Part shown: positions 1-64,000 of the stretch, in pieces
How the letters are laid out: each line of letters opens with the position of its first letter
How positions within the stretch are numbered: position 1 is the first letter of the stretch
Assembly: GCA_051294905.1 (NCBI GenBank)
Contig: CM119373.1
Span: forward strand, 33,914,001 to 33,978,000
Direction: 5' to 3'
From: Botryllus schlosseri
Lineage: Eukaryota
DNA length: 64,000 nucleotides
Translations under genes and position numbers: made by a program
The notes under the pieces: generated by a model
The model's database searches: none
Told to the model about the DNA's origin: nothing
What the model saw: the letters and a program-made list of their open reading frames with translations, nothing else

Positions 1-949
1 TGACATATAGGTAGCAGTCCATCACAACTATTGCATTAAATCGTGTCATACTATCTTCATAATTGAAATGCCGCTGCTCGGTCAAAGACTTTCTGTCCAT
101 GTCAAACCACATAAAACGTTTAACTTTTCCATTCGTCATTATAATGCCAGGAGTGCAGTCACCTTTGTAATCACTGGCTTCTACATCTGATCTCTCAGGT
201 AGCGACTTCATGATGTACATCATGCATTCGGTGGATTTGGCAACAGTTGGTTGCTGAGATAAAAATTTAAGATAGTAGACGGGGATTTTTTCCAGGTCGA
301 TGTGCTTCAGTAAATCAAAAACTTGATCGGCACGATCCAAGTCGTCATTAACCCAAATCATTGACGCTTTGCATTTAATAACATCCATCACATGCAAATC
401 TTCAGAGGAAATCAAATCCTCTAGGAAATCGAACTCAAGTTCCTTGAAATAGGATGTTTTCATGATCGAATGAAAGTGATCGCGAGCAAAACTTCTGCAT
501 GCTTCCTGTAATTGTTGACAGAAATACTTATCAGCAATATACCTGGTATCGAAAAAGGAATCGACGTCAAGATTTTTCTCCAGTAAAAGGGACATAGCAT
601 CGCATACTTTATCAATTCCAAACAAATGCGCCACATACATTAGTTCTTCCGTTTTTCGAATAGGAAAATACGCTTGTCCAGTGTACATGATTTCAATGCA
701 GGTCATCACACATTCAGGATCGACATGCTTTAAATCAACCTTTCCCAACATGTTTTCTTTTGTGTCGTGATTGAGCATCTTTGCAAAATACTCGGAACTT
801 GCGGCAATGACGCACTTGTGAACAAAGATTTCCTTTTCTCCCGCTTTGATAATGAAGTCGCAATACTGTTGATTGACTCTGAACTCATTAAATTTCGATA
901 GAAGGTCGAGGGCATGACCCGGCTTGCCAATATCCAGAAGATGTTCCAT
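1..949 (-). CDS. BTB-BACK-Kelch protein K1 (KLHL-like), 3' end runs off window
   Basis: ATG at 949; hand translation open to base 1 (MEHLLDIGKPGHALDLLSKFNEFRVNQQYCDFIIKAGEKEIFVHKCVIAASSEYF...YTG, BACK, start of propeller); paralog of K11/K6. Confidence 0.88.
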   Translation of the reverse strand, partial: MEHLLDIGKPGHALDLLSKFNEFRVNQQYCDFIIKAGEKEIFVHKCVIAASSEYFAKMLNHDTKENMLGKVDLKHVDPECVMTCIEIMYTGQAYFPIRKTEELMYVAHLFGIDKVCDAMSLLLEKNLDVDSFFDTRYIADKYFCQQLQEACRSFARDHFHSIMKTSYFKELEFDFLEDLISSEDLHVMDVIKCKASMIWVNDDLDRADQVFDLLKHIDLEKIPVYYLKFLSQQPTVAKSTECMMYIMKSLPERSDVEASDYKGDCTPGIIMTNGKVKRFMWFDMDRKSLTEQRHFNYEDSMTRFNAIVVMDCYLYV

Positions 950-2163
950 CACATTTGACCAGTTTATAGCCAAAATATATACCACACTCAAAAACTTTAG
1001 AATAATATCTGTAACTGTAACATCATACACACGGTGAGATTAGTTGTACTACATTGATGCAACGGTATCATCATATTCCTAACATAAGGATAGGAAAGAA
1101 AATGCAACCCCACATGTTAGTAAAGAGTGATATCCTTGGGCTCAGGTGACAGTAGATAGACTTAATCAAAAAATTTAATGGTACAGGGTCAAGCACGTAT
1201 CTGGGTCTCAACAAAATCTACAGAAAGCAACAAAACACAGACATGTACAATTGTACAGTGGACACAAAACAATGGCCGAAAAGTACGTACCAAGTAACAG
1301 CCTAGCACCTGGGAAATGAATGCCAAATCGCATCGCAAAAACTTTTTAGCGTACGTAACAAAAACGTACCATAAAATTGTAGTTTGTGATGCTGAACCAC
1401 AGTTTCAGGAGAACCAACTTATAGTACTTGAACAAGTTACATATTTTGAAAATCTTTCCAGCATCCACTAGCAGGTAGTGACGAACACAATTAAGTTCAG
1501 TTCATCAGGAATTTTCATCAACTCAAAACACCAGAAGACTGCGATACAATGAAAATATAGTGAGGTGTAGAAACGATTTGGAGTAGTCTTTGAAATCAGA
1601 CACCCACCTGGGACGGAGCAAAGTGAATGGAAGGCATGCACATGCACACTAAACGAAGAGCAAAAGAAGATAGTACAAAAAGACAAGAAACAAAATGAGG
1701 TGGCATGTGACGGAAGGCGAGATTGATATGTCACTTCATGGTCTGGTAGACTTGAGGACTGACTAGTGTTCAATCAGTAGAAATTGATTGTGTTTCGACT
1801 TGAATATGGACACGCTCTGGGAATGCCGGATAGCCGACGAGATGACGATTCGAATGCTCTAATCCAAACCATGTAACAAATGTTACGATCTGAGGTGAGA
1901 AGTGACAGATGATTATTTTCTGAGTACGGTACTAAGATCGAACGCCCCTTTCCATGAAAAGGTATATCGTCAACGAGAGTTTGACGCTTTTTTCTCAATG
2001 TGGAACCGTCAAAACCGAATTCACGGGATCCAAAACTCATAGCAGAGCTACGCAGGTTACTGTTGATTAAATTTCAGCAAAGTCATAATCAACCCACAGC
2101 AATATCACAAATTGAAATGAAATCCGCATGGTCACAAAATACCATATTATTTACCCCCTAGGC

Positions 2164-2557
2164 CAGTGGTTTTCAACTGGTGGGGAATTCGATGGTTGGT
2201 TTCTGGTGGGGTATAGACACATTTGTAAACCGTAATATACAGGATGGTCTACCACACATGCGCGATTACCGTTACCAGTTATCTAGTCTGGACTGTATGA
2301 ATCAAAACTCATAAATTGAAAGTGTCCTCGAAGGACGCCTAAATGACCTTCTAGTCAACACAATACTATCGGTTGACAATTTTCAAAATCACAAGCTTTC
2401 TTGAAGCTTTCAGAATTCATAACAAGAGTCCTCTTTTTGGGATCTCAAAATATGGTAACCTATTTCAAACGGTATATAGGAGTTTTGGGTAGCGGGGAAT
2501 AAAGACTCGGGATAAATCTGAAGTGGGAAATGAAGACAAAAGGGTTGGGAACTACTG
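2164..2557. mobile_element. Old hAT-type MITE in spacer
   Basis: Ends CAGTGGTTTTCAAC / GTTGGGAACTACTG; degenerate flanks ccctaggc/atccaggc; absent from paralogous spacers near 19520 and 53275. Confidence 0.55.
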
Positions 2558-3225
2558 ATCCAGGCCTATATGAGGTGTAAAAGTGACCTTACATTTTTTG
2601 TGGCTGCATTCAAGTTAGCCGACATATATTAACATAACCAAGGATTATAGTTCTATGATGCTATATTAAGTGATAGTTGAATAAACACCTGATTCTCCAT
2701 CTCCTAACTCAGGTACTCGTTTTTTTACAAGCCCTACTAACAAGCATAAAACAAACTTCAATAGTTTTTAAGCATGGGTATGATACGTGTACGCCTACAC
2801 GGACACAGACCAAGAAACACAGTCAGATAGCATGAAAATGCACAAGCAATAAACAGAGAATGATGGTATGAAAAAGCAATATAAATGCCGCTACATAGTT
2901 TAGTTGCTTGATAACAAAACTTGCTTATCGTGAAGATGTCAATGAATGCTGTGATACTACCTGCAACCAATAACTATAATTCAATAGCTTACTGTACTAG
3001 CTAGTTTCAAGATATCTCTCACAGTCTTATAGAACTTACAATTGAATTTGAAGAAAACGGTGACTGTACTAAGTTCAATAACTTGGAAGTTAAGTTCATC
3101 ATTACAATACCAATGTGGTGCTGGTAAAAGTAAAAATAGATGCAACACTGTAAATTTTATGGAATTACAAGTACAGTTAGCAATATCTAAGACATGTCAA
3201 AACTAAAACTGACTGATGACACAAG

Positions 3226-3680
3226 CAGGGTTGATATGACTCGAGTCGCGAATTTCCGTCGACTTGACTTGACCTTGCAATTTTCTGTATTGACTTGCAT
3301 AATTCCCACGACTTGTGACATTGTATATGGCTTGATTTAAGTCTCGTGATCATGGACGATGCCCAAAAATAAGCTCAGAACCAGTGTTTTTGTTTATTTG
3401 AAGGGACATAATGAGATTGATAAAAACTAGGGTGTTACGAGTTGGAGCCATCGAAATCACCAACGAACTTTAGAAATGTGACTTCAACGTGACTTGAACC
3501 CTATAATAAACAAGGAAGACTATGGCTTGGACTCGAGTCTCAAGACTGTGACTTGAAGTCGGCTAATTTTTCTTAGACTTGGACTAGGACTAGACCAGGT
3601 GGTGAGTGGTTAATGACTCGCTTTCACTCGAGTCAAAGCTAAAAAAATTAATACTTACTCGTGACTTGGCTGCAACCCTA
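3226..3680. mobile_element. hAT MITE (GACTCGAGTC-rich family), ancestral insertion copy 1
   Basis: CAGGGTTG...CAACCCTA ends; 8-bp TSD gacacaag/gacacaac. Confidence 0.75.
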
Positions 3681-4291
3681 GACACAACACAGAATAGTCT
3701 TTAAAAAAAGAATCCATCGATATATATTGTCGAATCCATGTGGTTTACATGACAATTTCACTCATAAATGTGGTAAAGCTTATTTCAAATTACTTTCAAT
3801 TTCTCAAAATCCAAATTGTGAAAAGTTATAATTTTTACCTAAGATTTGTTAAAGTAGAATGAGTCTGAAAAGGACGTGGGAAAGTAGCACACGTAACCTA
3901 AACCTAAGCCTTTAGTACACTACACAGTCCACACCAACTCAAAATATTCTACAACTGTAAAACAACGATGATACAGAACTCAGGGTGATTTGGTTTACGA
4001 CATGCAGACAACGCCTTACCTATAGTTAAAACCGTAATGTAAAACAATGATGGAATAAAAAATAGGAAATGTTGAGAAAACTAAGAGACTTTCATCCAGC
4101 AAAAGGCATGCAGGTTGGCATATTCTAAATGCCAAGTCAAGTAGATGACCAAAAATATTATCCAGCATATTTAATATAGACATGCATATAGATTCCCCAT
4201 GCATGCCACTTCACATGACATAAATGTCATGTAAGGCTTAATTCCGGTCAATTGAAGTGTAAATATAAGGTAATTCTTCCATACTCAAAAG

Positions 4292-5575
4292 TTACTTTGT
4301 GTCAAAATGGGCTCGCATGTGGTTCCTCAAACAGGAACTCCTGACGAATAACTTTCCGCATATTTCACACCCATAATCTTTTACGTTCAAATGGCTCTTC
4401 ATATGTTGCCTCAGAGAATGTTTTTGAACAAACGCTTGACCACACGTTTGACATTTGAAATCTTTTAGATCCAGATGGATACGCATATGCCGATTCAAAG
4501 AACATTTTTGGTTAAATGAAAGGTCGCATCTCCCACATTTAAAATCTTTCACGCCATAATGGATGAGCATGTGTCGCTGTAGGGATAGCTTTTGACTAAA
4601 ATATTTGCCACAGACTTCACACTCGAATTTCACAGCAAAATGGATGAGAGTGTGATTTTTTAAATACAGCAGTGTGGAGAACGATTTTCCACATGTCTCA
4701 CACTCATGTCTCTCATCGTTAGTGCGTGAATGGATGAGCAAGTGGTCAGCTAAACCTTCCCTTCGCTTGAACGATCTTCCGCATATTTCACACGAGAAAT
4801 TATTCACATCCAAATGGATCGCCATATGCTTTCGCAAACCATCTGTCCTCCTATGTATTGAGCCACATATGTCACACTTTAACTCTATACCATCAGTGTG
4901 CATCCTCGAATGATTTCTTAGAGACTGTTGATGCTGGAAAAGTTTACCGCATACTTGGCATTCAAAGCTTTTTACAGCAGAGTGGACGGACATATGTGAT
5001 TTCAAAGCTGTCTTTGAGCAGAGCAACATTGCGCAAATTTTGCACTCAACTTTTTTGATAGCGGATGCATTATGGACGATCTTTTTATGTTTTCTCAAAT
5101 CTTTCTTTGTGAAGAATGATCTTTCACAAATTTCACATTTGAAACTTTTCACGTCAAAATGGCGCAGCACGTGATTCTTCAAACCTCTCATTTCTTTTAG
5201 AACTTTGCCGCAAATTTCGCATGTAAAATTTTTTGTACTCGAATGGAACTGCATGTGCTTTTTGAGATCATCTCTTTGTCCGAAGGGCAAATGACATGTT
5301 CGACAGATCACAGTTTCCGTAGCAGAATGAAGCAGTAGGTGCTGACTCAAATTCCATTCAGAGGACAATGATTTGAAACAAATTTCACATTTGAAAGGCT
5401 TTACGCCAGCATGGGTCAGCAAGTGCTGACCTGAACTGGATTCATGCGCTAAGGATTTAAAATAAATTTCACATTTGAGAGGCTTCACCGCACGAGTGTG
5501 AATCAGCAAGTGAATTTTCAGATGACTCTTTGTGCTGTAAAATCGACCACAAACGTCACACTCGTGGTATGGCAT
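4292..5575 (-). CDS. Poly-C2H2 zinc-finger protein Z1 (15 fingers, F2 degenerate)
   Basis: ORF 4292..5638; first ATG (MPYHEC) at 5575; tandem Cx2C...Hx3H fingers, no effector domain visible. Confidence 0.9.
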   Translation of the reverse strand: MPYHECDVCGRFYSTKSHLKIHLLIHTRAVKPLKCEIYFKSLAHESSSGQHLLTHAGVKPFKCEICFKSLSSEWNLSQHLLLHSATETVICRTCHLPFGQRDDLKKHMQFHSSTKNFTCEICGKVLKEMRGLKNHVLRHFDVKSFKCEICERSFFTKKDLRKHKKIVHNASAIKKVECKICAMLLCSKTALKSHMSVHSAVKSFECQVCGKLFQHQQSLRNHSRMHTDGIELKCDICGSIHRRTDGLRKHMAIHLDVNNFSCEICGRSFKRREGLADHLLIHSRTNDERHECETCGKSFSTLLYLKNHTLIHFAVKFECEVCGKYFSQKLSLQRHMLIHYGVKDFKCGRCDLSFNQKCSLNRHMRIHLDLKDFKCQTCGQAFVQKHSLRQHMKSHLNVKDYGCEICGKLFVRSSCLRNHMRAHFDTK

Positions 5576-5822
5576 GGAATGGCGGAATGAATAAACAGGG
5601 TTCCTTGTGACCAGCTTCCGCGAGTAATAACTTGACACAAATTTAACAAAGCGTGTTCAACTGCGCTCTATGATGAACTTGCTGCGTGTCTTGTAACTAA
5701 AACTAGCCCAAATCGTCCCAATGCTCAAATCAGTCCGAGTTTGAAAATTCAAGGTAGTGATGAACGATGATAGAAGCAGAGCTGCCACAGAGGTATCAAT
5801 CTATAAATTTCAATGCATCAAT

Positions 5823-5920
5823 CTGAAAAAGTAAGCAGGACTATTATTAAATCAGTGTAAATATAGCTTGTGGGAACTGACTACAGCCATGATCAAATGA
5901 TGTTCATATTTACCGCTTAC
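5823..5920 (-). other. Putative 5'UTR intron of Z1 (98 bp)
   Basis: GTAAGC donor and CTTACTTTTTCAG acceptor; GT/AG kept at the same positions in five ZNF copies. Confidence 0.6.
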
Positions 5921-6027
5921 ATGCTGACACAACACAACAATATTTCTTTTTGAATTGACTGCTAAAAGAGCAGTGTGTCCGTCACATTTCTTTGAACTCG
6001 TCAAAAAATGATTAAAACACGTTAAGG

Positions 6028-6544
6028 CGGTGGTTCTCAACCTTTTAAACCCCAAGGCATGCTTTCGAAATGAAAAATAGTAGGGTACACACCAGCAAAC
6101 TACCAGAATACTTAGCAGCACCCACTGCAGTAGTAACATTGACTAATGTGCCAATCCAAAATGCTTCTGTATTAAAAGTTAAGAAGTTCTCACGAAAACA
6201 AAACAATTCGTTGAATTTCATCACAGAGAAAGTCAGCGCAAGATTCGTGCTTGACTTCTAGCGCATATCTTTTCAATGTGCGGGCACTCATAGAATAATG
6301 CAATTTTCATCTTTTCTTCACGATCACCACTAACGAATACGGAAGAGTGGGAGCGAAAGCAATTCAATGCATTTTCACGCAAATCGTTTAGCATGTGCGT
6401 GAGGACTGAGGATAACCATACCTCAATAGTACTACTGGGAGCAACCGGCAGTTCAATTCCACTGACAAGACATGATACTCTTATTACAATATTTGAAATT
6501 GTCAAGACAAATGCATAATGAACACATTCAATATATTTTATCAA
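6028..6544 (-). mobile_element. Buster-type hAT 3' end remnant with decayed transposase C-terminus
   Basis: TIR CGGTGGTTCTCAACC at 6028; ORF 6233..6544 ends ...MKIALFYECPHIEKICARSQARILR, resembling the hAT C-terminus ...RIALSTTKPRIAKLVVDMQAQPSH in this window. Confidence 0.5.
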
Positions 6545-6657
6545 GCCTAGATCATGGGACGACGTAAAATCTTAGTTTCTAGTTCCACTTTAACTGACAC
6601 CTCTTGAAAAACACAACTGCTTGTGCAGAAAGAATACTACAAAGACCTCATGCATCA

Positions 6658-8279
6658 TCACAAAATAATTCCTGCCGAATAGAGGTTGAGATCCAGAGAC
6701 TTCACGTCTTGCCAATCGAATTCTATCAACGTATTCAACAAATTCGTCTTGGGGTTGAATTCGAGGATACTCGTGCATGGTCTGTTAGAAAAGAATCCAC
6801 CGCATATGTATACCTTCCGCCAACACAATAAGTCACAAAATATGAACGTTGCAAATTGGGAAGTGGGATTTGCGTCCAAATATATGCATCATGGGGCAAC
6901 AAAAGAATGTTGCTTCCATACTGCGACTTGCCACTAAGACCACCAAGAACGTAAATGCTCTTATCCAAGGTGCATGCGACTGCACCAGTTCTCTTATCCG
7001 GTAAGGATGGCCCAATTGACCAAGTGGATGTCGAAAAGCTGAAACATTCCACATCTTGTATATAATTATTTAGTCCATTAGAGCCTCCAATTACATAAAG
7101 CTTATGCTGGGAAATAGTGAAGGCAGACGAAAGAGTTCTATATTGCTTGTTGGGGAGCTTCGACCAATGGTTATTATTTATGTCATATTGAGCCAAACAG
7201 CAGCTCGGATATTCATTTGCTACATAAAATTTACCCGATTTACAGGCAACTACACTGCTGTAATATGGAAATGAACGTTCAAGTTCTTTCCAGAGCGAAT
7301 CATTTTCGAGAAAATTACGATAGTACAGATCATATTTGAGATCAATAACATATATGTAGCATTCCATTACAACAACTGAGCCTGGTATAAAATTGAATGG
7401 CCGTAGCTCAGTGACCGACTTTCTGTCTATGTCAAACCACATGAGACGAGAAAGATCAACATTCACCATCAAAATACCAGGAGTACAGTCACCTTTGTAA
7501 TCACTGGCTTCTACATATGATTTCTCGGGCAGCGATTTCATGACGCACGTCATGCATTCGGTGGATTTGGCAACAGATCGTTGCTGAGATAAAAATTTAC
7601 GATATGAGATGGGTATTTTTTGCAGGTCAATATGCCGCAATAAGTCAAAAAGTTGATTGGATCGATCCAAGTTGTTGTTGAACCAAATCATCGCGGCTTT
7701 GCACTTGATCACATCCAACATCTTCAAATCTTCAGAGGAAATCAAATATTCCAGGAATTCGAAATCAACTTCCTTGAATTCGTCCATTTTCATGATCGCG
7801 TGAAAGTGTTCATGAGCAAAACTTCTGCATGCTTGCTGTAATCGTTGACAGGAATACTTATCGGCAATATTTCTGGTGTCGAAAAACGAGTCCACGTCAA
7901 GATTTTCATTCAGGAAAAGTGACATTGCATCGCATGCTTTATTAATTCCAAACAAATGTGCCACATACATTAGTTTTTCCGTTTTTTTAATCAGGAAGGA
8001 AGCTTGTCCAGTGTACATGATTTCAATGCAGGTCATCACACATTCAGTATCCACATTCTTTAAATCCACCATTCCCAACCTGTTCTCTTTTGTGTCGTGA
8101 TTGAGCATCTTTGCAAAATACTCGAAACTTGCGGCAATGACGCACTTGTGAACAAAAATTTCCTTTTCTCCCGCTTTGATAATGAAGTCGCAATACTGTT
8201 GATTGATTCTGAACTCGTCAAATTTCGACAGAAGGTCGAGGGCATGGCCCGTCTTGTCAATATTCAAAAGATGTTCCAT
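6658..8279 (-). pseudogene. BTB-BACK-Kelch K2, 1-bp deletion in last blade
   Basis: ORFs 6735..8282 and 6658..6879; taccttccgccaacac (~6817) vs taccttctctccaacac in intact paralog K5. Confidence 0.85.
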
Positions 8280-9150
8280 CACAGCTCACCAGTTTATATC
8301 CAAAATATATAGCTCACTAAAAAACTTTGGAATAAAACTGTAACTGTAACATCAGATACATGGTGAGTTTAGTTGTAACATATTTATGCAACGGTATCAT
8401 CATATTCCTAACATAAAGATAGGAAAGAAAATTTAATCCCACATGTTAGCGAAGAGTGATATCCTTGGGCTTAGGTGACAGAAGATGGAATACTAAGGAT
8501 CAAATTGAATATTATACGGTCAAGGACATTTTAGGGTCTTTAACATAATCTAAGAAGAAATACCTTCCTTATTCTACAGAAAGCAACAAAACACAGACAT
8601 CTACAGTGGACACAAATAGATGGAAGAAAAGTACCAACCAAGTAACAGCCAAACCGAATCACATCGGAAAAACTTTTTAGCGTACGTAACAAAATCGTAC
8701 TATAAAATTGCAGTTTGTGATGCTGAACCACAGTTTCAGGAGAACCTACTTATAGTACTAAACGAGTTACACAGTTTGAAATTTTTCTAGCATCCACTAA
8801 CAAGTAGTGTCGAGTACAATTTAGTTCAGTTCATTAAGAGTTTACTTCAATTCAAAACATCACAAGACTGCGATACAATGAACAAATAGCAAGGTGTCGA
8901 AACGATTAGAAGTAGGCTAGTCTTTGACACCAGACACCCACCCAGGCCCAAGCAAAGTAAATGGATGACATGCACACTGAACGAAGAGTAAAAGAACATA
9001 ATATAAAAAGACAACCGACAAAATAAGGTGGCATGTGACGGAAGGCGAGATCGATATGTCAGGTCATGATCTGGTACACCTGAGGGCTGACTAGTGCTCA
9101 TGCTCATTCAGTAGAAATTGATTATACTTAACTTGAATATCGATACACTT

Positions 9151-9654
9151 GGAGCTTTGGAGCCGGAGCAAGGAGCCGGAGCCGTGCATTTTCACCGGAG
9201 CTCAACATGAAATCGTGTGACAATTAAACACTCGAAGCGTGAAAAAAATTTCACTACTATTTTAGTTCATTGTAATGTACGAAGCTTTACTAGAAATGTG
9301 ACTGGACCCTGGATCTGCCAATGCGTCGGAACTGATATTTTAGTCATCAACATCCAAAGTGTCCCAGCCAGACTTGTTATTTTTGGTTGGCCTTGCAAGT
9401 TCATAATCTGAGCAATTCATTTTTGATAATATCACAGGATTCCGATAATAAAATAGGAAATTATCTCGTGGGCCACTCAAAACCCTCTCGCATGACACAT
9501 TTGGCCCGCTGGCCGCGGGTTGGCCACCGCTGATATAGACAAACCCATTCGATAATTTTCAGAGCCGGAGCCGGAGCTGGGGCTAATGTATGAGGAAAGA
9601 AAGCTCTGGAGCCGGAGCTGGAGCAGTTAAAATTTACGCTGCTCCAAAGCCCTG
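9151..9654. mobile_element. hAT-type MITE with GGAGCC repeats, left end lost
   Basis: Right TIR GCTCCAAAGCCCTG; left side begins ggagctttggagccggagc; contains a nested GTTGGCCACCGCTG end near 9520-9535. Confidence 0.6.
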
Positions 9655-10102
9655 CATGTAGGTCTACATGGAACATAAAGCGAGAAATACAGAAATATAG
9701 TATGAAAATGCACAAGAAACAAACGGAAAGATGGTACGAAAATGGTCAAGCAATGTAAATTGATGAGCACATGAAGCTACGGAGATTTTTTGCCTTGATA
9801 ACAAAACTTGCTTATCGTGAAGATTAGAATGAATATTGTGATCCTACGTGCATCTTGTATCTGTATTTCGACAGCTTTGCATACAACTTAGCTAAAAGAT
9901 ATCTCTAGCAGTTTTACAGATCTTACAATTGACTTTAAAGAAAATGGTTGATGAACTTAATTTTAATAACATTGAAGTTTGTGTTCATCCTTTCACTACC
10001 GATGTGGTGAAAGTGGAAATACCCCAGTATATTTTGCTGAATTACAAATAGAAGTAGCAATATCTATGACATGTCAAAACAAAAAATGCCTGACGACAAA
10101 AC

Positions 10103-10570
10103 CAAGATCGTGATGAATTGAGTAGCAAATTTCCATTGACTGGACTTGACTCTGTCGAGTCATTTTCTGTATAGACTCGACTTTTAGTACAGTCATTAAG
10201 AATGACTCAAACAAGTTATAAGACTAGAGACTATATATATGGATTGATTCAAATCTCGTGAATCAGGAACGATACCAGAAAAATAGGCCAAGATCAATTG
10301 CTTCGTACGTTTAATTAGACATTTTAAGACTTGATAAAAATGAGTTTGTTTTGAATCGGGGCCTTTGATATCACCGAGGAGCTTTTAAAAAGTTGAGTTG
10401 AACTCGGAACACTATGGCTTGTAGTTGAGTCTCAAGACTATGACTCGACTCAGCCATTTTTTCTTTGAGCCGGACTAGGACTTGGCCTGGCGGTGAGTTT
10501 TAAATTATTCGACTTCACTCGAGCAAAATCTCTAAAAGTAATATTGACTTGTGACTTGGCTACAACCCTA
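10103..10570. mobile_element. hAT MITE, ancestral insertion copy 2
   Basis: TSD gacaaaac/gacacaac; homologous to 3226..3680. Confidence 0.7.
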
Positions 10571-11727
10571 GACACAACACAGAAGAGTCTTCAAAAATAG
10601 AACACGTTGATAAATCAATGCGGTTATTATGACAATTTCACTCACAAATGTGGTGCAACTGTAAAACTACAACAATACAGAACTCACGGTGATCTGTATC
10701 ACGACATGAAGACAATGCCTAATCGGCATGTTCGAAAAATAACATATTATCTATATGTGGTGTTAAACTGCCCGTTTTTTCTTTGTGGCTGAATATGAGT
10801 TGCATATATCGACATTATCATCGCCATTGTTCTATGATGCAATATTAAGTGTTACTCGAATACACACATACGATTTGCAGTCTATTACTCAGGTACTAGA
10901 ATTTTCCAAGCTCTAATAACAATCATAGAACGGACTTCAAATTTTTCAAACATCCGTATGATACATGTAGACATACATGGAACACAGAGCGAGAAATACA
11001 AAAATATAGTATGAAAATGCACAAGCAACATAAATTGACAGGTACATGTCGCTACAGAATTGGCTTGATCAATGAAAAAACGGTACAGTGAAGTGAAGTA
11101 AAGTCGGCTGCATAGCCTAAATTAGCTGATAAAGACTAGAGGAATATTGAGAACCGTGGTATCAACAAGAGCCTTGATGAAGGCTTGTATCGCGAATAGG
11201 ATGTTGCCAGCATCAATCAATTGACGTCATACTTTGTGAAACAATTGTTGATTATACAATTTTCTTTCCAATTCTCTACTAGTTGCTGAAGATTACCCTT
11301 GACGAGTGTCAGGCGTAAATATTCAGGTTCATTTCAATATGAATATACCATTTAATTGGATATTGAAGTTTTGTTTGAAGCTCTTAAAAACTTTTAAACT
11401 ACGGAAATAACGAATTCACGGTGATCTGGTTTACGACATGAAGATAAAGCCTTACCTATAATACAGAGACCATAATGCAAAACAATAATGGAACAAAATA
11501 CAGAAATGTCGAGAATGTTAAGATACATCCATCCTGCAAATTGAATGCAAGTTAGCACATTCCAAATGAGAAGTCCAGTATATGACCCGAAAATATCATC
11601 CATAATATTTAATTTAGAAAAGCATGCAGATTCTCCATGGCATGCCAATTCACATGACAATGAACGCCATGTAAAGTTTAATTCAGGTATATTGAAGTAA
11701 TATTGAAATAAAGTAATCGTTACATAC

Positions 11728-12840
11728 TCAAAGTTCCTTCGTGTCAAAATGGACCTGCATGTGGTTCCTCAAACAAGAACTCCTGACAAATAACCTGCCG
11801 CAGATTTCACACCCAAAATCTTTCACGTCCAAATGGCTCTTGATATGTTGCCTCAGAGAATGTTTTTGAACAAACACTTGACCACACGTTTCGCACTTGA
11901 AATCTTTCATATTCAGATGGATACGCATATGCCTATTCAGAGAACACTTTTGGTTAAATGAAAGGTCGCATCGCTCGCATTTAAAAGATTTCACGCCATA
12001 ATGGATGAGCATGTGCCGCTGTAGGGATTGCTTTTGACTAAAACGTTTGCCACAGATTTCACACTCGAATTTCACATCAAAATGGATGAGAGTGTGTTTT
12101 GCCAGATACAGCAGGGTGGTGAACGATTTTCCACATGTCTCACACTCATGTCTCTCATCTTTAGTATGCGAATGGATGAGTATGTGGCGCGCTAAATCCG
12201 GTCCTCGCTTGAACGATTTGCCGCATATTTCACACGAAAAATTGTTCACATCCAAATGGATCGCCATATGTCTTTCCAAACTACTCTCCATGCTATATAA
12301 TGAGCCACATATTTCACATTTGAACTTTATACCATCAGTGTGCATCCTTGAATGACTTCTCAGACAATCTTTCTGTCGGAAAGGTTTACCGCATACTTGG
12401 CATTCAAAGTTTTTGGCAGAGTGGATGAGCATATGTGATTCCAAAGTCGTCTTTGAGCAGACTAATTTAGCGCAAATTTCGCACATGTATTTTTTGATAC
12501 TGGTAACGGTATGGACTTTCCTATGATTTCTCAAATCTTTCTTTGTGAAGAATGATCTTTCACAAATTTCACATTTGAAACCTTTCATGTCAAAATGGCG
12601 CAGCACGTGATTCTTCAAACCTCTCATTTCTTTTAGAATTTTGCCGCAAATTTCGCACGTGAAATTTTTAGTGCTGGAATGGAACTGTTTGTGCTTTTTC
12701 AGATCATCTCTTTGTCCGAAGGGCAGAGCACAAGTTCGACAGGTCACAGTTTCTGCAGCAGTATGGAGCAGTAGGTGATAAGTCAAATTCCATTTAGAGG
12801 ACAATGATTTGAAACAAAGGCCACATTGGAAAGGCTTCAT
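11728..12840 (-). CDS. Poly-C2H2 zinc-finger protein Z2 (13 fingers, N-terminally shortened)
   Basis: Intact 370-aa ORF from ATG (MKPFQC); decayed fingers upstream. Confidence 0.88.
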   Translation of the reverse strand: MKPFQCGLCFKSLSSKWNLTYHLLLHTAAETVTCRTCALPFGQRDDLKKHKQFHSSTKNFTCEICGKILKEMRGLKNHVLRHFDMKGFKCEICERSFFTKKDLRNHRKVHTVTSIKKYMCEICAKLVCSKTTLESHMLIHSAKNFECQVCGKPFRQKDCLRSHSRMHTDGIKFKCEICGSLYSMESSLERHMAIHLDVNNFSCEICGKSFKRGPDLARHILIHSHTKDERHECETCGKSFTTLLYLAKHTLIHFDVKFECEICGKRFSQKQSLQRHMLIHYGVKSFKCERCDLSFNQKCSLNRHMRIHLNMKDFKCETCGQVFVQKHSLRQHIKSHLDVKDFGCEICGRLFVRSSCLRNHMQVHFDTKEL

Positions 12841-13258
12841 GCTAGCATATATCCGCGAGTGTTGACTTTAACTGGATTTACTGGCAGAGGGTTTAAAACA
12901 AAATTGACATTTGAAAAGGCTCACCGTATGAGTGTGAATCAGTAATTGCTTTTCCAAATCACTTTTTGTGCTGTAGAATCGACCGTAGATGTCACAATTC
13001 GTGGTATGATGTGGCGGAATGAATATACAGTGTTCCTTGTGACTCGCTTTCTAGAGGAATAACTTGCCACAATCTTGACAAAGCGTCTTTAACTGTGTGC
13101 TCCTCTACAGACGTGCTGCGCGTCCTGTACCTAAAACTATCGCCAATTGTTCCAATTCTCAAGTCAGTCAGAGATTGAAAATTCGAGGTATTGACGAACG
13201 ACTATGGAAGCAGAGCTGCAGCAGAGATATGCCAATCTGTTTATCTTTACGCATCAAT

Positions 13259-13357
13259 CTGCAAATAGTAAGCATATCTATTAATAAAATTGTGTAAATT
13301 TTGTTTGTGGAAACCGACTGCAGCAGTGATCAAATGATATTTATATTCAGGGCTTAC
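13259..13357 (-). other. Putative 5'UTR intron of Z2 (99 bp)
   Basis: GTAAGC...CTTACTATTTGCAG. Confidence 0.6.
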
Positions 13358-13754
13358 ATAACACAGTAATATTCCAATTAGAATTGACTGCAAAAGTTCA
13401 GTGTGACAGTCGCGTTTTTCCAGCTCGTCAAAAATGGTCGAAACACTTCAAGTGGTGCCAAGAAGTTGACAAATCTCAAAATTTTCTCTGTAACGTCAGT
13501 AACATTTTGATTGGCTCAAAGTAACACGTGAGCTCAACACTACAAAATTGAGGGAAATTGGAAAGGAAGGAACACGAAGTCTGAATCAGCTGGGCTTACA
13601 GATAGTGAGAAAGCGTCATTAACACAGTTTTATAAAACAACGGATAACGAACAAAAAACGAGATCCATGCTTTCTCGCAAGATGTATAAAACCAAAGGCA
13701 AGATGTTTGCAAAATCACTAATTTTGAAATTTGATCCGTTAACGTTTTGTGGCA

Positions 13755-15407
13755 TCACAAGATGATTGCCGAAGCATGGATTCTATTGTTCAGATATTCC
13801 AGGTCATCACTATGGAAGTCTATCAACGTACTCAACAAATGAGTTTTCGGATTGAACTCGAGGATATCATCGCAGAGCATTTCATCATTGTATCCACCAC
13901 ATATGTATATCTTACCGAGAATACAATGAGTTTTGAAATCCATTCGCTTCAATCCGGGTTTTTGAACTGGAATTAACGTCCACATACTTTCAGCACTGGG
14001 TAGCCAAAGAATGTCGGTTGCACACATACTGTTCGCAGTTTTTCCGCCAAGAAAGTAGATGTCCTTATTCAATGTACATGCACTTGCATGAGTTCTCGCA
14101 ACTGGCAATGATGGTCCATGTGACCAAGTGGATGCTGAAAAGTTGAAACATTCCACATCCAGCAGAAATTTAGATGAATATACATCAAAACCACCAATTG
14201 CGTAAAGCTTATCCCTAGCTATAGTGTAGGCAGACGCAACCACAATGGATTGCTTGTTAGGAAGCTTCGACCACTTGTTATTGATTGTGTCATATTGGAC
14301 CAAAAAAGACTCGGTCCATTTATGACCTGATAAATAAAATTTCCCTGATTTACGTGCAACTACTTCACCGTATCGGTATTCTGGTAATGGACGTTCAAGT
14401 TTTATCCAGGGTGAATCATATTCAAGAAAATTACGACGGTAGAAATCAGAATTGGTATAAATGACATATATGTAGCAGTCCATCACAACTATCGCGTTAA
14501 ATCGTGTCATAGTATCTTTATAATTGAAATGCCGCTGCTCGGTCAAAGACTTTCTGTCAATGTCAAACCACATAAAACGTCCTTGTCCATTCGTCATTAT
14601 AATGCCCGGAGTGCAGTCACCTTTGTAATCACTCGTTTCTACATCTGATTTCTCCGGTAGTGACTTCATGATGTACATCATGCATTCGGTGGATTTGCCA
14701 ACAGTTGGGTGCTGAGATAAAAATTTACGATAGTAGACGGGTATTTCTTCCAGGTCGATGTGCTTCAGTAAATCAAAAAGTTGATCGGCGCGATCCAAGT
14801 CCTCATTAACCCAAATCATTGACGCTTTGCATTTAATAACATCCAACACATGCAAATCTTCAGAGGAAATCAAATCCTCCAGGAGATCGAACTCAAGTTC
14901 CTTGAAATAGGATGTTTTCATGATCGAATGAAAGTGATCGCGAGCAAAACTTCGGCATGCTTGCTGTAATTGCTGACAGAAATACTTCTCAGCAATATAC
15001 CGGGTATCGAAAAACGAGTCTACGTCAAGATTTTCCTCCAGAAAAAGTGACATTGCATCGCATACTTTATCAATTCCAAACAAATGCGCAACATACATTA
15101 GTTTTTCTGTTTTTCGAATCAGAAATGACGCTTGTCCAGTGTACATGATATCAATGCAGGTCATCACACATTCAGGATCTACATACTTTAAATCAACCAT
15201 TCCCAACATGTTCTCTTTTGTGTCGTGATTGAGCATCTTAGCAAAATACTCAGAACTTGCGGCAATGACGCACTTGTGAACAGAGATTTCCTTTTCTCCC
15301 GCTTTGATAATGAAGTCGCAATACTGTTGATTGATTCTAAACTCGTCAAATTTCGAAAGAATATCAAGGGCATGACCCGTTTTGCCAATATCCAGAAGAT
15401 GCTCCAT
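13755..15407 (-). CDS. BTB-BACK-Kelch protein K3
   Basis: Intact ORF 13755..15410 (GTG), ATG at 15407; BTB, BACK, three GG-type Kelch blades. Confidence 0.92.
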   Translation of the reverse strand: MEHLLDIGKTGHALDILSKFDEFRINQQYCDFIIKAGEKEISVHKCVIAASSEYFAKMLNHDTKENMLGMVDLKYVDPECVMTCIDIMYTGQASFLIRKTEKLMYVAHLFGIDKVCDAMSLFLEENLDVDSFFDTRYIAEKYFCQQLQQACRSFARDHFHSIMKTSYFKELEFDLLEDLISSEDLHVLDVIKCKASMIWVNEDLDRADQLFDLLKHIDLEEIPVYYRKFLSQHPTVGKSTECMMYIMKSLPEKSDVETSDYKGDCTPGIIMTNGQGRFMWFDIDRKSLTEQRHFNYKDTMTRFNAIVVMDCYIYVIYTNSDFYRRNFLEYDSPWIKLERPLPEYRYGEVVARKSGKFYLSGHKWTESFLVQYDTINNKWSKLPNKQSIVVASAYTIARDKLYAIGGFDVYSSKFLLDVECFNFSASTWSHGPSLPVARTHASACTLNKDIYFLGGKTANSMCATDILWLPSAESMWTLIPVQKPGLKRMDFKTHCILGKIYICGGYNDEMLCDDILEFNPKTHLLSTLIDFHSDDLEYLNNRIHASAIIL

Positions 15408-16405
15408 CACAGTCGACTAGTTCCGAGTCAACTCAAAACATATAGCTAATTCAAAAACTTTGAGATAGGACACCTAAATCTGATTCTGAAAAATCATACA
15501 CATGGTCAGTACAGTCGTGTGCAAGGATGTGTTTGCTCATGAAGGCATACGAATATTGGTAAGTATCGAAATAGAAAATAGCGTGGATAGTATATTTAAA
15601 CAATACTTTCATCATTTTCCTTACAAATGAATATGAGAGAAAGTATACGCATATGTGGCAGCGAAAAACAATATCTCTAGGCTGTATGAATTTGAACACA
15701 AGTGATCGGGTCACGGTAGATACTATTAGTTGCACAAATGAAAACCTACAGAGCAATGCACGTTCTGTGTTTAGGTGAAATCTGAGAAAAGTCATTGCCT
15801 TGTTCTGCGGTATGAAATAAAATTCGGGAATACACAGTTGATCCAAAATAGAGAAACTTGGCATGAAATTTGGATAGCACAGATAAGAACAGCGGAACAC
15901 AATGACTCGAGTACTCAAATCATATTTGTGTATTAATTATAATGATTCGAGTCGAGTAGTAAGATAAAGTTCTTTCAAGTACTGAAATTACGAGTTCCTG
16001 GACACTATGAGTAATTTATGAGAGGGAATTATAGTTTTTTTTATTGGATGTGACATATCTGTGAAGCCATTATTTGGATCAACCCACACCATTGTCATAA
16101 AGTGCAATGAAACAGCGTTGCAACCATTGAGTCTCTGTAGCTGCCGATGTAAATATTGATAAAATGTCATAATAAATTTGAGCTATTTCTCTTTGTTTCA
16201 ATGCAGTACCATTTTGAATGGATTAAAACATCATATGCATAATGCAAGATATGTACATGAATATAAGCTAGGCTTATAGACAGCGATACAAGGTATGGAG
16301 AATGAGTCATACACACATTGTCACAAAACCAATCATAATGGGTAGAAAACAAGGGCAAATATCATGCTTTCTCGCAAGATGTGTGCAAAACCAGGGACTA
16401 GCAAT

Positions 16406-16936
16406 CAGGGTTGTAATGACTCCAATCGAGTCCGACCCTAGTCAAGATTTTCTGATACCTCGACTTGACTCGAGTCATTATCTCAAAATATGGAAATGAC
16501 TCGACTTGGACTCGAGTCATTGCGCAAGAATCGAACCATGTCATATGCATCGATACTCAGACAGCCAAGACCGACATTTCATTGTAATCACACTACTGGG
16601 ATTTCGTCTATTGGTACTTGCACTTGAAAATGCGACCAGAAACTGCAAAAAGTGAGGAAAACTAGTATATAATAAATGCGAACCATTCGATATCACTAAA
16701 CAGAGTTATAAAAAGTGGGTTTAACATGATTTTGACTGAGAACTGAGCAGTCAACACAATGACTTGAATTCGGACTCGAGTCAATACCATGACTCGGACT
16801 CGACCCTCTGCTCGCTGACTTGGACCCAGACGCGACTCAGTGGTGAATTGAAAATGACTCTCGACTTGACTCGAGTCAAAACTATAAATTGACATCGACT
16901 TGTCACTTGGAGCCTTGTCACTCAGTTACAATCCTG
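16406..16936. mobile_element. hAT MITE (GACTCGAGTC-rich family) in K4 3' flank
   Basis: TIR CAGGGTTGTAA/TTACAATCCTG; perfect 8-bp TSD ctagcaat. Confidence 0.88.
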
Positions 16937-16992
16937 CTAGCAATATTTAAAATCATAAATATAAAAATGTGATTCATGATTAATTTGTGGCG

Positions 16993-18720
16993 TCACAGGA
17001 TAATTGCTGCTGCATAATCCAAAGGCATCAGGTCCTGACCATCAAATTCTGACAACGTCCTTAACAAATTAGTTTTAGGATTAAATTCGAGAATACTAGA
17101 GCACGGGCCTAGTATGTATAGTAGTACACAGATGTATATCTTAGCGCCAATACAATAAGTCGAAAATTTTGATGGTTGCAAATTGGATAGTGGAATCTGC
17201 GTCCAAATACTTGCATCACTGGACAGCAACAGAATGTTTCTTTGATGCTCCGAGCTCCCGTTGCGTCCACCAAAAAGGTACACGGCTTTATTAAACGTAC
17301 ATGCAACTGCATTATATCTCAAATCAGGCAATGATGGCCCGGTTGACCAAGTGGATGTTGAAAAGTGAAAACATTCCACGTCTTGCAAAACCTTTCTCTT
17401 GCCATTGTCATGATATCCATCACAACCACCAATTACATAAAGCTTATCTTGAGAAATAGTGAAGGCGGATAAACGAGCGGTATATTGCTTGTTCGGAAGC
17501 TTTGACCAATGGTTATTGATTGTGTCATATTGAGCAAAAGAATTGGTTTCAAAAAAATTTGTTACATAAAATTTACCTGATTTACATGCAACTACAATGT
17601 CGTAATGTAGAAATGCACATTCAAGTTTTTTCCAGTGTGAACCATTTTCGAGAAAATTGAGGCTATACAAATCACACTTATGATCAATAACATATATACA
17701 GCATTCTACAACTACAGAACTTAATATGCTGCTATTATGTTTATAATTGAAATGTCGCAGGTCTGTCAAAGACTCTTTTTCAATGTCAAACCACATGAGA
17801 CATGAAAGATCAGAATTTATCATTAGAATGCCAGGATCACAGTCACCTCTGTAATCGCTGACCACTACATCTAACTTTTCAGGTACCGGTATAGACTTCA
17901 TGATGTGCATCACGCATTCGGGGGAATTGGCAACAGATGGTTGCTCTGATAAAAATTTGCGATAGGAGACGGGAATATTCTGCAGATTGATATGCTTCAG
18001 TAATTCAAAGAGTCTATCAGCCCAATGGAAGTCGTTGTTGACCCAAATCATCAAGGCTTTGCACTTGATCACATCCAACACATTCAAATCCTCAGAGGAA
18101 AGCATATACTTCAGGAATTCAAATTCAGATTCCTTGAAATCGGCCGTTTTCATGATCGAATGAAAGTTATTTTGAACAAAACATATGCATGCTTGCTGTA
18201 GTTGTCGACAGGAATATTTATCAGCAATATTTCTGGTATCGAAAAACATGTCCATGTCAAGATTATTTTCCAGAAAAAGTGACAATGCATCATATACGTT
18301 CTTGATCCCAAACAAATGCGCCACATCAATTAGTTTTTCCGTTTTTTCGATCATGAAAGAAGCCTGCCCAGTGTACATCATTTCAATGCATGTCATCACA
18401 CATTCAGGATCTGCATGCTTCATAGTAACCATTCCCAGCTGGTTCTCTTTCGTGTCATGATTGAGCATAGCTGCAAAATATTCAGAACTTGCGGCGATGA
18501 CGCACTTGTGGACAGCCGCCTCCTTCTCTCCCGCTTTGATAATGAAGTCACAATACTGCCGATTTATTCTGAACTCGTCAAATTTAGATAGAATGTCGAG
18601 GGCATGACCCGTCCTGTCAATATCCAGAAGATGTTCCATCACAGTTGACCAATTTATAGCCAAAATACACAGATCACTCAAAAACCTGCGAATAACATCT
18701 GTAACTGTAACATCATACAT
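16993..18720 (-). CDS. BTB-BACK-Kelch protein K4 (divergent)
   Basis: Intact 575-aa ORF; true ATG at 18720, family-typical ATG at 18639; last GG motif lost (YICVLL). Confidence 0.9.
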   Translation of the reverse strand: MYDVTVTDVIRRFLSDLCILAINWSTVMEHLLDIDRTGHALDILSKFDEFRINRQYCDFIIKAGEKEAAVHKCVIAASSEYFAAMLNHDTKENQLGMVTMKHADPECVMTCIEMMYTGQASFMIEKTEKLIDVAHLFGIKNVYDALSLFLENNLDMDMFFDTRNIADKYSCRQLQQACICFVQNNFHSIMKTADFKESEFEFLKYMLSSEDLNVLDVIKCKALMIWVNNDFHWADRLFELLKHINLQNIPVSYRKFLSEQPSVANSPECVMHIMKSIPVPEKLDVVVSDYRGDCDPGILMINSDLSCLMWFDIEKESLTDLRHFNYKHNSSILSSVVVECCIYVIDHKCDLYSLNFLENGSHWKKLECAFLHYDIVVACKSGKFYVTNFFETNSFAQYDTINNHWSKLPNKQYTARLSAFTISQDKLYVIGGCDGYHDNGKRKVLQDVECFHFSTSTWSTGPSLPDLRYNAVACTFNKAVYLFGGRNGSSEHQRNILLLSSDASIWTQIPLSNLQPSKFSTYCIGAKIYICVLLYILGPCSSILEFNPKTNLLRTLSEFDGQDLMPLDYAAAIIL

Positions 18721-20212
18721 ATAGTGAGTATAGTTGCAGTATACTCATGAAACGGTATCATCATATTCCTAACATAAGGACAGGAAAGAAAATGTAATTC
18801 CACATGTCAGCAGTTTCAGCAGAAATGACTTATGGTATTTAAACGAGTTAAATATTTTGAAAATATTTCAGGTGTCCACAAGTAGGACACAATTCCATTC
18901 AGTGAATTAGAAATTTTCGTCAATTCAGAACACTACAAGACTGCGATACAATGAAAGATAGGAAGGTGTTGAAAGGACTTGGAGTAGTCTTTGAAATCAG
19001 ACACCCGGTGATGTAAAGAAGAGGCATGCACACTGAATGAAGAGTAAACGAAAATATTACATAAAGACAAGTGAAAAAATTGAGTGGCATGTGACGGAAG
19101 TCGAGATGGATAGGGCAGATCGTTGTTTGGTAAACTTGAGATCTGTCTATTATTTATTCAGTAGAAATTGCTTGTATTTCGACTTGAATATGGACATTCT
19201 CGAGAACTGTCGGATAGCCGCCGAGATTATTCAAGTACTCTAATCCAAACCGTGTATTAAATGTTATGATCCGAGAAGTGAGAAACGAATATTTTTCGAG
19301 TACTGAGATCATGCGCCTTTTTCCATTAGGAGGTATATTATCAACGAGAGTTACAGTGCCGATGCTCTTTTCCTAATGTGGAAGTGTCAAAACCCAATTG
19401 GTCGTATCCTGAAATAGACGAAGTATACGAAATACACAAGTAACAGGTGATTAAATTTGAGTCAATCCACAGCATGTTCACAAAGTGATAAGAAATTGGC
19501 ATGGTCGAAAAATTACAATATTATCTATATGTAGTGTAAAATTGCATTTAATTTCTTTGTAGCTGCATTTTGGGTGCATATATGAGCACTGAGCAGTAAC
19601 CAATCATCATATTTTTATAATGAAATACTAAGCAATACTTGAATAATCTACCTGATAATAAATCTATTAACTCAGGTACCAAGCCCTACCAACAAGCATA
19701 GAACGAACTTCAAAATTTTTAAGCATGGGTATGATACATGTAAGCCTACATGGAACACAAAGCGAGAAATACAGAAAGATAGTATGAAAGTACACAAGCA
19801 ATAAACAGAAAGATGGTATGAAAATGCACAAGCAATATAAATTTATTGGGACATGTCGCTACAGAGGTGGCATCATTAGTAACTAACCTTGCTTATCCTG
19901 AAGATTTAAACGAATACTGTGATCCTACATGCATCTGTTGGTTGTATTTTGACAGCTTTCTGTGTTACTGAGTTTCAAGATATCTCATACTGTCTTACAG
20001 AACTTATAATTTCATTTGACGAAAATGGTTCATGTACTTAAGTTTAATAAATTTGAAATTTATGTTCATCGTTACACTACTGACCTTTTCATCAATTCAA
20101 AATCAGAGGTGGTGAAAGTGAAATTAGAAGCCACGGCGTATATAGTACGGAATTTCAAATAGAAGTTGCAATATCTAAGACATGTCAAAACTAAAATGAC
20201 TAATGACACAAC

Positions 20213-20620
20213 CAGAGTTGTCATGACTCAAGTCGCGAATTTCCGTCAACTCGACTTGACCCTAGTAATTTTCTGTACATACTCAAACAAGTCAATGGCT
20301 TGATTAAACTCTCGTGAATCAGCAACGATACGCGACAATAGGCCCAGAAACTGTGTTTTCGTATGTTTGAATAGAGATAATGAGATTTATAAAAATGAGT
20401 GTCCTATGAATTGGAGACTTTGATATCATCAAATAACGTTAAAAATGTGAGTTGAACCTGACTTGAACTCTATAATATACAAGGAAGACTATGGCTTGGA
20501 CTCGAACTCGGCAATTTTCTCTTTGACTTCAGCTCGGACTTGACCAGGACGTGAGTTGTTAATGACTCGACCTCACTCGAGTCAAAGCTATAAAAGTAAT
20601 ATTGACTTGTGACAACCATG
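20213..20620. mobile_element. hAT MITE, ancestral insertion copy 3
   Basis: TSD gacacaac/gacacacc. Confidence 0.7.
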
Positions 20621-21208
20621 GACACACCATAGATTAGTCTTTAAAAATAGAATCCATTGATATACGGTCGAATCCATGCGGTTATTATGACGATTTCACT
20701 CACAAATGTGGGGAAAGCTTATTTCAAACTACTTTCAATTTCTCAAAATCCAAATTATGTAAAGTAATCATTTTGGTCTAAGAACTGTCAAAGTAAAATA
20801 AGTCTGAAAATGACGCGAGAAAGTAGCACAAGTAACCTAAACCCAGTATTCCAAAAATTACTACATTCCACAGCCCACACTAACTCAAAATATTCTACAA
20901 CTGTAAAACTACGACAATACAGAATTTGGTCTGCGACATCAAGACAACGCCTTACCTATAAGTTAAGTCCATTATGTAAAACAATGATGGAACAAAGGAA
21001 TAGAAATGTTGGAAAGTTAAGAGACATCCATCTTGCAAATTGCATGCAAGTTGGCATATTCTAAATGAGAAGTCAAGTAGATGAGCAAAAAATATTATCT
21101 TGCAAATTTAACATAGACATGTATATAGATTTCCCATGAAATCCCAATTCCGGTCCAATTCCAAATTGAAGTGTAAATATAATAAGGTAATCGTTCCATA
21201 CTCAAAAG

Positions 21209-22491
21209 TTACTTTGTGTTAAAATGGACCTGCATGTGGTTCCTCAAACAGGAACTTCTGACGAATAACTTGCCGCATATTTCACACCCATAATCTTTCA
21301 CGTTCAAATGGCTCTTCATATGTCGCTTCAGAGAATGTTTTTGAACGAACGCTTGACCACACGTTTGGCATTTGAAATTTTTTATATCCAGATGAATACG
21401 CATATGCCGATTCAAAGAACATTTTTGGTTAAATGAAAGATCGCATCTCTCACATTTAAAATCGTTCAAGCCATAATGGATGAACATGTGTCGCTGTAGG
21501 GATAGCTTTTGACTAAAATATTTGCCACAAACTTCACACTCGAAATTCACACCAAAATGGATGAGAGTGTGATTTTTCAAATACAGCAGTGTGGAGAACG
21601 ATTTTCCACATGTCTCACACTCATGTCTCTCATCGTTAGTGCGTGAATGGATGAGCAAGTTGTGTGCTAAACTTGCCTTCGCTTGAACGATTTGCCACAT
21701 ATTTCACACGAGAAATTATTCACATCCAAATGGATTGCCATATGCTTTCGCAAACCATCTTTCCTCCTATGTAATGAGCCACATATGTCACACTTTACCT
21801 CTATACCATCAGTGTGCATCCTCGAATGATTTCTTAGAGACTGTTGATGCTGGAAAAGTTTACCGCATACTTGGCATTCAAAGCTTTTTACAGCAGAGTG
21901 GACGGACATATGTGATTTCAAAGCTGTCTTTGAGTAGAACAACATTGCGCAAATTTTGCACTCAACTTTTTTGATAGCGGTTGCATTATGGACGATCTTA
22001 TTATGTTTTCTCAAATCTTTCTTTGTGAAGAATGATCTTTCACAAATTTCACATTTGAAACTTTTAACGTCAAAATGGCGCAGCACGTGATTCTTCAAAC
22101 CTCTCATTTCTTTTAGAATTTTGCCGCAAATTTCGCATGTAAAATTTTTTGTACTCGAATGGGACTGCATGTGCTTCTCGAGATCATCTCTCTGTCCGAA
22201 GGGCAAATGACATGTTCGACAGGTCACAGTTTCGGTAGCAGAATAAAGCAGTATGTGCTGACTCAAATTCCATTCAGAGGACAATGCTTTGAAGCAAACT
22301 TCACATTTGAAATGCTTTACGCCAGCATGGGTCAGCAAGTGCTGACTTGAACTGGATTTATGCGCCAAGGATTTAAGATAAAGTTCACATTTGAAAGGCT
22401 TCACTGCACGAGTGTGAATCAGCAAGTGAATTTTCAGATGACTCTTTGTGCTGTAAAATCGACCACAAACGTCACACTCGTAGTATGGCAT
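21209..22491 (-). pseudogene. Poly-C2H2 ZNF Z3, frameshift in finger 10
   Basis: ORFs 21667..22491 and 21209..21700; 1 bp shorter than Z1 at ~21685 and His->Asn in the same finger. Confidence 0.85.
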
Positions 22492-22727
22492 GGGATGGCG
22501 GAATGAATAAACAGTGTTCCTTGTGACCAGCTTCCGCGAGTAATAACTTGACAGAAATTTAACAATGCGTGTTCAACTGCGCTCTATGATGAACTTGCTG
22601 CCTGTCTTGTAACTGAAACTAGACCAAATCGTCCCAATGCTCAAATCTGTCCGAGTTTGAAAATTCGAGGTAGTGATGAACGATGATAGAAGCAGAGGTA
22701 TCAATCTATAAATTTCAATGCATCAAT

Positions 22728-22827
22728 CTGAAAAAAAGTAAGCAGGACTATTAATAAATCAGTGTAAATATAGCTTGTGGGAACTGACTACAGCCATGAT
22801 CAAATGATGTTCATATTTACCGCTTAC
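22728..22827 (-). other. Putative 5'UTR intron of Z3 (100 bp)
   Basis: GTAAGC...CTTACTTTTTTTCAG. Confidence 0.6.
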
Positions 22828-22934
22828 ATGCTGACACAACACAATAATATTTCCTTTTGAATTGACTGCAAAAAGAGCAGTGTGTCCGTCACATTTCTTT
22901 GAACTTGTCAAAAAATGATTGAAACACGTTAAGG

Positions 22935-23400
22935 CAGTGGTTCTCAACCTTTTAAACCTCAAGGCATGATTTCGAAATGAAAAATAGTTGGGTACACACC
23001 AGCAAACTACCAGAATACTTAGCAGCACCCACTTCAGTAGTATAATTGACTAATGTGCCAATCCAAAATGCTTCTGTATTAAAAATTAAGAAGTTCTCAC
23101 GAAAACAAAACAATTCGTTGAATTTCAACACAAACAAAGTCAGTGCAAGATTCGTGCTTGACTTCTAGCGCATATCCTTTCAATGTGTGGGCACTCATAG
23201 AATAATGCAATTCTCACCTTGTCTTCACGATCACTACTAACAAATACGGAAGCATGGGAGCGAAAGCAATTCAATGCATTTTCACACAAATCGTTTAGCA
23301 TGTGCATGAGGACTGAGGATAACCATACCTCAATACTCAATAGTACTACTGGCATGACATGATACTCTTATTACAATATTTGAAATTGTCGAGACAAATG
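22935..23400 (-). mobile_element. Buster-type hAT 3' end remnant (paralog of 6028..6544)
   Basis: TIR CAGTGGTTCTCAACC; ORF 23140..23355 ends ...VRIALFYECPHIERICARSQARILH-stop. Confidence 0.5.
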
Positions 23401-23544
23401 AATAATGAACGCATTCAATATATTATATTAAGTCTAGATCATGGGACGACGTAATATTTTAGTTTTTAGTTCCACTTTAACTGACACCTCTTGAAAAACA
23501 CAACTACTTGTGCAGGAAGAATACTACAAAGACCTCATGCATCA

Positions 23545-25167
23545 TCACAAAATAATTCCTGCCGAATAGAGGTTGAGATCCAGAGACTTCACGTCTTGCC
23601 AATCGAATTCTATCAAGGTATTCAACAAATTCGTCTTGGGGTTGAATTCGAGGATACTCGAGCATGGTCTGTTAGAAAAGAATCCACCGCATATGTATAC
23701 CTTCTCTCCAACACAATAAGTCGCAAAATATGACCGTTGCAAATTGGGAAGTGGGATTTGCGTCCAAATATATGCGTCATGGGGCAACAGAAGAATGTTG
23801 CTTCCATACTGCAACTTGCCACTAAGACCACCAAGAACGTAAGTGCTCTTATTCAAGGTGCATGCGACTGCACCAGTTCTCTTATCCGGTAAGGATGGCC
23901 CAATTGACCAAGTGGATGTCGAAAAGCTGAAACATTCCACATCTTGCAAATAGTTATTTAGTCCATTAGAGCCTCCAATTACATAAAGCTTATGCTGGGA
24001 AATAGTGAAGGCAGACGAAAGAGTTCTATATTGCTTGTTGGGGAGCTTTGACCAATGGTTATTATTTATGTCATATTGAGCCAAACAGCAGCTCGGATAT
24101 TCATTTGCTACATAAAATTTACCCGATTTACAGGCAACTACACTGCTGTAATATGGAAATGAACGTTCAAGTTCGTTCCAGAGCGAATCATTTTCGAGAA
24201 AATTACGATAGTACAGATCATACTTGAGATCAATAACATATATGTAGCATTCCATTACAACAACTGAGCCTGGTATATAATTGAATGGCCGTAGCTCAGT
24301 GACCGACTTTCTGTCTATGTCAAACCACATGAGACGAGAAAGATCAACATTCACCATCAAAATACCAGGAGTACAGTCACCTTTGTAATCACTGGCTTCT
24401 ACATATGATTTCTCTGGTAGTGATTTCATGACGTACGTCATGCATTCGGTGGATTTGGCGACAGATTGTTGCTGAGATAAAAATTTACGATATGAGATGG
24501 GTATTTTTTGCAGGTCAATATGCTGCAATAAGTCAAAAAGTTGATTGGATCGATCCAAGTTGTCGTTGAACCAAATCGTCGCGGCTTTGCACTTGATCAC
24601 ATCCAACATCTTCAAATCTTCAGAGGAAATCAAATATTCCAGGAATTCGAATTCCAGTTCCTTGAATTCGTCCCTTTTCATGATCGCGTGAAAGTGTTCA
24701 TGAGCAAAACTTCTGCATGCTTGCTGTAATTGTTGACAGGAATACTTATCGGCAATATTTCTGGTGTCGAAAAACGAGTCCAATTCAAGATTTTCATTCA
24801 GGAAAAGTGACATTGCATCGCATGCTTTATTAATTCCAAACAAATGTGCCACATACATTAGTTTTTCCGTTTTTTTAATCAGGAAGGAAGCTTGTCCAGT
24901 GTACATAATTTCAATGCAGGTCATCACACATTCAGGATCCACATGCTTCAAATCAACCATTCCCAACCTGTTCTCTTTTGTGTCGTGATTGAGCATCTTT
25001 GCAAAATACTCGGAACTTGCGGCAATAACGCACTTGTGAACAAAGATTTCCTTTTCTCCCGCTTTGATAATGAAGTCGCAATACTGTTGATTGATTCTGA
25101 ACTCGTCAAATTTCGACAGAAGGTCGAGGGCATGGCCCGTCTGGTCAATTTTCAAAAGATGTTCCAT
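23545..25167 (-). CDS. BTB-BACK-Kelch protein K5
   Basis: Intact ORF 23545..25170 (GTG), ATG at 25167; close paralog of K2. Confidence 0.92.
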   Translation of the reverse strand: MEHLLKIDQTGHALDLLSKFDEFRINQQYCDFIIKAGEKEIFVHKCVIAASSEYFAKMLNHDTKENRLGMVDLKHVDPECVMTCIEIMYTGQASFLIKKTEKLMYVAHLFGINKACDAMSLFLNENLELDSFFDTRNIADKYSCQQLQQACRSFAHEHFHAIMKRDEFKELEFEFLEYLISSEDLKMLDVIKCKAATIWFNDNLDRSNQLFDLLQHIDLQKIPISYRKFLSQQQSVAKSTECMTYVMKSLPEKSYVEASDYKGDCTPGILMVNVDLSRLMWFDIDRKSVTELRPFNYIPGSVVVMECYIYVIDLKYDLYYRNFLENDSLWNELERSFPYYSSVVACKSGKFYVANEYPSCCLAQYDINNNHWSKLPNKQYRTLSSAFTISQHKLYVIGGSNGLNNYLQDVECFSFSTSTWSIGPSLPDKRTGAVACTLNKSTYVLGGLSGKLQYGSNILLLPHDAYIWTQIPLPNLQRSYFATYCVGEKVYICGGFFSNRPCSSILEFNPKTNLLNTLIEFDWQDVKSLDLNLYSAGIIL

Positions 25168-26431
25168 CACAGCTCACCAGTTTATATCCAAAATATATAG
25201 CTCACTAAAAAACTTTGGAATAAAACTGTAACTGTAACATCAGATACAGGGTGAGTTTAGTTGTAACATATTTATGCAACGGCATCATCATATTCCTAAC
25301 ATAAGGATAGGAAAGAAAATGTAGTCACACATGTCAGCGGAGGGTATATTCTTGGGAGTAAGTGACAGAAGCTAGAATAATATTGAACAGATTGAATGTT
25401 ATAGGGCCAAGAATATTTTTTGGTGTCAACAAAATCAAAGAAATCCCTTCTTTATTCTACAGAAAGCATAAAACACAGACATGTACAGTGGATACAAAAA
25501 GATGGCACAAAAGTACCTACCAAGTAACAGCCAAGCACTTGGGAAATGAATTGAAAACCAAATCGCATCGGAAAACTTTTTACCGTACGTAACAAAAGCG
25601 TACCAAAAAATTGTAGTTTGTAATGCTGAACCACAGTTTCAGGAGAACCGACTTATAGTACTTGAACAAGTTACATATTTTGAAAATCTTTCCATCATTC
25701 ACTAGCAAGTAGTGCCCAGCGCAATTTAGTTCAGTTCATTAGGAATTTTCCTGAATTCAAAACACCACAAGACTGCAATACAATGAAAAAATAGCGAGGT
25801 GTCGAAACGATTAGAAGTAGTTTTTAACACCAGACACCCACCCAGGCCCAAGCAATGTAAATGGATGACATGCACACTGAACGAAGAGTAAAGAGCATCA
25901 TAATATAAAAAGACAAACGACAAAATAAGGTGGCATGTGACGGAAGGCGAGATCGATATGTCATGTCATGATCCGGCACACCTGACGGCTGACTAGTGCC
26001 CATGCTCATTCAGTAGAAATTAATTATACTTGACTTGAATATCGATACACTTGGAGCTTGTAGAATTTATAACAAGTGTCCTCATTTTGGGATCTCAAAA
26101 TGTGGTAACCCTATTTTAAAAGGTATATAGGAGTTCTGGGTAGTGGGGAATGAAGACTAGGAATAAATCTGAAGTGGGGAATGAGGACAAAAAGGTTGGG
26201 AACCCCTGATCCATGCTTATATGAGGCGTAAAAGTGACCGTACATTTTTTGTGGCTGCATTAACGGTAGCGTACATATATGAACATTACTAATGATTATA
26301 GTTCTATGATGCAATATTAAGTGATACTTGAATATGCATCTGGTTCGCAATCTATTAACTCAGGTACCAAGCCCTACTAACAAGCGTAGAACAAACTTCA
26401 AAATTTTTTGATACATGTAGTAGGTCTACAT

Positions 26432-27575
26432 CAGGGGTGGGCAAACTTTTGAGCTCGCGGGCCGCATTCAACATCTGAATCCATTCGCGGATCGCGCTAT
26501 ATAAAATTGATATTATAAACCAAAACGCAATATTGCATGGTGTTTGATTATATAGTGAGGACATGGTGATAATATATATGCCTATTTAAAACAAACCAAA
26601 GATTGCTTTGATGATATCGTACACACATCAAAACAGTGGCGGGATTTTATAGGCTGGTCGACCTCAATAACCAATTTGTCAAAACTATAGAGATGAAAGT
26701 CGGTTATCTCTAATCTGAGAACAAGATTGAAATCTAAATCTGTGAAGAGCGATCCGTTCATAGATTTACTAATTCTTCTTTTGGTTCAGTTCCAGGACAC
26801 ACAATACTGACAGCATCTTAACCATGTTAGCTTCAAACACGCTTCTACTATATGTGTAGATAAAATTTAAATACCCTAATTTCACGCACATAGAAAACGA
26901 ATCTACCTAATTAAGACACACGCGAATTGTGTTTTAAAAGCTCATCACTGAAATAATCAAAACTGGAGTGGCAAATCTGAAATCACACTCGTGTTGTGAT
27001 CCAAATTATGTCTACGTCGTTTAGGGTCTTGTGATATTAAGCAGTTGAAACCCTTCAAACTGCGTGGGCCTTGACATCGGGTTGTCGCGCCAGAAATTAA
27101 ACATAAGAAATAATATAGTAAGTTTTTAATACAGAACAGTGGTCATTTTTAGACACGCCTTCCTTATGATGGTGAAAGATTTCGCGCACCACTTATCGTC
27201 ATATCACAAAACGGTACCAGGATGCTAGCAAACATAGTGGATAGTTTGCTGTCATGGAAGGTTACGACTGGATGAGAGATTTTTAAATATGAAATTCAGA
27301 CTAAATACAGAGCAAAAATTATGAATTGAATGTAAATCGCGTCAAGCGCGAAAAAAATTTCAGTTGAGCTCAGCTTCGCGACCCCCTTCAGAAGGGAGCG
27401 GAGCGCGCATCCTAGTTTGAGAACAACTGTCTTAGAATTATCATTGTGAAATATACTACGAAAAAGTTTCAACAAGTCCCTGCATAATTCGATTTTTAGT
27501 ACGCATTTCATGAAACTTTTTGATAAGTTTTCTTCAGACTCTCGCGGGCCGCGGGCCGTAGTTTGCCCACCCCTG
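26432..27575. mobile_element. Buster/Charlie-type non-autonomous hAT element (1144 bp)
   Basis: Perfect 16-bp TIR CAGGGGTGGGCAAACT; TSD gtctacat/atctacat (nnnTAnnn); empty site at ~9661. Confidence 0.9.
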
Positions 27576-28022
27576 ATCTACATGGAACATAGAGCGAGAA
27601 ATACGAGAATATAGAATGAAAATGCACAAGAAAAAATCAGAAAGATGTTACGAAAATGATCAAGCAATATAAATTGATGAGCACATGAAGCTACAGAGTT
27701 TTTCTGCCTTGATAACAAAACTTGCTTATCGTGAAGATTTGAATGAATACTGTGATCCTACATGCATCTTGTATCAGTATTTCGACAGCTTTGCATACAA
27801 CTTAGTTAAAAGATATCTCTAGCAGTTTTACAGAGCTTACAATTGACTTTAAAGAAAATGGTGGATGAACTTAATTGTAATAACGTTGGAGTTTGCGTTC
27901 ATCGTTTCACTACCGATGTGGTGAAAGTAGAAATGGAATCACCCCAGTATATTTTGCTGAATTACAAATAAAAGTAGCAATATCTAAGACATGTCAAAAC
28001 AAAAAATGACTGATGACAAAAC

Positions 28023-28512
28023 CAGGGTCGTGATGAATCGAGTAGCAAATTTCCATTGACTGGACTCGACTCTGGAGTCATGTTCTGTATAGACTCGACT
28101 TTTAGTACAGTCATTAAGAATGACTCGAACAAGTTATAAGACTAGAGACTTTATATATGGATTGATTCAAATCTCGTGTATCAGGAACGATACCAGAAAA
28201 ATAGGACAAGATCAATTGCTTTGCACGTTTAATTAGACTTGTTAAGACTTGATAAAAATGAGTTTCTTTAGAATTGGGGCCTTCGATATCACCGAGGAGC
28301 TTTTAAAAAGGCGAGTTGAACCAGACATGAACTCTGTAAAAAAAATAGGAACACTATGGCTTGTATTTAAGTCTCAAGACTATGACTCGACTCGACCATT
28401 TTTTCTTTGAGTCGGACTAGGACTTGGCCTGGTGATGAGTTTTAAATGACCCGACTTCACTCGAGTAAAATCTCTAAAAGTAATATTGACTTGTGGCTTG
28501 GCTACAACCCTA
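28023..28512. mobile_element. hAT MITE, ancestral insertion copy 4
   Basis: TSD gacaaaac/gacacaac. Confidence 0.72.
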
Positions 28513-29655
28513 GACACAACACAGAAGATTCTTCAAAAATAGAACACGTTGATAACTCCATGCGGTTATTATGACAATTTCACTCACAAATGTGGTGCAA
28601 CTGTAAAACTACAACAATACAGAACTCACGGTGATCTGGTTGACGACATGAAGACAACGCCTTATCGTCATGTTCGAAAAAGAACTTATTATCTATATTT
28701 GGTGTTAAACTGACCGTATTTTCAGAGTGGCTGAATTTGAGGTGCATATATCAACATTATCATCGTCATAGTTCTGTGATGCAATAATAAGTGTTATTCG
28801 AATGCACACATTCGATTCGTAATCTATTACTCAGGTACTCGATTTTCCGAAGCTCTACTAATAATCATACAACTGACTTCAAATTTTTTAAGCATCAGTA
28901 TGATACATGTAGGCATACATGGAACACAGAGCGAGAAATACAGAAAGATAGTATGAAAATGCAAAAGCAATATAAATTGACAGGCACATGTCGCTACAGA
29001 ATTGACTTGAACAATGACAAAACTGTAAATCCTAAATCAGCTGATAAAGACTAGGGGAAGATTGAGAACTGTGGTATAAACAACAGCCTTGATGAAGGCT
29101 TGTATCGCGAATAAGACGTTGCCAGCATTTATCAATTGACGTCATACTTTGTGAAACGATTGCTGATATACAATGTTATTTTCAATTCTCTACTAGTTAC
29201 TGAAGATTATCCGTGACGAGTGTCAGGCGTAAATATTCGGGTTCATTTCAATATGAATATACCATTTTATTGTATAAATTGACGTTATGTTCCATAAAAA
29301 GATGCTCTTTAACACTGTAAAACTACAAAAATAACGAACCCACGGTGATCTGGTTTATGACATGAAGAAAATGCCCTACCTATAGTACAGACCATAAGAC
29401 AAAGCAATAATGGATCAAAATACAGAAATGACGAGGATGTTAAGAGACATCCACCCTGCAAATTGCATGCAAATTTGCACATTCCAAATGCGAAGTCAAG
29501 TATATGACCCGGAAATATCATCCATCATATTTAGTTTAGAAAAGCATGCAGATTCCCCATGACATGCCAATTCACATGACAATGAACGTCATGTAAGGGT
29601 TAATTCAGGTATATTGAAGTGGTAATAAAATAAAGTAATTTTTCCATACTCAAAG

Positions 29656-30933
29656 TTACTTCGTGTCAAAATGGACCTGCATGTGGTTCCTCAAACAAGA
29701 ACTCCTGACAAATAACCTGCCGCAGATTTCACACCCAAAATCTTTCACGTCCAAATGGCTCTTGATATGTTGCCTCAGAGAATGTTTTTGAACGAACCCT
29801 TGACCACACGTTTCGCACTTGAAATCTTTCATATTCAGATGGATACGCATATGCCTATTCAGAGAACACTTTTGGTTAAATGAAAGGTCGCATCGCTCGC
29901 ATTTAAAAGCTTTCACTCCATAATGGATGAGCATGTGTCGCCATAGGGATTGCTTTTGACTAAAACGTTTGCCACAGATTTCACACTCGAATTTCACATC
30001 AAAATGGATGAGAGTGTGTTTTTCCAGATACAGCAAGGTGGTGAACGATTTTCCACATGTCTCACACTCATGTCTCTCATCTTTAGCATGCGAATGGATG
30101 AGCATGTGGCGTGCTAAATCCGACCCTCGCTTGAAAGATTTGCCGCATATCACACACGAGAAATTATTCACATCCAAATGGATTGCCATATGTCTTTTCA
30201 AATCACCCTCTCTGCGATATAATGAGCCGCATATCTCACACTTGAACTCTATATCATCAGTGTGTGTCATTGAATGATTTCTCAGACAATCTTTCTGCCG
30301 GAAAAGTTTACCGCATACTTGGCACTCAAAGCTTCTGGCAGAGTGGATGAGCATATGTGATTTCAAACCTGTCTTTGAGCAGACTAATTCCGCGCAAATT
30401 TCGCACTCGTATTTTTTGATACTGGTAACGGTATGGATGATCCTATGGTTTCTTAAATCTTTCTTTGTGAAGAAAGATCTTTCACAAACTTCACATTTGA
30501 AACCTTTCATGTCAAAATGGCGCAGCACGTGATTCTTCAAACCTCTCATTTCTTTTAGAATTTTGCCGCAAATTTCGCACGTGAAATTTTTAGTGCTGGA
30601 ATGGAACTGCATGTGCTTTTTCAGATCATCTCTTTGTCCGAAGGGCAGAGCACAAGTTCGACAGGTCACAGTTTCTGCACCAGAATGGAGCAGTAGGTGA
30701 TGACTCAAACTCCATTTAGAGGACAATGATTTGAAACAAAGTCCACATTGCAAAGGCTTCACGCCAGCGTGTATCAGAGAGTGCTGACTCAAACGGTATT
30801 TACTGGCCAAGGATTTAAAACAAAGTTTGCATTTGAAAAGTCTCACCGTACGAGTGTGAATCAGCAAGTGCTTTTCCAAATCAATTTTTGTGCTGTAGAA
30901 TTGACCGCAAACGTCACATTCGTGGTACGGCAT
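29656..30933 (-). CDS. Poly-C2H2 zinc-finger protein Z4 (15 fingers)
   Basis: Intact ORF 29656..30984; first ATG (MPYHEC) at 30933. Confidence 0.9.
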   Translation of the reverse strand: MPYHECDVCGQFYSTKIDLEKHLLIHTRTVRLFKCKLCFKSLASKYRLSQHSLIHAGVKPLQCGLCFKSLSSKWSLSHHLLLHSGAETVTCRTCALPFGQRDDLKKHMQFHSSTKNFTCEICGKILKEMRGLKNHVLRHFDMKGFKCEVCERSFFTKKDLRNHRIIHTVTSIKKYECEICAELVCSKTGLKSHMLIHSARSFECQVCGKLFRQKDCLRNHSMTHTDDIEFKCEICGSLYRREGDLKRHMAIHLDVNNFSCVICGKSFKRGSDLARHMLIHSHAKDERHECETCGKSFTTLLYLEKHTLIHFDVKFECEICGKRFSQKQSLWRHMLIHYGVKAFKCERCDLSFNQKCSLNRHMRIHLNMKDFKCETCGQGFVQKHSLRQHIKSHLDVKDFGCEICGRLFVRSSCLRNHMQVHFDTK

Positions 30934-31170
30934 TGAGGAATGAATATACAGTGTTCCTTGTGACTTGCTTTCCAGACTTGCCACAAATTTGACAAAGCGT
31001 CTCTAACTGTGCTCCTCTATGGACTTGCTGCGTGTCTTGTATTTACAGCTACCGCCAATCGTTCAAATTCTCAAGTCAGTCAAGGATTGAAAATTCGAGG
31101 TATTGACAAACGACTATGGACGCAGAGCTGCAGCAGAGATATGCCAACTCATTTAATTATATTCAGCAAT

Positions 31171-32158
31171 CTAAAAATAGTAAGCAGATCCATTAATAAA
31201 ATTGTGTATATTTTGCAATGTTGGGATCAAGTCACTACCTTCGAGTCACGAGTCATTTCGATTCATTGCACATTTCGATTCAAGTCAAGTCAATCGAATT
31301 TCGAAGGTGACTCGAGTCGAGTCAAGTCACTCGATTTTTGGTGAGTCAAGTCGAGTCAAGTCAAGTCAAGTCACGAGTCAAGTCATCATTCAAGTTTCAT
31401 ATTGCCTTTTCTAAGTATGAGGAATGATTACGTCATTGCATTTCACTAGATGTCTGATAGACAGGTTGAGTGGTCATCAATTCTGAATCAATGAACGAAT
31501 ATAGTGTTAAATCTAAGGCAAAAAAGCGCTGTATCGCTCACATATACGTCCAGCGCAGCCTCAGTTTATAGTTATTAGTCACCAGCAAAAATAGAGAAAA
31601 GAATTGATAACATGCAATGCACATTGCCGATTTACAAATTGATATAATACAATTCGAGTCTGCGCCAGTGGTTGAGGACTATATAAACTATATTCGAATT
31701 CAATTTCAACCAAACAATAGGTTTGGTTAGGGTAGGAACAGAAAACAGAAATAGACATTTTGCTATTAAATTACTTTAATATGCTAGCAATTTATTTGTG
31801 ACAGAATAATGGAGAATCAGTGCAACACACGATCATTGAATGATTGATTGCTCTCATGGGTTACACCAGCATTTTGCGAACGATCCGATCATATGCAAGA
31901 TACAGTGATTTTTATCGACACCGATTACCTGATGACTTGAAATTGACTCATGAATTTTGCTTCGAGTCACAAGTCAATCCACATTTCTGATGTGCCGAGT
32001 AGAGTAAAGTCATTTCAGCAAAGTGACTCGAGTCAAGTCAAGTCATTCGAAAAAGGTGACTCGAGTCAAGTCATAACTCGAGTCATCACAACACTGATAC
32101 TTTGTTTGTGGAAACCGACTGCAGCAGTGATAAAATGATATTTATAGTTAAGGCTGAC
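31171..32158 (-). other. Putative 5'UTR intron of Z4, enlarged by a MITE
   Basis: GTCAGC...TTTTTAG; 988 bp = 99 bp + 881-bp MITE + 8-bp TSD. Confidence 0.6.
31216..32096. mobile_element. hAT MITE (CAGTGTTGG family with GAGTCAAGTC repeats)
   Basis: Ends CAATGTTGG / CAACACTG; TSD atattttg/atactttg; empty site at ~13295. Confidence 0.85.
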
Positions 32159-33086
32159 ATTACAAAATGATATTTCAATTAGAATTGACTGTAAAAGTGC
32201 AGTGTGACTTTTTCTATCTCGTCAAATAATGGTCAAAACACATCGTGGGGTGCCAAGAAGTTGACAAATCTCAAAGTTTTCTCTGTGACGTCTTTAGTTT
32301 TAAAGACCCTTATTCTGAATAAATAAAAATGCTTGTGGCGTAAAATGAGTGCATTGAAAACAAGGACTATCGTCACATTTATCATTTATGTTGTGAAGCG
32401 GTGTTCAATACGTGCAAGATAAATGTAGTCACTATATGGAGCAACATATCACAAAACAAGCATGCACATGAACATTTGGAGTTTTGACGAAGTCTAAGTA
32501 AAAGTCCATAATTTGTTCTACAGTGTAATAAATTACAGGAATACACAGTTGATCATAAATACATAAAATTTGCTTAAAATTGAGCTAACACTGACAATAA
32601 GGGCTGGACACAATGATTCGAGTATTCAAAATCTTAATCGGGTAATAATTATAACGAATAAAGACGAGTAGTGAGATTAAGTTGTTTCCAGGTACTGAAG
32701 TTACGAGTTCCTGGCTACTATGAGTAATTTATCAACGGGAATTATAGTGTTAATAATGGATATGAGATATCCGTGAAGTGATGATCAATCCACACCATTG
32801 TTAAAATGTGCAATGAAAAAGGCATGCTAGAAAAAATACCACATAATCTTTATTGTGATGTAGAACTGGCATTGTATTATTGCGGTCGCAAGAAGCGTGA
32901 ATATTATAACTTTTCACACCATTCATACTGCTGTGACATCATTATCGATGATACTGGAATACTCGACTTGACGTCTAATACTCGATTTAGGATCTTATCA
33001 TTCAGGTATCGAAATTTGCCAAGCCCTACTGACAAGGCATGTGACATGAGGAATGCAAAAACACTACATCGAAATAAACCCTAAAC

Positions 33087-33649
33087 CACTGTTGTAATGA
33101 CTTGAGTCATGATTTGAGTCAAGACCGACCCAAGTCGCGATTTTTGGTGACTTGACTGTACTCGAATCATTTTTTCAAATGGGTAAAATCACTCGACTCA
33201 ATTTTTTTTGTAGCCTCGACTTGTATGTGCATGACTCGAACCAAGTCATATGGCTTGCGACTAGGACTGACAAGACAGACATATCATTGCAACAAAGAAG
33301 AAGAAGAAAGTTACCACATTATTGGTATTTCGTCTATCAGTCCCGATACTCGAGAAATAGGGTCACAAACTGTTAAAACTGAAGAAAATTACTATGTTAT
33401 GAATGTAAGCCATTCTATATCACACCAGCAGAGTTGCAAAAGTAGGTTGAAGCAGACATACTGAAAACTGAACATAATGGCTTGGACTCAAGTCACAACA
33501 CTATAACTCTGACTTGACCCTTTACCAGCTGTATTGGCCTCGGACTTGACTCGATCGTGAATTGGAAACGACTCGACTTGACTCGAGTCAAAACTATAAG
33601 AGTGAGATTGACTTGTGACTCGGAACCTTGTGATTTGGTTGAAACCCTA
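33087..33649. mobile_element. hAT MITE, same family as 16406..16936
   Basis: CACTGTTGTAATGAC...GTTGAAACCCTA; degenerate TSD ccctaaac/cctcaaac; internal homology to 16406..16936. Confidence 0.7.
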
Positions 33650-34120
33650 CCTCAAACCTCAAATGCAGTGCTTCGGACAATCATTGGTTTTGTTGCCAGC
33701 GGCTGGATTTTGGAGAAAGCCAGCAGAAGAGTAATCCAGATCCACATTCTGTAAGATCAGCCGTGTAACCAATGACTTGCTGTAGAGACCGTAAAAAATA
33801 TTGAAAACCTACCAGGCATTTAAATTATGCTTTTTGTCTATTTTTATCCCACTCAGTACCAATTTGTTTGGCTCAAAGTAACACGAGGGCGCAACACTAT
33901 AAAATCGAGGGAAATTGGAGAGGAAGGAACACGAAGTCTGAATCAGCTGGGCTTACAGATAGTGAGAATGCGTCAATAACACAGTTTTATAACACAACGG
34001 GTAACGGACAAAAAACTAAAGAAAAGAGCCATGCTTTCTCGCAAGATGTATACAAAAGCAAACGCAAGATGTGTGCAAAATCACTAATTTTCATATTTGA
34101 TCCGTTAGCGTTTTGTGGCA

Positions 34121-35774
34121 TCACAAGATGATTGCTGATGCATGGATTCTATTGTTCAGATATTCCGGGTCATGACTATGGAAGTCTATCAACGTACTCA
34201 ACAAATTAGTTTTTGGATTGAACTCGAGGATATCATCGCAGAGCATTTCATCATTGTATCCACCACATATGTACATCTTTCCGAGAATACAATGAGTTTT
34301 GAAATCCATTCGCTTCCATCAAGGCTTTTGAACTGGAATTATCGTCCACATACATTCATCACTGGGTAGCAAAAGAATGTCGGTTGCATACATACAGTTC
34401 ACAGTTTTTCCGCCAAGAAGGTAGATGTCCTTATTGAATGTACATGCACTTGCATGATTTCTCTGAACTGGCAATGATGGTCCATGTGACCAAGTAGATG
34501 CTGAGAAGTTAAAACACTCCACATCCAGCACAAATTTTGATGAGAATATATCAAAACCACCAATTGCGTAAAGCTTAACCATAGATATAGTGAAGGCAGA
34601 CGAATCCACAATGGATTGCTTGTTAGGAAGCTTCGACCACTTGTTATTGATTGTGTCATATTGGGACAAAGACTCGATCCCATTATCACTTGCTAAATAA
34701 AATTTCCCTGATTTACGTGCAACTACTTCACCGTATCGAAATTCTGGTAATGGACGTTCAAGTTTTATCCAGGGTGAATCATATTCAAGAAGATTACGAC
34801 GGTACAAATCAGAATTATTATCAATGACATATATGTAGCAGTCCATCACAACTATTGCGTTAAATCGTGTCATACTATCTTTATAATTGAAATGCCGCTG
34901 CTCGGTCAAAGACTTTCTGTCCATGTCAAACCACATAAAACGTTTAACTTTTCCATTCGTCATTATAATGGCAGGAGTGCAGTCACCTTTGTAATCACTG
35001 GCTTCTACATCTGATCTCGCAGGTAGTGACTTCATGATGTGCATCATGCATTCGGTGGATTTGGCAACAGTTGGTTGCTGAGAAAAAAAATTTACGATAG
35101 GAGACGGGGATTTTTTCCAGGTCGATGTGCTTCAGTAAATCAAAAAGTTGATCGGCACGATCTAAGTCGTCATTGACCCAAATCATTGACGCTTTGCATT
35201 TAATAATATCCAACACATGCAAATCTTCTAAGGAAATTAAATCCTCCAGGAAATCAAACTCAAGTTCCTTGAAATAGGATGTTTTCATGATCGAATGAAA
35301 GTGATCGCAAGCAAAACTCCTGGATGCTTGCTGTAATTGCTGACAGAAATACTTCTCAGCAATATACCTCGTATCGAAAAACGAGACTATGTCCAGATTT
35401 TCCACCAGAAAAAGTGACATTGCATCGCATACTTTATCAAGTCCAAATAATTGCGCCACATACATTAGTTTTTCCGTATTTCGAATCAGAAACGAGGCTT
35501 GTCCAGTGTACATGATTTCAATACAGGTCATCACACATTCAGGATCTACATGCTTCAAATCAACCATTCCCAACATGTTCTCTTTTGTGTCGTGATTGAG
35601 CATCTTAGCAAAATACTCAGAACTTGCGGCAATGACGCACTTGTGAACGGAGGTCTTTTTTTCTCCCGCTTTGATAACGAAGTCACAATACTGATGATTG
35701 ATTCTGAACTCGTCAAATTTCGATAGAATGTCGAGGGCATGACCCGACTTGCCAATACTCAGAAGATGTTTCAT
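34121..35774 (-). pseudogene. BTB-BACK-Kelch K6, frameshift plus nonsense codon
   Basis: +1 in A-run at 35083-35090; in-frame TGA at 34319-34321 (GGA in K3/K11). Confidence 0.85.
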
Positions 35775-36627
35775 TACAGTTGACCAGTTTATAGCCAAAA
35801 TATATAGTTCACTAAAAAACTTGAGAATAATATCTGAAACTGTAACATCATACACATGGTGACTAGATCATTTTAGGACATTTATGCAACGATATCATTA
35901 TATTCATAACATAAGGATAGTAAAGAAAATGTAATCCCTAATGTCAGCGAGAAGCGATATGCTTGGGCTTAGGTGACAGAAGTTGGAATAAGATGCACAA
36001 ATTGAATGTTAAAGATATAAGCACAATTTGGATGTCAGCAAAGGGCAAGAAAATATCCCTTCTTGGATTTACGAAAGCAATAAAACACTGACCAGTACAA
36101 TGATACAGAAAGATGGCATAAAAGTGGGCTAGCTCTTAAAAGGCATGTGACGTTACAGAAAAATTATAAATATTACATAAAAATCACCATTTTCAACCTC
36201 AAATGGCGACTAAAAATTATTCAGACTTCAAGGTGGTGCTAATAAATTGTCAGTTGTGGGATTTATGAGGGAAGCCATTGTAACCACTTAACCTCTCTGG
36301 CTAAAGAAGCAAATATTGATAACCGGTCAGATATTTACTTTGAGTTGCTGTCTCTGTTACAACTGTAGCATGTTGACTTGAAACATCACACAAGCTAGGC
36401 TTACAAACAGGTGATATAACGCATGGATATTAGGCAGTCATGTAATCATACATATAGTTCATCTAAACCACAGATAATGGGCAGAGAACTGAAGGCCATG
36501 CTTTCTTGCAAGATGTAGCTTATGCGAAATCAGAGTGAAGCAATATACAATATCACTCATTTTAAAAGGGTGATATGTTAACAATATTCAGATAGCCTAC
36601 TCGAGCATTGCATTCAATTTGAACTTT

Positions 36628-37630
36628 TGAGGTGTTCATAAATGACTTTTCTTTCTGAAATTGTACTGGCTACTTGATACAATTGTTGGGTTAGATTATT
36701 CAAGCATACACATAAAATTTTGGTTCAATTCCAGTCAGTAGCCGCTTTGCTACAGGAGAAGAAAGTTTCTAGTCATATAAAAATAAATCAAAAGAAAATT
36801 GAATTTTTTTTATTTCCTCCACGAAGGTGTTAGGTTGTCTATAGATACAATGTTAACCAGATTTAGTTCAATTCCAACCAGTGGACGCGGAGTTATTTCC
36901 GTCGAAAAATTTGGATTTGAATAAAATAGTATTTACAGTGGGCACTTTCATAATAAATAATTGAAGAATTGGCCACCGTAAATACTGCTTTATTGGTAAT
37001 CCAAATTTATCGACGGCAATAACTCCGCTTCAACTGGTTTGAATTGAATAAAATTTGGTGAACATGGTTTCTATGGAAAACCGAACAATGTTATGGGTGA
37101 AGAGAAAATTCCAATTAATAAATAATTTATTTTTATATAATAACTCAGGAAAGTCTTTGCAACTTTTTCACAGCTTCCGGCAGGTTCCTAAATACTCGTA
37201 AGGCATGTAGCTGTTTGAAAGAATCCTATAGTGCAACTTTTGTCCATTTTTTAATGCAACTTTATAAAACTATTTCAATTGTTCACGAAAGTATTTTTGA
37301 TTTTGGTGAAATACACGGCCAAATCCGACTGAAATACCGTAAATCAGCACTGAAGCAACGCTCTTACGGGTATTTTTTTCAATTCAACCGAGCAAAATGT
37401 GGTCTTTTAGTGCAGCTTTTGTGGAAAAATAAATGCAACTTTCCACGGATTTACCTGCAACAAAAACTTGCCCTAATAATAACTCTAAACTTTCCCCTCC
37501 CATACCGGTGTGGCTACTGGCTGGAATTGAACGAAATTTGGCGTGTAGGCTTAAATTAGGTTAAGTAACCTAACTATTTTATTAAGTAGCCAGTACAATT
37601 TGAGAAAAAAGTTATATTTGAACAACCCTA
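36628..37630. mobile_element. Foldback / long-TIR non-autonomous element, older copy
   Basis: Long imperfect terminal inverted repeats (GGTGTTCATAAATGAC...GTACTGGCTAC vs GTAGCCAGTAC...TTGAACAACCCTA); internal palindrome ~36850-37140; related to 59898..60392; no TSD found. Confidence 0.6.
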
Positions 37631-37790
37631 GTGCACATGCTTAAAAGAAGGCATTAGAGTCATCGATTCCCAGACCATAAATCTTAATCTGAAAGCCCTA
37701 ATAGCAGTACATGCCAGTGAAGGAATGACAATTCAGATTCATGTTTGGCGGAGTAAACCATCATTTCAAACTTCATATTTTCAATTTCAA

Positions 37791-39005
37791 TTATTTTGTA
37801 TGAAAATGGATGTGCATGTGGTTTTTCAAAGAAGTTCTACGGTTGAACGACTTCCCGCATATTTCACACTCAAAATCTTTCACACCAAGATGGATTTTCA
37901 TGTGTTGCTTCAGAGAATTCTTCTGGACGAAAGCATAACCACATGTTTTGCACTTGAAATTTTTAATATTCAAATGGATCAGCATATGTCGATTCAACGA
38001 ACACTTTTGGTTGAACGATTTGCCACATCCTTCACACTTGAAATCTTTTACACCGGAATGGATGATCGAGTGGCGTTCCAAGGGCGCATTGTGAGAGAAT
38101 GATTTCCCGCATATTGTACACGGAAAATTTTTCGCACATACATGGACAGTACGAGTGTGTAGTTCCAAAGATTCCATTGTGCTGTACAATTTGCCGCATA
38201 TCATGCACTCGTAATCACAGAAATGAATGAGCATGTGTTTTTTTAAAATCTCGTCTCGTTTGAATGATTTTCCACATACTTCACAAGTGACTTTTTTGAC
38301 TTTTTTAACATTGAGATGGAGTAGTATATGATGGTTTCGGGCATCAAGTCGGTGAAATGATAAGTTGCATATCTTGCAGTGGAATTTTTTCACATCGGTG
38401 TGTGTCAGCCTATGCAGTCTTAAATTGCGTGGATTGCAGAAAGTCTTGCCACAAACATCACACTCGAATCGTTTTATGGCCAAGTGGATTCGCATATGTG
38501 CCCTCAATGTTGCTTTCGTGCAGAAGGATTTTGCACAAATTTCACACTCACGATTTCTCCCGCAAATATGGCTGGTCATATGTACTTTTAGTACTTTCTT
38601 CGTCTGGAATGATTTTCCACAAATTTCACATTTTATATTTTTCACGCTAAAATGGCTCATAATGTGGCATCTCAGGCTTCTCTTTGTCATCAATACTTTG
38701 CCGCAAAGTTCACACGTAAACTTTTTCGTACCGTAATGGAACAGCATATGTTTTCCGAAATCAACACTTTGCCTGAAGGACAATCCGCAAGTTTCACAGA
38801 TGTAAGCGTCTACGCCGGAATGAATTAGCAGATGTTCTGTCAAATCACTGTTTTCGGTAAAGGATTCACCACAAACTTCACACTTGTGGCATCTCACAGT
38901 TGAATGAATCAGTAGATGTTCTTCGAAAGCAAACTTTCCGTGGAACAATTCACCACAAACTTGACAAGGCATCTCTAAGCGCTCTGCGTCTTCAGCTTGT
39001 TGCAT
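37791..39005 (-). CDS. Poly-C2H2 zinc-finger protein Z5 (14 fingers, most divergent)
   Basis: Intact 404-aa ORF from ATG; shares QKCSLNRH finger and HFxTK end with the other copies. Confidence 0.9.
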   Translation of the reverse strand: MQQAEDAERLEMPCQVCGELFHGKFAFEEHLLIHSTVRCHKCEVCGESFTENSDLTEHLLIHSGVDAYICETCGLSFRQSVDFGKHMLFHYGTKKFTCELCGKVLMTKRSLRCHIMSHFSVKNIKCEICGKSFQTKKVLKVHMTSHICGRNRECEICAKSFCTKATLRAHMRIHLAIKRFECDVCGKTFCNPRNLRLHRLTHTDVKKFHCKICNLSFHRLDARNHHILLHLNVKKVKKVTCEVCGKSFKRDEILKKHMLIHFCDYECMICGKLYSTMESLELHTRTVHVCAKNFPCTICGKSFSHNAPLERHSIIHSGVKDFKCEGCGKSFNQKCSLNRHMLIHLNIKNFKCKTCGYAFVQKNSLKQHMKIHLGVKDFECEICGKSFNRRTSLKNHMHIHFHTK

Positions 39006-39042
39006 TTTTGCGTATCAAGTTGCTTGCGCCCGCACGTAGGAG

Positions 39043-39643
39043 CCGGAGTATCAAACTCAAATTGGTCTAGGGCCACTTTTCCAATTCTGCAGCGGTCGCG
39101 GTCCGTGACAATTCAATTACAAGAAAAATTGGGCTTTACGTTAGTACACCTCTGTTAACAAAATGATATCATGATCATCACTTTCAGTCTATTTTAAACT
39201 ACGAGCTGAAAATGATACCTGGTATCACTTTTCACCGACTAAAAATCAGCGTTGGGGCTAGATAAATCTGACACCATAGCTGGAACACTGTTAGACTATC
39301 TCCACGTAAAGGTGGAGATTGATGTTCTAAGCATCTCAGTCTTGGCAGTATCTGGGCCATTGCATGTCAAAGGAGGCTGTTGCCATCGCTGAAGCCGTTT
39401 CAGGTGAGGAAGAGTGATGTTGGGAACAATAGATTACCTTATTTTGAACAACAACAATATTTTGTGACTGATATTAATTTCATCAATTAAAAATGCGTTC
39501 TTAAGCCTTCTTCCGGAATGTCTAATCGTGCCGCAGGCTGCAAAGTATCACCAATCGGTCCGGGTGTTGGTTACCCCTGATTTAAAGGGATATCGTGAAT
39601 AAAGATAATGTCAAAAATAGACTTACAGTGCGAGAAATCAAAA
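39043..39643. mobile_element. One-ended hAT-like element fragment between Z5 and K7
   Basis: CCGGAGTATCAAACTCA...GGGCC terminus-like sequence; no second end seen; abuts truncated K7. Confidence 0.4.
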
Positions 39644-39961
39644 GTGCCACATACATTAGTTTTTCTGTTTTTTTTTATAATGGAGGAAGCTTGTCCAGTG
39701 TATATCATTTCAATGCATGTCATCACGCATTCAGGATCTGAATGCTTTATCGTAACCGTTCCCAGCTGGTTCTCTTTCGTGTCATGATTGAGCATAGGTG
39801 GCAAAATATTCAGAACTTACGGCGATGACGCACTTGTAGACAGCGATCTCCTTTTTCCAGGCTTTGATAATGAAGTCACTTCTGTTACTTCTGAACTCGT
39901 CAAATTTTGATAGAATGTCGAGGGCATGATCCGCCTTCTCAACATTCAGATGATGTTCCAT
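39644..39961 (-). pseudogene. BTB-Kelch K7, 5' fragment only
   Basis: ORFs 39782..39985 and 39571..39804 give a frameshifted BTB; homology stops at ~39645. Confidence 0.8.
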
Positions 39962-40521
39962 CACAGTTGACCGGTTTACAGCCAAAATATATAGTTCACT
40001 CAGAAATTTAGAAAATTATCTCTATATGTAACAACATACACATGGTGAGTATAGTTGTAATACATTTATGCAATGATATCATCACATTACTAACATTTGG
40101 TAGGAAACATAATGTAATCATGCATGTCAGCAAAGAGTGATATCCTGGGGCTTATGTGACAGGAGACAGAATTAGATGCACAAATTCAATATTACAGAGC
40201 CAAGCACATTTTTGGTTGCAATAAAATCGAAGAAAAAATCCCGCTACTGGGAAAGTAAAAACATTACATAAAATCACAATCTCCAACTTCAGATGAAGAA
40301 TATTTATTATTCTGATTTCACGATGATGCAAACGAATATCGTGATACCACTGCTATCGGATACCGTAACCAAATTTTAATTTCCATGAAGAAGGGCATTT
40401 ATCTTACGAAAGTACATTGTTTATAAATATATGGCACCAAACAGAAGTCTCAGCAGTTGTAGCAAGGCTTACAGATAGTGATGTAAGGCAATCATGCACG
40501 TAGTGTGACAACACCTTAGAT

Positions 40522-41411
40522 CAGTGGTTATTAACCGGGGGTCAGCAAAGCATTTTCAGGGGGTCCGCGAAACCTCAAAGTTTGTAAAATGATTGATAAC
40601 CTAATTTTTATTTTTTTAAATTAGTGGTGTGAGACAGTTTCGCTTAATGATTGCTAAAACATTAGGACTTTCATCATTACAATGGTCGTCTGAGATGAAA
40701 TATCCGACTGTGCAAACTAATTGTCATTGTCAAATTGCTAATAGCCTGTCTATGCAAACATATTGTTGTTTAGAGATGTTTTGTTGGGGCTAGCGGAAAT
40801 GTTGGACATGTCAAACAGGGCAACTTCGAAATCTTTGCAAAAATTCTGGATTCGTCAGTCTCAGCAAATTAGTAAACAGTCGTTTGAAATAGAAATTCCT
40901 GACTTTCTTTCCTAATCTGTCCCAATGAAGGAATCGTAACCTCGCCGCGAAATCCATTTTCTCCAGCGATATGACCACTGAATAACTTCAAGATGAGATG
41001 CTAGATAGAAATGACTAGGCTGGAAGTGATCTGTTGTTCATTAAAAAATCACACCAAAAGCTGTCGTCGGACGCGTTACACGTTAATATGACATTCTCCC
41101 CCAATATAGCCTATCTTTTTGGGAATGGATTTTCGATCGGCACTCGTTCATATCAAATCGAAGACGCGGGTTTTCACGACAACCGTTACAGCTGCTAAAT
41201 TCGCTTCGAAATAATAAATGTCTCCTCAATTTTTATACATATCGCGTCCGTGTGACGTTATTTCCGAGAAAATTCATATTGGGGCTGTTTATCACTAGCC
41301 TACAATTAGTATTTGTACAAGAGAGATGACGGTTGCACGATGATTAAGCTAATTTTCAATGAAAACTTGAGGGGGTCCGCGAAGGTCCGTGACAGTCCAA
41401 AAGGGGTCCGC
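40522..41411. mobile_element. Decayed hAT-type non-autonomous element
   Basis: Starts CAGTGGTTATTAACC; GGGGTCCGCGA subterminal motifs at both ends; right TIR missing. Confidence 0.5.
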
Positions 41412-41945
41412 AAATACTGTTGTATGCAAAGATGAGTTTGGTCATGAAGGAATATTAACATCGACAGGTATTGAAATGAAAAATATATTGGACAGAATAT
41501 TTATCCAACAATTTCGTCGTATTAGTGGCAAATGGATAAAAGAGGAAAGTAGGCCTTTTCGTACATGCCAGCGAGGGTAAATATTTTTGGGGCTCTACAA
41601 ACTTGATTTATACACCAATTAAACAGAGATGGAGAATACATTTCATGTTTTAAATGCATGAATAATTGAACATAATTGATCTTATACATCGGGTCAGAGA
41701 AGATATCATTGTTAGCACAAATTGAAGCGTGCATAGCCGACTGCATTTTGGGTTTTGATGAAGTCCAAGAAAAAGTCCACGCATTCTTCTAAAGTAATGA
41801 AATGCAACGTATAACAAAACCACAGTTAACTGACAGAGAACTAAAGGAAACAGCCATGCTTTCTCGCATGATGTATACAGTGTCAGGGGCAATCTATATG
41901 CAAAATAACGAATTTCAATATTTGATTCGTTGACGTTTTGTGGTG

Positions 41946-43595
41946 TCACAAGATAATTGCCGCGGCATGGATTTCTTGATTCAGAGATGCCAAGTCACCA
42001 TTATCCAGGCCTATCAACGTACTCAGAAAATTACTTATGGGATTGAACTCGAGGATACTATGGCACGGCAGCATATCATCATAGGATCCACCACATATGT
42101 ATATCTTTCCGCCGATACAATAAGTACTTGAATTTACCCGCTTCAATTTGGGTTCTTGTACTGGAATGATCGTCCAAATACTTTCATCACTGGGTAGCAG
42201 AAGAATGTCGTTGACATACTCATAGTTCACAGTTATTCCACCAAGAAGGTAGATGGTCTTATTATGTGTACATGCACTTGCATAAGCTCTCTCAACTGGT
42301 AATGATGGTCCAGCTAACCAAGTAGATGTTGAAAAATTGAAACATTCCACATCCAGAGCAAAGTCTCCCACATATGAATGAAAACCACCAACTGCATGAA
42401 GTTTATCATGAGATATAGTGCAAGAAGACGAATGCACAATGGATTGCTTGTTGGGAAGCTTCGACCACTTGTTATTGATTGTGTCATATTGGGCAAAAGG
42501 CTCCATCATAGAATCATTTGCTAAATAAAATTTATCTAGTGTACGTGCAACTACACAAAAGTAGCTAGGGTATGCACTCTCAAGTTTTCTCCAGGGCGAA
42601 TCACTTTCAAGAAAATTACGTCGGTACAAATGAGAATTGTCATCAATGACGTATATGTAGCAGTCCATCACAACTACTGCGTTGAAATCTCTCATACTAT
42701 CTTTATAATGGAAATGCCGTCGCTCTGTTAAAGACTTTTTGTCCATGTCAAACCACATAAGACGAGAAACTTCCTCATTCGCCATTATAATATTAGGAGT
42801 ACAGTCTCCTTTGTAATCACTGGCTTCTACATCTGATTTCTCAGGTAGTGACTTCATGATGTACGTCATGCATTCGGTGGATTTGGCAACAGCTGGTTGC
42901 TGAGATAAAAATTTACGATAGTAGGCAGGAATTTTTTCCAGGTCGATGTGCTTCAGTAAATCAAAAAGTTGATCGGCGCGATCCAAGTTGTCATTGACCC
43001 AAATCATTGACGCTTTGCACTTGACAACATCCAACACATTCAAATCTTCGGAGGAAATCAAATACTCCAGGAAATCGAATTCAAGTTCAATGAAATCGTC
43101 CGTTTTCATGATCAAATGAAAGTGATAGAGAGCAAAATCTCTACATGCTTGCTGTAATTGTTGACAAAAATACTTATCAGCAATATACATGGAATCAAAA
43201 AACGAGTCTACATCAAGATTTTTCTCCAGGAAAAGCGACATTGCATCGCATACTTTATCAATTCCAAACAAATGCACCACATACATTAGTTTTTCCGTTT
43301 TTCGAATCAGAAAAGAAGCTTGTCCAGTGTACATGATTTCAATGCAGGTCATCACACATTCGGGATCTACATGCTTCAAATCAACCATTCCCAACATGTT
43401 CTCTTTTGTGTCGTGATTGAGCATCTTAGCAAAATACTCAGAGCTTGCGGCAATGACGCACTTGTGAACGTGGAACTCTTTTTCTCCCACTTTGATAATG
43501 AAGTCGCAATACTGTTGATTGATTCTGAACTCGTCAAATTTCGATAGAAGGTCGAGAGCATGACCCGTCTTGCCAATATTCAGAAGATGTTCCAT
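41946..43595 (-). CDS. BTB-BACK-Kelch protein K8
   Basis: Intact ORF 41946..43598 (GTG), ATG at 43595. Confidence 0.92.
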   Translation of the reverse strand: MEHLLNIGKTGHALDLLSKFDEFRINQQYCDFIIKVGEKEFHVHKCVIAASSEYFAKMLNHDTKENMLGMVDLKHVDPECVMTCIEIMYTGQASFLIRKTEKLMYVVHLFGIDKVCDAMSLFLEKNLDVDSFFDSMYIADKYFCQQLQQACRDFALYHFHLIMKTDDFIELEFDFLEYLISSEDLNVLDVVKCKASMIWVNDNLDRADQLFDLLKHIDLEKIPAYYRKFLSQQPAVAKSTECMTYIMKSLPEKSDVEASDYKGDCTPNIIMANEEVSRLMWFDMDKKSLTERRHFHYKDSMRDFNAVVVMDCYIYVIDDNSHLYRRNFLESDSPWRKLESAYPSYFCVVARTLDKFYLANDSMMEPFAQYDTINNKWSKLPNKQSIVHSSSCTISHDKLHAVGGFHSYVGDFALDVECFNFSTSTWLAGPSLPVERAYASACTHNKTIYLLGGITVNYEYVNDILLLPSDESIWTIIPVQEPKLKRVNSSTYCIGGKIYICGGSYDDMLPCHSILEFNPISNFLSTLIGLDNGDLASLNQEIHAAAIIL

Positions 43596-44149
43596 CACCG
43601 TTGACCAGTGAGTGTATAACCAAAATATATAGCTAGATCAAAAGCTTTAGAATAATATCTGTAACTTTAAGATCATACACGTGGTGAGTCTAGTTGTAGC
43701 ATATTCATGCAACGATATCATCAAATTCCTAACGCAAGGATATATGAGAAAATGTACTCATCGTCAGCGAGGAGTGATAGCACAAGTAACCTAAACCTAG
43801 GACTATTTGAGTATTGAAAAAAGTACTACATTCCACAGTCCACACAAACTCAAAATATTCTACAACTGTAAAACTACGACAATACAGAATTCATGTTGAT
43901 TTGGTTTACGACATCAAGACTACGCCTTACCTATAAGTTAAAACCGTTATGTAAAACAATGACATCCAACTTGCAAATTGCATGCAAATTGGCATATTCT
44001 AAATCAGAAGTGAAGTAGATGACCAAAAAATATTATCCAGCATATTTATTATAGACATGCATATAGATTCCCCATGACATCCCAATTCCGGTTCAATTCC
44101 GTTAAATTGAAGTGTAAATATAACAAGGTAATCCTTCCATACTCAAAAG

Positions 44150-44388
44150 TTACTTTGTGTTAAAATGGACCTGCATGTGGTTCCTCGAACAGGAACTTCT
44201 GACGAATAACTTGCCGCATATTTCACACCCATAATCTTTCACGTTCAAATGGCTCTTGATATGTTGCCTCGGGGAATGTTTTTGAACGAACGCTTGACCA
44301 CACTTTCGACATATGAAATCTTTCATATCCAGATGAATACGCATATGCCGATTCAAAGAACATTTTTGGTTAAATGAAAGGTTGCATC
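44150..44388 (-). pseudogene. ZNF Z6, last three fingers only
   Basis: CNLSFNQKCSLNRH...HFNTK; joined out of frame to K9 BACK sequence at ~44388. Confidence 0.8.
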
Positions 44389-44783
44389 CAGGTTCATTAC
44401 ATCATAAAGTTGATTGGAACGATCCAAGTTGTCGTTGAACCAAATCATAGAGGCTTTGCACTTGATAACATCCAACACATTCAAATCTTCAGAGGAAACA
44501 AATACTCCATGAAATCGAACTCAAGTTCTTTGACATAGGCCGTTTTCATGATCAAATGAAAGTGATCGCGAGCAAAATTTCTGCATTCTTGCTGTAATTG
44601 TTGACAAAAATACTTATCAGCAATATGTCAAGATCTTTCTCCAGAAAAAGTGAAATGGCATCGCATACTCCATTAATTCCAAACAATTGCGCCACAAACA
44701 TTAGTTTTTCCGTTTTTTCGAATCAGAAAAGAAGCTTGTCCAGTGTATACATGATTTCAATGCAGGTCCAGAAGATGCTCCAT
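44389..44783 (-). pseudogene. BTB-Kelch K9, multiply deleted fragment
   Basis: K3-like start fused to the BTB end (tgcaggtc|cagaagatg), second deletion at ~44626, ends in BACK. Confidence 0.8.
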
Positions 44784-46669
44784 CACAGTCGACTAGTTCC
44801 GAGTCAACCCAAAATATGTAGCTAATTCTAAAACTTTGAGATAGGACACCAAATTCCGATTCTGAAAAATCATACACATGGTCAGTACAGTCGTGTGCAA
44901 GAACGAGTTTGGTCTTGAAGGTATACGAATATTGGCCAGAATCGAAATTGAAAATAGCTTGGACAGTATATTTCAACAATACTTTCATCATTTTCCTTAC
45001 AATTGAATACGAGAGAAAGTATATTCAAAGATGTCAGCGGAAAACAATATCTTAAGGCTTTATAAATTTGAACATGAGTGATCGGGTCACGGTAGATACT
45101 ATTAGTTGCACAAATGAAAACCTACAGAGCAATGCACATTCTGTGATTGATGAAATCTAAGAAATGTCAATGCCTTGTTGTGCGGTATGTAATAAAATTC
45201 AGGAATACACAGTTGATCCAAAATAGAGAAATTTGAATAAAATTTGGCTAGCACTGAAAATAACGGCTGAACACAATGATTGGAGTACTCAAATCGTAAT
45301 CGAGTATTAATTATATTGATTTGAGTCGAGTTGAAGATAAAATTGCTTCCGGCACTGAAATTACGTGTTCCTAGCCCCTATGAGTAATTTATCAGCAGGA
45401 ATTATAGTTTTAATAGTGGATGTGAGATATTTATGAAGTCACGATCATGATCAACTCACACCACTGCCAAAAAGTGCAATGAAACAGGCATGGTAGAAAA
45501 ATACCGTCTTTGATGTGATGTAGAGCTGGCATTGTATTTTTGCAGTCGCAAGAAATGTACATATTTCAATTTTTCACGTCATTCATACTGCTGTGATATA
45601 ATTATCAATGATACTTGAATACTCGACTCAGCGCCTGATGCTCGATTCAGAATGACAGGCGCTCGATTCAGAATGGGATCATTCAAGGACTAAATTTCGC
45701 TCAGCCATACTGACCAGGTATGTGACGGTACGAGAAATGCAAAAACGCTACAACGAAATCAATCCTAAATCATAAATGCAGTACTCAAGGCCATCATTAG
45801 TTCTTGTTTGCAAACAGCTGAATTTTAGGAGAAGCCAGCAAAAAAGGAATCCAAACCCACGTACTGCAAGATCAGCGATGTAACCGATCATTTGCTGTGG
45901 CGAACGAAACAAATATTGAAAACCTTCCGGACATTTAATCTGAGCTTTTGGTATGTTTGTTCATACAGAGTAACATTTTGATGGGCTCAAAATATCACGC
46001 GAGTCCAAAACTACCAAATCAAGAGTAATGCGAAATGAAGGGTTAAATAGTTAAAATCATATGGGCTTACGGATAGTGAATCAAAGAATGGAGGAAGAGC
46101 CATCCACACCAGTTTACAAAATCACAGATAACGGACGGAAAACTGAAGGCAGGAGCCATGCTTTCTCGCAAGTTGTATACAAAATCAGGGGCAAGCTATA
46201 TGCAAAATCACGAATTTTAGAATTTGATCCGTTAACGTTTTGTGGCGTTACAAGATAATTGCCTCTGCATAGAATTCATGCATATTCAAGTCATGGCTAT
46301 TCAAGTCCATCACAGTCCTCAACAAATTAGTTTTGGGATTGAACTCGAGGATACTTTTGCAGCGACTCGGCATCATTTCACCATGGGATCCATCACATAC
46401 GTATATCTTTCCGCCAATGCAATAAGTACTTAAATTTGAACCCTCCAATTCGGGTCCTTGTACTGGAATTATCGTCCAAATACTTTCATCACTGGGTAGC
46501 AGAAAAATGTCGTTGACATACTTATAGTTCACAGTTCTTCCACCAACAAGGTAGATGGCCTTATTATATGAACATGCACTTGCCATAGCTCTCTCAACGG
46601 GTAATGATGGTCCAACTGTCCAAGTAGACGTTGAAAAGTTGAAACATTCCACATCCAGCGCAAAGGTTG

Positions 46670-46976
46670 TGTCATCTCCAAGTAGAGACTTATGAAGAAT
46701 GTGATTGGAGTAGGCTGACTCTGGATCTCCTCTCTCAACTGGTACGAAACAAGAACTCCAAATGGACGAATATCTTATTAAAATACCGTTGAAAAATTGC
46801 TGGTAATATCCTGGTAAGACCAAATACTCCAGTAAATAAACAATAAATGAACAGACCAACAACAACAAAACAAAGCTGGCTACTTTCACCACGTCGCTCA
46901 CGAAATGAGTGCACGTGCGCTCCAAAGCAGTCCAAGTGGTGAGTGAGCCATAGAGAAAATAATATCCACCGTGACA
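46670..46976 (-). repeat. 3' LTR (307 bp)
   Basis: Direct repeat of 49722..50028; 3 differences by eye. Confidence 0.93.
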
Positions 46977-47199
46977 TAGCCGGCCCTGTGACGAACTGTA
47001 AACTGCCAAAGCAATTACATGGAGTCACAATAACTGATGAGCGGTGGTAATGAATGTTAACAAAATGTAAAAATACACAGGGTGGTTGTACGAATATGAA
47101 CTTACGAATATTATGTTCGTAGGTTCTACTTACAGTACAAAACCTGACTCTCCTGACCAAGCCATTACAGTCACGAAGCATGATTAGGATACAATAAAG

Positions 47200-47640
47200 G
47201 GTTGCCTTATCGACATAAGTACGTCGCAGGCAATTATTATGCGAACACAAAATTGTGCAATATCAGGAGCACAAGTGTCTCCAAAGATGTGAGAAGTCAT
47301 CTAAGTCAGATCTGCTGCCCATGGACATTCAAGTATTCAAAATCGACATAATGCCCCAATGAGCGATGAATTAGAAGTGAATTGACAATTAGGATTAGTA
47401 AAATTGACATTAAATGCAGAAGAAATAGTGTCTCATGACATTTTCAACAATAACAGAAGTCTTGTTATTGCAATCAAGGAAATTAACCTCAGTGGAATAC
47501 ACCTAATTTGTTCGAAGGGTTTTGTCACAACCCATAAAAGAGTGGCCAAGTTATCATGAAGTAACTGCTGACTTCGTAATCCAGGTAACACATAAGAACT
47601 TGTTACCAATAATACAGTAAAAATCATTTACATCAACAAT
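47200..47640 (-). pseudogene. Decayed pol (RT) remnant
   Basis: MTSHIFGDTCAPDIAQFCVR resembles BEL RT HLFGAxSSP; RRTYVDK is a degenerate YVDD; stops and frameshifts. Confidence 0.6.
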
Positions 47641-47785
47641 TGGGTGGACATTGGACACGTCCTTCAGGTATCATTGTGCATAATGTGCATGTGCATTGTG
47701 CAACAATGTCTGCGCTTGGGGGTAGATTTTCAATCACAGGAAAGTGACAAGTAGCTAATACATCATTCAAGTTGATGCCTGTGCT

Positions 47786-49684
47786 TTACCCGATTCCTTT
47801 AACGGATATGGGCACAAATTTAGGCTGGCGGGGAAGGATGGCAGCGGTATTCATTAAATAAGTCAGCGGTTCACCACTGATAACCAATTGGTTTAGGAAA
47901 AAGAAAGTACACAGGCAGTTGGTAGCCCCAGTGATAAGGAATGCACATGTAATAAAACCGGTAGAAGCTACCAGACAGGTGATTATCACAAAAGGTGTAG
48001 ACAGATGTGTCACCAGACAACTTATCTCGGCAATTGCAGGAGATAGAGCCGTAACCGTGTTGTTCTCAGCAACAACAATCGATTTAGGATATAACGAACA
48101 TTTGTATGCGTCATGTAATAAAGTGCTTTGAGCACAGCCACATCCATGAATTTTCCAATGACATGTGGATGGGTAATAATTGGGATCATGATCACAGAAT
48201 AAGCAATTACGGCGTAACAGACTCTCTTCTGCGGATCCATGACGCTGCTGAACTTGCATCTTTTGGATGTCTTCAAAGTTGAAGAGAGGATGAAGATCTT
48301 GACACAGGATACATGATGAACGTAGCTCCTTTTCAGCGACATATCGATGCATCGAGCTTGAATCCATAGATGTAGTATTCACCTCTATTGCAGTTTTGCG
48401 CGGATTCTTTGAGTACTTCTTGTGCGGTACGCTTAGATCAACATCTTTGGGTTCAAGTGAACAATAAAATTCATTGTTGACCGGACCAAATGGTGACCGA
48501 GTCAATGCTGTTTTCTTCTTGACAAATTCAACGAAATCGTTGGAATTTGGATTAACACTGGCTTCATCCTGGTGACTTCGAGGGAATGAAGGTGTAACAG
48601 GGTATTGAGCAGAATGTAGCAACTCACTATTGTTAGTGGTAACAGTTGCAGAGTTCGTAGAACTATCAATGGACATTTCACAAGTGTGAAAGCCTCGATT
48701 AAATTTGGTCGCATCAGCCGGCCCATTACGGGTGGCCGAGTAGTGAATATCAGAGGAAATTTTTTGTGGCACAGCTGGCCCATTATAGGCTTCTGAGTAA
48801 CGGAAACTGAATGGCGAATCTTGTTGCACAGCCGGCCCATTACAGGGGACTGAGAATCGGTAACATGATGAAATAACTGGTTTCACAGCCGACCCATTAC
48901 AGGGGGCTGAGAATTGGAAATTTGATGTCTTGTCTGACAACGAACATTCTTCAACGCAAGTAGGGCAAGTTGCGAAAGTTTGACATTGCGTGGGAATGGC
49001 CAGAGTATTGAGAAAGTCTTCTGTGAGTGGTTTATCATTATTAGCATTGCCAACTGGCAGTCCTTTGTTGAGAGTGTCATTACTATCCAAGCCGCAGCAA
49101 CCTTTATGACTGGTCACAGAAGCTAATGATCCAAATTGTGACGAAACAATTGCTTTATACCGTTCAAGTTTTGACTGAGCACTGAAAAGTTTCCATTCCA
49201 ACCTTTTCAAATTGTCTTTCTCATGCGTCCACAATGTCTGTAAGTCGTCAAGTGACGTACTTACACTTTCAGAAGTAATAAGTTTACGGAATTTGCCATC
49301 AGCAATATTCTTTGTATATAGACACAGGTCATGAAATGACGAAATACTGTCCAATATTGATTGGGCATCGACACTGCCCTCGGTTATCTTGTCTTTGATA
49401 CCGGTAGTAAGATTGTTCAACTGGGTATTGACTCGATGAAATGTCTCGTCAAGACTGTCTTTTGCAGCCAGAACAGTTCGGGGAGTAGCTCCACTCAAAC
49501 ATTTAGTAAAGTAGGCATCGGCAGCGTGGAAGTCCCTTGCTAGACCGGCCAAAATATTGTCAGTGACTTGCATATCGAAGCCTCTGACTGTAATCGCCTT
49601 ATAGGCATTAGGGTCTCTTCTTGGACCAAAAGTAATAAGATTGACTTGCGTATCGAAGTCTTTTACTGTAGATGGAGGATCCAT
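47786..49684 (-). CDS. gag: BEL/Pao Gag-like protein
   Basis: ORF 47786..49705, first ATG 49684; CILCQDLH...CLFC...C...CGCAQSTLLH knuckle cluster typical of BEL/Pao. Confidence 0.78.
   Translation of the reverse strand: MDPPSTVKDFDTQVNLITFGPRRDPNAYKAITVRGFDMQVTDNILAGLARDFHAADAYFTKCLSGATPRTVLAAKDSLDETFHRVNTQLNNLTTGIKDKITEGSVDAQSILDSISSFHDLCLYTKNIADGKFRKLITSESVSTSLDDLQTLWTHEKDNLKRLEWKLFSAQSKLERYKAIVSSQFGSLASVTSHKGCCGLDSNDTLNKGLPVGNANNDKPLTEDFLNTLAIPTQCQTFATCPTCVEECSLSDKTSNFQFSAPCNGSAVKPVISSCYRFSVPCNGPAVQQDSPFSFRYSEAYNGPAVPQKISSDIHYSATRNGPADATKFNRGFHTCEMSIDSSTNSATVTTNNSELLHSAQYPVTPSFPRSHQDEASVNPNSNDFVEFVKKKTALTRSPFGPVNNEFYCSLEPKDVDLSVPHKKYSKNPRKTAIEVNTTSMDSSSMHRYVAEKELRSSCILCQDLHPLFNFEDIQKMQVQQRHGSAEESLLRRNCLFCDHDPNYYPSTCHWKIHGCGCAQSTLLHDAYKCSLYPKSIVVAENNTVTALSPAIAEISCLVTHLSTPFVIITCLVASTGFITCAFLITGATNCLCTFFFLNQLVISGEPLTYLMNTAAILPRQPKFVPISVKGIG
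48715..48930 (-). repeat. 4 x 57-bp (19-aa) tandem repeat inside gag
   Basis: CAGCCGGCCCATTA-like units at 48715, 48772, 48829, 48886 (SAPCNGSAV, SVPCNGPAV, SEAYNGPAV, SATRNGPAD). Confidence 0.85.
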
Positions 49685-49721
49685 AACGAAGTTAATGGAA
49701 TACACTCAATTTTTCAACCTT

Positions 49722-50028
49722 TGTCGTCTCCAAGTAGAGACTTATGAAGAATGTGATTGGAGTAGGCTGACTCTGGATCTCCTCTCTCAACTGGTACGAA
49801 ACAAGAACTCCAAATGGACGAATATCTTATTAAAATACCGTTGAAAAATTGCTGGTAATATCCTGGTAAGACCAAATACTCCAGTAAATAAACAATAAAT
49901 GAACAGACCAACAACAACAAAACAAAGCTGGCTACATTCACCACGTCGCCCACGAAATGAGTGCACGTGCGCTCCAAAGCAGTCCAAGTGGTGAGTGAGC
50001 CATAGAGAAAATAATATCCACCGTGACA
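49722..50028 (-). repeat. 5' LTR (307 bp)
   Basis: Direct repeat of 46670..46976. Confidence 0.93.
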
Positions 50029-51353
50029 GGTTGTATGATATGCATCAAAACCACCAATTACATGAAGTTTATCCTGAGATATAGTGTAGGCAGACAAACA
50101 CAATCTGGATTGCTTGTTGGGAAGCTTCGACCACTTGTTATTGATTGTGTCATATTGGGCCAAAGACTCAAGATATGAAAAATATAATATACCGGGCTTA
50201 CGTGCAACTACAGTGTTGTATCCAAGAAATGCAGGTTCAAGTTTTCTCCAGGGTGAATCATTTTCAAGAAAATTACGACAGTACAAATCCCACTTTTCAT
50301 CAACGACATATATGTAGCAGTCCATCACAACTACCACGAGAAATGGCCTCAAACTAACTTCAGCATTGAAATGTCGCTGCTCTGTCAAAGACTCTCTGTC
50401 CATGTCAAACCACATAAGACGAGAAACATCCTCATTCACTATTATAATATTCGGAGTACAGTCACCTTTGTAATCACTGGCTTCTACATCTGACTTCTCC
50501 GGTAGTGACTTCACGATGTGCATCATGCATTCGGTGGATTTAGCAACAGTTGGTTGCTGAGATAAAAATTTACGATAGTAGACAGGGATTTTCTCCAGGT
50601 CGATATACTTCAGTAATTCAAAAAGTTGATCAGCGCGATCCAGATCCTCATTCACCCAAATCAATGACGCTTTGCACTTAATAACATCCAACACATGCAA
50701 ATCTTCAGAGGATATCAAATGCTCGAGGAAATCGAACTCAAGTTCCTTGAAATCAGCAGTTTTCATGATCGAATGAAAGTGATCACGAGCAAAACTTCTG
50801 CATGCTTGCTGTAATTGTTGACAGGAATATTTATCGGCAATACTTCTGGTGTCGAAAAACGAGTCCACGTCAAGATTTTGATCCAAGAAAAGCGACATTG
50901 CATCGCATACCTTATTAATTCCAAACAAATGCGCCACATACATTAGTTTTTCCGTTTTTCTAATCAGAAAAGACGCTTGTCCCCGGTACATGATTTCAAT
51001 GCAGGTCATCACACATTCAGGATCTACTTGCTTTAAATCAACCATTCCCAACATGTTCTCTTTTGTGTCGTGATTGAGCATCTTAGCAAAATACTCAGAA
51101 CTTGCGGCAATGACGCACTTGTGAACAGAGATCTCCTTTTCTCCCACTTTTATAATGAAGTCGCAATACTCTGTTGATTGATTCTGAACTCATCAAATTT
51201 CGATAGAAGGTCGAGGGCATGGCCCGACTTGCCAATATCCAGAAGATGTTCCATCACAGTTGACTAGTTTATAGCCAAAATATATACCTCACTCGAAAAC
51301 TTTAGAATAATATCCGTAGCCTAACTGTAACATCATACACAAGGTGAGATTAG

Positions 51354-52262
51354 CAGTGTTGGGATCAAGTCACCACCTTCGAGTCACGAGTCATTGCATA
51401 TTTTGACTCGAGTCAAGTCAAGTTAATCGATTTTCAAAGGTGACTTGAGTCAAGTCAAGTCACTTGAATGTTGGAGGTGACTCGAGTCAAGTCGTGTCAA
51501 GTCAAGTCAAGTCACAATTCAAGTCAAGTCGCCTTTTCGAAGTATGAGGCATGATTATGTCATTGCATTTTGCTAGCTGTCTGAAATACAGATTAAGTGG
51601 TCATTATTCTGAACTGATGAACGAATATAAATATACACGCAAGATGGTGCTGTATCGCTCACGTATACGTACAGCTGTTGAACTACGTAAGTAATTGCAT
51701 AGCCTCAGTTTATAGTTACCAGCCAAAATAGAGAATAGAGAGACGAATTGATAAGATGGAATACATTACCAATGTATACATATTGATATGATACGATTCG
51801 AATCGACTCCAATGGTTGAGTAAACTATATTTCAATTCATTTTCAATAAAACAAGAGGTTTGGATAAGGTAAGAACAGGGAACAGAAATATATATTTTAC
51901 TATTCAATTACTTTACTACTTGTTCACGACAACATAAGTTGTTAACTTCGAACACTTCTTTTGTGGTCAATTTATTTGTGAGTGAACAATGTGAACAACT
52001 CAGTAAAACGCACCATAATTAAATGATTGGTCGCTCTCACGGTTTACACCAGCGTTTCGCGAACAATCTGAACATATGCAAGATTCATTGATTTTTATCG
52101 ACACCGATAATGTTATGACTTGAAATTGACTCGTGAATTTTTCACCGAGTCATGAGTCAATCAACATTTCTGATATGCCAAGTCAAGTCAAGTCATTTTA
52201 GCAAAGTGAGCGGAGTTAAGTCAAGTCATAGGAAAAAGGTGACTCGAATCATACCAACACTG
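51354..52262. mobile_element. hAT MITE (CAGTGTTGG family) in K10 5' leader
   Basis: TIR CAGTGTTGG/CCAACACTG; perfect TSD gagattag; same family as 31216..32096. Confidence 0.9.
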
Positions 52263-53943
52263 GAGATTAGTTGTACTTTCGGTATCATCATATTCGGAAG
52301 AAAATGGAATCCCACATGTCATCGATGAATATTATAGGGCAAAGCACATTTTTGGGTCTCAACAAAATCTGAGAAGAAATCCCTACTTTATTCTACAGAA
52401 AGCCAATAAAACACAGACATGTACAGTGGACACAAAAAGATGGCAAAAAGGTACCCACATAGTAACAGGCAAGCCAAATCGTATGGGAAAAACTTTTTAC
52501 AGTAAGTAACAAAAACGTACTATAAAATTGTAGTTTGTGATGCTGAACTAGAGTGTCAGGAGAACCGACTTATAGTACTTGAACGAGTTACACATTTTGA
52601 AAATCTTTCCAGCATCCACTAACAAGTAGTGCCAAGCACAATTTTGTTCAGTTCATCAAGAATTTTCATCAATTCAAAACACCACAAGACTGCGATGCAA
52701 TGAAAAAGAGGAATGTCTCGATACGATTTGGTGTAGTCTTTGAAATCAGACACCTACCCAGGCCTAGGCAAAGTAAAGGGAAGGCATGCACACTGAACGA
52801 AGAGCAAAAGAAGATAATACAAAAAGACGAGCGAAAAAATGAGGTGGCATGTGACGGAATGCGAGATCAATATGTCAGGTCATGGTCTGGAACACATGAA
52901 GGCTGACTAGTATTCATTCAGTAGAAATTGATTGTATTTCGACTTGAATATGGACACACTCGAGGAATGTTGGATTGCAGACTTGATGATTCAAGTGCTC
53001 TAATCCAAACCCTGTAAAAAATGTTATGATCCGAGTCGAGAAGTGGCAGACGATTAATTTTCGAGTACTGAGATCATACATCGTTTTGCATTAAAGAATA
53101 TATCATTAACGACATTTAGAGTGACGATGCTATTTTCTCAACGTAGAAGCGTCAAAACCGGATTCGCAGCACCTAAAACTCATAGCACAGAGCCACGCAG
53201 GTTGCTGGTGATTAAATTTCCGCCAAGTCATGATTAACCCACAGCATTGTCACAAAGTGAAAAAACACTAAATTATCTATATGAGGTGTAAAACTGCCCT
53301 TATTTTTGTGGCTGCATTATAGGTAGCCTACATGAACATTACCGATGATTATAGTTCTATGATGAAATATTAGGTGATACTTGAATATACACCTGGTGCG
53401 CAATCTATTAACTCAGGTACCAAGCCCTACTAACAAGCGTAGAACAAACTTCAAAATTTTTAAGCATGGGTATGATACATGTAGGCCTTCATGGAACATA
53501 GAGCGAGAAATATAGAAATGTAGTATGAAAATACACAAGAAACAGACAGAAAGATAGTATGAAAATGGGCATGTAATGAAAATTGATGAGCACATGACGC
53601 TACACAGTTGGCTTGCTTGATAATAAAACTTGCTTATCGTGAAGATTTAAATGAATACTGTGATCCTACATGAATCTGTTATCTTTATTTCGACAGATTT
53701 CCATATACCTCAGCCAAAAGATATCTCTTGCAGTTTTACAGATCTTGCAATTGAATTTAAAGAAAATGGTTCATGTACCAATACTTAATGTTAATAACTG
53801 TGAAGTTTATACTCATCGTTTCACTACCGATGTGGTGAAAGTAGAAATGGAATTACCGCTGTATATTTTGCTGAATTACAAATAGAAGTAGCAATATCCA
53901 TTATCCTAGACATGTCAAAACAAAAAATGACTGATGACACAAC

Positions 53944-54393
53944 CAGGGTCGTGATGAATCGAGTCGCAAATTTCCGTTAACTGGACTTGACTCTTGAGTC
54001 ATTTTATGTATAGACTCGACTTTTACTACAGTCATTGTGAATGACTCGAACAAGTTATAAGACAAGAGACTTTATATTTGAATTGATTCAAATCTCGTGT
54101 AACAGGAACGATACCAGAAAAATAAGCCAAGATCAATTGCTTCGTACGTTTCATTAGACGTGTTAAGACTTGATAAAAATGAGTTTCTTTTGAATTGGGG
54201 CCTTCGATATCACCGAGGAGCTTCTAAAAAGGTGAGTTGAACCGGATTGAACTCTATAGACTATGACTCTACTCGACCATAATTTCTTTGATCTGGACTA
54301 AGACTTGACCCGGTGGCGAGTTTTAAATGACTCGACTTCACTCGAGTAAAATCTCTAAAAGTAATATTGACTTGTGACTTGGCTACAACCCTA
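53944..54393. mobile_element. hAT MITE, ancestral insertion copy 5
   Basis: Perfect TSD gacacaac/gacacaac. Confidence 0.78.
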
Positions 54394-55540
54394 GACACAA
54401 CACAGAGGAATTTTTAAAAATAGAATCCGTTGATATACAGTCGATTCCATGTGGTTATTATGACAATTTCACTCACAAATGTGGTGCAACTGTAAAACTA
54501 CGACAATACATAACTCACGGTGATCTGGTTTACGACATGAAGACAATGCCTTATCGGCATGGTCGAAAAAGAACATATTATCAATATGTACTGTTAAACT
54601 GCCCGTATGTTCTTAGTGGCTGAATTTGAGGTGCATATATCAACATTATCATGGTCATAGTTCTATGATGCAATATTAAGTGTTACTCGAATACACACAT
54701 TGGATTCGCAATCTATTACTCAGGTACTTGATTTTCCCAAGCTACACTAACAATCATAGAACGGATTTCAAATTTTTTAAGCATCAGTATAATACATGTA
54801 GGCATACATGGAACAAAAAGCGAGAAATACAGAAAGATAGTATGAAAATGCACAAGCAATATAAATTGACAGGCACATGTCGCTACAGAAATGACTTGAA
54901 CAATGACAAAACTGTCAATCCTAAATCAGCTGATAAAGACTAGGGGAAGATTGAGAACTGTGGTATAAAAAACAGCCTTGATGAAGGCCGGTATCGCGAA
55001 TAAGACGTTGCCAGCATTTATCAACTGACGTCATACTTGGTGAAACGATTGTTGATATACAATGTTATTTCCAATTCTCTACTAGTTGCTGAAGATTATC
55101 CCTGACGAGTGTCAGGCGTAAATATTCGGGTTCATTTCGATATGAATATACCATTTAATTGTATATTGAAGTTTTGTACCTCCAAGAAGCTCTTAAAAAC
55201 TGTTAAACTACGAAAATAACGAATTCACGGTGATCTGGTTTACGACATGAAGAAAATGCCTTACCTATAATACAGACCATAAGGCAAAACAATAAAGGAA
55301 CAAAATACAGAAATGTCGAGAATGTTAAGAGACATCCATCCTGTAAATTGCATGCAAGTTTGCACATTCCAAATGCGAAGTCAAGTATATGACCTGAAAA
55401 TATCATCCATAATATTTAATTCAGAAAAGCATGCAGATTCCCCATGACATGCCAATTCACACGACAATGAACGTCATGTAAGGTTTAATTCAGGTATATC
55501 GAAGTGTTAATAAAATAAAGTAATCGTTACATACTCAAAG

Positions 55541-56646
55541 TTACTTCATGTCAAAATGGACCTGCATGTGGTTCCTCAAACAAGAACTCCTGACAAATAA
55601 CCTGCCGCAGATTTCACACCCAAAATCTTTCACGTCCAAATGGCTCTTGATATGTTGCCTCAGAGAATGTTTTTGAACAAACGCTTGACCACACGTTTCG
55701 CACTTGAAATCTTTCATATTCAGATGGATACTCATATGCCTATTCAGAGAACACTTTTGGTTAATGAAATGTCGCATCGCTCGCATTTAAAAGCTTTCAC
55801 GTCATAATGGATGAGCATGTGTCGCCGTAGGGATTGCTTTTGACTAAAACGTTTGCCACAGATTTCACACTTGAATTTCACATCAAAATGGATGAGAGTG
55901 TGTTTTTCCAGATACAGCAGGGTGGTGAACGATTTTCCACATGTCTCACACTCATGTCTCTCATCTTTAGTATGCGAATGGATGAGTATGTGGCGCGCTA
56001 AATCCGGTCCTCGCTTGAAAGATATGCCGCATATTTCACACGAGAAATTGTTCACATCCAAATGGATCGCCATATGTCTTTCCAAACTACTCTCAATGCT
56101 ATATGATGAGCCACATATTTCACATTTGAACTCTATACCATCAGTGTGCATCCTCGAATGACTTCTCAGACAATCTTTCTGTCGAAAAAGTTTACCGCAT
56201 ACTTGGCATTCAAAGCTTTTGGCAGAGTGGATGAGCATATGTGATTCCAAAGTCGTCTTTGAGCAGACTAATTTAGCGCAAATTTCGCACTTGTATTATT
56301 TGATACTGGTAACGGTATGGACGTTCCTATGATTTCTCAAATCTTTCTTTGTGAAGAATGATCTTTCACAAATTTCACATTTGAAACCTTTCATGTCAAA
56401 ATGGCGCAGCACGTGATTCTTCAAACCTCTCATTTCTTTCAGAATTTTGCCGCAAATTTCGCACGTGAAATTTTTAGTGCTGGAATGGAACTGTATGTGC
56501 TTTTTCAGATCATCTCTTTGTCCGAAGGGCAGAGCACAAGTTCGACAGGTCACAGTTTCTGCAGCAGTATGGAGCAGTAGGTGATGAGTCAAATTCCATT
56601 TAGAGGACAATGATTTGAAACAAAGGCCACATTGGAAAGGCTTCAT
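55541..56646 (-). pseudogene. Poly-C2H2 ZNF Z7, nonsense codon plus frameshift
   Basis: AAA->TAA at 56296-98; 1-bp deletion at ~55765; close paralog of Z2; ATG (MKPFQC) at 56646. Confidence 0.87.
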
Positions 56647-57063
56647 GCCAGCATATATCCGTGAGTGTTCACTTGAACAGGATTTACTGGAAGAGGGTTT
56701 AAAACAAAATTCACATTTGAAAAGGCTCTCAGTACAAGTGTGAGTCAGCAAGTGCTTTTCCAAATCACTTTTTGTGCTGTAGAATCGACCGTAAACGTCA
56801 CAATTCGTGGTATGGTGTGGCGGAATGAATATACAGTGTTCCTCGTGACCCGCTTTCTAGAGGAATGACTTGCCACAAATTTGACAAAGCGTCTTTATCT
56901 GTGTGCTCCCTACGGACTTGCTGCGTGTCCTGTACCTAAAACTACCGCCAATTGTTCCAATTCATAAGTCAGTCAGAGTTTGAAAATTCGAGGTATTGAC
57001 GAACGACTATGGAAGCAGAGCTGCAGCAGAGATATGCCAATCTATTAATCTTTACGCCTCAAT

Positions 57064-57161
57064 CTGCAAAAGTAAGCATATCTGTTATTAAAATTGTGTA
57101 AATTTTGTTTGTGGAAACCGATTGCAGCAGTGATCAAATGATATTTATATTCAGGGCTGAC
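57064..57161 (-). other. Putative 5'UTR intron of Z7 (98 bp)
   Basis: GTCAGC...CTTACTTTTGCAG. Confidence 0.55.
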
Positions 57162-57559
57162 ATAACACAGTGTTATTCCAATTAGAATTGACTGCAAAAG
57201 TGCAGTGTGACAGTCGCGTTTTTCCAGCTCGTCAAAAAATGGTCGAAACACATCAAGGGGTGCCAAGAAGTTCACAAATCTCGAAGTTTTCTCTGTAACG
57301 TCAGTAACATTTTGATTGGCTCACGTGAGCTCAACACTACAAAATTGAGGGAAATTGGAAAGGAAGGAACACGAAGTCTGAATCAGCTGGGCTTACAGAT
57401 AGTGAGAAAGCGTCATTAACACAGTTTTATAAAACAACGGGTAACGGACAAAAAACTAAAGAAAAGATCCATGCTTTCTCGCAAGATGTATAAAACCAAA
57501 CGCAAGATGTGTGCAAAATCACTAATTTTAAAAATTTGATCCGTTAACGTTTTGTGGCA

Positions 57560-59212
57560 TCACAAGATGATTGCCGAAGCATGGATTCTATTATTCAGAT
57601 ATTCCGGGTCATCACTATGGAAGTCTATCAACGTACTCAACAAATTAGTTTTCGGATTGAACTCGAGGATATCATCGCAGAGCATTTCATCATTGTATCC
57701 ACCACATATGTATATCTTTCCGAGAATACAATGAGTTTTGAAATCCATTCGCTTCAATCCGGGTTTTTGAACTGGAATTATCGTCCACATACTTTCAGCA
57801 CTGGATAGCCAAAGAATGTCGGTTGCACACATACTGTCCACAGTTTTTCCGCCAAGAAGGTAGATGTCCTTATTCAATGTACATGCACTTGCATCAGTTC
57901 TCACAACTGGCAATGATGGTCCATGTGACCAAGTGGATGCTGAAAAGTTGAAACATTCCACATCCAGCACAAATTTAGATGAATATACATCAAAACCACC
58001 AATTGCGTAAATCTTATCCTTAGCTATTGTGTAGGCAGACGCATCCACAATGGATTGCTTGTTAGGAAGCTTCGACCACTTGTTATTGATTGTGTCATAT
58101 TGGACCAAAAAAGACTCCACCCATTTATGACCTGCTAAATAAAATTTCCCTGATTTACGTGCCACTACTTCACCGTATCGGTATTCTCGTAATGGACGTT
58201 CAAGTTTTATCCAGGGTGAATCATATTCAAGAAAATTACGACGGTAGAAATCAGAATTGGTAGCAATGACATATATGTAGCAGTCCATCACAACTATTGC
58301 GCTAAATCGTGTCACACTATCTTTATAATTGACATGCCGCTGCTCGGTCAAAGACTTTCTGTCCATGTCAAACCACATAAAACGTCCTTGTCCATTCGTC
58401 ATTATAATGCCCGGAGTGCAGTCACCTTTGTAATCACTCGCTTCTACATCTGATCTCTCAGGTAGTGACTTCATGATGTACATCATGCATTCGGTGGATT
58501 TGCCAACAGTTGGGTGCTGAGATAAAAATTTACGATAGTAGACGGGTATTTTTTCCATGTCGATGTGCTTCAGTAAATCAAAAAGTTGATCGGCGCGATC
58601 CAAGTCCTCATTAACCCAAATCATTGACGCTTTGCATTTAATAACATCCAATACATGCAAATCTTCAGAGGAAATCAAATCCTCCAGGAGATCGAACTCA
58701 AGTTCCTTGAAATAGGATGTTTTCATGATCGAATGAAAGTGATCGCGAGCAAAACTTCGGCATGCTTGCTGTAACTGCTGACAGAAATACTTCTCAGCAA
58801 TATACCTGGTATCGAAAAACGAGTCTATGTCCAGATTTTCCTTCAGGTAAAGTGACATTGCATCGCATACTTTATCAATTCCAAACAAATGCGCCACATA
58901 CATTAGTTTTTCCGTATTTCGAATCAGAAACAAGGCTTGTCCAGTGTACATGATTTCAATACACGTCATCACACATTCAGGATCGACATGCTTTAAATCA
59001 ACCTTTCCCAACATGTTTTCTTTTGTGTCGTGATTGAGCATCTTTGCAAAATACTCGGAACTTGCGGCAATGACGCACTTGTGAACAAAGATTTCTTTTT
59101 CTCCCGCTTTGATAATGAAGTCGCAATACTGTTGATTGACTCTGAACTCATTAAATTTCGATAGAAGGTCGAGGGCATGACCCGGCTTGCCAATATCCAG
59201 AAGATGTTCCAT
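57560..59212 (-). CDS. BTB-BACK-Kelch protein K11
   Basis: Intact ORF 57560..59293 (GTG); family ATG at 59212. Confidence 0.92.
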   Translation of the reverse strand: MEHLLDIGKPGHALDLLSKFNEFRVNQQYCDFIIKAGEKEIFVHKCVIAASSEYFAKMLNHDTKENMLGKVDLKHVDPECVMTCIEIMYTGQALFLIRNTEKLMYVAHLFGIDKVCDAMSLYLKENLDIDSFFDTRYIAEKYFCQQLQQACRSFARDHFHSIMKTSYFKELEFDLLEDLISSEDLHVLDVIKCKASMIWVNEDLDRADQLFDLLKHIDMEKIPVYYRKFLSQHPTVGKSTECMMYIMKSLPERSDVEASDYKGDCTPGIIMTNGQGRFMWFDMDRKSLTEQRHVNYKDSVTRFSAIVVMDCYIYVIATNSDFYRRNFLEYDSPWIKLERPLREYRYGEVVARKSGKFYLAGHKWVESFLVQYDTINNKWSKLPNKQSIVDASAYTIAKDKIYAIGGFDVYSSKFVLDVECFNFSASTWSHGPSLPVVRTDASACTLNKDIYLLGGKTVDSMCATDILWLSSAESMWTIIPVQKPGLKRMDFKTHCILGKIYICGGYNDEMLCDDILEFNPKTNLLSTLIDFHSDDPEYLNNRIHASAIIL

Positions 59213-59897
59213 CACAGTTAACCAGTTTATAGCAAAAATATATACCTCACTTAAAAACTTTAGAATAATATCGGTAACTGTAACATCATACACATGGTGA
59301 AATTAGTTGTACTATATTTATGCAAGAGTATCATCATATTCCTAACATATGGATAGGAAAGAAAATGCAACCCCACATGTTAGCAAAGAGTGATATCCTT
59401 GGGCTCAGGTGACAGATGATAGAATTAAATCAAAAAATTTAATGGTACAGGGCCATGCACATTTCTGGGTCTCAACAAAATCTACACAAAGCAACAAAAC
59501 ACAGACATGTACAATTGTACAGTGGACACAAAACGATGGCAGAAAAGTACGTACCAAGTAACAGCCTAGCACCTGGGAAATGAATGCCAAATCGCATCGG
59601 AAAAACTTTTTAGCGTACGTAACAAAAACGTACTATAAAGTTGTAGTTTGTGACGCTGAACCACAGTTTCAGGAGAACCAACTTATAGTACTTGAACAAG
59701 TTACACATTTTGAAAATCTTTCCAGCATCCACAAGCAAGTAGTGACGAACACAATTAAGTTCAGTTCATCAGGAATTTTCATCAACTCAAAACACCAGAA
59801 GACTGCGATACAATGAAAAAATAGTGAGGTGTGGAAACGATTTGGAGTGTCTTTGAAATCAGACACCCACCTGGGCCGGAGCAAAGTAAATGGAAGG

Positions 59898-60392
59898 CTA
59901 TTATATATAAAAATAAATAATATTAAATTTGAAAATTTTCTGTTCGATCCTCGATCCTCGCCAAATTTGGTTCAATTCCAACCAGTGGAAGCGGAGTTAT
60001 TGCCGTCGAAAAATTATGATTTGAATAAAATAGTATTTACGGTGAGCACATCTATCATAAATAAACAAAGAATCGGTCACCGTAAATACTATTTTATTCA
60101 AATCAAAATTTTTCGACGGCAATAACTCCGCTTCCACTGGTTGGAATTGAACCAAATTTGGTGAGGATCGTTTCTATAGACAGCCTAAAACTTTCATGGG
60201 GTGAACAGAAAATTTTCAAATTTAATATTATTTATTTTTATATAATAGATAGAAACTTTCTTCTCCTGTAGCAAAGCGGTCACTGGCTGGAATTGAACCA
60301 AATTTTGTGTGTAGGCTTAAATTAGGTAACCTAACAATTTTATCAAGTAGCCAGTACGATTTGAGAAAAAAAGTCATTTTTGAACAGCACTA
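59898..60392. mobile_element. Foldback element, left-truncated, with ~350-bp palindrome
   Basis: Arms 59898-60045 and 60077-60248; absent from the paralogous site at ~1637; right end matches 37540-37630. Confidence 0.75.
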
Positions 60393-60615
60393 ATGCACAT
60401 TGAACGAAGAGCAAAAGAAGATAGTACAAAAAGACAAGAGACAAAATGAGGTGGCATGCGACAAAAGGCGAGCTCGATATGTCAGGTCATGGCCTGGTAC
60501 ACTTGAGGGCTGACTAGTGTTCGTTCAGTAGAAATTGATTGTATTTCGACTTGAATATGGATACACTCTAGGAATGTCGGATAGCCGACGAGATGACGAT
60601 TCGAATGCTCTAATC

Positions 60616-63443
60616 CAGTGGTTCCCAACCTGGGGGTAAATTACCCCCCGGGGGTAATTTGGCATTTTTGGGGGGGTAAAAAGGGGTCGGATTTTAAGTA
60701 AAAAAATAATTGTTGTATTCATTGTTTTCTTCGTACTTTTGTGAAAAAAAATATAAAAATTCAAAGGTGACTTTCGTCAGTGGGTGTGCACAGCTTTTCC
60801 AAACTTCATAATGGCGCCGTCCTATCATAGCAATTTACAGCGTAGCTGGCATGGAGAGTTCCATCTGAATACGATCGATGTTGTGGTTTACAGCGACACC
60901 TATCGCTAGCGTAATACTTTTTAGCCGTCATTCAGATTTCAGAACAGAGATGTAAACATTAGCCGTACTAACGCTGTCTTCCGATACTTGTGGAGATCAT
61001 TTCAATAGTTGCTAAATTAGGATATATAAAAGCAATGTTTTCTTCTGTGTGATGACTGCATCTATTCTGCTGAAGCAGATTCCGAGTGTACATTATTCCA
61101 ACGAGTGGAACCTGCCTGATTTTTTACATTCTGTATATTTATATCCAGTTATTGCAAATACTCCAGAAAGAACATATTTACAGTGGCCATAATGTGACAA
61201 CTTGATTGAACAGTGAGCAGTCCGAGCACTTATGTATGAACTACAGACTGACAATATGTGAACCAAGAATGAGTGCAAATTTTGCTGACCTAACTATAAA
61301 AGTTGAAATTCCAACTGCAACTCCATACGCTGACAGATCAGTGACATCATTTTTCCAAAAATAGTCAAGTAACTTCTTCTACGATGATATGCGGAGGCTT
61401 CTGTGTTATACCGTGTATTTATCGACGGTTGTGTAAATGCGCATTGCGCAACGACGTGAACTACCGTACTGGTATTGGGATACGCGTTACAGCACGGCTC
61501 ATCTCCGCTCAGTGGCGTCACAATCATACGAAAAGTTAATCGGCGATTGTCGGCCGGCGACCCCATTGTGTGAAACAATGACGATTTAAGACTTTGAAGT
61601 CAATTTTCAGAGGGTTTCAGTTCCCGGGCCGGATTTCCACTTATGTTTTTGGAATCAGTGCGAAATTTGCTTTCGATTGATACCAGTTTCATTTACTTTT
61701 GTGCTCTGGTCCCAGCTGGAAGATTACCCAGAAACACACTAAAGCAGGTTGAAGCAGCAGCATCTGTACGCCACCACTGGAGGCAGTGCAAAACGCAACA
61801 TTGCTTACGGAGTTTCCATGCCAGCTACGCTGTAAATTGCTATGGTCCTATACTTCTTGAAGTTGTTTTTTTTCCTCCGTGACTGCTCTCATAGCTCATA
61901 GGTCAGTTTATAATTGAGTTTGTTAGAGATTTTATTCTTTGTGTGATAAAAGTTCCTTATTACCACATTACTTCACCTTAGCATTTGATGCACTCTAATC
62001 ATCCGCTTTTTACGCTCCTCAGAAGAACTGTCATTATGCCGGGCAAGAAGCGACATTATGCAGAGGCGTTTTTGAATCACGGCTTTGTAAACACACCACA
62101 ACTGAATGGTGACGATCGACCACAGTGTGTCATTTGTCTCAAAGTTTTGACCAACGAAAGCCTAAAGCCGTCAAAACTGAACGAGCACCTCATGAAGCGT
62201 CATCCGCTACTGGCCGGAAAGAGTCGAGGATACTTTGAGGGCAAATCGAAGCAACTTCGAGGCATTCAATTTGGATCAGGTGGCATGGCTTCGGAGAAGC
62301 TAACGGCCGCTGTTGAAGTTTCGTACGAGGTGGCATACCGAATTGCAAAAAGTTCCAAGAACCACACAATCGCAGAAGACCTTATTATGCCTTGTACCAA
62401 GTTGATCGTTTCCAAAATGTGTGGGGAAGATCAGGCCAAGAAGCTGGAAGGAGTATCAGTCTCGAACACCACAATTCGAAGAAGGGTTGATGATCTTGCA
62501 GCTGACATCCTTGCCCAAGTCGTTGCCGAAGTGAAGGCAAGTCCTCACAAAATGTTTTCTCTCCAGTTCGATGAATCCACGGATGTAAGCAGCTGCGCAG
62601 TTTTACTCGGATACGTTCGATACATTCACGAGTACTCTGTCAAGGAGGAATTTTTGCTTGCCAAGAACTTGAAGACAACAACGAAAGGAGAAGATATCTT
62701 CAACCTTGTGAACGATTTCTTGGGCATGCACGGTTTGGAGTGGAACAATGTGCAGCAAATCTCTGTTGACGGCTGTCCCGCTATGATGGGTGGAAACCGC
62801 GGTTTCAGGGGCTTTGTGCAGCGGGAAAACTCGGACATTCATGTGGATCATTGCGCACTGCACCGCTACTCGCTTGCGTCCAAATCTCTGCCGGAGAGCT
62901 TGAAAATAGTGTTCGACCAAGCAGTGAAGGTTGTAAACTTCATAAAAGCGAAGGAGTTGAACAGTCGTCTTTTCAAGGAACTGTGCAAGGAGATGGGGCA
63001 AAAATATGAGGCATTACTGTACCACACAGAGGTGCGGAATCGCCTGGATGTCGAAAACGACGCAAGAATTGCCCTCAGTACAACCAAACCCAGAATTGCA
63101 AAGCTAGTGGTAGATATGCAAGCTCAACCTTCGCACTGATTGAATATTATCTTTGTCATTCCACGACAGTTGTCTTGGTGTTTGCTATCCCTTGCTTGCA
63201 TTTGTTCCTTGGCAACGAACGTCTGCAGCCTTTTTCCACTGATAAACCAATTTATTTCTCTTTCAAACTTGATGTCGCTTTTTCTCAGGTCGGTCTCTCC
63301 CTCAGGTAAAACTCCCATCCTGGACTGGACGATCGTTTTTGAGTGTTTAGTGATGAAACGTGGTTTTGATGGAAGAGGGGGGTAAAAACCTGTCTGGAAA
63401 GTCTGGTTTTGGGTAACGGGGAGAAAAAGGTTGGGAACCACTG
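60616..63443 (+). mobile_element. Buster-type hAT DNA transposon, deletion derivative (2828 bp)
   Basis: Perfect 15-bp TIR CAGTGGTTCCCAACC; perfect 8-bp TSD ctcTAatc; empty site at ~1858-1865. Confidence 0.95.
62036..63139 (+). CDS. hAT (Buster/ZBED5-like) transposase, internally deleted in frame
   Basis: BED finger (CVIC...HLMKRH), FDESTD, VDG and HCALH motifs, C-terminal QAQPSH; YHTEVR joined directly to NRLDVEND. Confidence 0.88.
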   Translation: MPGKKRHYAEAFLNHGFVNTPQLNGDDRPQCVICLKVLTNESLKPSKLNEHLMKRHPLLAGKSRGYFEGKSKQLRGIQFGSGGMASEKLTAAVEVSYEVAYRIAKSSKNHTIAEDLIMPCTKLIVSKMCGEDQAKKLEGVSVSNTTIRRRVDDLAADILAQVVAEVKASPHKMFSLQFDESTDVSSCAVLLGYVRYIHEYSVKEEFLLAKNLKTTTKGEDIFNLVNDFLGMHGLEWNNVQQISVDGCPAMMGGNRGFRGFVQRENSDIHVDHCALHRYSLASKSLPESLKIVFDQAVKVVNFIKAKELNSRLFKELCKEMGQKYEALLYHTEVRNRLDVENDARIALSTTKPRIAKLVVDMQAQPSH

Positions 63444-63739
63444 CTCTAATCCAAACCATGTAACAAATGTTACGATCTGAGGTGAGAAGTGACAAATGAT
63501 TACGGTACGGTACTGACATCGTACGCCCCTTTCCATGAAAAGGTATATCGTCAACGAGAGTTTGACGCTATTTTCTCAATGTGGAAGCGTCAAAACCGAA
63601 TTCACAGGATCCAAAACTCATAGCACAGAGCTTCGCAGGTTACTGGTGATTACATTTCAGCCAAGTCATAATCAAGCCACAGCATTATCACAGAGTGAAA
63701 AGAAATCGGCATGGTCACCATATTATTTACCACCTAGGC

Positions 63740-64000
63740 CAGTGGTTCTCAACTGGTGGGGAATTCGATGGTTGGTATCTGGTGGGGTATAGACACATTT
63801 GTAAACCTTAATATACAGGATAGTCTACCACACATGCACGATTACCGTTACCAGTTAACTACTCTGGACTGTATAAATCAAAACTCATAAATTGAAACTG
63901 TCCTCGAAGGACGCCTAAATGTCCATTTAGTCAACACAATACTATCGGTTGACAATTTTCAAACCACCAGTTTTCTTGAAGCATTCAGAATTCATACCAA
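63740..64000. mobile_element. Old hAT-type MITE, paralog of 2164..2557, cut by window end
   Basis: CAGTGGTTCTCAACT followed by sequence matching 2164-2420. Confidence 0.5.

Follow-up and report, generated by a model that had tools for sequence, protein, structure and literature searches.

The interleaving of BTB-BACK-Kelch genes (K) with poly-C2H2 zinc-finger genes (Z) in a 64,000-nt stretch of the Botryllus schlosseri genome (contig CM119373.1, positions 33,914,001 to 33,978,000; the window) raises the question of whether the neighbours work together or were copied together. A sequence-only reading of the window had proposed a two-component system, in the form of a split effector, an adaptor and its substrate, or a toxin-antidote-like pair, with the caveat that the pairing could reflect co-duplication. 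The anatomy of the locus, its block duplications and its selection patterns are demonstrated in this analysis. The window probably lies at the heart of a tandem array that is specific to this lineage and evolves by birth and death, that is, by copying, divergence and decay, and such a cluster is of the ordinary kind. Functional coupling of K and Z is not supported.

With intact copies as tblastn queries, 11 K and 7 Z loci were found in the window, all 18 on the minus strand and each with an intronless coding sequence in a single unbroken block, in agreement with the sequence-only reading. The window belongs to a tandem array that spans about 280 kb of the chromosome (C3:33.80-34.08 Mb) and was sampled beyond the window as alternate 10-kb pieces. 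The whole array, a single locus, contains at least 35 K matches and at least 22 Z matches, on the minus strand throughout, and the Z family (>50% identity) has no other genomic site.

The loci are listed here by window position, followed by the tblastn extent where it was recorded. K1 (1-1030; 2-1030) is the 5' part of a gene truncated by the window start, and the complete gene is intact in the genome (C3:33913300-33915030, a 580-aa open frame). It is followed by the intact type-A Z1 (4292-5575; 4295-5632), whose Met immediately precedes finger 1, and by the type-A K2 (6658-8279; 6661-8333) with a frameshift in the final Kelch blade. The type-B1 Z2 (11728-13017; 11737-13014) is missing its start codon and finger 1 and has a stop at codon 48, leaving a residual ORF of 370 aa from an internal Met. 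Next are the intact type-B K3 (13755-15407; 13758-15413), the divergent, intact K4 (16993-18639; 16996-18720), whose next gene is K3 with no Z, the type-A Z3 (21209-22491; 21212-22524), frameshifted by a 1-nt deletion, and the intact type-A K5 (23545-25167; 23548-25221). The intact type-B2 Z4 (29656-30933; 29659-30984) has 15 fingers, and the type-B K6 (34124-35774; 34124-35855) is frameshifted. Z5 (37791-39005; 37794-39005) is intact and represents an old divergent lineage, with dS of 1.3-2.0 against other Z copies. K7 (39600-40009) is a BTB-only fragment and K8 (41946-43595; 41949-43631) is intact. At a deletion junction (44117-44767), a Z6 fragment (44117-44514) abuts a K9 fragment (44392-44767). 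K10 (46248-51317; 46251-46670 and 50032-51317) is split by a 3.35-kb LTR element, whose LTRs (46670-46969; 49722-50021) enclose a 639-aa ORF at 47786-49705. The type-B1 Z7 (55544-56937) is disrupted by a stop (codon 174) and by a deletion of one nucleotide, and the intact type-B K11 (57560-59212; 57563-59293) is the copy used for the structure model.

The distance from a K stop to the following Z start is 737 bp for K3-Z2, 736 bp for K11-Z7, 1053 bp for K5-Z3 and 1082 bp for K2-Z1, so that insert-free adjacent gaps span 0.74-1.08 kb, close to the 0.75-1.1 kb read earlier from the sequence; the K6-Z4 gap measures 3.1 kb because of an insert. With some 484 K-like and 1156 ZNF-like candidates across 495 Mb, chance alone would give about 1.1 same-strand K-Z adjacencies at a distance of up to 2 kb. 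The arrangement is non-random, yet it is as expected from segmental duplication. Adjacency is also not obligate. Another K, rather than a Z, comes next at three junctions inside the array (K4-K3, K8-K7 and K10-K9), Z-Z junctions without an upstream K occur at the array edge (Z copies at 34074121 and 34081041), and a solo intact K on C14:21322223 retains the K flank with Z absent. Obligate K-Z linkage is rejected on these grounds.

The spacer resolves into a K-specific 3' flank of about 260 bp (minus strand, 13497-13760), present after nearly all K including the solo C14 copy, joined to a Z-specific 5' flank of about 450-600 bp (minus strand, 12850-13452), present before all Z including those lacking a K. 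In B-type copies the Z 5' flank carries CCAAT-like and TATAAATA motifs. Since each gene has its own conserved flank, which also occurs without the other gene, the most likely arrangement is that K and Z are transcribed as separate units.

Duplicated blocks of about 5.9-6.6 kb share 88-92% identity, equally in coding and non-coding DNA. The type-A block with Z1 and K2 (2566-9157) is 88% identical to 19525-26059 (Z3 and K5), and the type-B block with Z2 and K3 (9655-15506) is 92% identical to 53478-59298 (Z7 and K11). These matches bear out the type-specific pairing that had been described and also the caveat on co-duplication. The blocks are contained in a 14.5-kb higher-order repeat [K_B Z_B K_A Z_A], in which type-B K copies are spaced 14,458 and 14,352 bp and type-A K copies 14,550 and 14,797 bp apart. 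The DNA 3' of Z is array-specific, and its copies in the closest units are 86-94% identical. Type-matched pairing follows from the duplication of blocks as wholes and is a by-product of amplification. The K and Z trees agree incompletely, the d_L007/zE pair being discordant. Counting against this reading, all Z and nearly all K lie in one array together with old lineages of both (dS up to 2 for Z and up to 0.66 for K), and they are thus long-standing neighbours. An ancestral pair, an intronless K followed by Z, would have been amplified repeatedly by unequal crossing-over, with entire 6-7 kb blocks as the copied units at first and the 14.5-kb [K_B Z_B K_A Z_A] unit later.

Judging from their coding sequences, K and Z are real genes under selection. 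The earlier domain calls were borne out by Pfam, which assigned BTB, BACK and Kelch domains to K but C2H2 families alone to Z. An N-terminal BTB/POZ domain (PF00651, E 4e-20 to 6e-21 in K11, K4 and K8) is followed by BACK (PF07707, E 5e-13 to 2e-12), helical at residues 132-249 of the K11 model, and by Kelch_1 and Kelch_6 matches; Pfam and the model alignment support a six-blade C-terminal Kelch beta-propeller. The K11 model (mean pLDDT 82) matched the CUL3 adaptors KLHL22 and KBTBD2 at full length (E 1e-26), and its Kelch part aligned with KLHL12, KEAP1 and KLHL3 over about 300 columns (TM 0.80-0.83, about 0.82 for KLHL12 and KEAP1; rmsd about 2.9 A). A conserved HDTKEN segment occupies what we take to be the position of the phi-x-E loop, with E kept and Thr at the phi position; this loop, residues 63-67 of K11, was modelled with low pLDDT. 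Values of dN/dS were 0.11-0.31 in BTB-BACK and 0.29-1.0 in Kelch, with values near 1 confined to the closest copies, and Kelch exceeded BTB 3-4 times in per-site entropy. K would accordingly be described as a BTB-BACK-Kelch protein with a predicted CUL3-substrate-adaptor fold, a constrained dimerisation and cullin-binding half and a fast-changing six-blade propeller, and we infer a role in bringing a changing set of targets to ubiquitination. The domain order is common to KLHL/KBTBD adaptors such as KLHL22, KBTBD2, KLHL12 and KEAP1, although the identity of K to solved members is just 12-18%, and to any large-database protein it does not exceed 23%. Unlike those adaptors, K, a predicted CUL3 adaptor, is intronless, arranged in tandem and hypervariable in its propeller.

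Z is predicted to be a bare 15-finger C2H2 protein. Z4 contains 15 C-x2-C-x12-H-x3-5-H units (zf-C2H2, E 1e-65), and Pfam matches in Z4 and Z5 were to zinc-finger families only, with no KRAB, SCAN, ZAD or BTB. A Met lies directly 5' of finger 1, and the reading frame upstream is not kept between Z types. Among the intact copies compared, dN/dS was about 0.2-0.5 overall; at DNA-contact residues it reached 0.7-1.9 in closer copies, against 0.18-0.40 at other finger positions, and the excess was significant in three of the six pairs tested (Fisher p 0.0001-0.012). Conservation extends over the scaffold and over fingers 4-5 and 12-15, whereas the contact residues of fingers 1-3 and 8-11 diversify; those of fingers 12-15 are unchanging even in the oldest lineages. 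This pattern suggests that Z binds DNA with a specificity that is being retuned. Broken B1-type copies showed dN/dS of 0.34-0.72, not 1, and some of them may be recently dead or functional from an internal Met. For recent paralogues, positive selection on DNA-binding specificity has been reported (Emerson and Thomas 2009, PMC2604467). Z resembles mammalian KRAB-ZNF clusters in having expanded locally in tandem, with copies both gained and lost, and in its conserved finger scaffold with raised dN/dS at contact residues. In contrast to them, the Z protein begins at the first finger with no effector domain of the four kinds named above, its linkers are of the usual length with a sequence other than TGEKP, and the contact residues of its four C-terminal fingers are fixed.

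Placement of K and Z on a single transcript, either operon-like or by read-through, or by alternative splicing of the K BTB to the Z fingers, is very unlikely. It would account for the co-orientation, for a spacer fixed at 0.74 or 1.05-1.08 kb, for the fact that six of the seven spacers checked lack a canonical AATAAA/ATTAAA polyadenylation hexamer, and for a conserved branch point with a TTTGCAG acceptor-like site 5' of Z. RNA coverage of about 1x in one run (X13) also extends from the K3 3' end across the spacer into Z2, and sea squirts are known for SL trans-splicing and operons (PMC1488885). The spacing of 737-1082 bp, however, differs from that of tunicate SL-resolved operons, in which neighbours are likewise co-oriented but intercistronic DNA is absent in most Ciona operons and 23-30 nt long in Oikopleura (PMC1488885). 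Z copies lacking K keep a 5' flank with CCAAT-like and TATA-like motifs, and K copies lacking Z keep the 3' flank. A genome search with the Ciona SL sequence and splice donor yielded just one match, with 1 mismatch. K3 and Z2 were nearly silent in two bulk RNA runs, and at coverage of about 1x or zero the reads contained no K-Z joints and no leader-like loose ends at Z2. The idea of a split effector derives from ZBTB factors, in which BTB and C2H2 fingers co-occur; here BTB belongs to a BACK-Kelch protein and lies in a separate ORF with separate flanks from the fingers, and RNA reads at this coverage held no fused BTB-finger transcript.

Wherever they lie in the array, K and Z might interact in trans. 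A functional module of this type, with Z as substrates of K-CUL3 (regulator-degrader) or as guides of K-CUL3 to chromatin (a split BTB-ZF-like effector), and with the families staying linked because selection keeps the linkage, is unlikely. It draws on the exclusive co-residence of both families in one array and one orientation, on the conserved scaffold that each pairs with a diversifying recognition surface, on the lack of an effector domain in Z and on the invariant C-terminal fingers 12-15 as a possible common docking surface. A bolder version, in which bare ZNFs and hypervariable Kelch CUL3 adaptors form a co-evolving recognition system that works in trans, either as a ubiquitin ligase guided by ZNFs or to degrade ZNFs that have gone rogue, with linkage kept since recombination of matched types is harmful, is decidedly improbable. 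Against such a module, as against the two-component system of the sequence-only reading, stand the separate gene-specific flanks in the spacer, the solo C14 K, the Z copies without K, the K-K junctions, the incompletely congruent trees and the lack of any ZNF in the sampled pieces of the distant K paralogue clusters on C14 and C12. Across 16 units, both partners were intact in 2-4, only K in 4-6, only Z in 5 and neither in 3. The intactness of K and Z was not associated in these units (odds ratio 0.2-0.6, Fisher p 0.31-1.0), and joint retention of intact partners was rejected. K is under purifying selection beside dead Z, and the converse also occurs. Loss of either gene is independent of loss of its partner, and we infer that the two are not mutually dependent. 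A further possibility, that the array consists mostly of neutral debris, or that the assembly has inflated it by placing haplotype copies as tandem repeats, with most ORFs being recently dead pseudogenes devoid of function, is extremely unlikely. In its favour, broken loci make up about half of the total, K3 and Z2 gave hardly any RNA, and some copies are 96% identical, which is near the allelic divergence of 2.4-3.9% derived from 31-mer shares of 0.29-0.47 in other individuals. Most blocks, however, diverge by 6-12%, which exceeds the allelic level, and TE insertions are private to each copy. Of the 15 near-full-length K copies within the pieces read, 10 retain intact 1.6-kb ORFs, with the low BTB-BACK dN/dS given above, and intact Z copies are likewise constrained.

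Read as a birth-and-death array, the locus is a clear case of block duplication yielding type-matched pairs that resemble a designed system, and it cautions against inferring function from adjacency. Two features are noteworthy in their own right, a lineage-specific CUL3-adaptor-like family with a fast-changing propeller and an adjoining zinc-finger family with diversifying DNA-contact residues, and both patterns are typical of conflict-driven families facing pathogens, transposons or non-self. If an interaction of K with Z were true, it would be a new way of coupling DNA recognition to ubiquitination. A lineage-specific expansion of CUL3 adaptors has been described for MATH-BTB genes in grasses (PMC4091423). 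K is similarly an expanded family of the CUL3-adaptor type, but its substrate-binding domain is Kelch and its array is interleaved with a second family. K conserves its BTB half and varies in its substrate-binding half.

Analysis of the six-frame ORF list and tblastn with intact copies identified 11 BTB-BACK-Kelch loci (K1 to K11) and seven poly-C2H2 zinc-finger loci (Z1 to Z7) in the window; every locus lies on the minus strand with its CDS in one unbroken block, and both approaches agreed with the intron-free inventory of the sequence-only reading. BTB, BACK, and Kelch were assigned to K by Pfam, which found zinc-finger families alone in Z and no KRAB, SCAN, ZAD, or BTB, as that reading had held. 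The gap of about 0.75 to 1.1 kb that it gave from K stop to Z start was also accurate, with 736 to 1082 bp measured at the four uninserted junctions (K11 to Z7, 736 bp; K3 to Z2, 737 bp; K5 to Z3, 1053 bp; K2 to Z1, 1082 bp). The 3.1-kb gap between K6 and Z4 is due to an insert, K7 and K9/Z6 are remnants of deletion, and the next gene after K4, K8, and K10 is another K, not a Z. In genome searches the array extended outside the window over C3:33.80-34.08 Mb, where K matches numbered at least 35 and Z matches at least 22, on the minus strand only; the outside DNA was read as alternate 10-kb pieces, half of the remainder.

The interleaving of K and Z is accounted for by block duplication. Self-alignment revealed long blocks in which coding and non-coding DNA were alike in similarity, namely, 2566-9157 versus 19525-26059 (Z1+K2 and Z3+K5, type A, 88%), 9655-15506 versus 53478-59298 (Z2+K3 and Z7+K11, type B, 92%), 9663-13303 versus 27577-31215 (89%), and 13496-15506 versus 33853-35860 (90.5%). 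The period was 14,458 and 14,352 bp for type-B K and 14,550 and 14,797 bp for type-A K, corresponding to a 14.5-kb higher-order repeat of the order K_B Z_B K_A Z_A. Save for two short dispersed repeats, the 2-kb stretch that follows Z was array-specific, and the closest units were 86 to 94% identical there. The even similarity of the blocks, the higher-order repeat, and the repeated DNA downstream of Z together mark the K-Z pairing as a footprint of block duplication, which bears out the earlier caveat that type-specific pairing could reflect co-duplication. The K and Z trees, whose comparison had been proposed, were congruent for most pairs and discordant for d_L007 and zE, a K and a Z copy of the array outside the window. 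Synonymous divergence between recent K copies was far higher in BTB-BACK than in Kelch, with a dS of 0.189 versus 0.036 for K3 and K11 (13755-15407 versus 57560-59212), and this unevenness suggests mosaic copies formed via gene conversion or intragenic recombination. Some array copies were near the allelic divergence of 2.4 to 3.9%, and an assembly artefact could thus account for some of the copies counted.

The K-Z spacer is a K flank joined to a Z flank. About 260 bp 3' of the K stop were present after nearly every K, including K-K junctions and a solo copy (C14:21323951-21324098), and about 450 to 600 bp 5' of Z, in which B-type copies have CCAAT-like and TATAAATA motifs, were present before every Z, including Z4-type copies distant from K. 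The same Z flank (34075247 and 34082171) preceded the pair of Z copies at the edge of the array, neither of which has a K upstream. As the K flank was seen without Z and the Z flank without K, each gene has its own flanks. The solo K at C14:21322223 was intact (587 aa, 69% identity), with no Z-family match nearby in the downstream DNA as judged by search coordinates. No zinc-finger gene was found in the 10-kb pieces read from distant K clusters on C14 and C12 (33 to 36% identity). The claim that K-Z linkage was kept through birth-and-death turnover is not borne out by the intact solo K, the K-less Z at the array edge, and the K-K junctions. Two K fragments were located on C17 (C17:2233243, L014 8246-9091; C17:2303472, L015 8475-9320); these are copies of an internal 840-bp stretch (aa 90-370), 70 kb apart, with the same match statistics and 91% identity to K10; they lack K sequence on either side and resemble captured or transduced pieces. 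The K7 fragment was ruled out as an ancient partner of Z5, since the same fragment adjoins a B-type Z in the outside piece L002.

A functional K-Z pair, envisaged as a split effector, adaptor and substrate, or toxin and antidote, was weighed against the fate of the partners. K and Z decay independently: across 16 units their intactness gave an odds ratio of 0.2 to 0.6 (P = 0.31 to 1.0). Copies of the B1-type Z (the Z2/Z7 kind) have in common that the start codon and finger 1 are gone; private lesions followed in Z7 (one stop and a 1-nt deletion) and in the outside copies zC (an insertion of 393 bp) and zG (two stops), and their K partners (K3, K11, and the outside copies c and h) were intact and under purifying selection. 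The B2-type Z (Z4 and the outside copy zF) were intact beside a dead K. A strict pattern of one partner always dead, hinted at by the window, was ruled out, since inheritance explains part of the B1 lesions and an ORF of 370 aa survives in Z2. Broken B1 copies had a dN/dS of 0.34 to 0.72, not 1, and some died recently or may function from an internal Met. Chance alone would give about 1.1 same-strand K-Z adjacencies (within 2 kb) from the roughly 484 K-like and 1156 ZNF-like candidate loci in 495 Mb; one ancestral neighbour pair is therefore unremarkable and a chance origin is plausible. We consider it very improbable that K and Z interact in trans.

Co-transcription of K and Z may occur but is not favoured. 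None of the indexed runs recorded as RNA contained these genes. Over 11001-17000, alignment covered two sets of contigs together with the raw bulk RNA runs X13 and X17; X13 covered 12.4 to 14.0 kb at about 1x, from the 5' half of Z2 across the spacer to the 3' end of K3, X17 gave zero cover over K3/Z2, and at this cover of about 1x or zero on the two genes no K-Z joints were found. AATAAA and ATTAAA were absent from six of the seven spacers checked, and the Ciona leader pattern had a single match with one mismatch. Spacers of 737 to 1082 bp are unlike those of the known sea squirt operons, in which intercistronic DNA is scant or absent (PMC1488885). Deep RNA or contig spots at 11201-11400, 15801-16000, and 16401-17000 were short high-copy dispersed repeats, on which reads pile up very deep and continue into unlike sequence; similarly, the opening 255 bp of 9400-11700 (9400-9655) match many chromosomes at about 82%.

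Tandem birth-and-death arrays of either BTB-Kelch or poly-ZF genes are well known, and literature searches turned up no description of a K-Z array like this one. Within the BTB-BACK-Kelch kind, K represents a new and lineage-specific member, its closest protein in a large protein database sharing 23% identity. The AlphaFold model of K11 (mean pLDDT 82) matched full-length KLHL22 and KBTBD2 from CUL3 complexes (E 1e-26), and its propeller matched the six-blade Kelch domains of KLHL12, KEAP1, and KLHL3 (TM 0.80 to 0.83). Among readable near-full-length copies, 10 of 15 were intact. By pairwise Nei-Gojobori counts, not site models, as also used for Z, dN/dS was 0.11 to 0.31 in BTB-BACK and 0.29 to 1.0 in the linker and Kelch, approaching 1 solely in the closest copies, and per-site entropy climbed three- to fourfold from BTB to Kelch. 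This genome shows a massive expansion of BTB-Kelch genes; C1:6.5-8.1 Mb and 14.0-15.7 Mb hold dozens more intronless K-like loci (about 25% identity), many with one TGA in frame at about the same position, and C1 is also abundant in ZNF matches. PF05978 was found at a single locus, on C5, which does not confirm an array of K with UNC-93.

Z, a tandem poly-ZF family, lacks an effector domain; the frame upstream of the Met differs between types, and this lack of conservation indicates a protein of fingers only (15 in Z4). The overall dN/dS was about 0.2 to 0.5, with 0.7 to 1.9 at helix positions -1, 2, 3, and 6 in closer copies versus 0.18 to 0.40 in the remaining finger positions, and the surplus of non-synonymous change at contact sites was significant in three of the six pairs tested. 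Contact residues were nearly fixed in fingers 4-5 and 12-15, including in the old Z5 lineage (dS 1.3 to 2.0), and variable in fingers 1-3 and 8-11. Such a pattern has been described for recent poly-ZF paralogues (PMC2604467). The insertion in zC (L006 1497-3290, C3:33896533-33898203) translates to a poly-Lys (poly-A) run and resembles a SINE or retroposed fragment.

The Kelch domain of K10 is split by a 3.35-kb element (46670-50021) with 300-bp direct terminal repeats 99% identical (46670-46969 and 49722-50021) and a single 639-aa ORF (47786-49705) without a Pfam match. Relatives are scattered on many chromosomes, some within ORFs of about 2,069 aa, and the element looks like a young non-autonomous LTR retroelement. 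Just beyond the array, a 384-aa ORF on the plus strand (61985-63139) had no significant match in a Pfam scan, and protein-language-model features pointed to ZBED5/FAM200/GTF2IRD2-like (DUF4371) hAT-derived proteins (score 0.97). Of the 31-mer words in the stretch from Z5 to K8 (37700-43700), a fraction of 0.39 was present in a 2025 run carrying another organism code (X26, organism B), a share equal to that of other organism A individuals; the code may denote a very close relative or a synonym, or the sample may be mixed.

Follow-up and report, generated by a model that had tools for sequence, protein, structure and literature searches.

Constrained and changing recognition helices in a tandem array of C2H2 zinc-finger genes of the ascidian Botryllus schlosseri

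In the textbook account of how animal zinc-finger clusters evolve, tandem duplicates diversify at their contact residues. The pattern described below has well-known precedents in the clusters of vertebrates and fish, so its main contribution is to show this mode in an ascidian family without an effector domain. The KRAB-ZNF clusters of tetrapods consist of tandem poly-C2H2 genes that grew by segmental duplication and include many pseudogenes; their fold is under purifying selection, and replacements after duplication are focused at helix positions -1, 2, 3 and 6 (Emerson and Thomas 2009, PMC2604467). The ascidian array resembles them in its tandem poly-C2H2 genes, its pseudogenes, the constraint on its fold and the change at contact positions after duplication, but its ORFs lack KRAB, SCAN and any further effector domain, its linkers are not TGEKP, and each of its units also carries a BTB-Kelch gene. 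Targeting of transposable elements (TEs), a trait of the KRAB-ZNF genes, would be hypothetical in the ascidian family.

In the FiNZ genes of cyprinid fish, M2a and M8 give signals among recent in-paralogs, and base-contacting residues are modestly enriched (Wells et al. 2023, PMC10547256). They share with the ascidian family a lineage-restricted ZNF expansion outside tetrapods and the modest contact enrichment (an odds ratio of ~2 for helix positions in the ascidian). In contrast to FiNZ, the ascidian family is small (~22 copies), shows no conserved N-terminal domain, loses its site-model signal under segment-specific trees and has no supporting RNA reads in three runs examined at one locus, Z4. 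The PRDM9 array likewise combines rapid change at DNA-contact positions with more stable fingers; however, the ascidian ORFs contain no PR/SET, KRAB or SSXRD domain, their fingers are not near-identical minisatellite repeats as in PRDM9, and the variation lies between paralogs, not alleles.

Loci, neighbouring genes and expression

The window, that is, the whole stretch of 64,000 nucleotides that was analysed, was scanned in six frames with the pattern C-x2-C-x12-H-x3-5-H/C. The scan yielded 82 fingers. All of them are encoded on the minus strand and fall into the seven loci (Z1 to Z7) claimed by the preliminary description, with 12-15 fingers per locus. The tandem C-x2-C-x12-H-x3-5-H fingers with their conserved F and L core are of the Kruppel-type poly-C2H2 kind, and Pfam zf-C2H2 matches Z1 with E 1.9e-60 and Z5 with E 2.6e-67. 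Z1 (4292..5638, subtype A) is an open ORF with a likely ATG directly ahead of F1 (MPYHEC) and no second Cys in F2; Z3 (21209..22491), also of subtype A, is split into two ORFs by a 1-bp deletion within the F10 helix. Z2 (11728..12840, subtype B1) is a 13-finger ORF with an ATG just ahead of F3, upstream of which a remnant of F1-F2 has decayed and contains a stop within F2. F1-F2 are lost from Z7 as well (55556..56763), a subtype B1 pseudogene whose F6-F7 linker contains a TAA stop and whose F13 has lost 1 bp. The intact 15-finger ORF of Z4 (29656..30984, subtype B2) was the reference for codon numbering. Z5 (37791..39005), intact with 14 fingers, belongs to a divergent subtype; its identity to Z4 is ~51%, and its sole close relative, L013, lies 106 kb distant. 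Z6 (~44165-44388) is a fragment with the F13 helix and F14-F15, in which F14 and F15 carry P and S in place of their helix leucines.

The fingers of one array differ throughout, and each finger position keeps its own conserved sequence. No seven-residue TGEKP-like linkers were found among the linkers examined across the array, which read, for example, FDMKGFK, LDVNNFS, SARSFE or SHAKDERHE. Finger spacing is mostly 28 residues, with values of 29, 30 and 27 at F1/2, F6/7, F7/8, F10/11 and F11/12; from F6 to F12 it runs 30, 27, 28, 28, 30, 27, so that irregular linkers bracket F8-F10.

The window samples a lineage-restricted family of ~22 finger-only C2H2 loci within 280 kb of one chromosome (C3:33.80-34.08 Mb). 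The codon alignment of 21 sequences is reliable, and in 10 of these copies the reading frame is disrupted by a stop, a frameshift or an insertion; Z6 is present as a fragment only. The intact copies include Z1, Z2, Z4, Z5, L005, L008, L009, L012, L014 and L015. Among 5.8 billion proteins no orthologue was found outside the family, and the best match (36% identical) represents generic poly-ZNF similarity. Within the ZNF ORFs, as distinct from possible upstream exons, Pfam identified zinc-finger families only and no KRAB, SCAN, SET or repressor domain. A conserved pyrimidine-rich CAG, a candidate splice acceptor, lies ~170 nt ahead of the ATG. Pfam identifies the large ORFs that separate the ZNF loci as BTB-BACK-Kelch genes. 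Each is a separate ORF with its stop ~1.1 kb upstream of a ZNF ORF, and in none of these ORFs do BTB and fingers share one polypeptide as in ZBTB proteins. The family probably expanded through tandem duplications whose blocks include a BTB-Kelch gene as well.

Expression of the ZNF genes is not supported by the three bulk RNA-seq runs (6-13% of each read) and one contig set that were compared with region 29300-35299. Most of the Z4 exon was without reads in the three runs, a weak negative because only that part of each run was read and one copy was tested. In the same region, no RNA read joined the Z4 exon to upstream sequence or a ZNF gene to BTB-Kelch. In bin 30500-30699 the mean depth was 0.9/0.44 in run X14, from reads with base differences that may for this reason derive from a paralog; pile-ups lay solely on short repeats at ~31100-31500, 31900-32100 and 33500-33700.

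Constrained helices and gene conversion

The helices that the preliminary description had called fixed are indeed so: F13 reads QKCSLNR in all seven loci (the Z7 copy sits behind the 1-bp deletion), and EMRGLKN in F5 and RSSCLRN in F15 are invariant across Z1-Z4 and Z7. They belong to two constrained blocks, all on the minus strand. The C-terminal block, F13-F15, reads QKCSLNR / QKHSLRQ / RSSCLRN in Z1 (4307..4537) and has counterparts at 11749-11979 (Z2), 21224-21454 (Z3), 29671-29901 (Z4), 37800-38036 (Z5) and 55556-55786 (Z7). The N-terminal block, F4-F6, reads QRDDLKK / EMRGLKN / TKKDLRK in Z1 (5072..5305), with counterparts at 12511-12741 (Z2), 21988-22221 (Z3), 30433-30663 (Z4) and 56317-56547 (Z7). 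The ratio omega is 0-0.47 for the helices of F4-F6 and F13-F15, 0.10 for the zinc ligands and hydrophobic core, 0.42-0.44 for non-helix positions and 0.8-1.8 for the helices of F3 and F7-F12, which overall evolve at about the neutral rate. The code used for these codon likelihoods matches the lnL of IQ-TREE (-5448.118).

Gene conversion could have kept the "invariant" fingers identical while the central fingers escaped, in which case the contrast would reflect homogenisation and not functional selection. Recombination in the family is real, because within subtype B the trees of different segments conflict (L008, L010 and L011 switch partners between F3-F7 and F8-F10); moreover, L004 and L008, and likewise L006 and L010, have both contact-residue state and synonymous state in common. 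As an account of the invariance, however, conversion is barely credible and largely refuted. When the 19 alignable copies are compared, contact positions show a nonsynonymous divergence of 0.32-0.35 in F8-F10 versus 0.00-0.012 in F13-F15, whereas synonymous divergence (pS) per finger is similar across the array (0.11-0.33) and not lower in the invariant fingers: F4 (0.32), F13 (0.32) and F15 (0.29) are as divergent as other fingers, so the amino acid invariance is not matched at synonymous sites as the preliminary description had specified for gene conversion. The F15 helix combines an omega of 0 with a synonymous rate 1.4-1.9 times the average (LRT 18.5, p 1.6e-5), and the F13 helix of Z5 and L013 keeps its amino acids despite several synonymous codon changes. 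Therefore, the evenness of synonymous divergence attributes the invariant helices of F4-F6 and F13-F15 to purifying selection, not gene conversion.

Selection tests on the F8-F10 helices

All the F8, F9 and F10 helix strings quoted by the preliminary description were found exactly as given. On the minus strand, F8-F10 read HQQSLRN / RTDGLRK / RREGLAD in Z1 (4730..4960), QKDCLRS / MESSLER / RGPDLAR in Z2 (12166..12402), QKDCLRN / REGDLKR / RGSDLAR in Z4 (30088..30324), NPRNLRL / RLDARNH / RDEILKK in Z5 (38217..38462) and QKDCLRS / IESSLER / RGPDLAR in Z7 (55972..56208); in Z3 (21646..21876), HQQSLRN and RKDGLRK precede a frameshifted F10. F8-F10 are thus variable as described, but the variable zone is broader and takes in F3 and F7-F12.

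Positive selection at F8-F10, which that description had proposed, is supported only as episodic bursts, and by a test framed post hoc. The bursts appear on the five branches that separate the subtypes (the stem branches). There, in a codon model without multi-nucleotide mutations, omega is 3.46 for the F8-F10 helices (LRT 26.1, p 3e-7) and 3.51 for their contact positions alone (p 2e-5), compared with 0.04 for the constrained helices and 0.37 for non-helix sites. Taken singly on these branches, F8 gives 2.5 (p 0.028), F9 4.4 (p 2.5e-4) and F10 3.7 (p 3.6e-3). None of 3000 neutral simulations reaches the maximum observed over all 11 three-finger windows (P < 3.3e-4), a calibration that covers window choice only, the F8-F10 helix class and the stem class both having been picked post hoc. 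The excess persists with a local segment tree (omega 1.94, p 0.003 for the helices; 2.0, p 0.009 for contact positions) and with only the 11 intact genes, pseudogenes removed (helices 3.23, p 5e-7). A dN/dS above 1 at positions -1, 2, 3 and 6, the hallmark used by Emerson and Thomas (2009) and Wells et al. (2023), was found only in F8-F10 on stem branches.

Two or three bases differ in many of the helix codons, and multi-nucleotide mutations are a known source of inflation in selection tests of this type. Such mutations might, together with the post hoc choice of classes and recombination, account for the stem excess as an artefact if constraint were merely relaxed and the central helices drifted neutrally in a partly decaying family. 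Several results agree with such drift, which is rated as somewhat unlikely. Over the whole tree, the contact positions of F8-F10 have an omega of 1.27-1.40 (p 0.05-0.16), which does not clearly exceed 1, and off the stem branches the helices give ~0.8, a value not demonstrably lower than 1. Branch-site model A gives marginal results (LRT 5.0, 3.7 and 3.0; p 0.025, 0.056 and 0.083), its power being low because there is little information per site and ~40% of sites are already in the neutral class. The codon-site comparison suggested by the preliminary description reaches significance when one tree is used (M2a p 0.002; M8 vs M8a p 2e-4) but not on segment-specific trees (M2a p 0.54; M8 vs M8a p 0.15). 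M1a by itself already fits, placing ~42% of sites at omega 1, and M2a brings no improvement under segment trees. The M2a and M8 significance, obtained only when a single tree is forced on a recombining family, is not robust; M2a/M8 evidence in such families can stem entirely from recombination between paralogs, a caution that applies to similar claims elsewhere. The 10 broken copies and the near absence of RNA reads on Z4 would also fit a decaying family.

Against drift alone, the stem omega of 3.5 and its excess over every best-window simulation go beyond the neutral expectation, and the result stands when the set is limited to intact genes or the local tree is used. Between Z1 and Z2, differences affect 48% of helix nucleotides, 22% of non-coding flanks and 17% of third positions, so that helices have diverged twice as fast as flanks, a yardstick limited to this pair because other 5′ flanks align only in part or, as in L008, are recombinant. 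Some copies of one subtype have since kept their F8-F10 helices, with pN versus pS of 0 versus 0.134 for Z5/L013, 0.072 versus 0.172 for Z1/L012 and 0.048 versus 0.070 for Z1/L009; such retention is unexpected under free drift. In other same-subtype pairs helix pN is at least as high as pS (0.173 versus 0.112 for Z4/Z2 and 0.196 versus 0.138 for Z4/L008).

Proposed history, targets and codon changes

The reading favoured here, and considered rather probable, is that purifying selection maintains the constrained blocks while the F8-F10 helices were replaced in bursts at the origins of the subtypes. Purifying selection holds the structural residues, together with the recognition helices in F4-F6 and F13-F15, and leaves those of F3 and F7-F12 free to change. 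F8-F10 constitute an evenly spaced three-finger block flanked by two irregular linkers; the helix residues of this block would have been replaced in a burst, above the synonymous rate, in each new subtype (A, B1, B2, C), some sister copies (Z5/L013, Z1/L012, Z1/L009) keeping their helices afterwards. DNA binding by the array is predicted from finger sequence; the bursts may have altered the ~9-bp subsite predicted for F8-F10 and given each subtype a new target after duplication, with the fixed fingers retaining a common contact with DNA, or possibly with protein or RNA. The proposal of a fixed module joined to a retargetable one holds as regards the split between constrained and free helices, and the anchor or protein-binding role assigned to the fixed module can only be inferred. 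The array offers an unusually clean natural map, in which three regularly spaced fingers would be retargeted and two three-finger blocks are frozen; the binding site predicted from it is composite, part fixed and part variable, and the map could guide binding experiments.

In mammals and zebrafish, contact-residue selection in young tandem ZNF paralogs accompanies TE targeting (PMC2604467, PMC10547256). By analogy with these paralogs, the F8-F10 changes might track escape variants of TEs in an arms race, as in KRAB-ZNF and FiNZ-ZNF genes, and at least one likely TE insertion is present in the window (ORF 47786-49705, with weak Gag-like features). Such an arms race nevertheless finds no support and is improbable: the ORFs have no repressor domain, no expression was seen at Z4 in the three RNA runs, and the few old bursts, with helices kept since in some sister copies, do not resemble continuous turnover. 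The interspersed ORFs that had been taken for TEs invading the locus, and for possible targets of the fingers, are the BTB-Kelch genes.

These co-duplicated genes permit another, highly improbable, extension, in which ZNF and BTB-Kelch proteins would form a two-part system: F4-F6 and F13-F15 would dock at a shared DNA site or at a Kelch/CUL3 adaptor, and F8-F10 would pick a subtype-specific site. If true, the system would parallel KRAB-ZNF/TRIM28 in an ascidian and act via ubiquitin ligation.

Two other origins of the new helices were considered and rejected. An outside donor or micro-conversion of helices was not seen because the subtype-specific 33-nt F9 helix DNA of B1 and A is confined to array members and absent elsewhere in the genome at <=3 mismatches. 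That the F9 helix changed by a compensated frameshift (CGAAAG in A versus GAAAGA in B1) is contradicted by intermediates, AAA AGA in C and B2 and CGA AGA in L012, which show stepwise point changes.

Organization of the zinc-finger family

A six-frame scan of the window, which has no N runs, for the finger pattern C-x2-C-x12-H-x3-5-H/C found 82 fingers in seven C2H2 zinc-finger (ZNF) loci, all on the minus strand: Z1 (4292-5638), Z2 (11728-12840), Z3 (21209-22491), Z4 (29656-30984), Z5 (37791-39005), the fragment Z6 (about 44165-44388), of which the F13 helix and fingers F14-F15 remain, and Z7 (55556-56763). Comparison of the window with itself revealed segmental duplicates, 6-7 kb long, 88-92% identical and arranged head to tail, each of which contains a single ZNF gene and a single Kelch gene. 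The only Pfam matches of the ZNF ORFs are zinc-finger families, with no repressor or other effector domain among them. The ORFs of 515-577 aa between the ZNF loci, previously thought to be transposable elements, belong by Pfam to BTB-BACK-Kelch proteins. Kelch and ZNF genes do not alternate strictly, because an intact 575-aa BTB-Kelch ORF (16993-18720, minus strand) and another intact BTB-Kelch ORF (13755-15410) adjoin with no ZNF between them. Another BTB-Kelch gene (46248-51147, minus strand) consists of two ORFs (49714-51147 and 46248-47009) parted by an insert; the 639-aa ORF of this insert (47786-49705) has no Pfam match, and its protein-atlas features (scores 0.84 or lower) weakly suggest a Gag/DUF1759-like retroelement protein. 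A plus-strand ORF of 384 aa (61985-63139), with no Pfam match at E 0.01 or below, presumably resembles hAT/ZBED-type transposase-derived proteins.

When the whole assembly was searched with Z4, the intact 15-finger reference, about 22 related loci were found, all within C3:33.80-34.08 Mb; no other full-length match in the genome exceeds 44% identity. No close relative was found among 5.8 billion public proteins (best match 36% identical). Twenty-one copies, including 15 loci from outside the window (L001-L015), were aligned codon by codon on Z4, unambiguously from F3 through the stop codon. They comprise subtypes A (Z1, Z3, L003, L005, L007, L009, with outliers L001 and L012), B1 (Z2, Z7, L004, L006, L008, L010), B2 (Z4, L002, L011) and C (L014, L015), and a divergent pair (Z5, L013) located 106 kb apart. 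Stops, frameshifts or insertions within F3-F15 break 10 of the 21.

All recognition helices (positions -1 to +6) quoted in the preliminary description are present exactly as quoted, with small corrections to its account of the loci, including the Z6 remnant. The F10 helix of Z3 carries a 1-bp deletion. In Z7, a TAA stop interrupts the F6-F7 linker, and a 1-bp deletion immediately before the F13 helix leaves QKCSLNR readable, yet in another frame than the upstream fingers. Fingers F1-F2 are lost in Z2 and Z7, and Z2 starts at an ATG immediately before F3. The B1 copy L004 (G000:C3:33896000-33898900) has a 393-bp insertion that follows Z4 codon 242 and disrupts F8 in its C-terminal portion.

Fixed and free helices

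Synonymous and nonsynonymous rates were fitted separately for each site class with a codon-likelihood engine written for this analysis (GY94, F3x4), which reproduces the IQ-TREE log-likelihood exactly (-5448.118; kappa 2.42, omega (dN/dS) 0.50). Omega is 0.10 for zinc ligands and hydrophobic core, 0.5 for linkers and 0.42-0.44 for non-helix positions overall; it is 0-0.47 for the helices of F4, F5, F6, F13, F14 and F15, and 0.8-1.8 for those of F3 and F7-F12. The split between fixed and variable helices is thus borne out, but the free zone is wider than the F8-F10 originally proposed. Gene conversion as the cause of the invariant fingers is largely ruled out, because mean pairwise synonymous divergence (0.11-0.33 per finger) is as high in them (F4 0.32, F13 0.32, F15 0.29) as in variable fingers (F8 0.19, F9 0.29, F10 0.27). 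In F15, omega is 0 while the synonymous rate is 1.4-1.9 times the average (LRT 18.5, p 1.6e-5), and QKCSLNR of F13 is kept even in Z5 and L013 despite synonymous codon changes. Therefore, judging from these substitution patterns, fixed and free helices are genuinely distinct, and selection accounts for the difference. Z5 and L013 differ at synonymous sites (pS 0.134), and their F3 and F7-F12 helices are nearly identical (pN 0.010), a clear sign that purifying selection acts on a second, presumed specificity.

Probable bursts of change in F8-F10

On a single tree, site models indicated positive selection (M2a LRT 12.3, p 0.002; M8 vs M8a p 2e-4), with about 28% of sites at omega about 1.5. Segment-specific trees were used because trees from F3-F7, F8-F10 and F11-F15 conflict inside subtype B, and on these the signal was lost (M2a p 0.54; M8 vs M8a p 0.15). 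Enrichment of helices among high-omega sites is modest (odds ratio about 2; 3-5 for F8-F10 helices). In pairwise comparisons, Z1 and L008 have helix pN 0.49 and pS 0.24 (p 0.0015). The F8-F10 helices are kept in the same-subtype pairs Z5/L013 (pN 0 vs pS 0.134), Z1/L012 (0.072 vs 0.172) and Z1/L009 (0.048 vs 0.070), and not in the pairs Z4/Z2 (0.173 vs 0.112) and Z4/L008 (0.196 vs 0.138). These comparisons suggest that helix change is episodic, and a separate omega was therefore given to the five stem branches separating the subtypes (B1, B2, B, C and B+C), a set picked after inspection.

The stem omega of F8-F10 helix positions is 3.46 (vs 1, LRT 26.1, p 3e-7) under a model without multi-nucleotide mutations, in a family with recombination; that of the contact positions (-1, 2, 3, 6) only is 3.51 (p 2e-5), and finger by finger it is 2.5 (F8), 4.4 (F9) and 3.7 (F10). 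Stem omega is below 1 for constrained helices (0.04, p 3e-10) and non-helix sites (0.37, p 3e-20), and F8-F10 helices have omega 0.77 on the remaining branches. Because F8-F10 was picked after the data were seen, 3000 neutral helix data sets were simulated on the same tree and the best of eleven three-finger windows was taken from each; the observed best-window statistic, 12.8 at F8-F10, exceeds the simulated maximum of 7.2 (P < 3.3e-4). The stem excess persists when only the 11 intact genes are used (omega 3.23, p 5e-7), and also on the tree built locally from F8-F10, in which these same helix changes lengthen the branches (1.94, p 0.003). Between Z1 and Z2, 48% of helix nucleotides differ, versus 22% of non-coding flanks and 17% of third codon positions. 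Branch-site model A, in which sites are not pre-selected, was marginal (LRT 5.0, 3.7, 3.0), which is attributed to low power rather than contradiction because there are 1-2 changes per site and about 40% of sites are already in the neutral class. Positive selection at F8-F10 is supported on the stems, in a test framed after inspection of the data; tree-wide the contact positions reach omega 1.27-1.40 (vs 1, p 0.05-0.16). The observation of fixed and variable helices is confirmed, and its interpretation as an anchor plus a retargetable module is partly supported.

The helix states can be ordered into series in which single point changes lead from one to the next; RESNLKR, REGDLKR, MESSLER and IESSLER make up one such series in F9. 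A suspected compensated frameshift was rejected because intermediate states exist. Subtype-specific helix DNA, compared for F9 at up to 3 mismatches, does not occur elsewhere in the genome, so no outside conversion donor is seen. Among L004, L006, L008, L010, Z2 and Z7, compared at F8 +2 and F9 +3, the F8 +2 contact codon has three states (GAT, AAT, GGT); L004 and L008 share AAT together with a synonymous AGC in F9, and L006 and L010 share GGT. This sharing points to probable block duplication or exchange among distant copies, not parallel mutation.

Array architecture, transcription and comparison with other families

The evolutionary pattern is that already known from human and primate poly-ZNF genes (PMC2604467) and zebrafish FiNZ-ZNFs (PMC10547256), in which contact-residue selection following tandem duplication is established, but the Botryllus family differs in having no effector domain, odd linkers and a pairing with BTB-Kelch genes. 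Tunicates differ strongly in C2H2 gene number (PMC8122590). We infer that the proteins may bind DNA, perhaps through a shared anchor site, with possible links to transposable elements or the neighbouring Kelch protein.

The array has no TGEKP-like linkers, and the finger spacing of Z4 is 29, 28, 28, 28, 28, 30, 27, 28, 28, 30, 27, 28, 28, 28, which makes F8-F10 a regular three-finger block between two irregular junctions. The unit 30, 27, 28, 28 occurs twice (F6/7-F9/10, then F10/11-F13/14) in all copies alike, which hints that F7-F10 and F11-F14 may derive from an old internal four-finger duplication.

About 170 nt 5′ of the likely ATG, subtypes A and B share a pyrimidine-rich tract that is conserved and terminates in CAG (within 5640-5830 for Z1, with a corresponding stretch 5′ of each ZNF ORF). 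It could act as a splice acceptor and so mark a 5′ exon not yet seen; no RNA splice joint was seen at this tract. RNA was checked for one copy, Z4, over 29300-35299, in three bulk RNA-seq runs (6-13% of each read) and one contig set. No splice joint was found in reads over this interval and the Z4 exon was mostly without reads, a weak negative at this coverage; a few X14 reads at 30500-30699 have base differences that suggest a paralog. Reads fell mainly on short interspersed repeats. Between Z4 and its Kelch neighbour, they gather on both strands at about 31100-31500, 31900-32100 and 33500-33700, where contig-set depth reaches thousands and many reads continue into unlike sequence; these stretches look like high-copy interspersed repeats.
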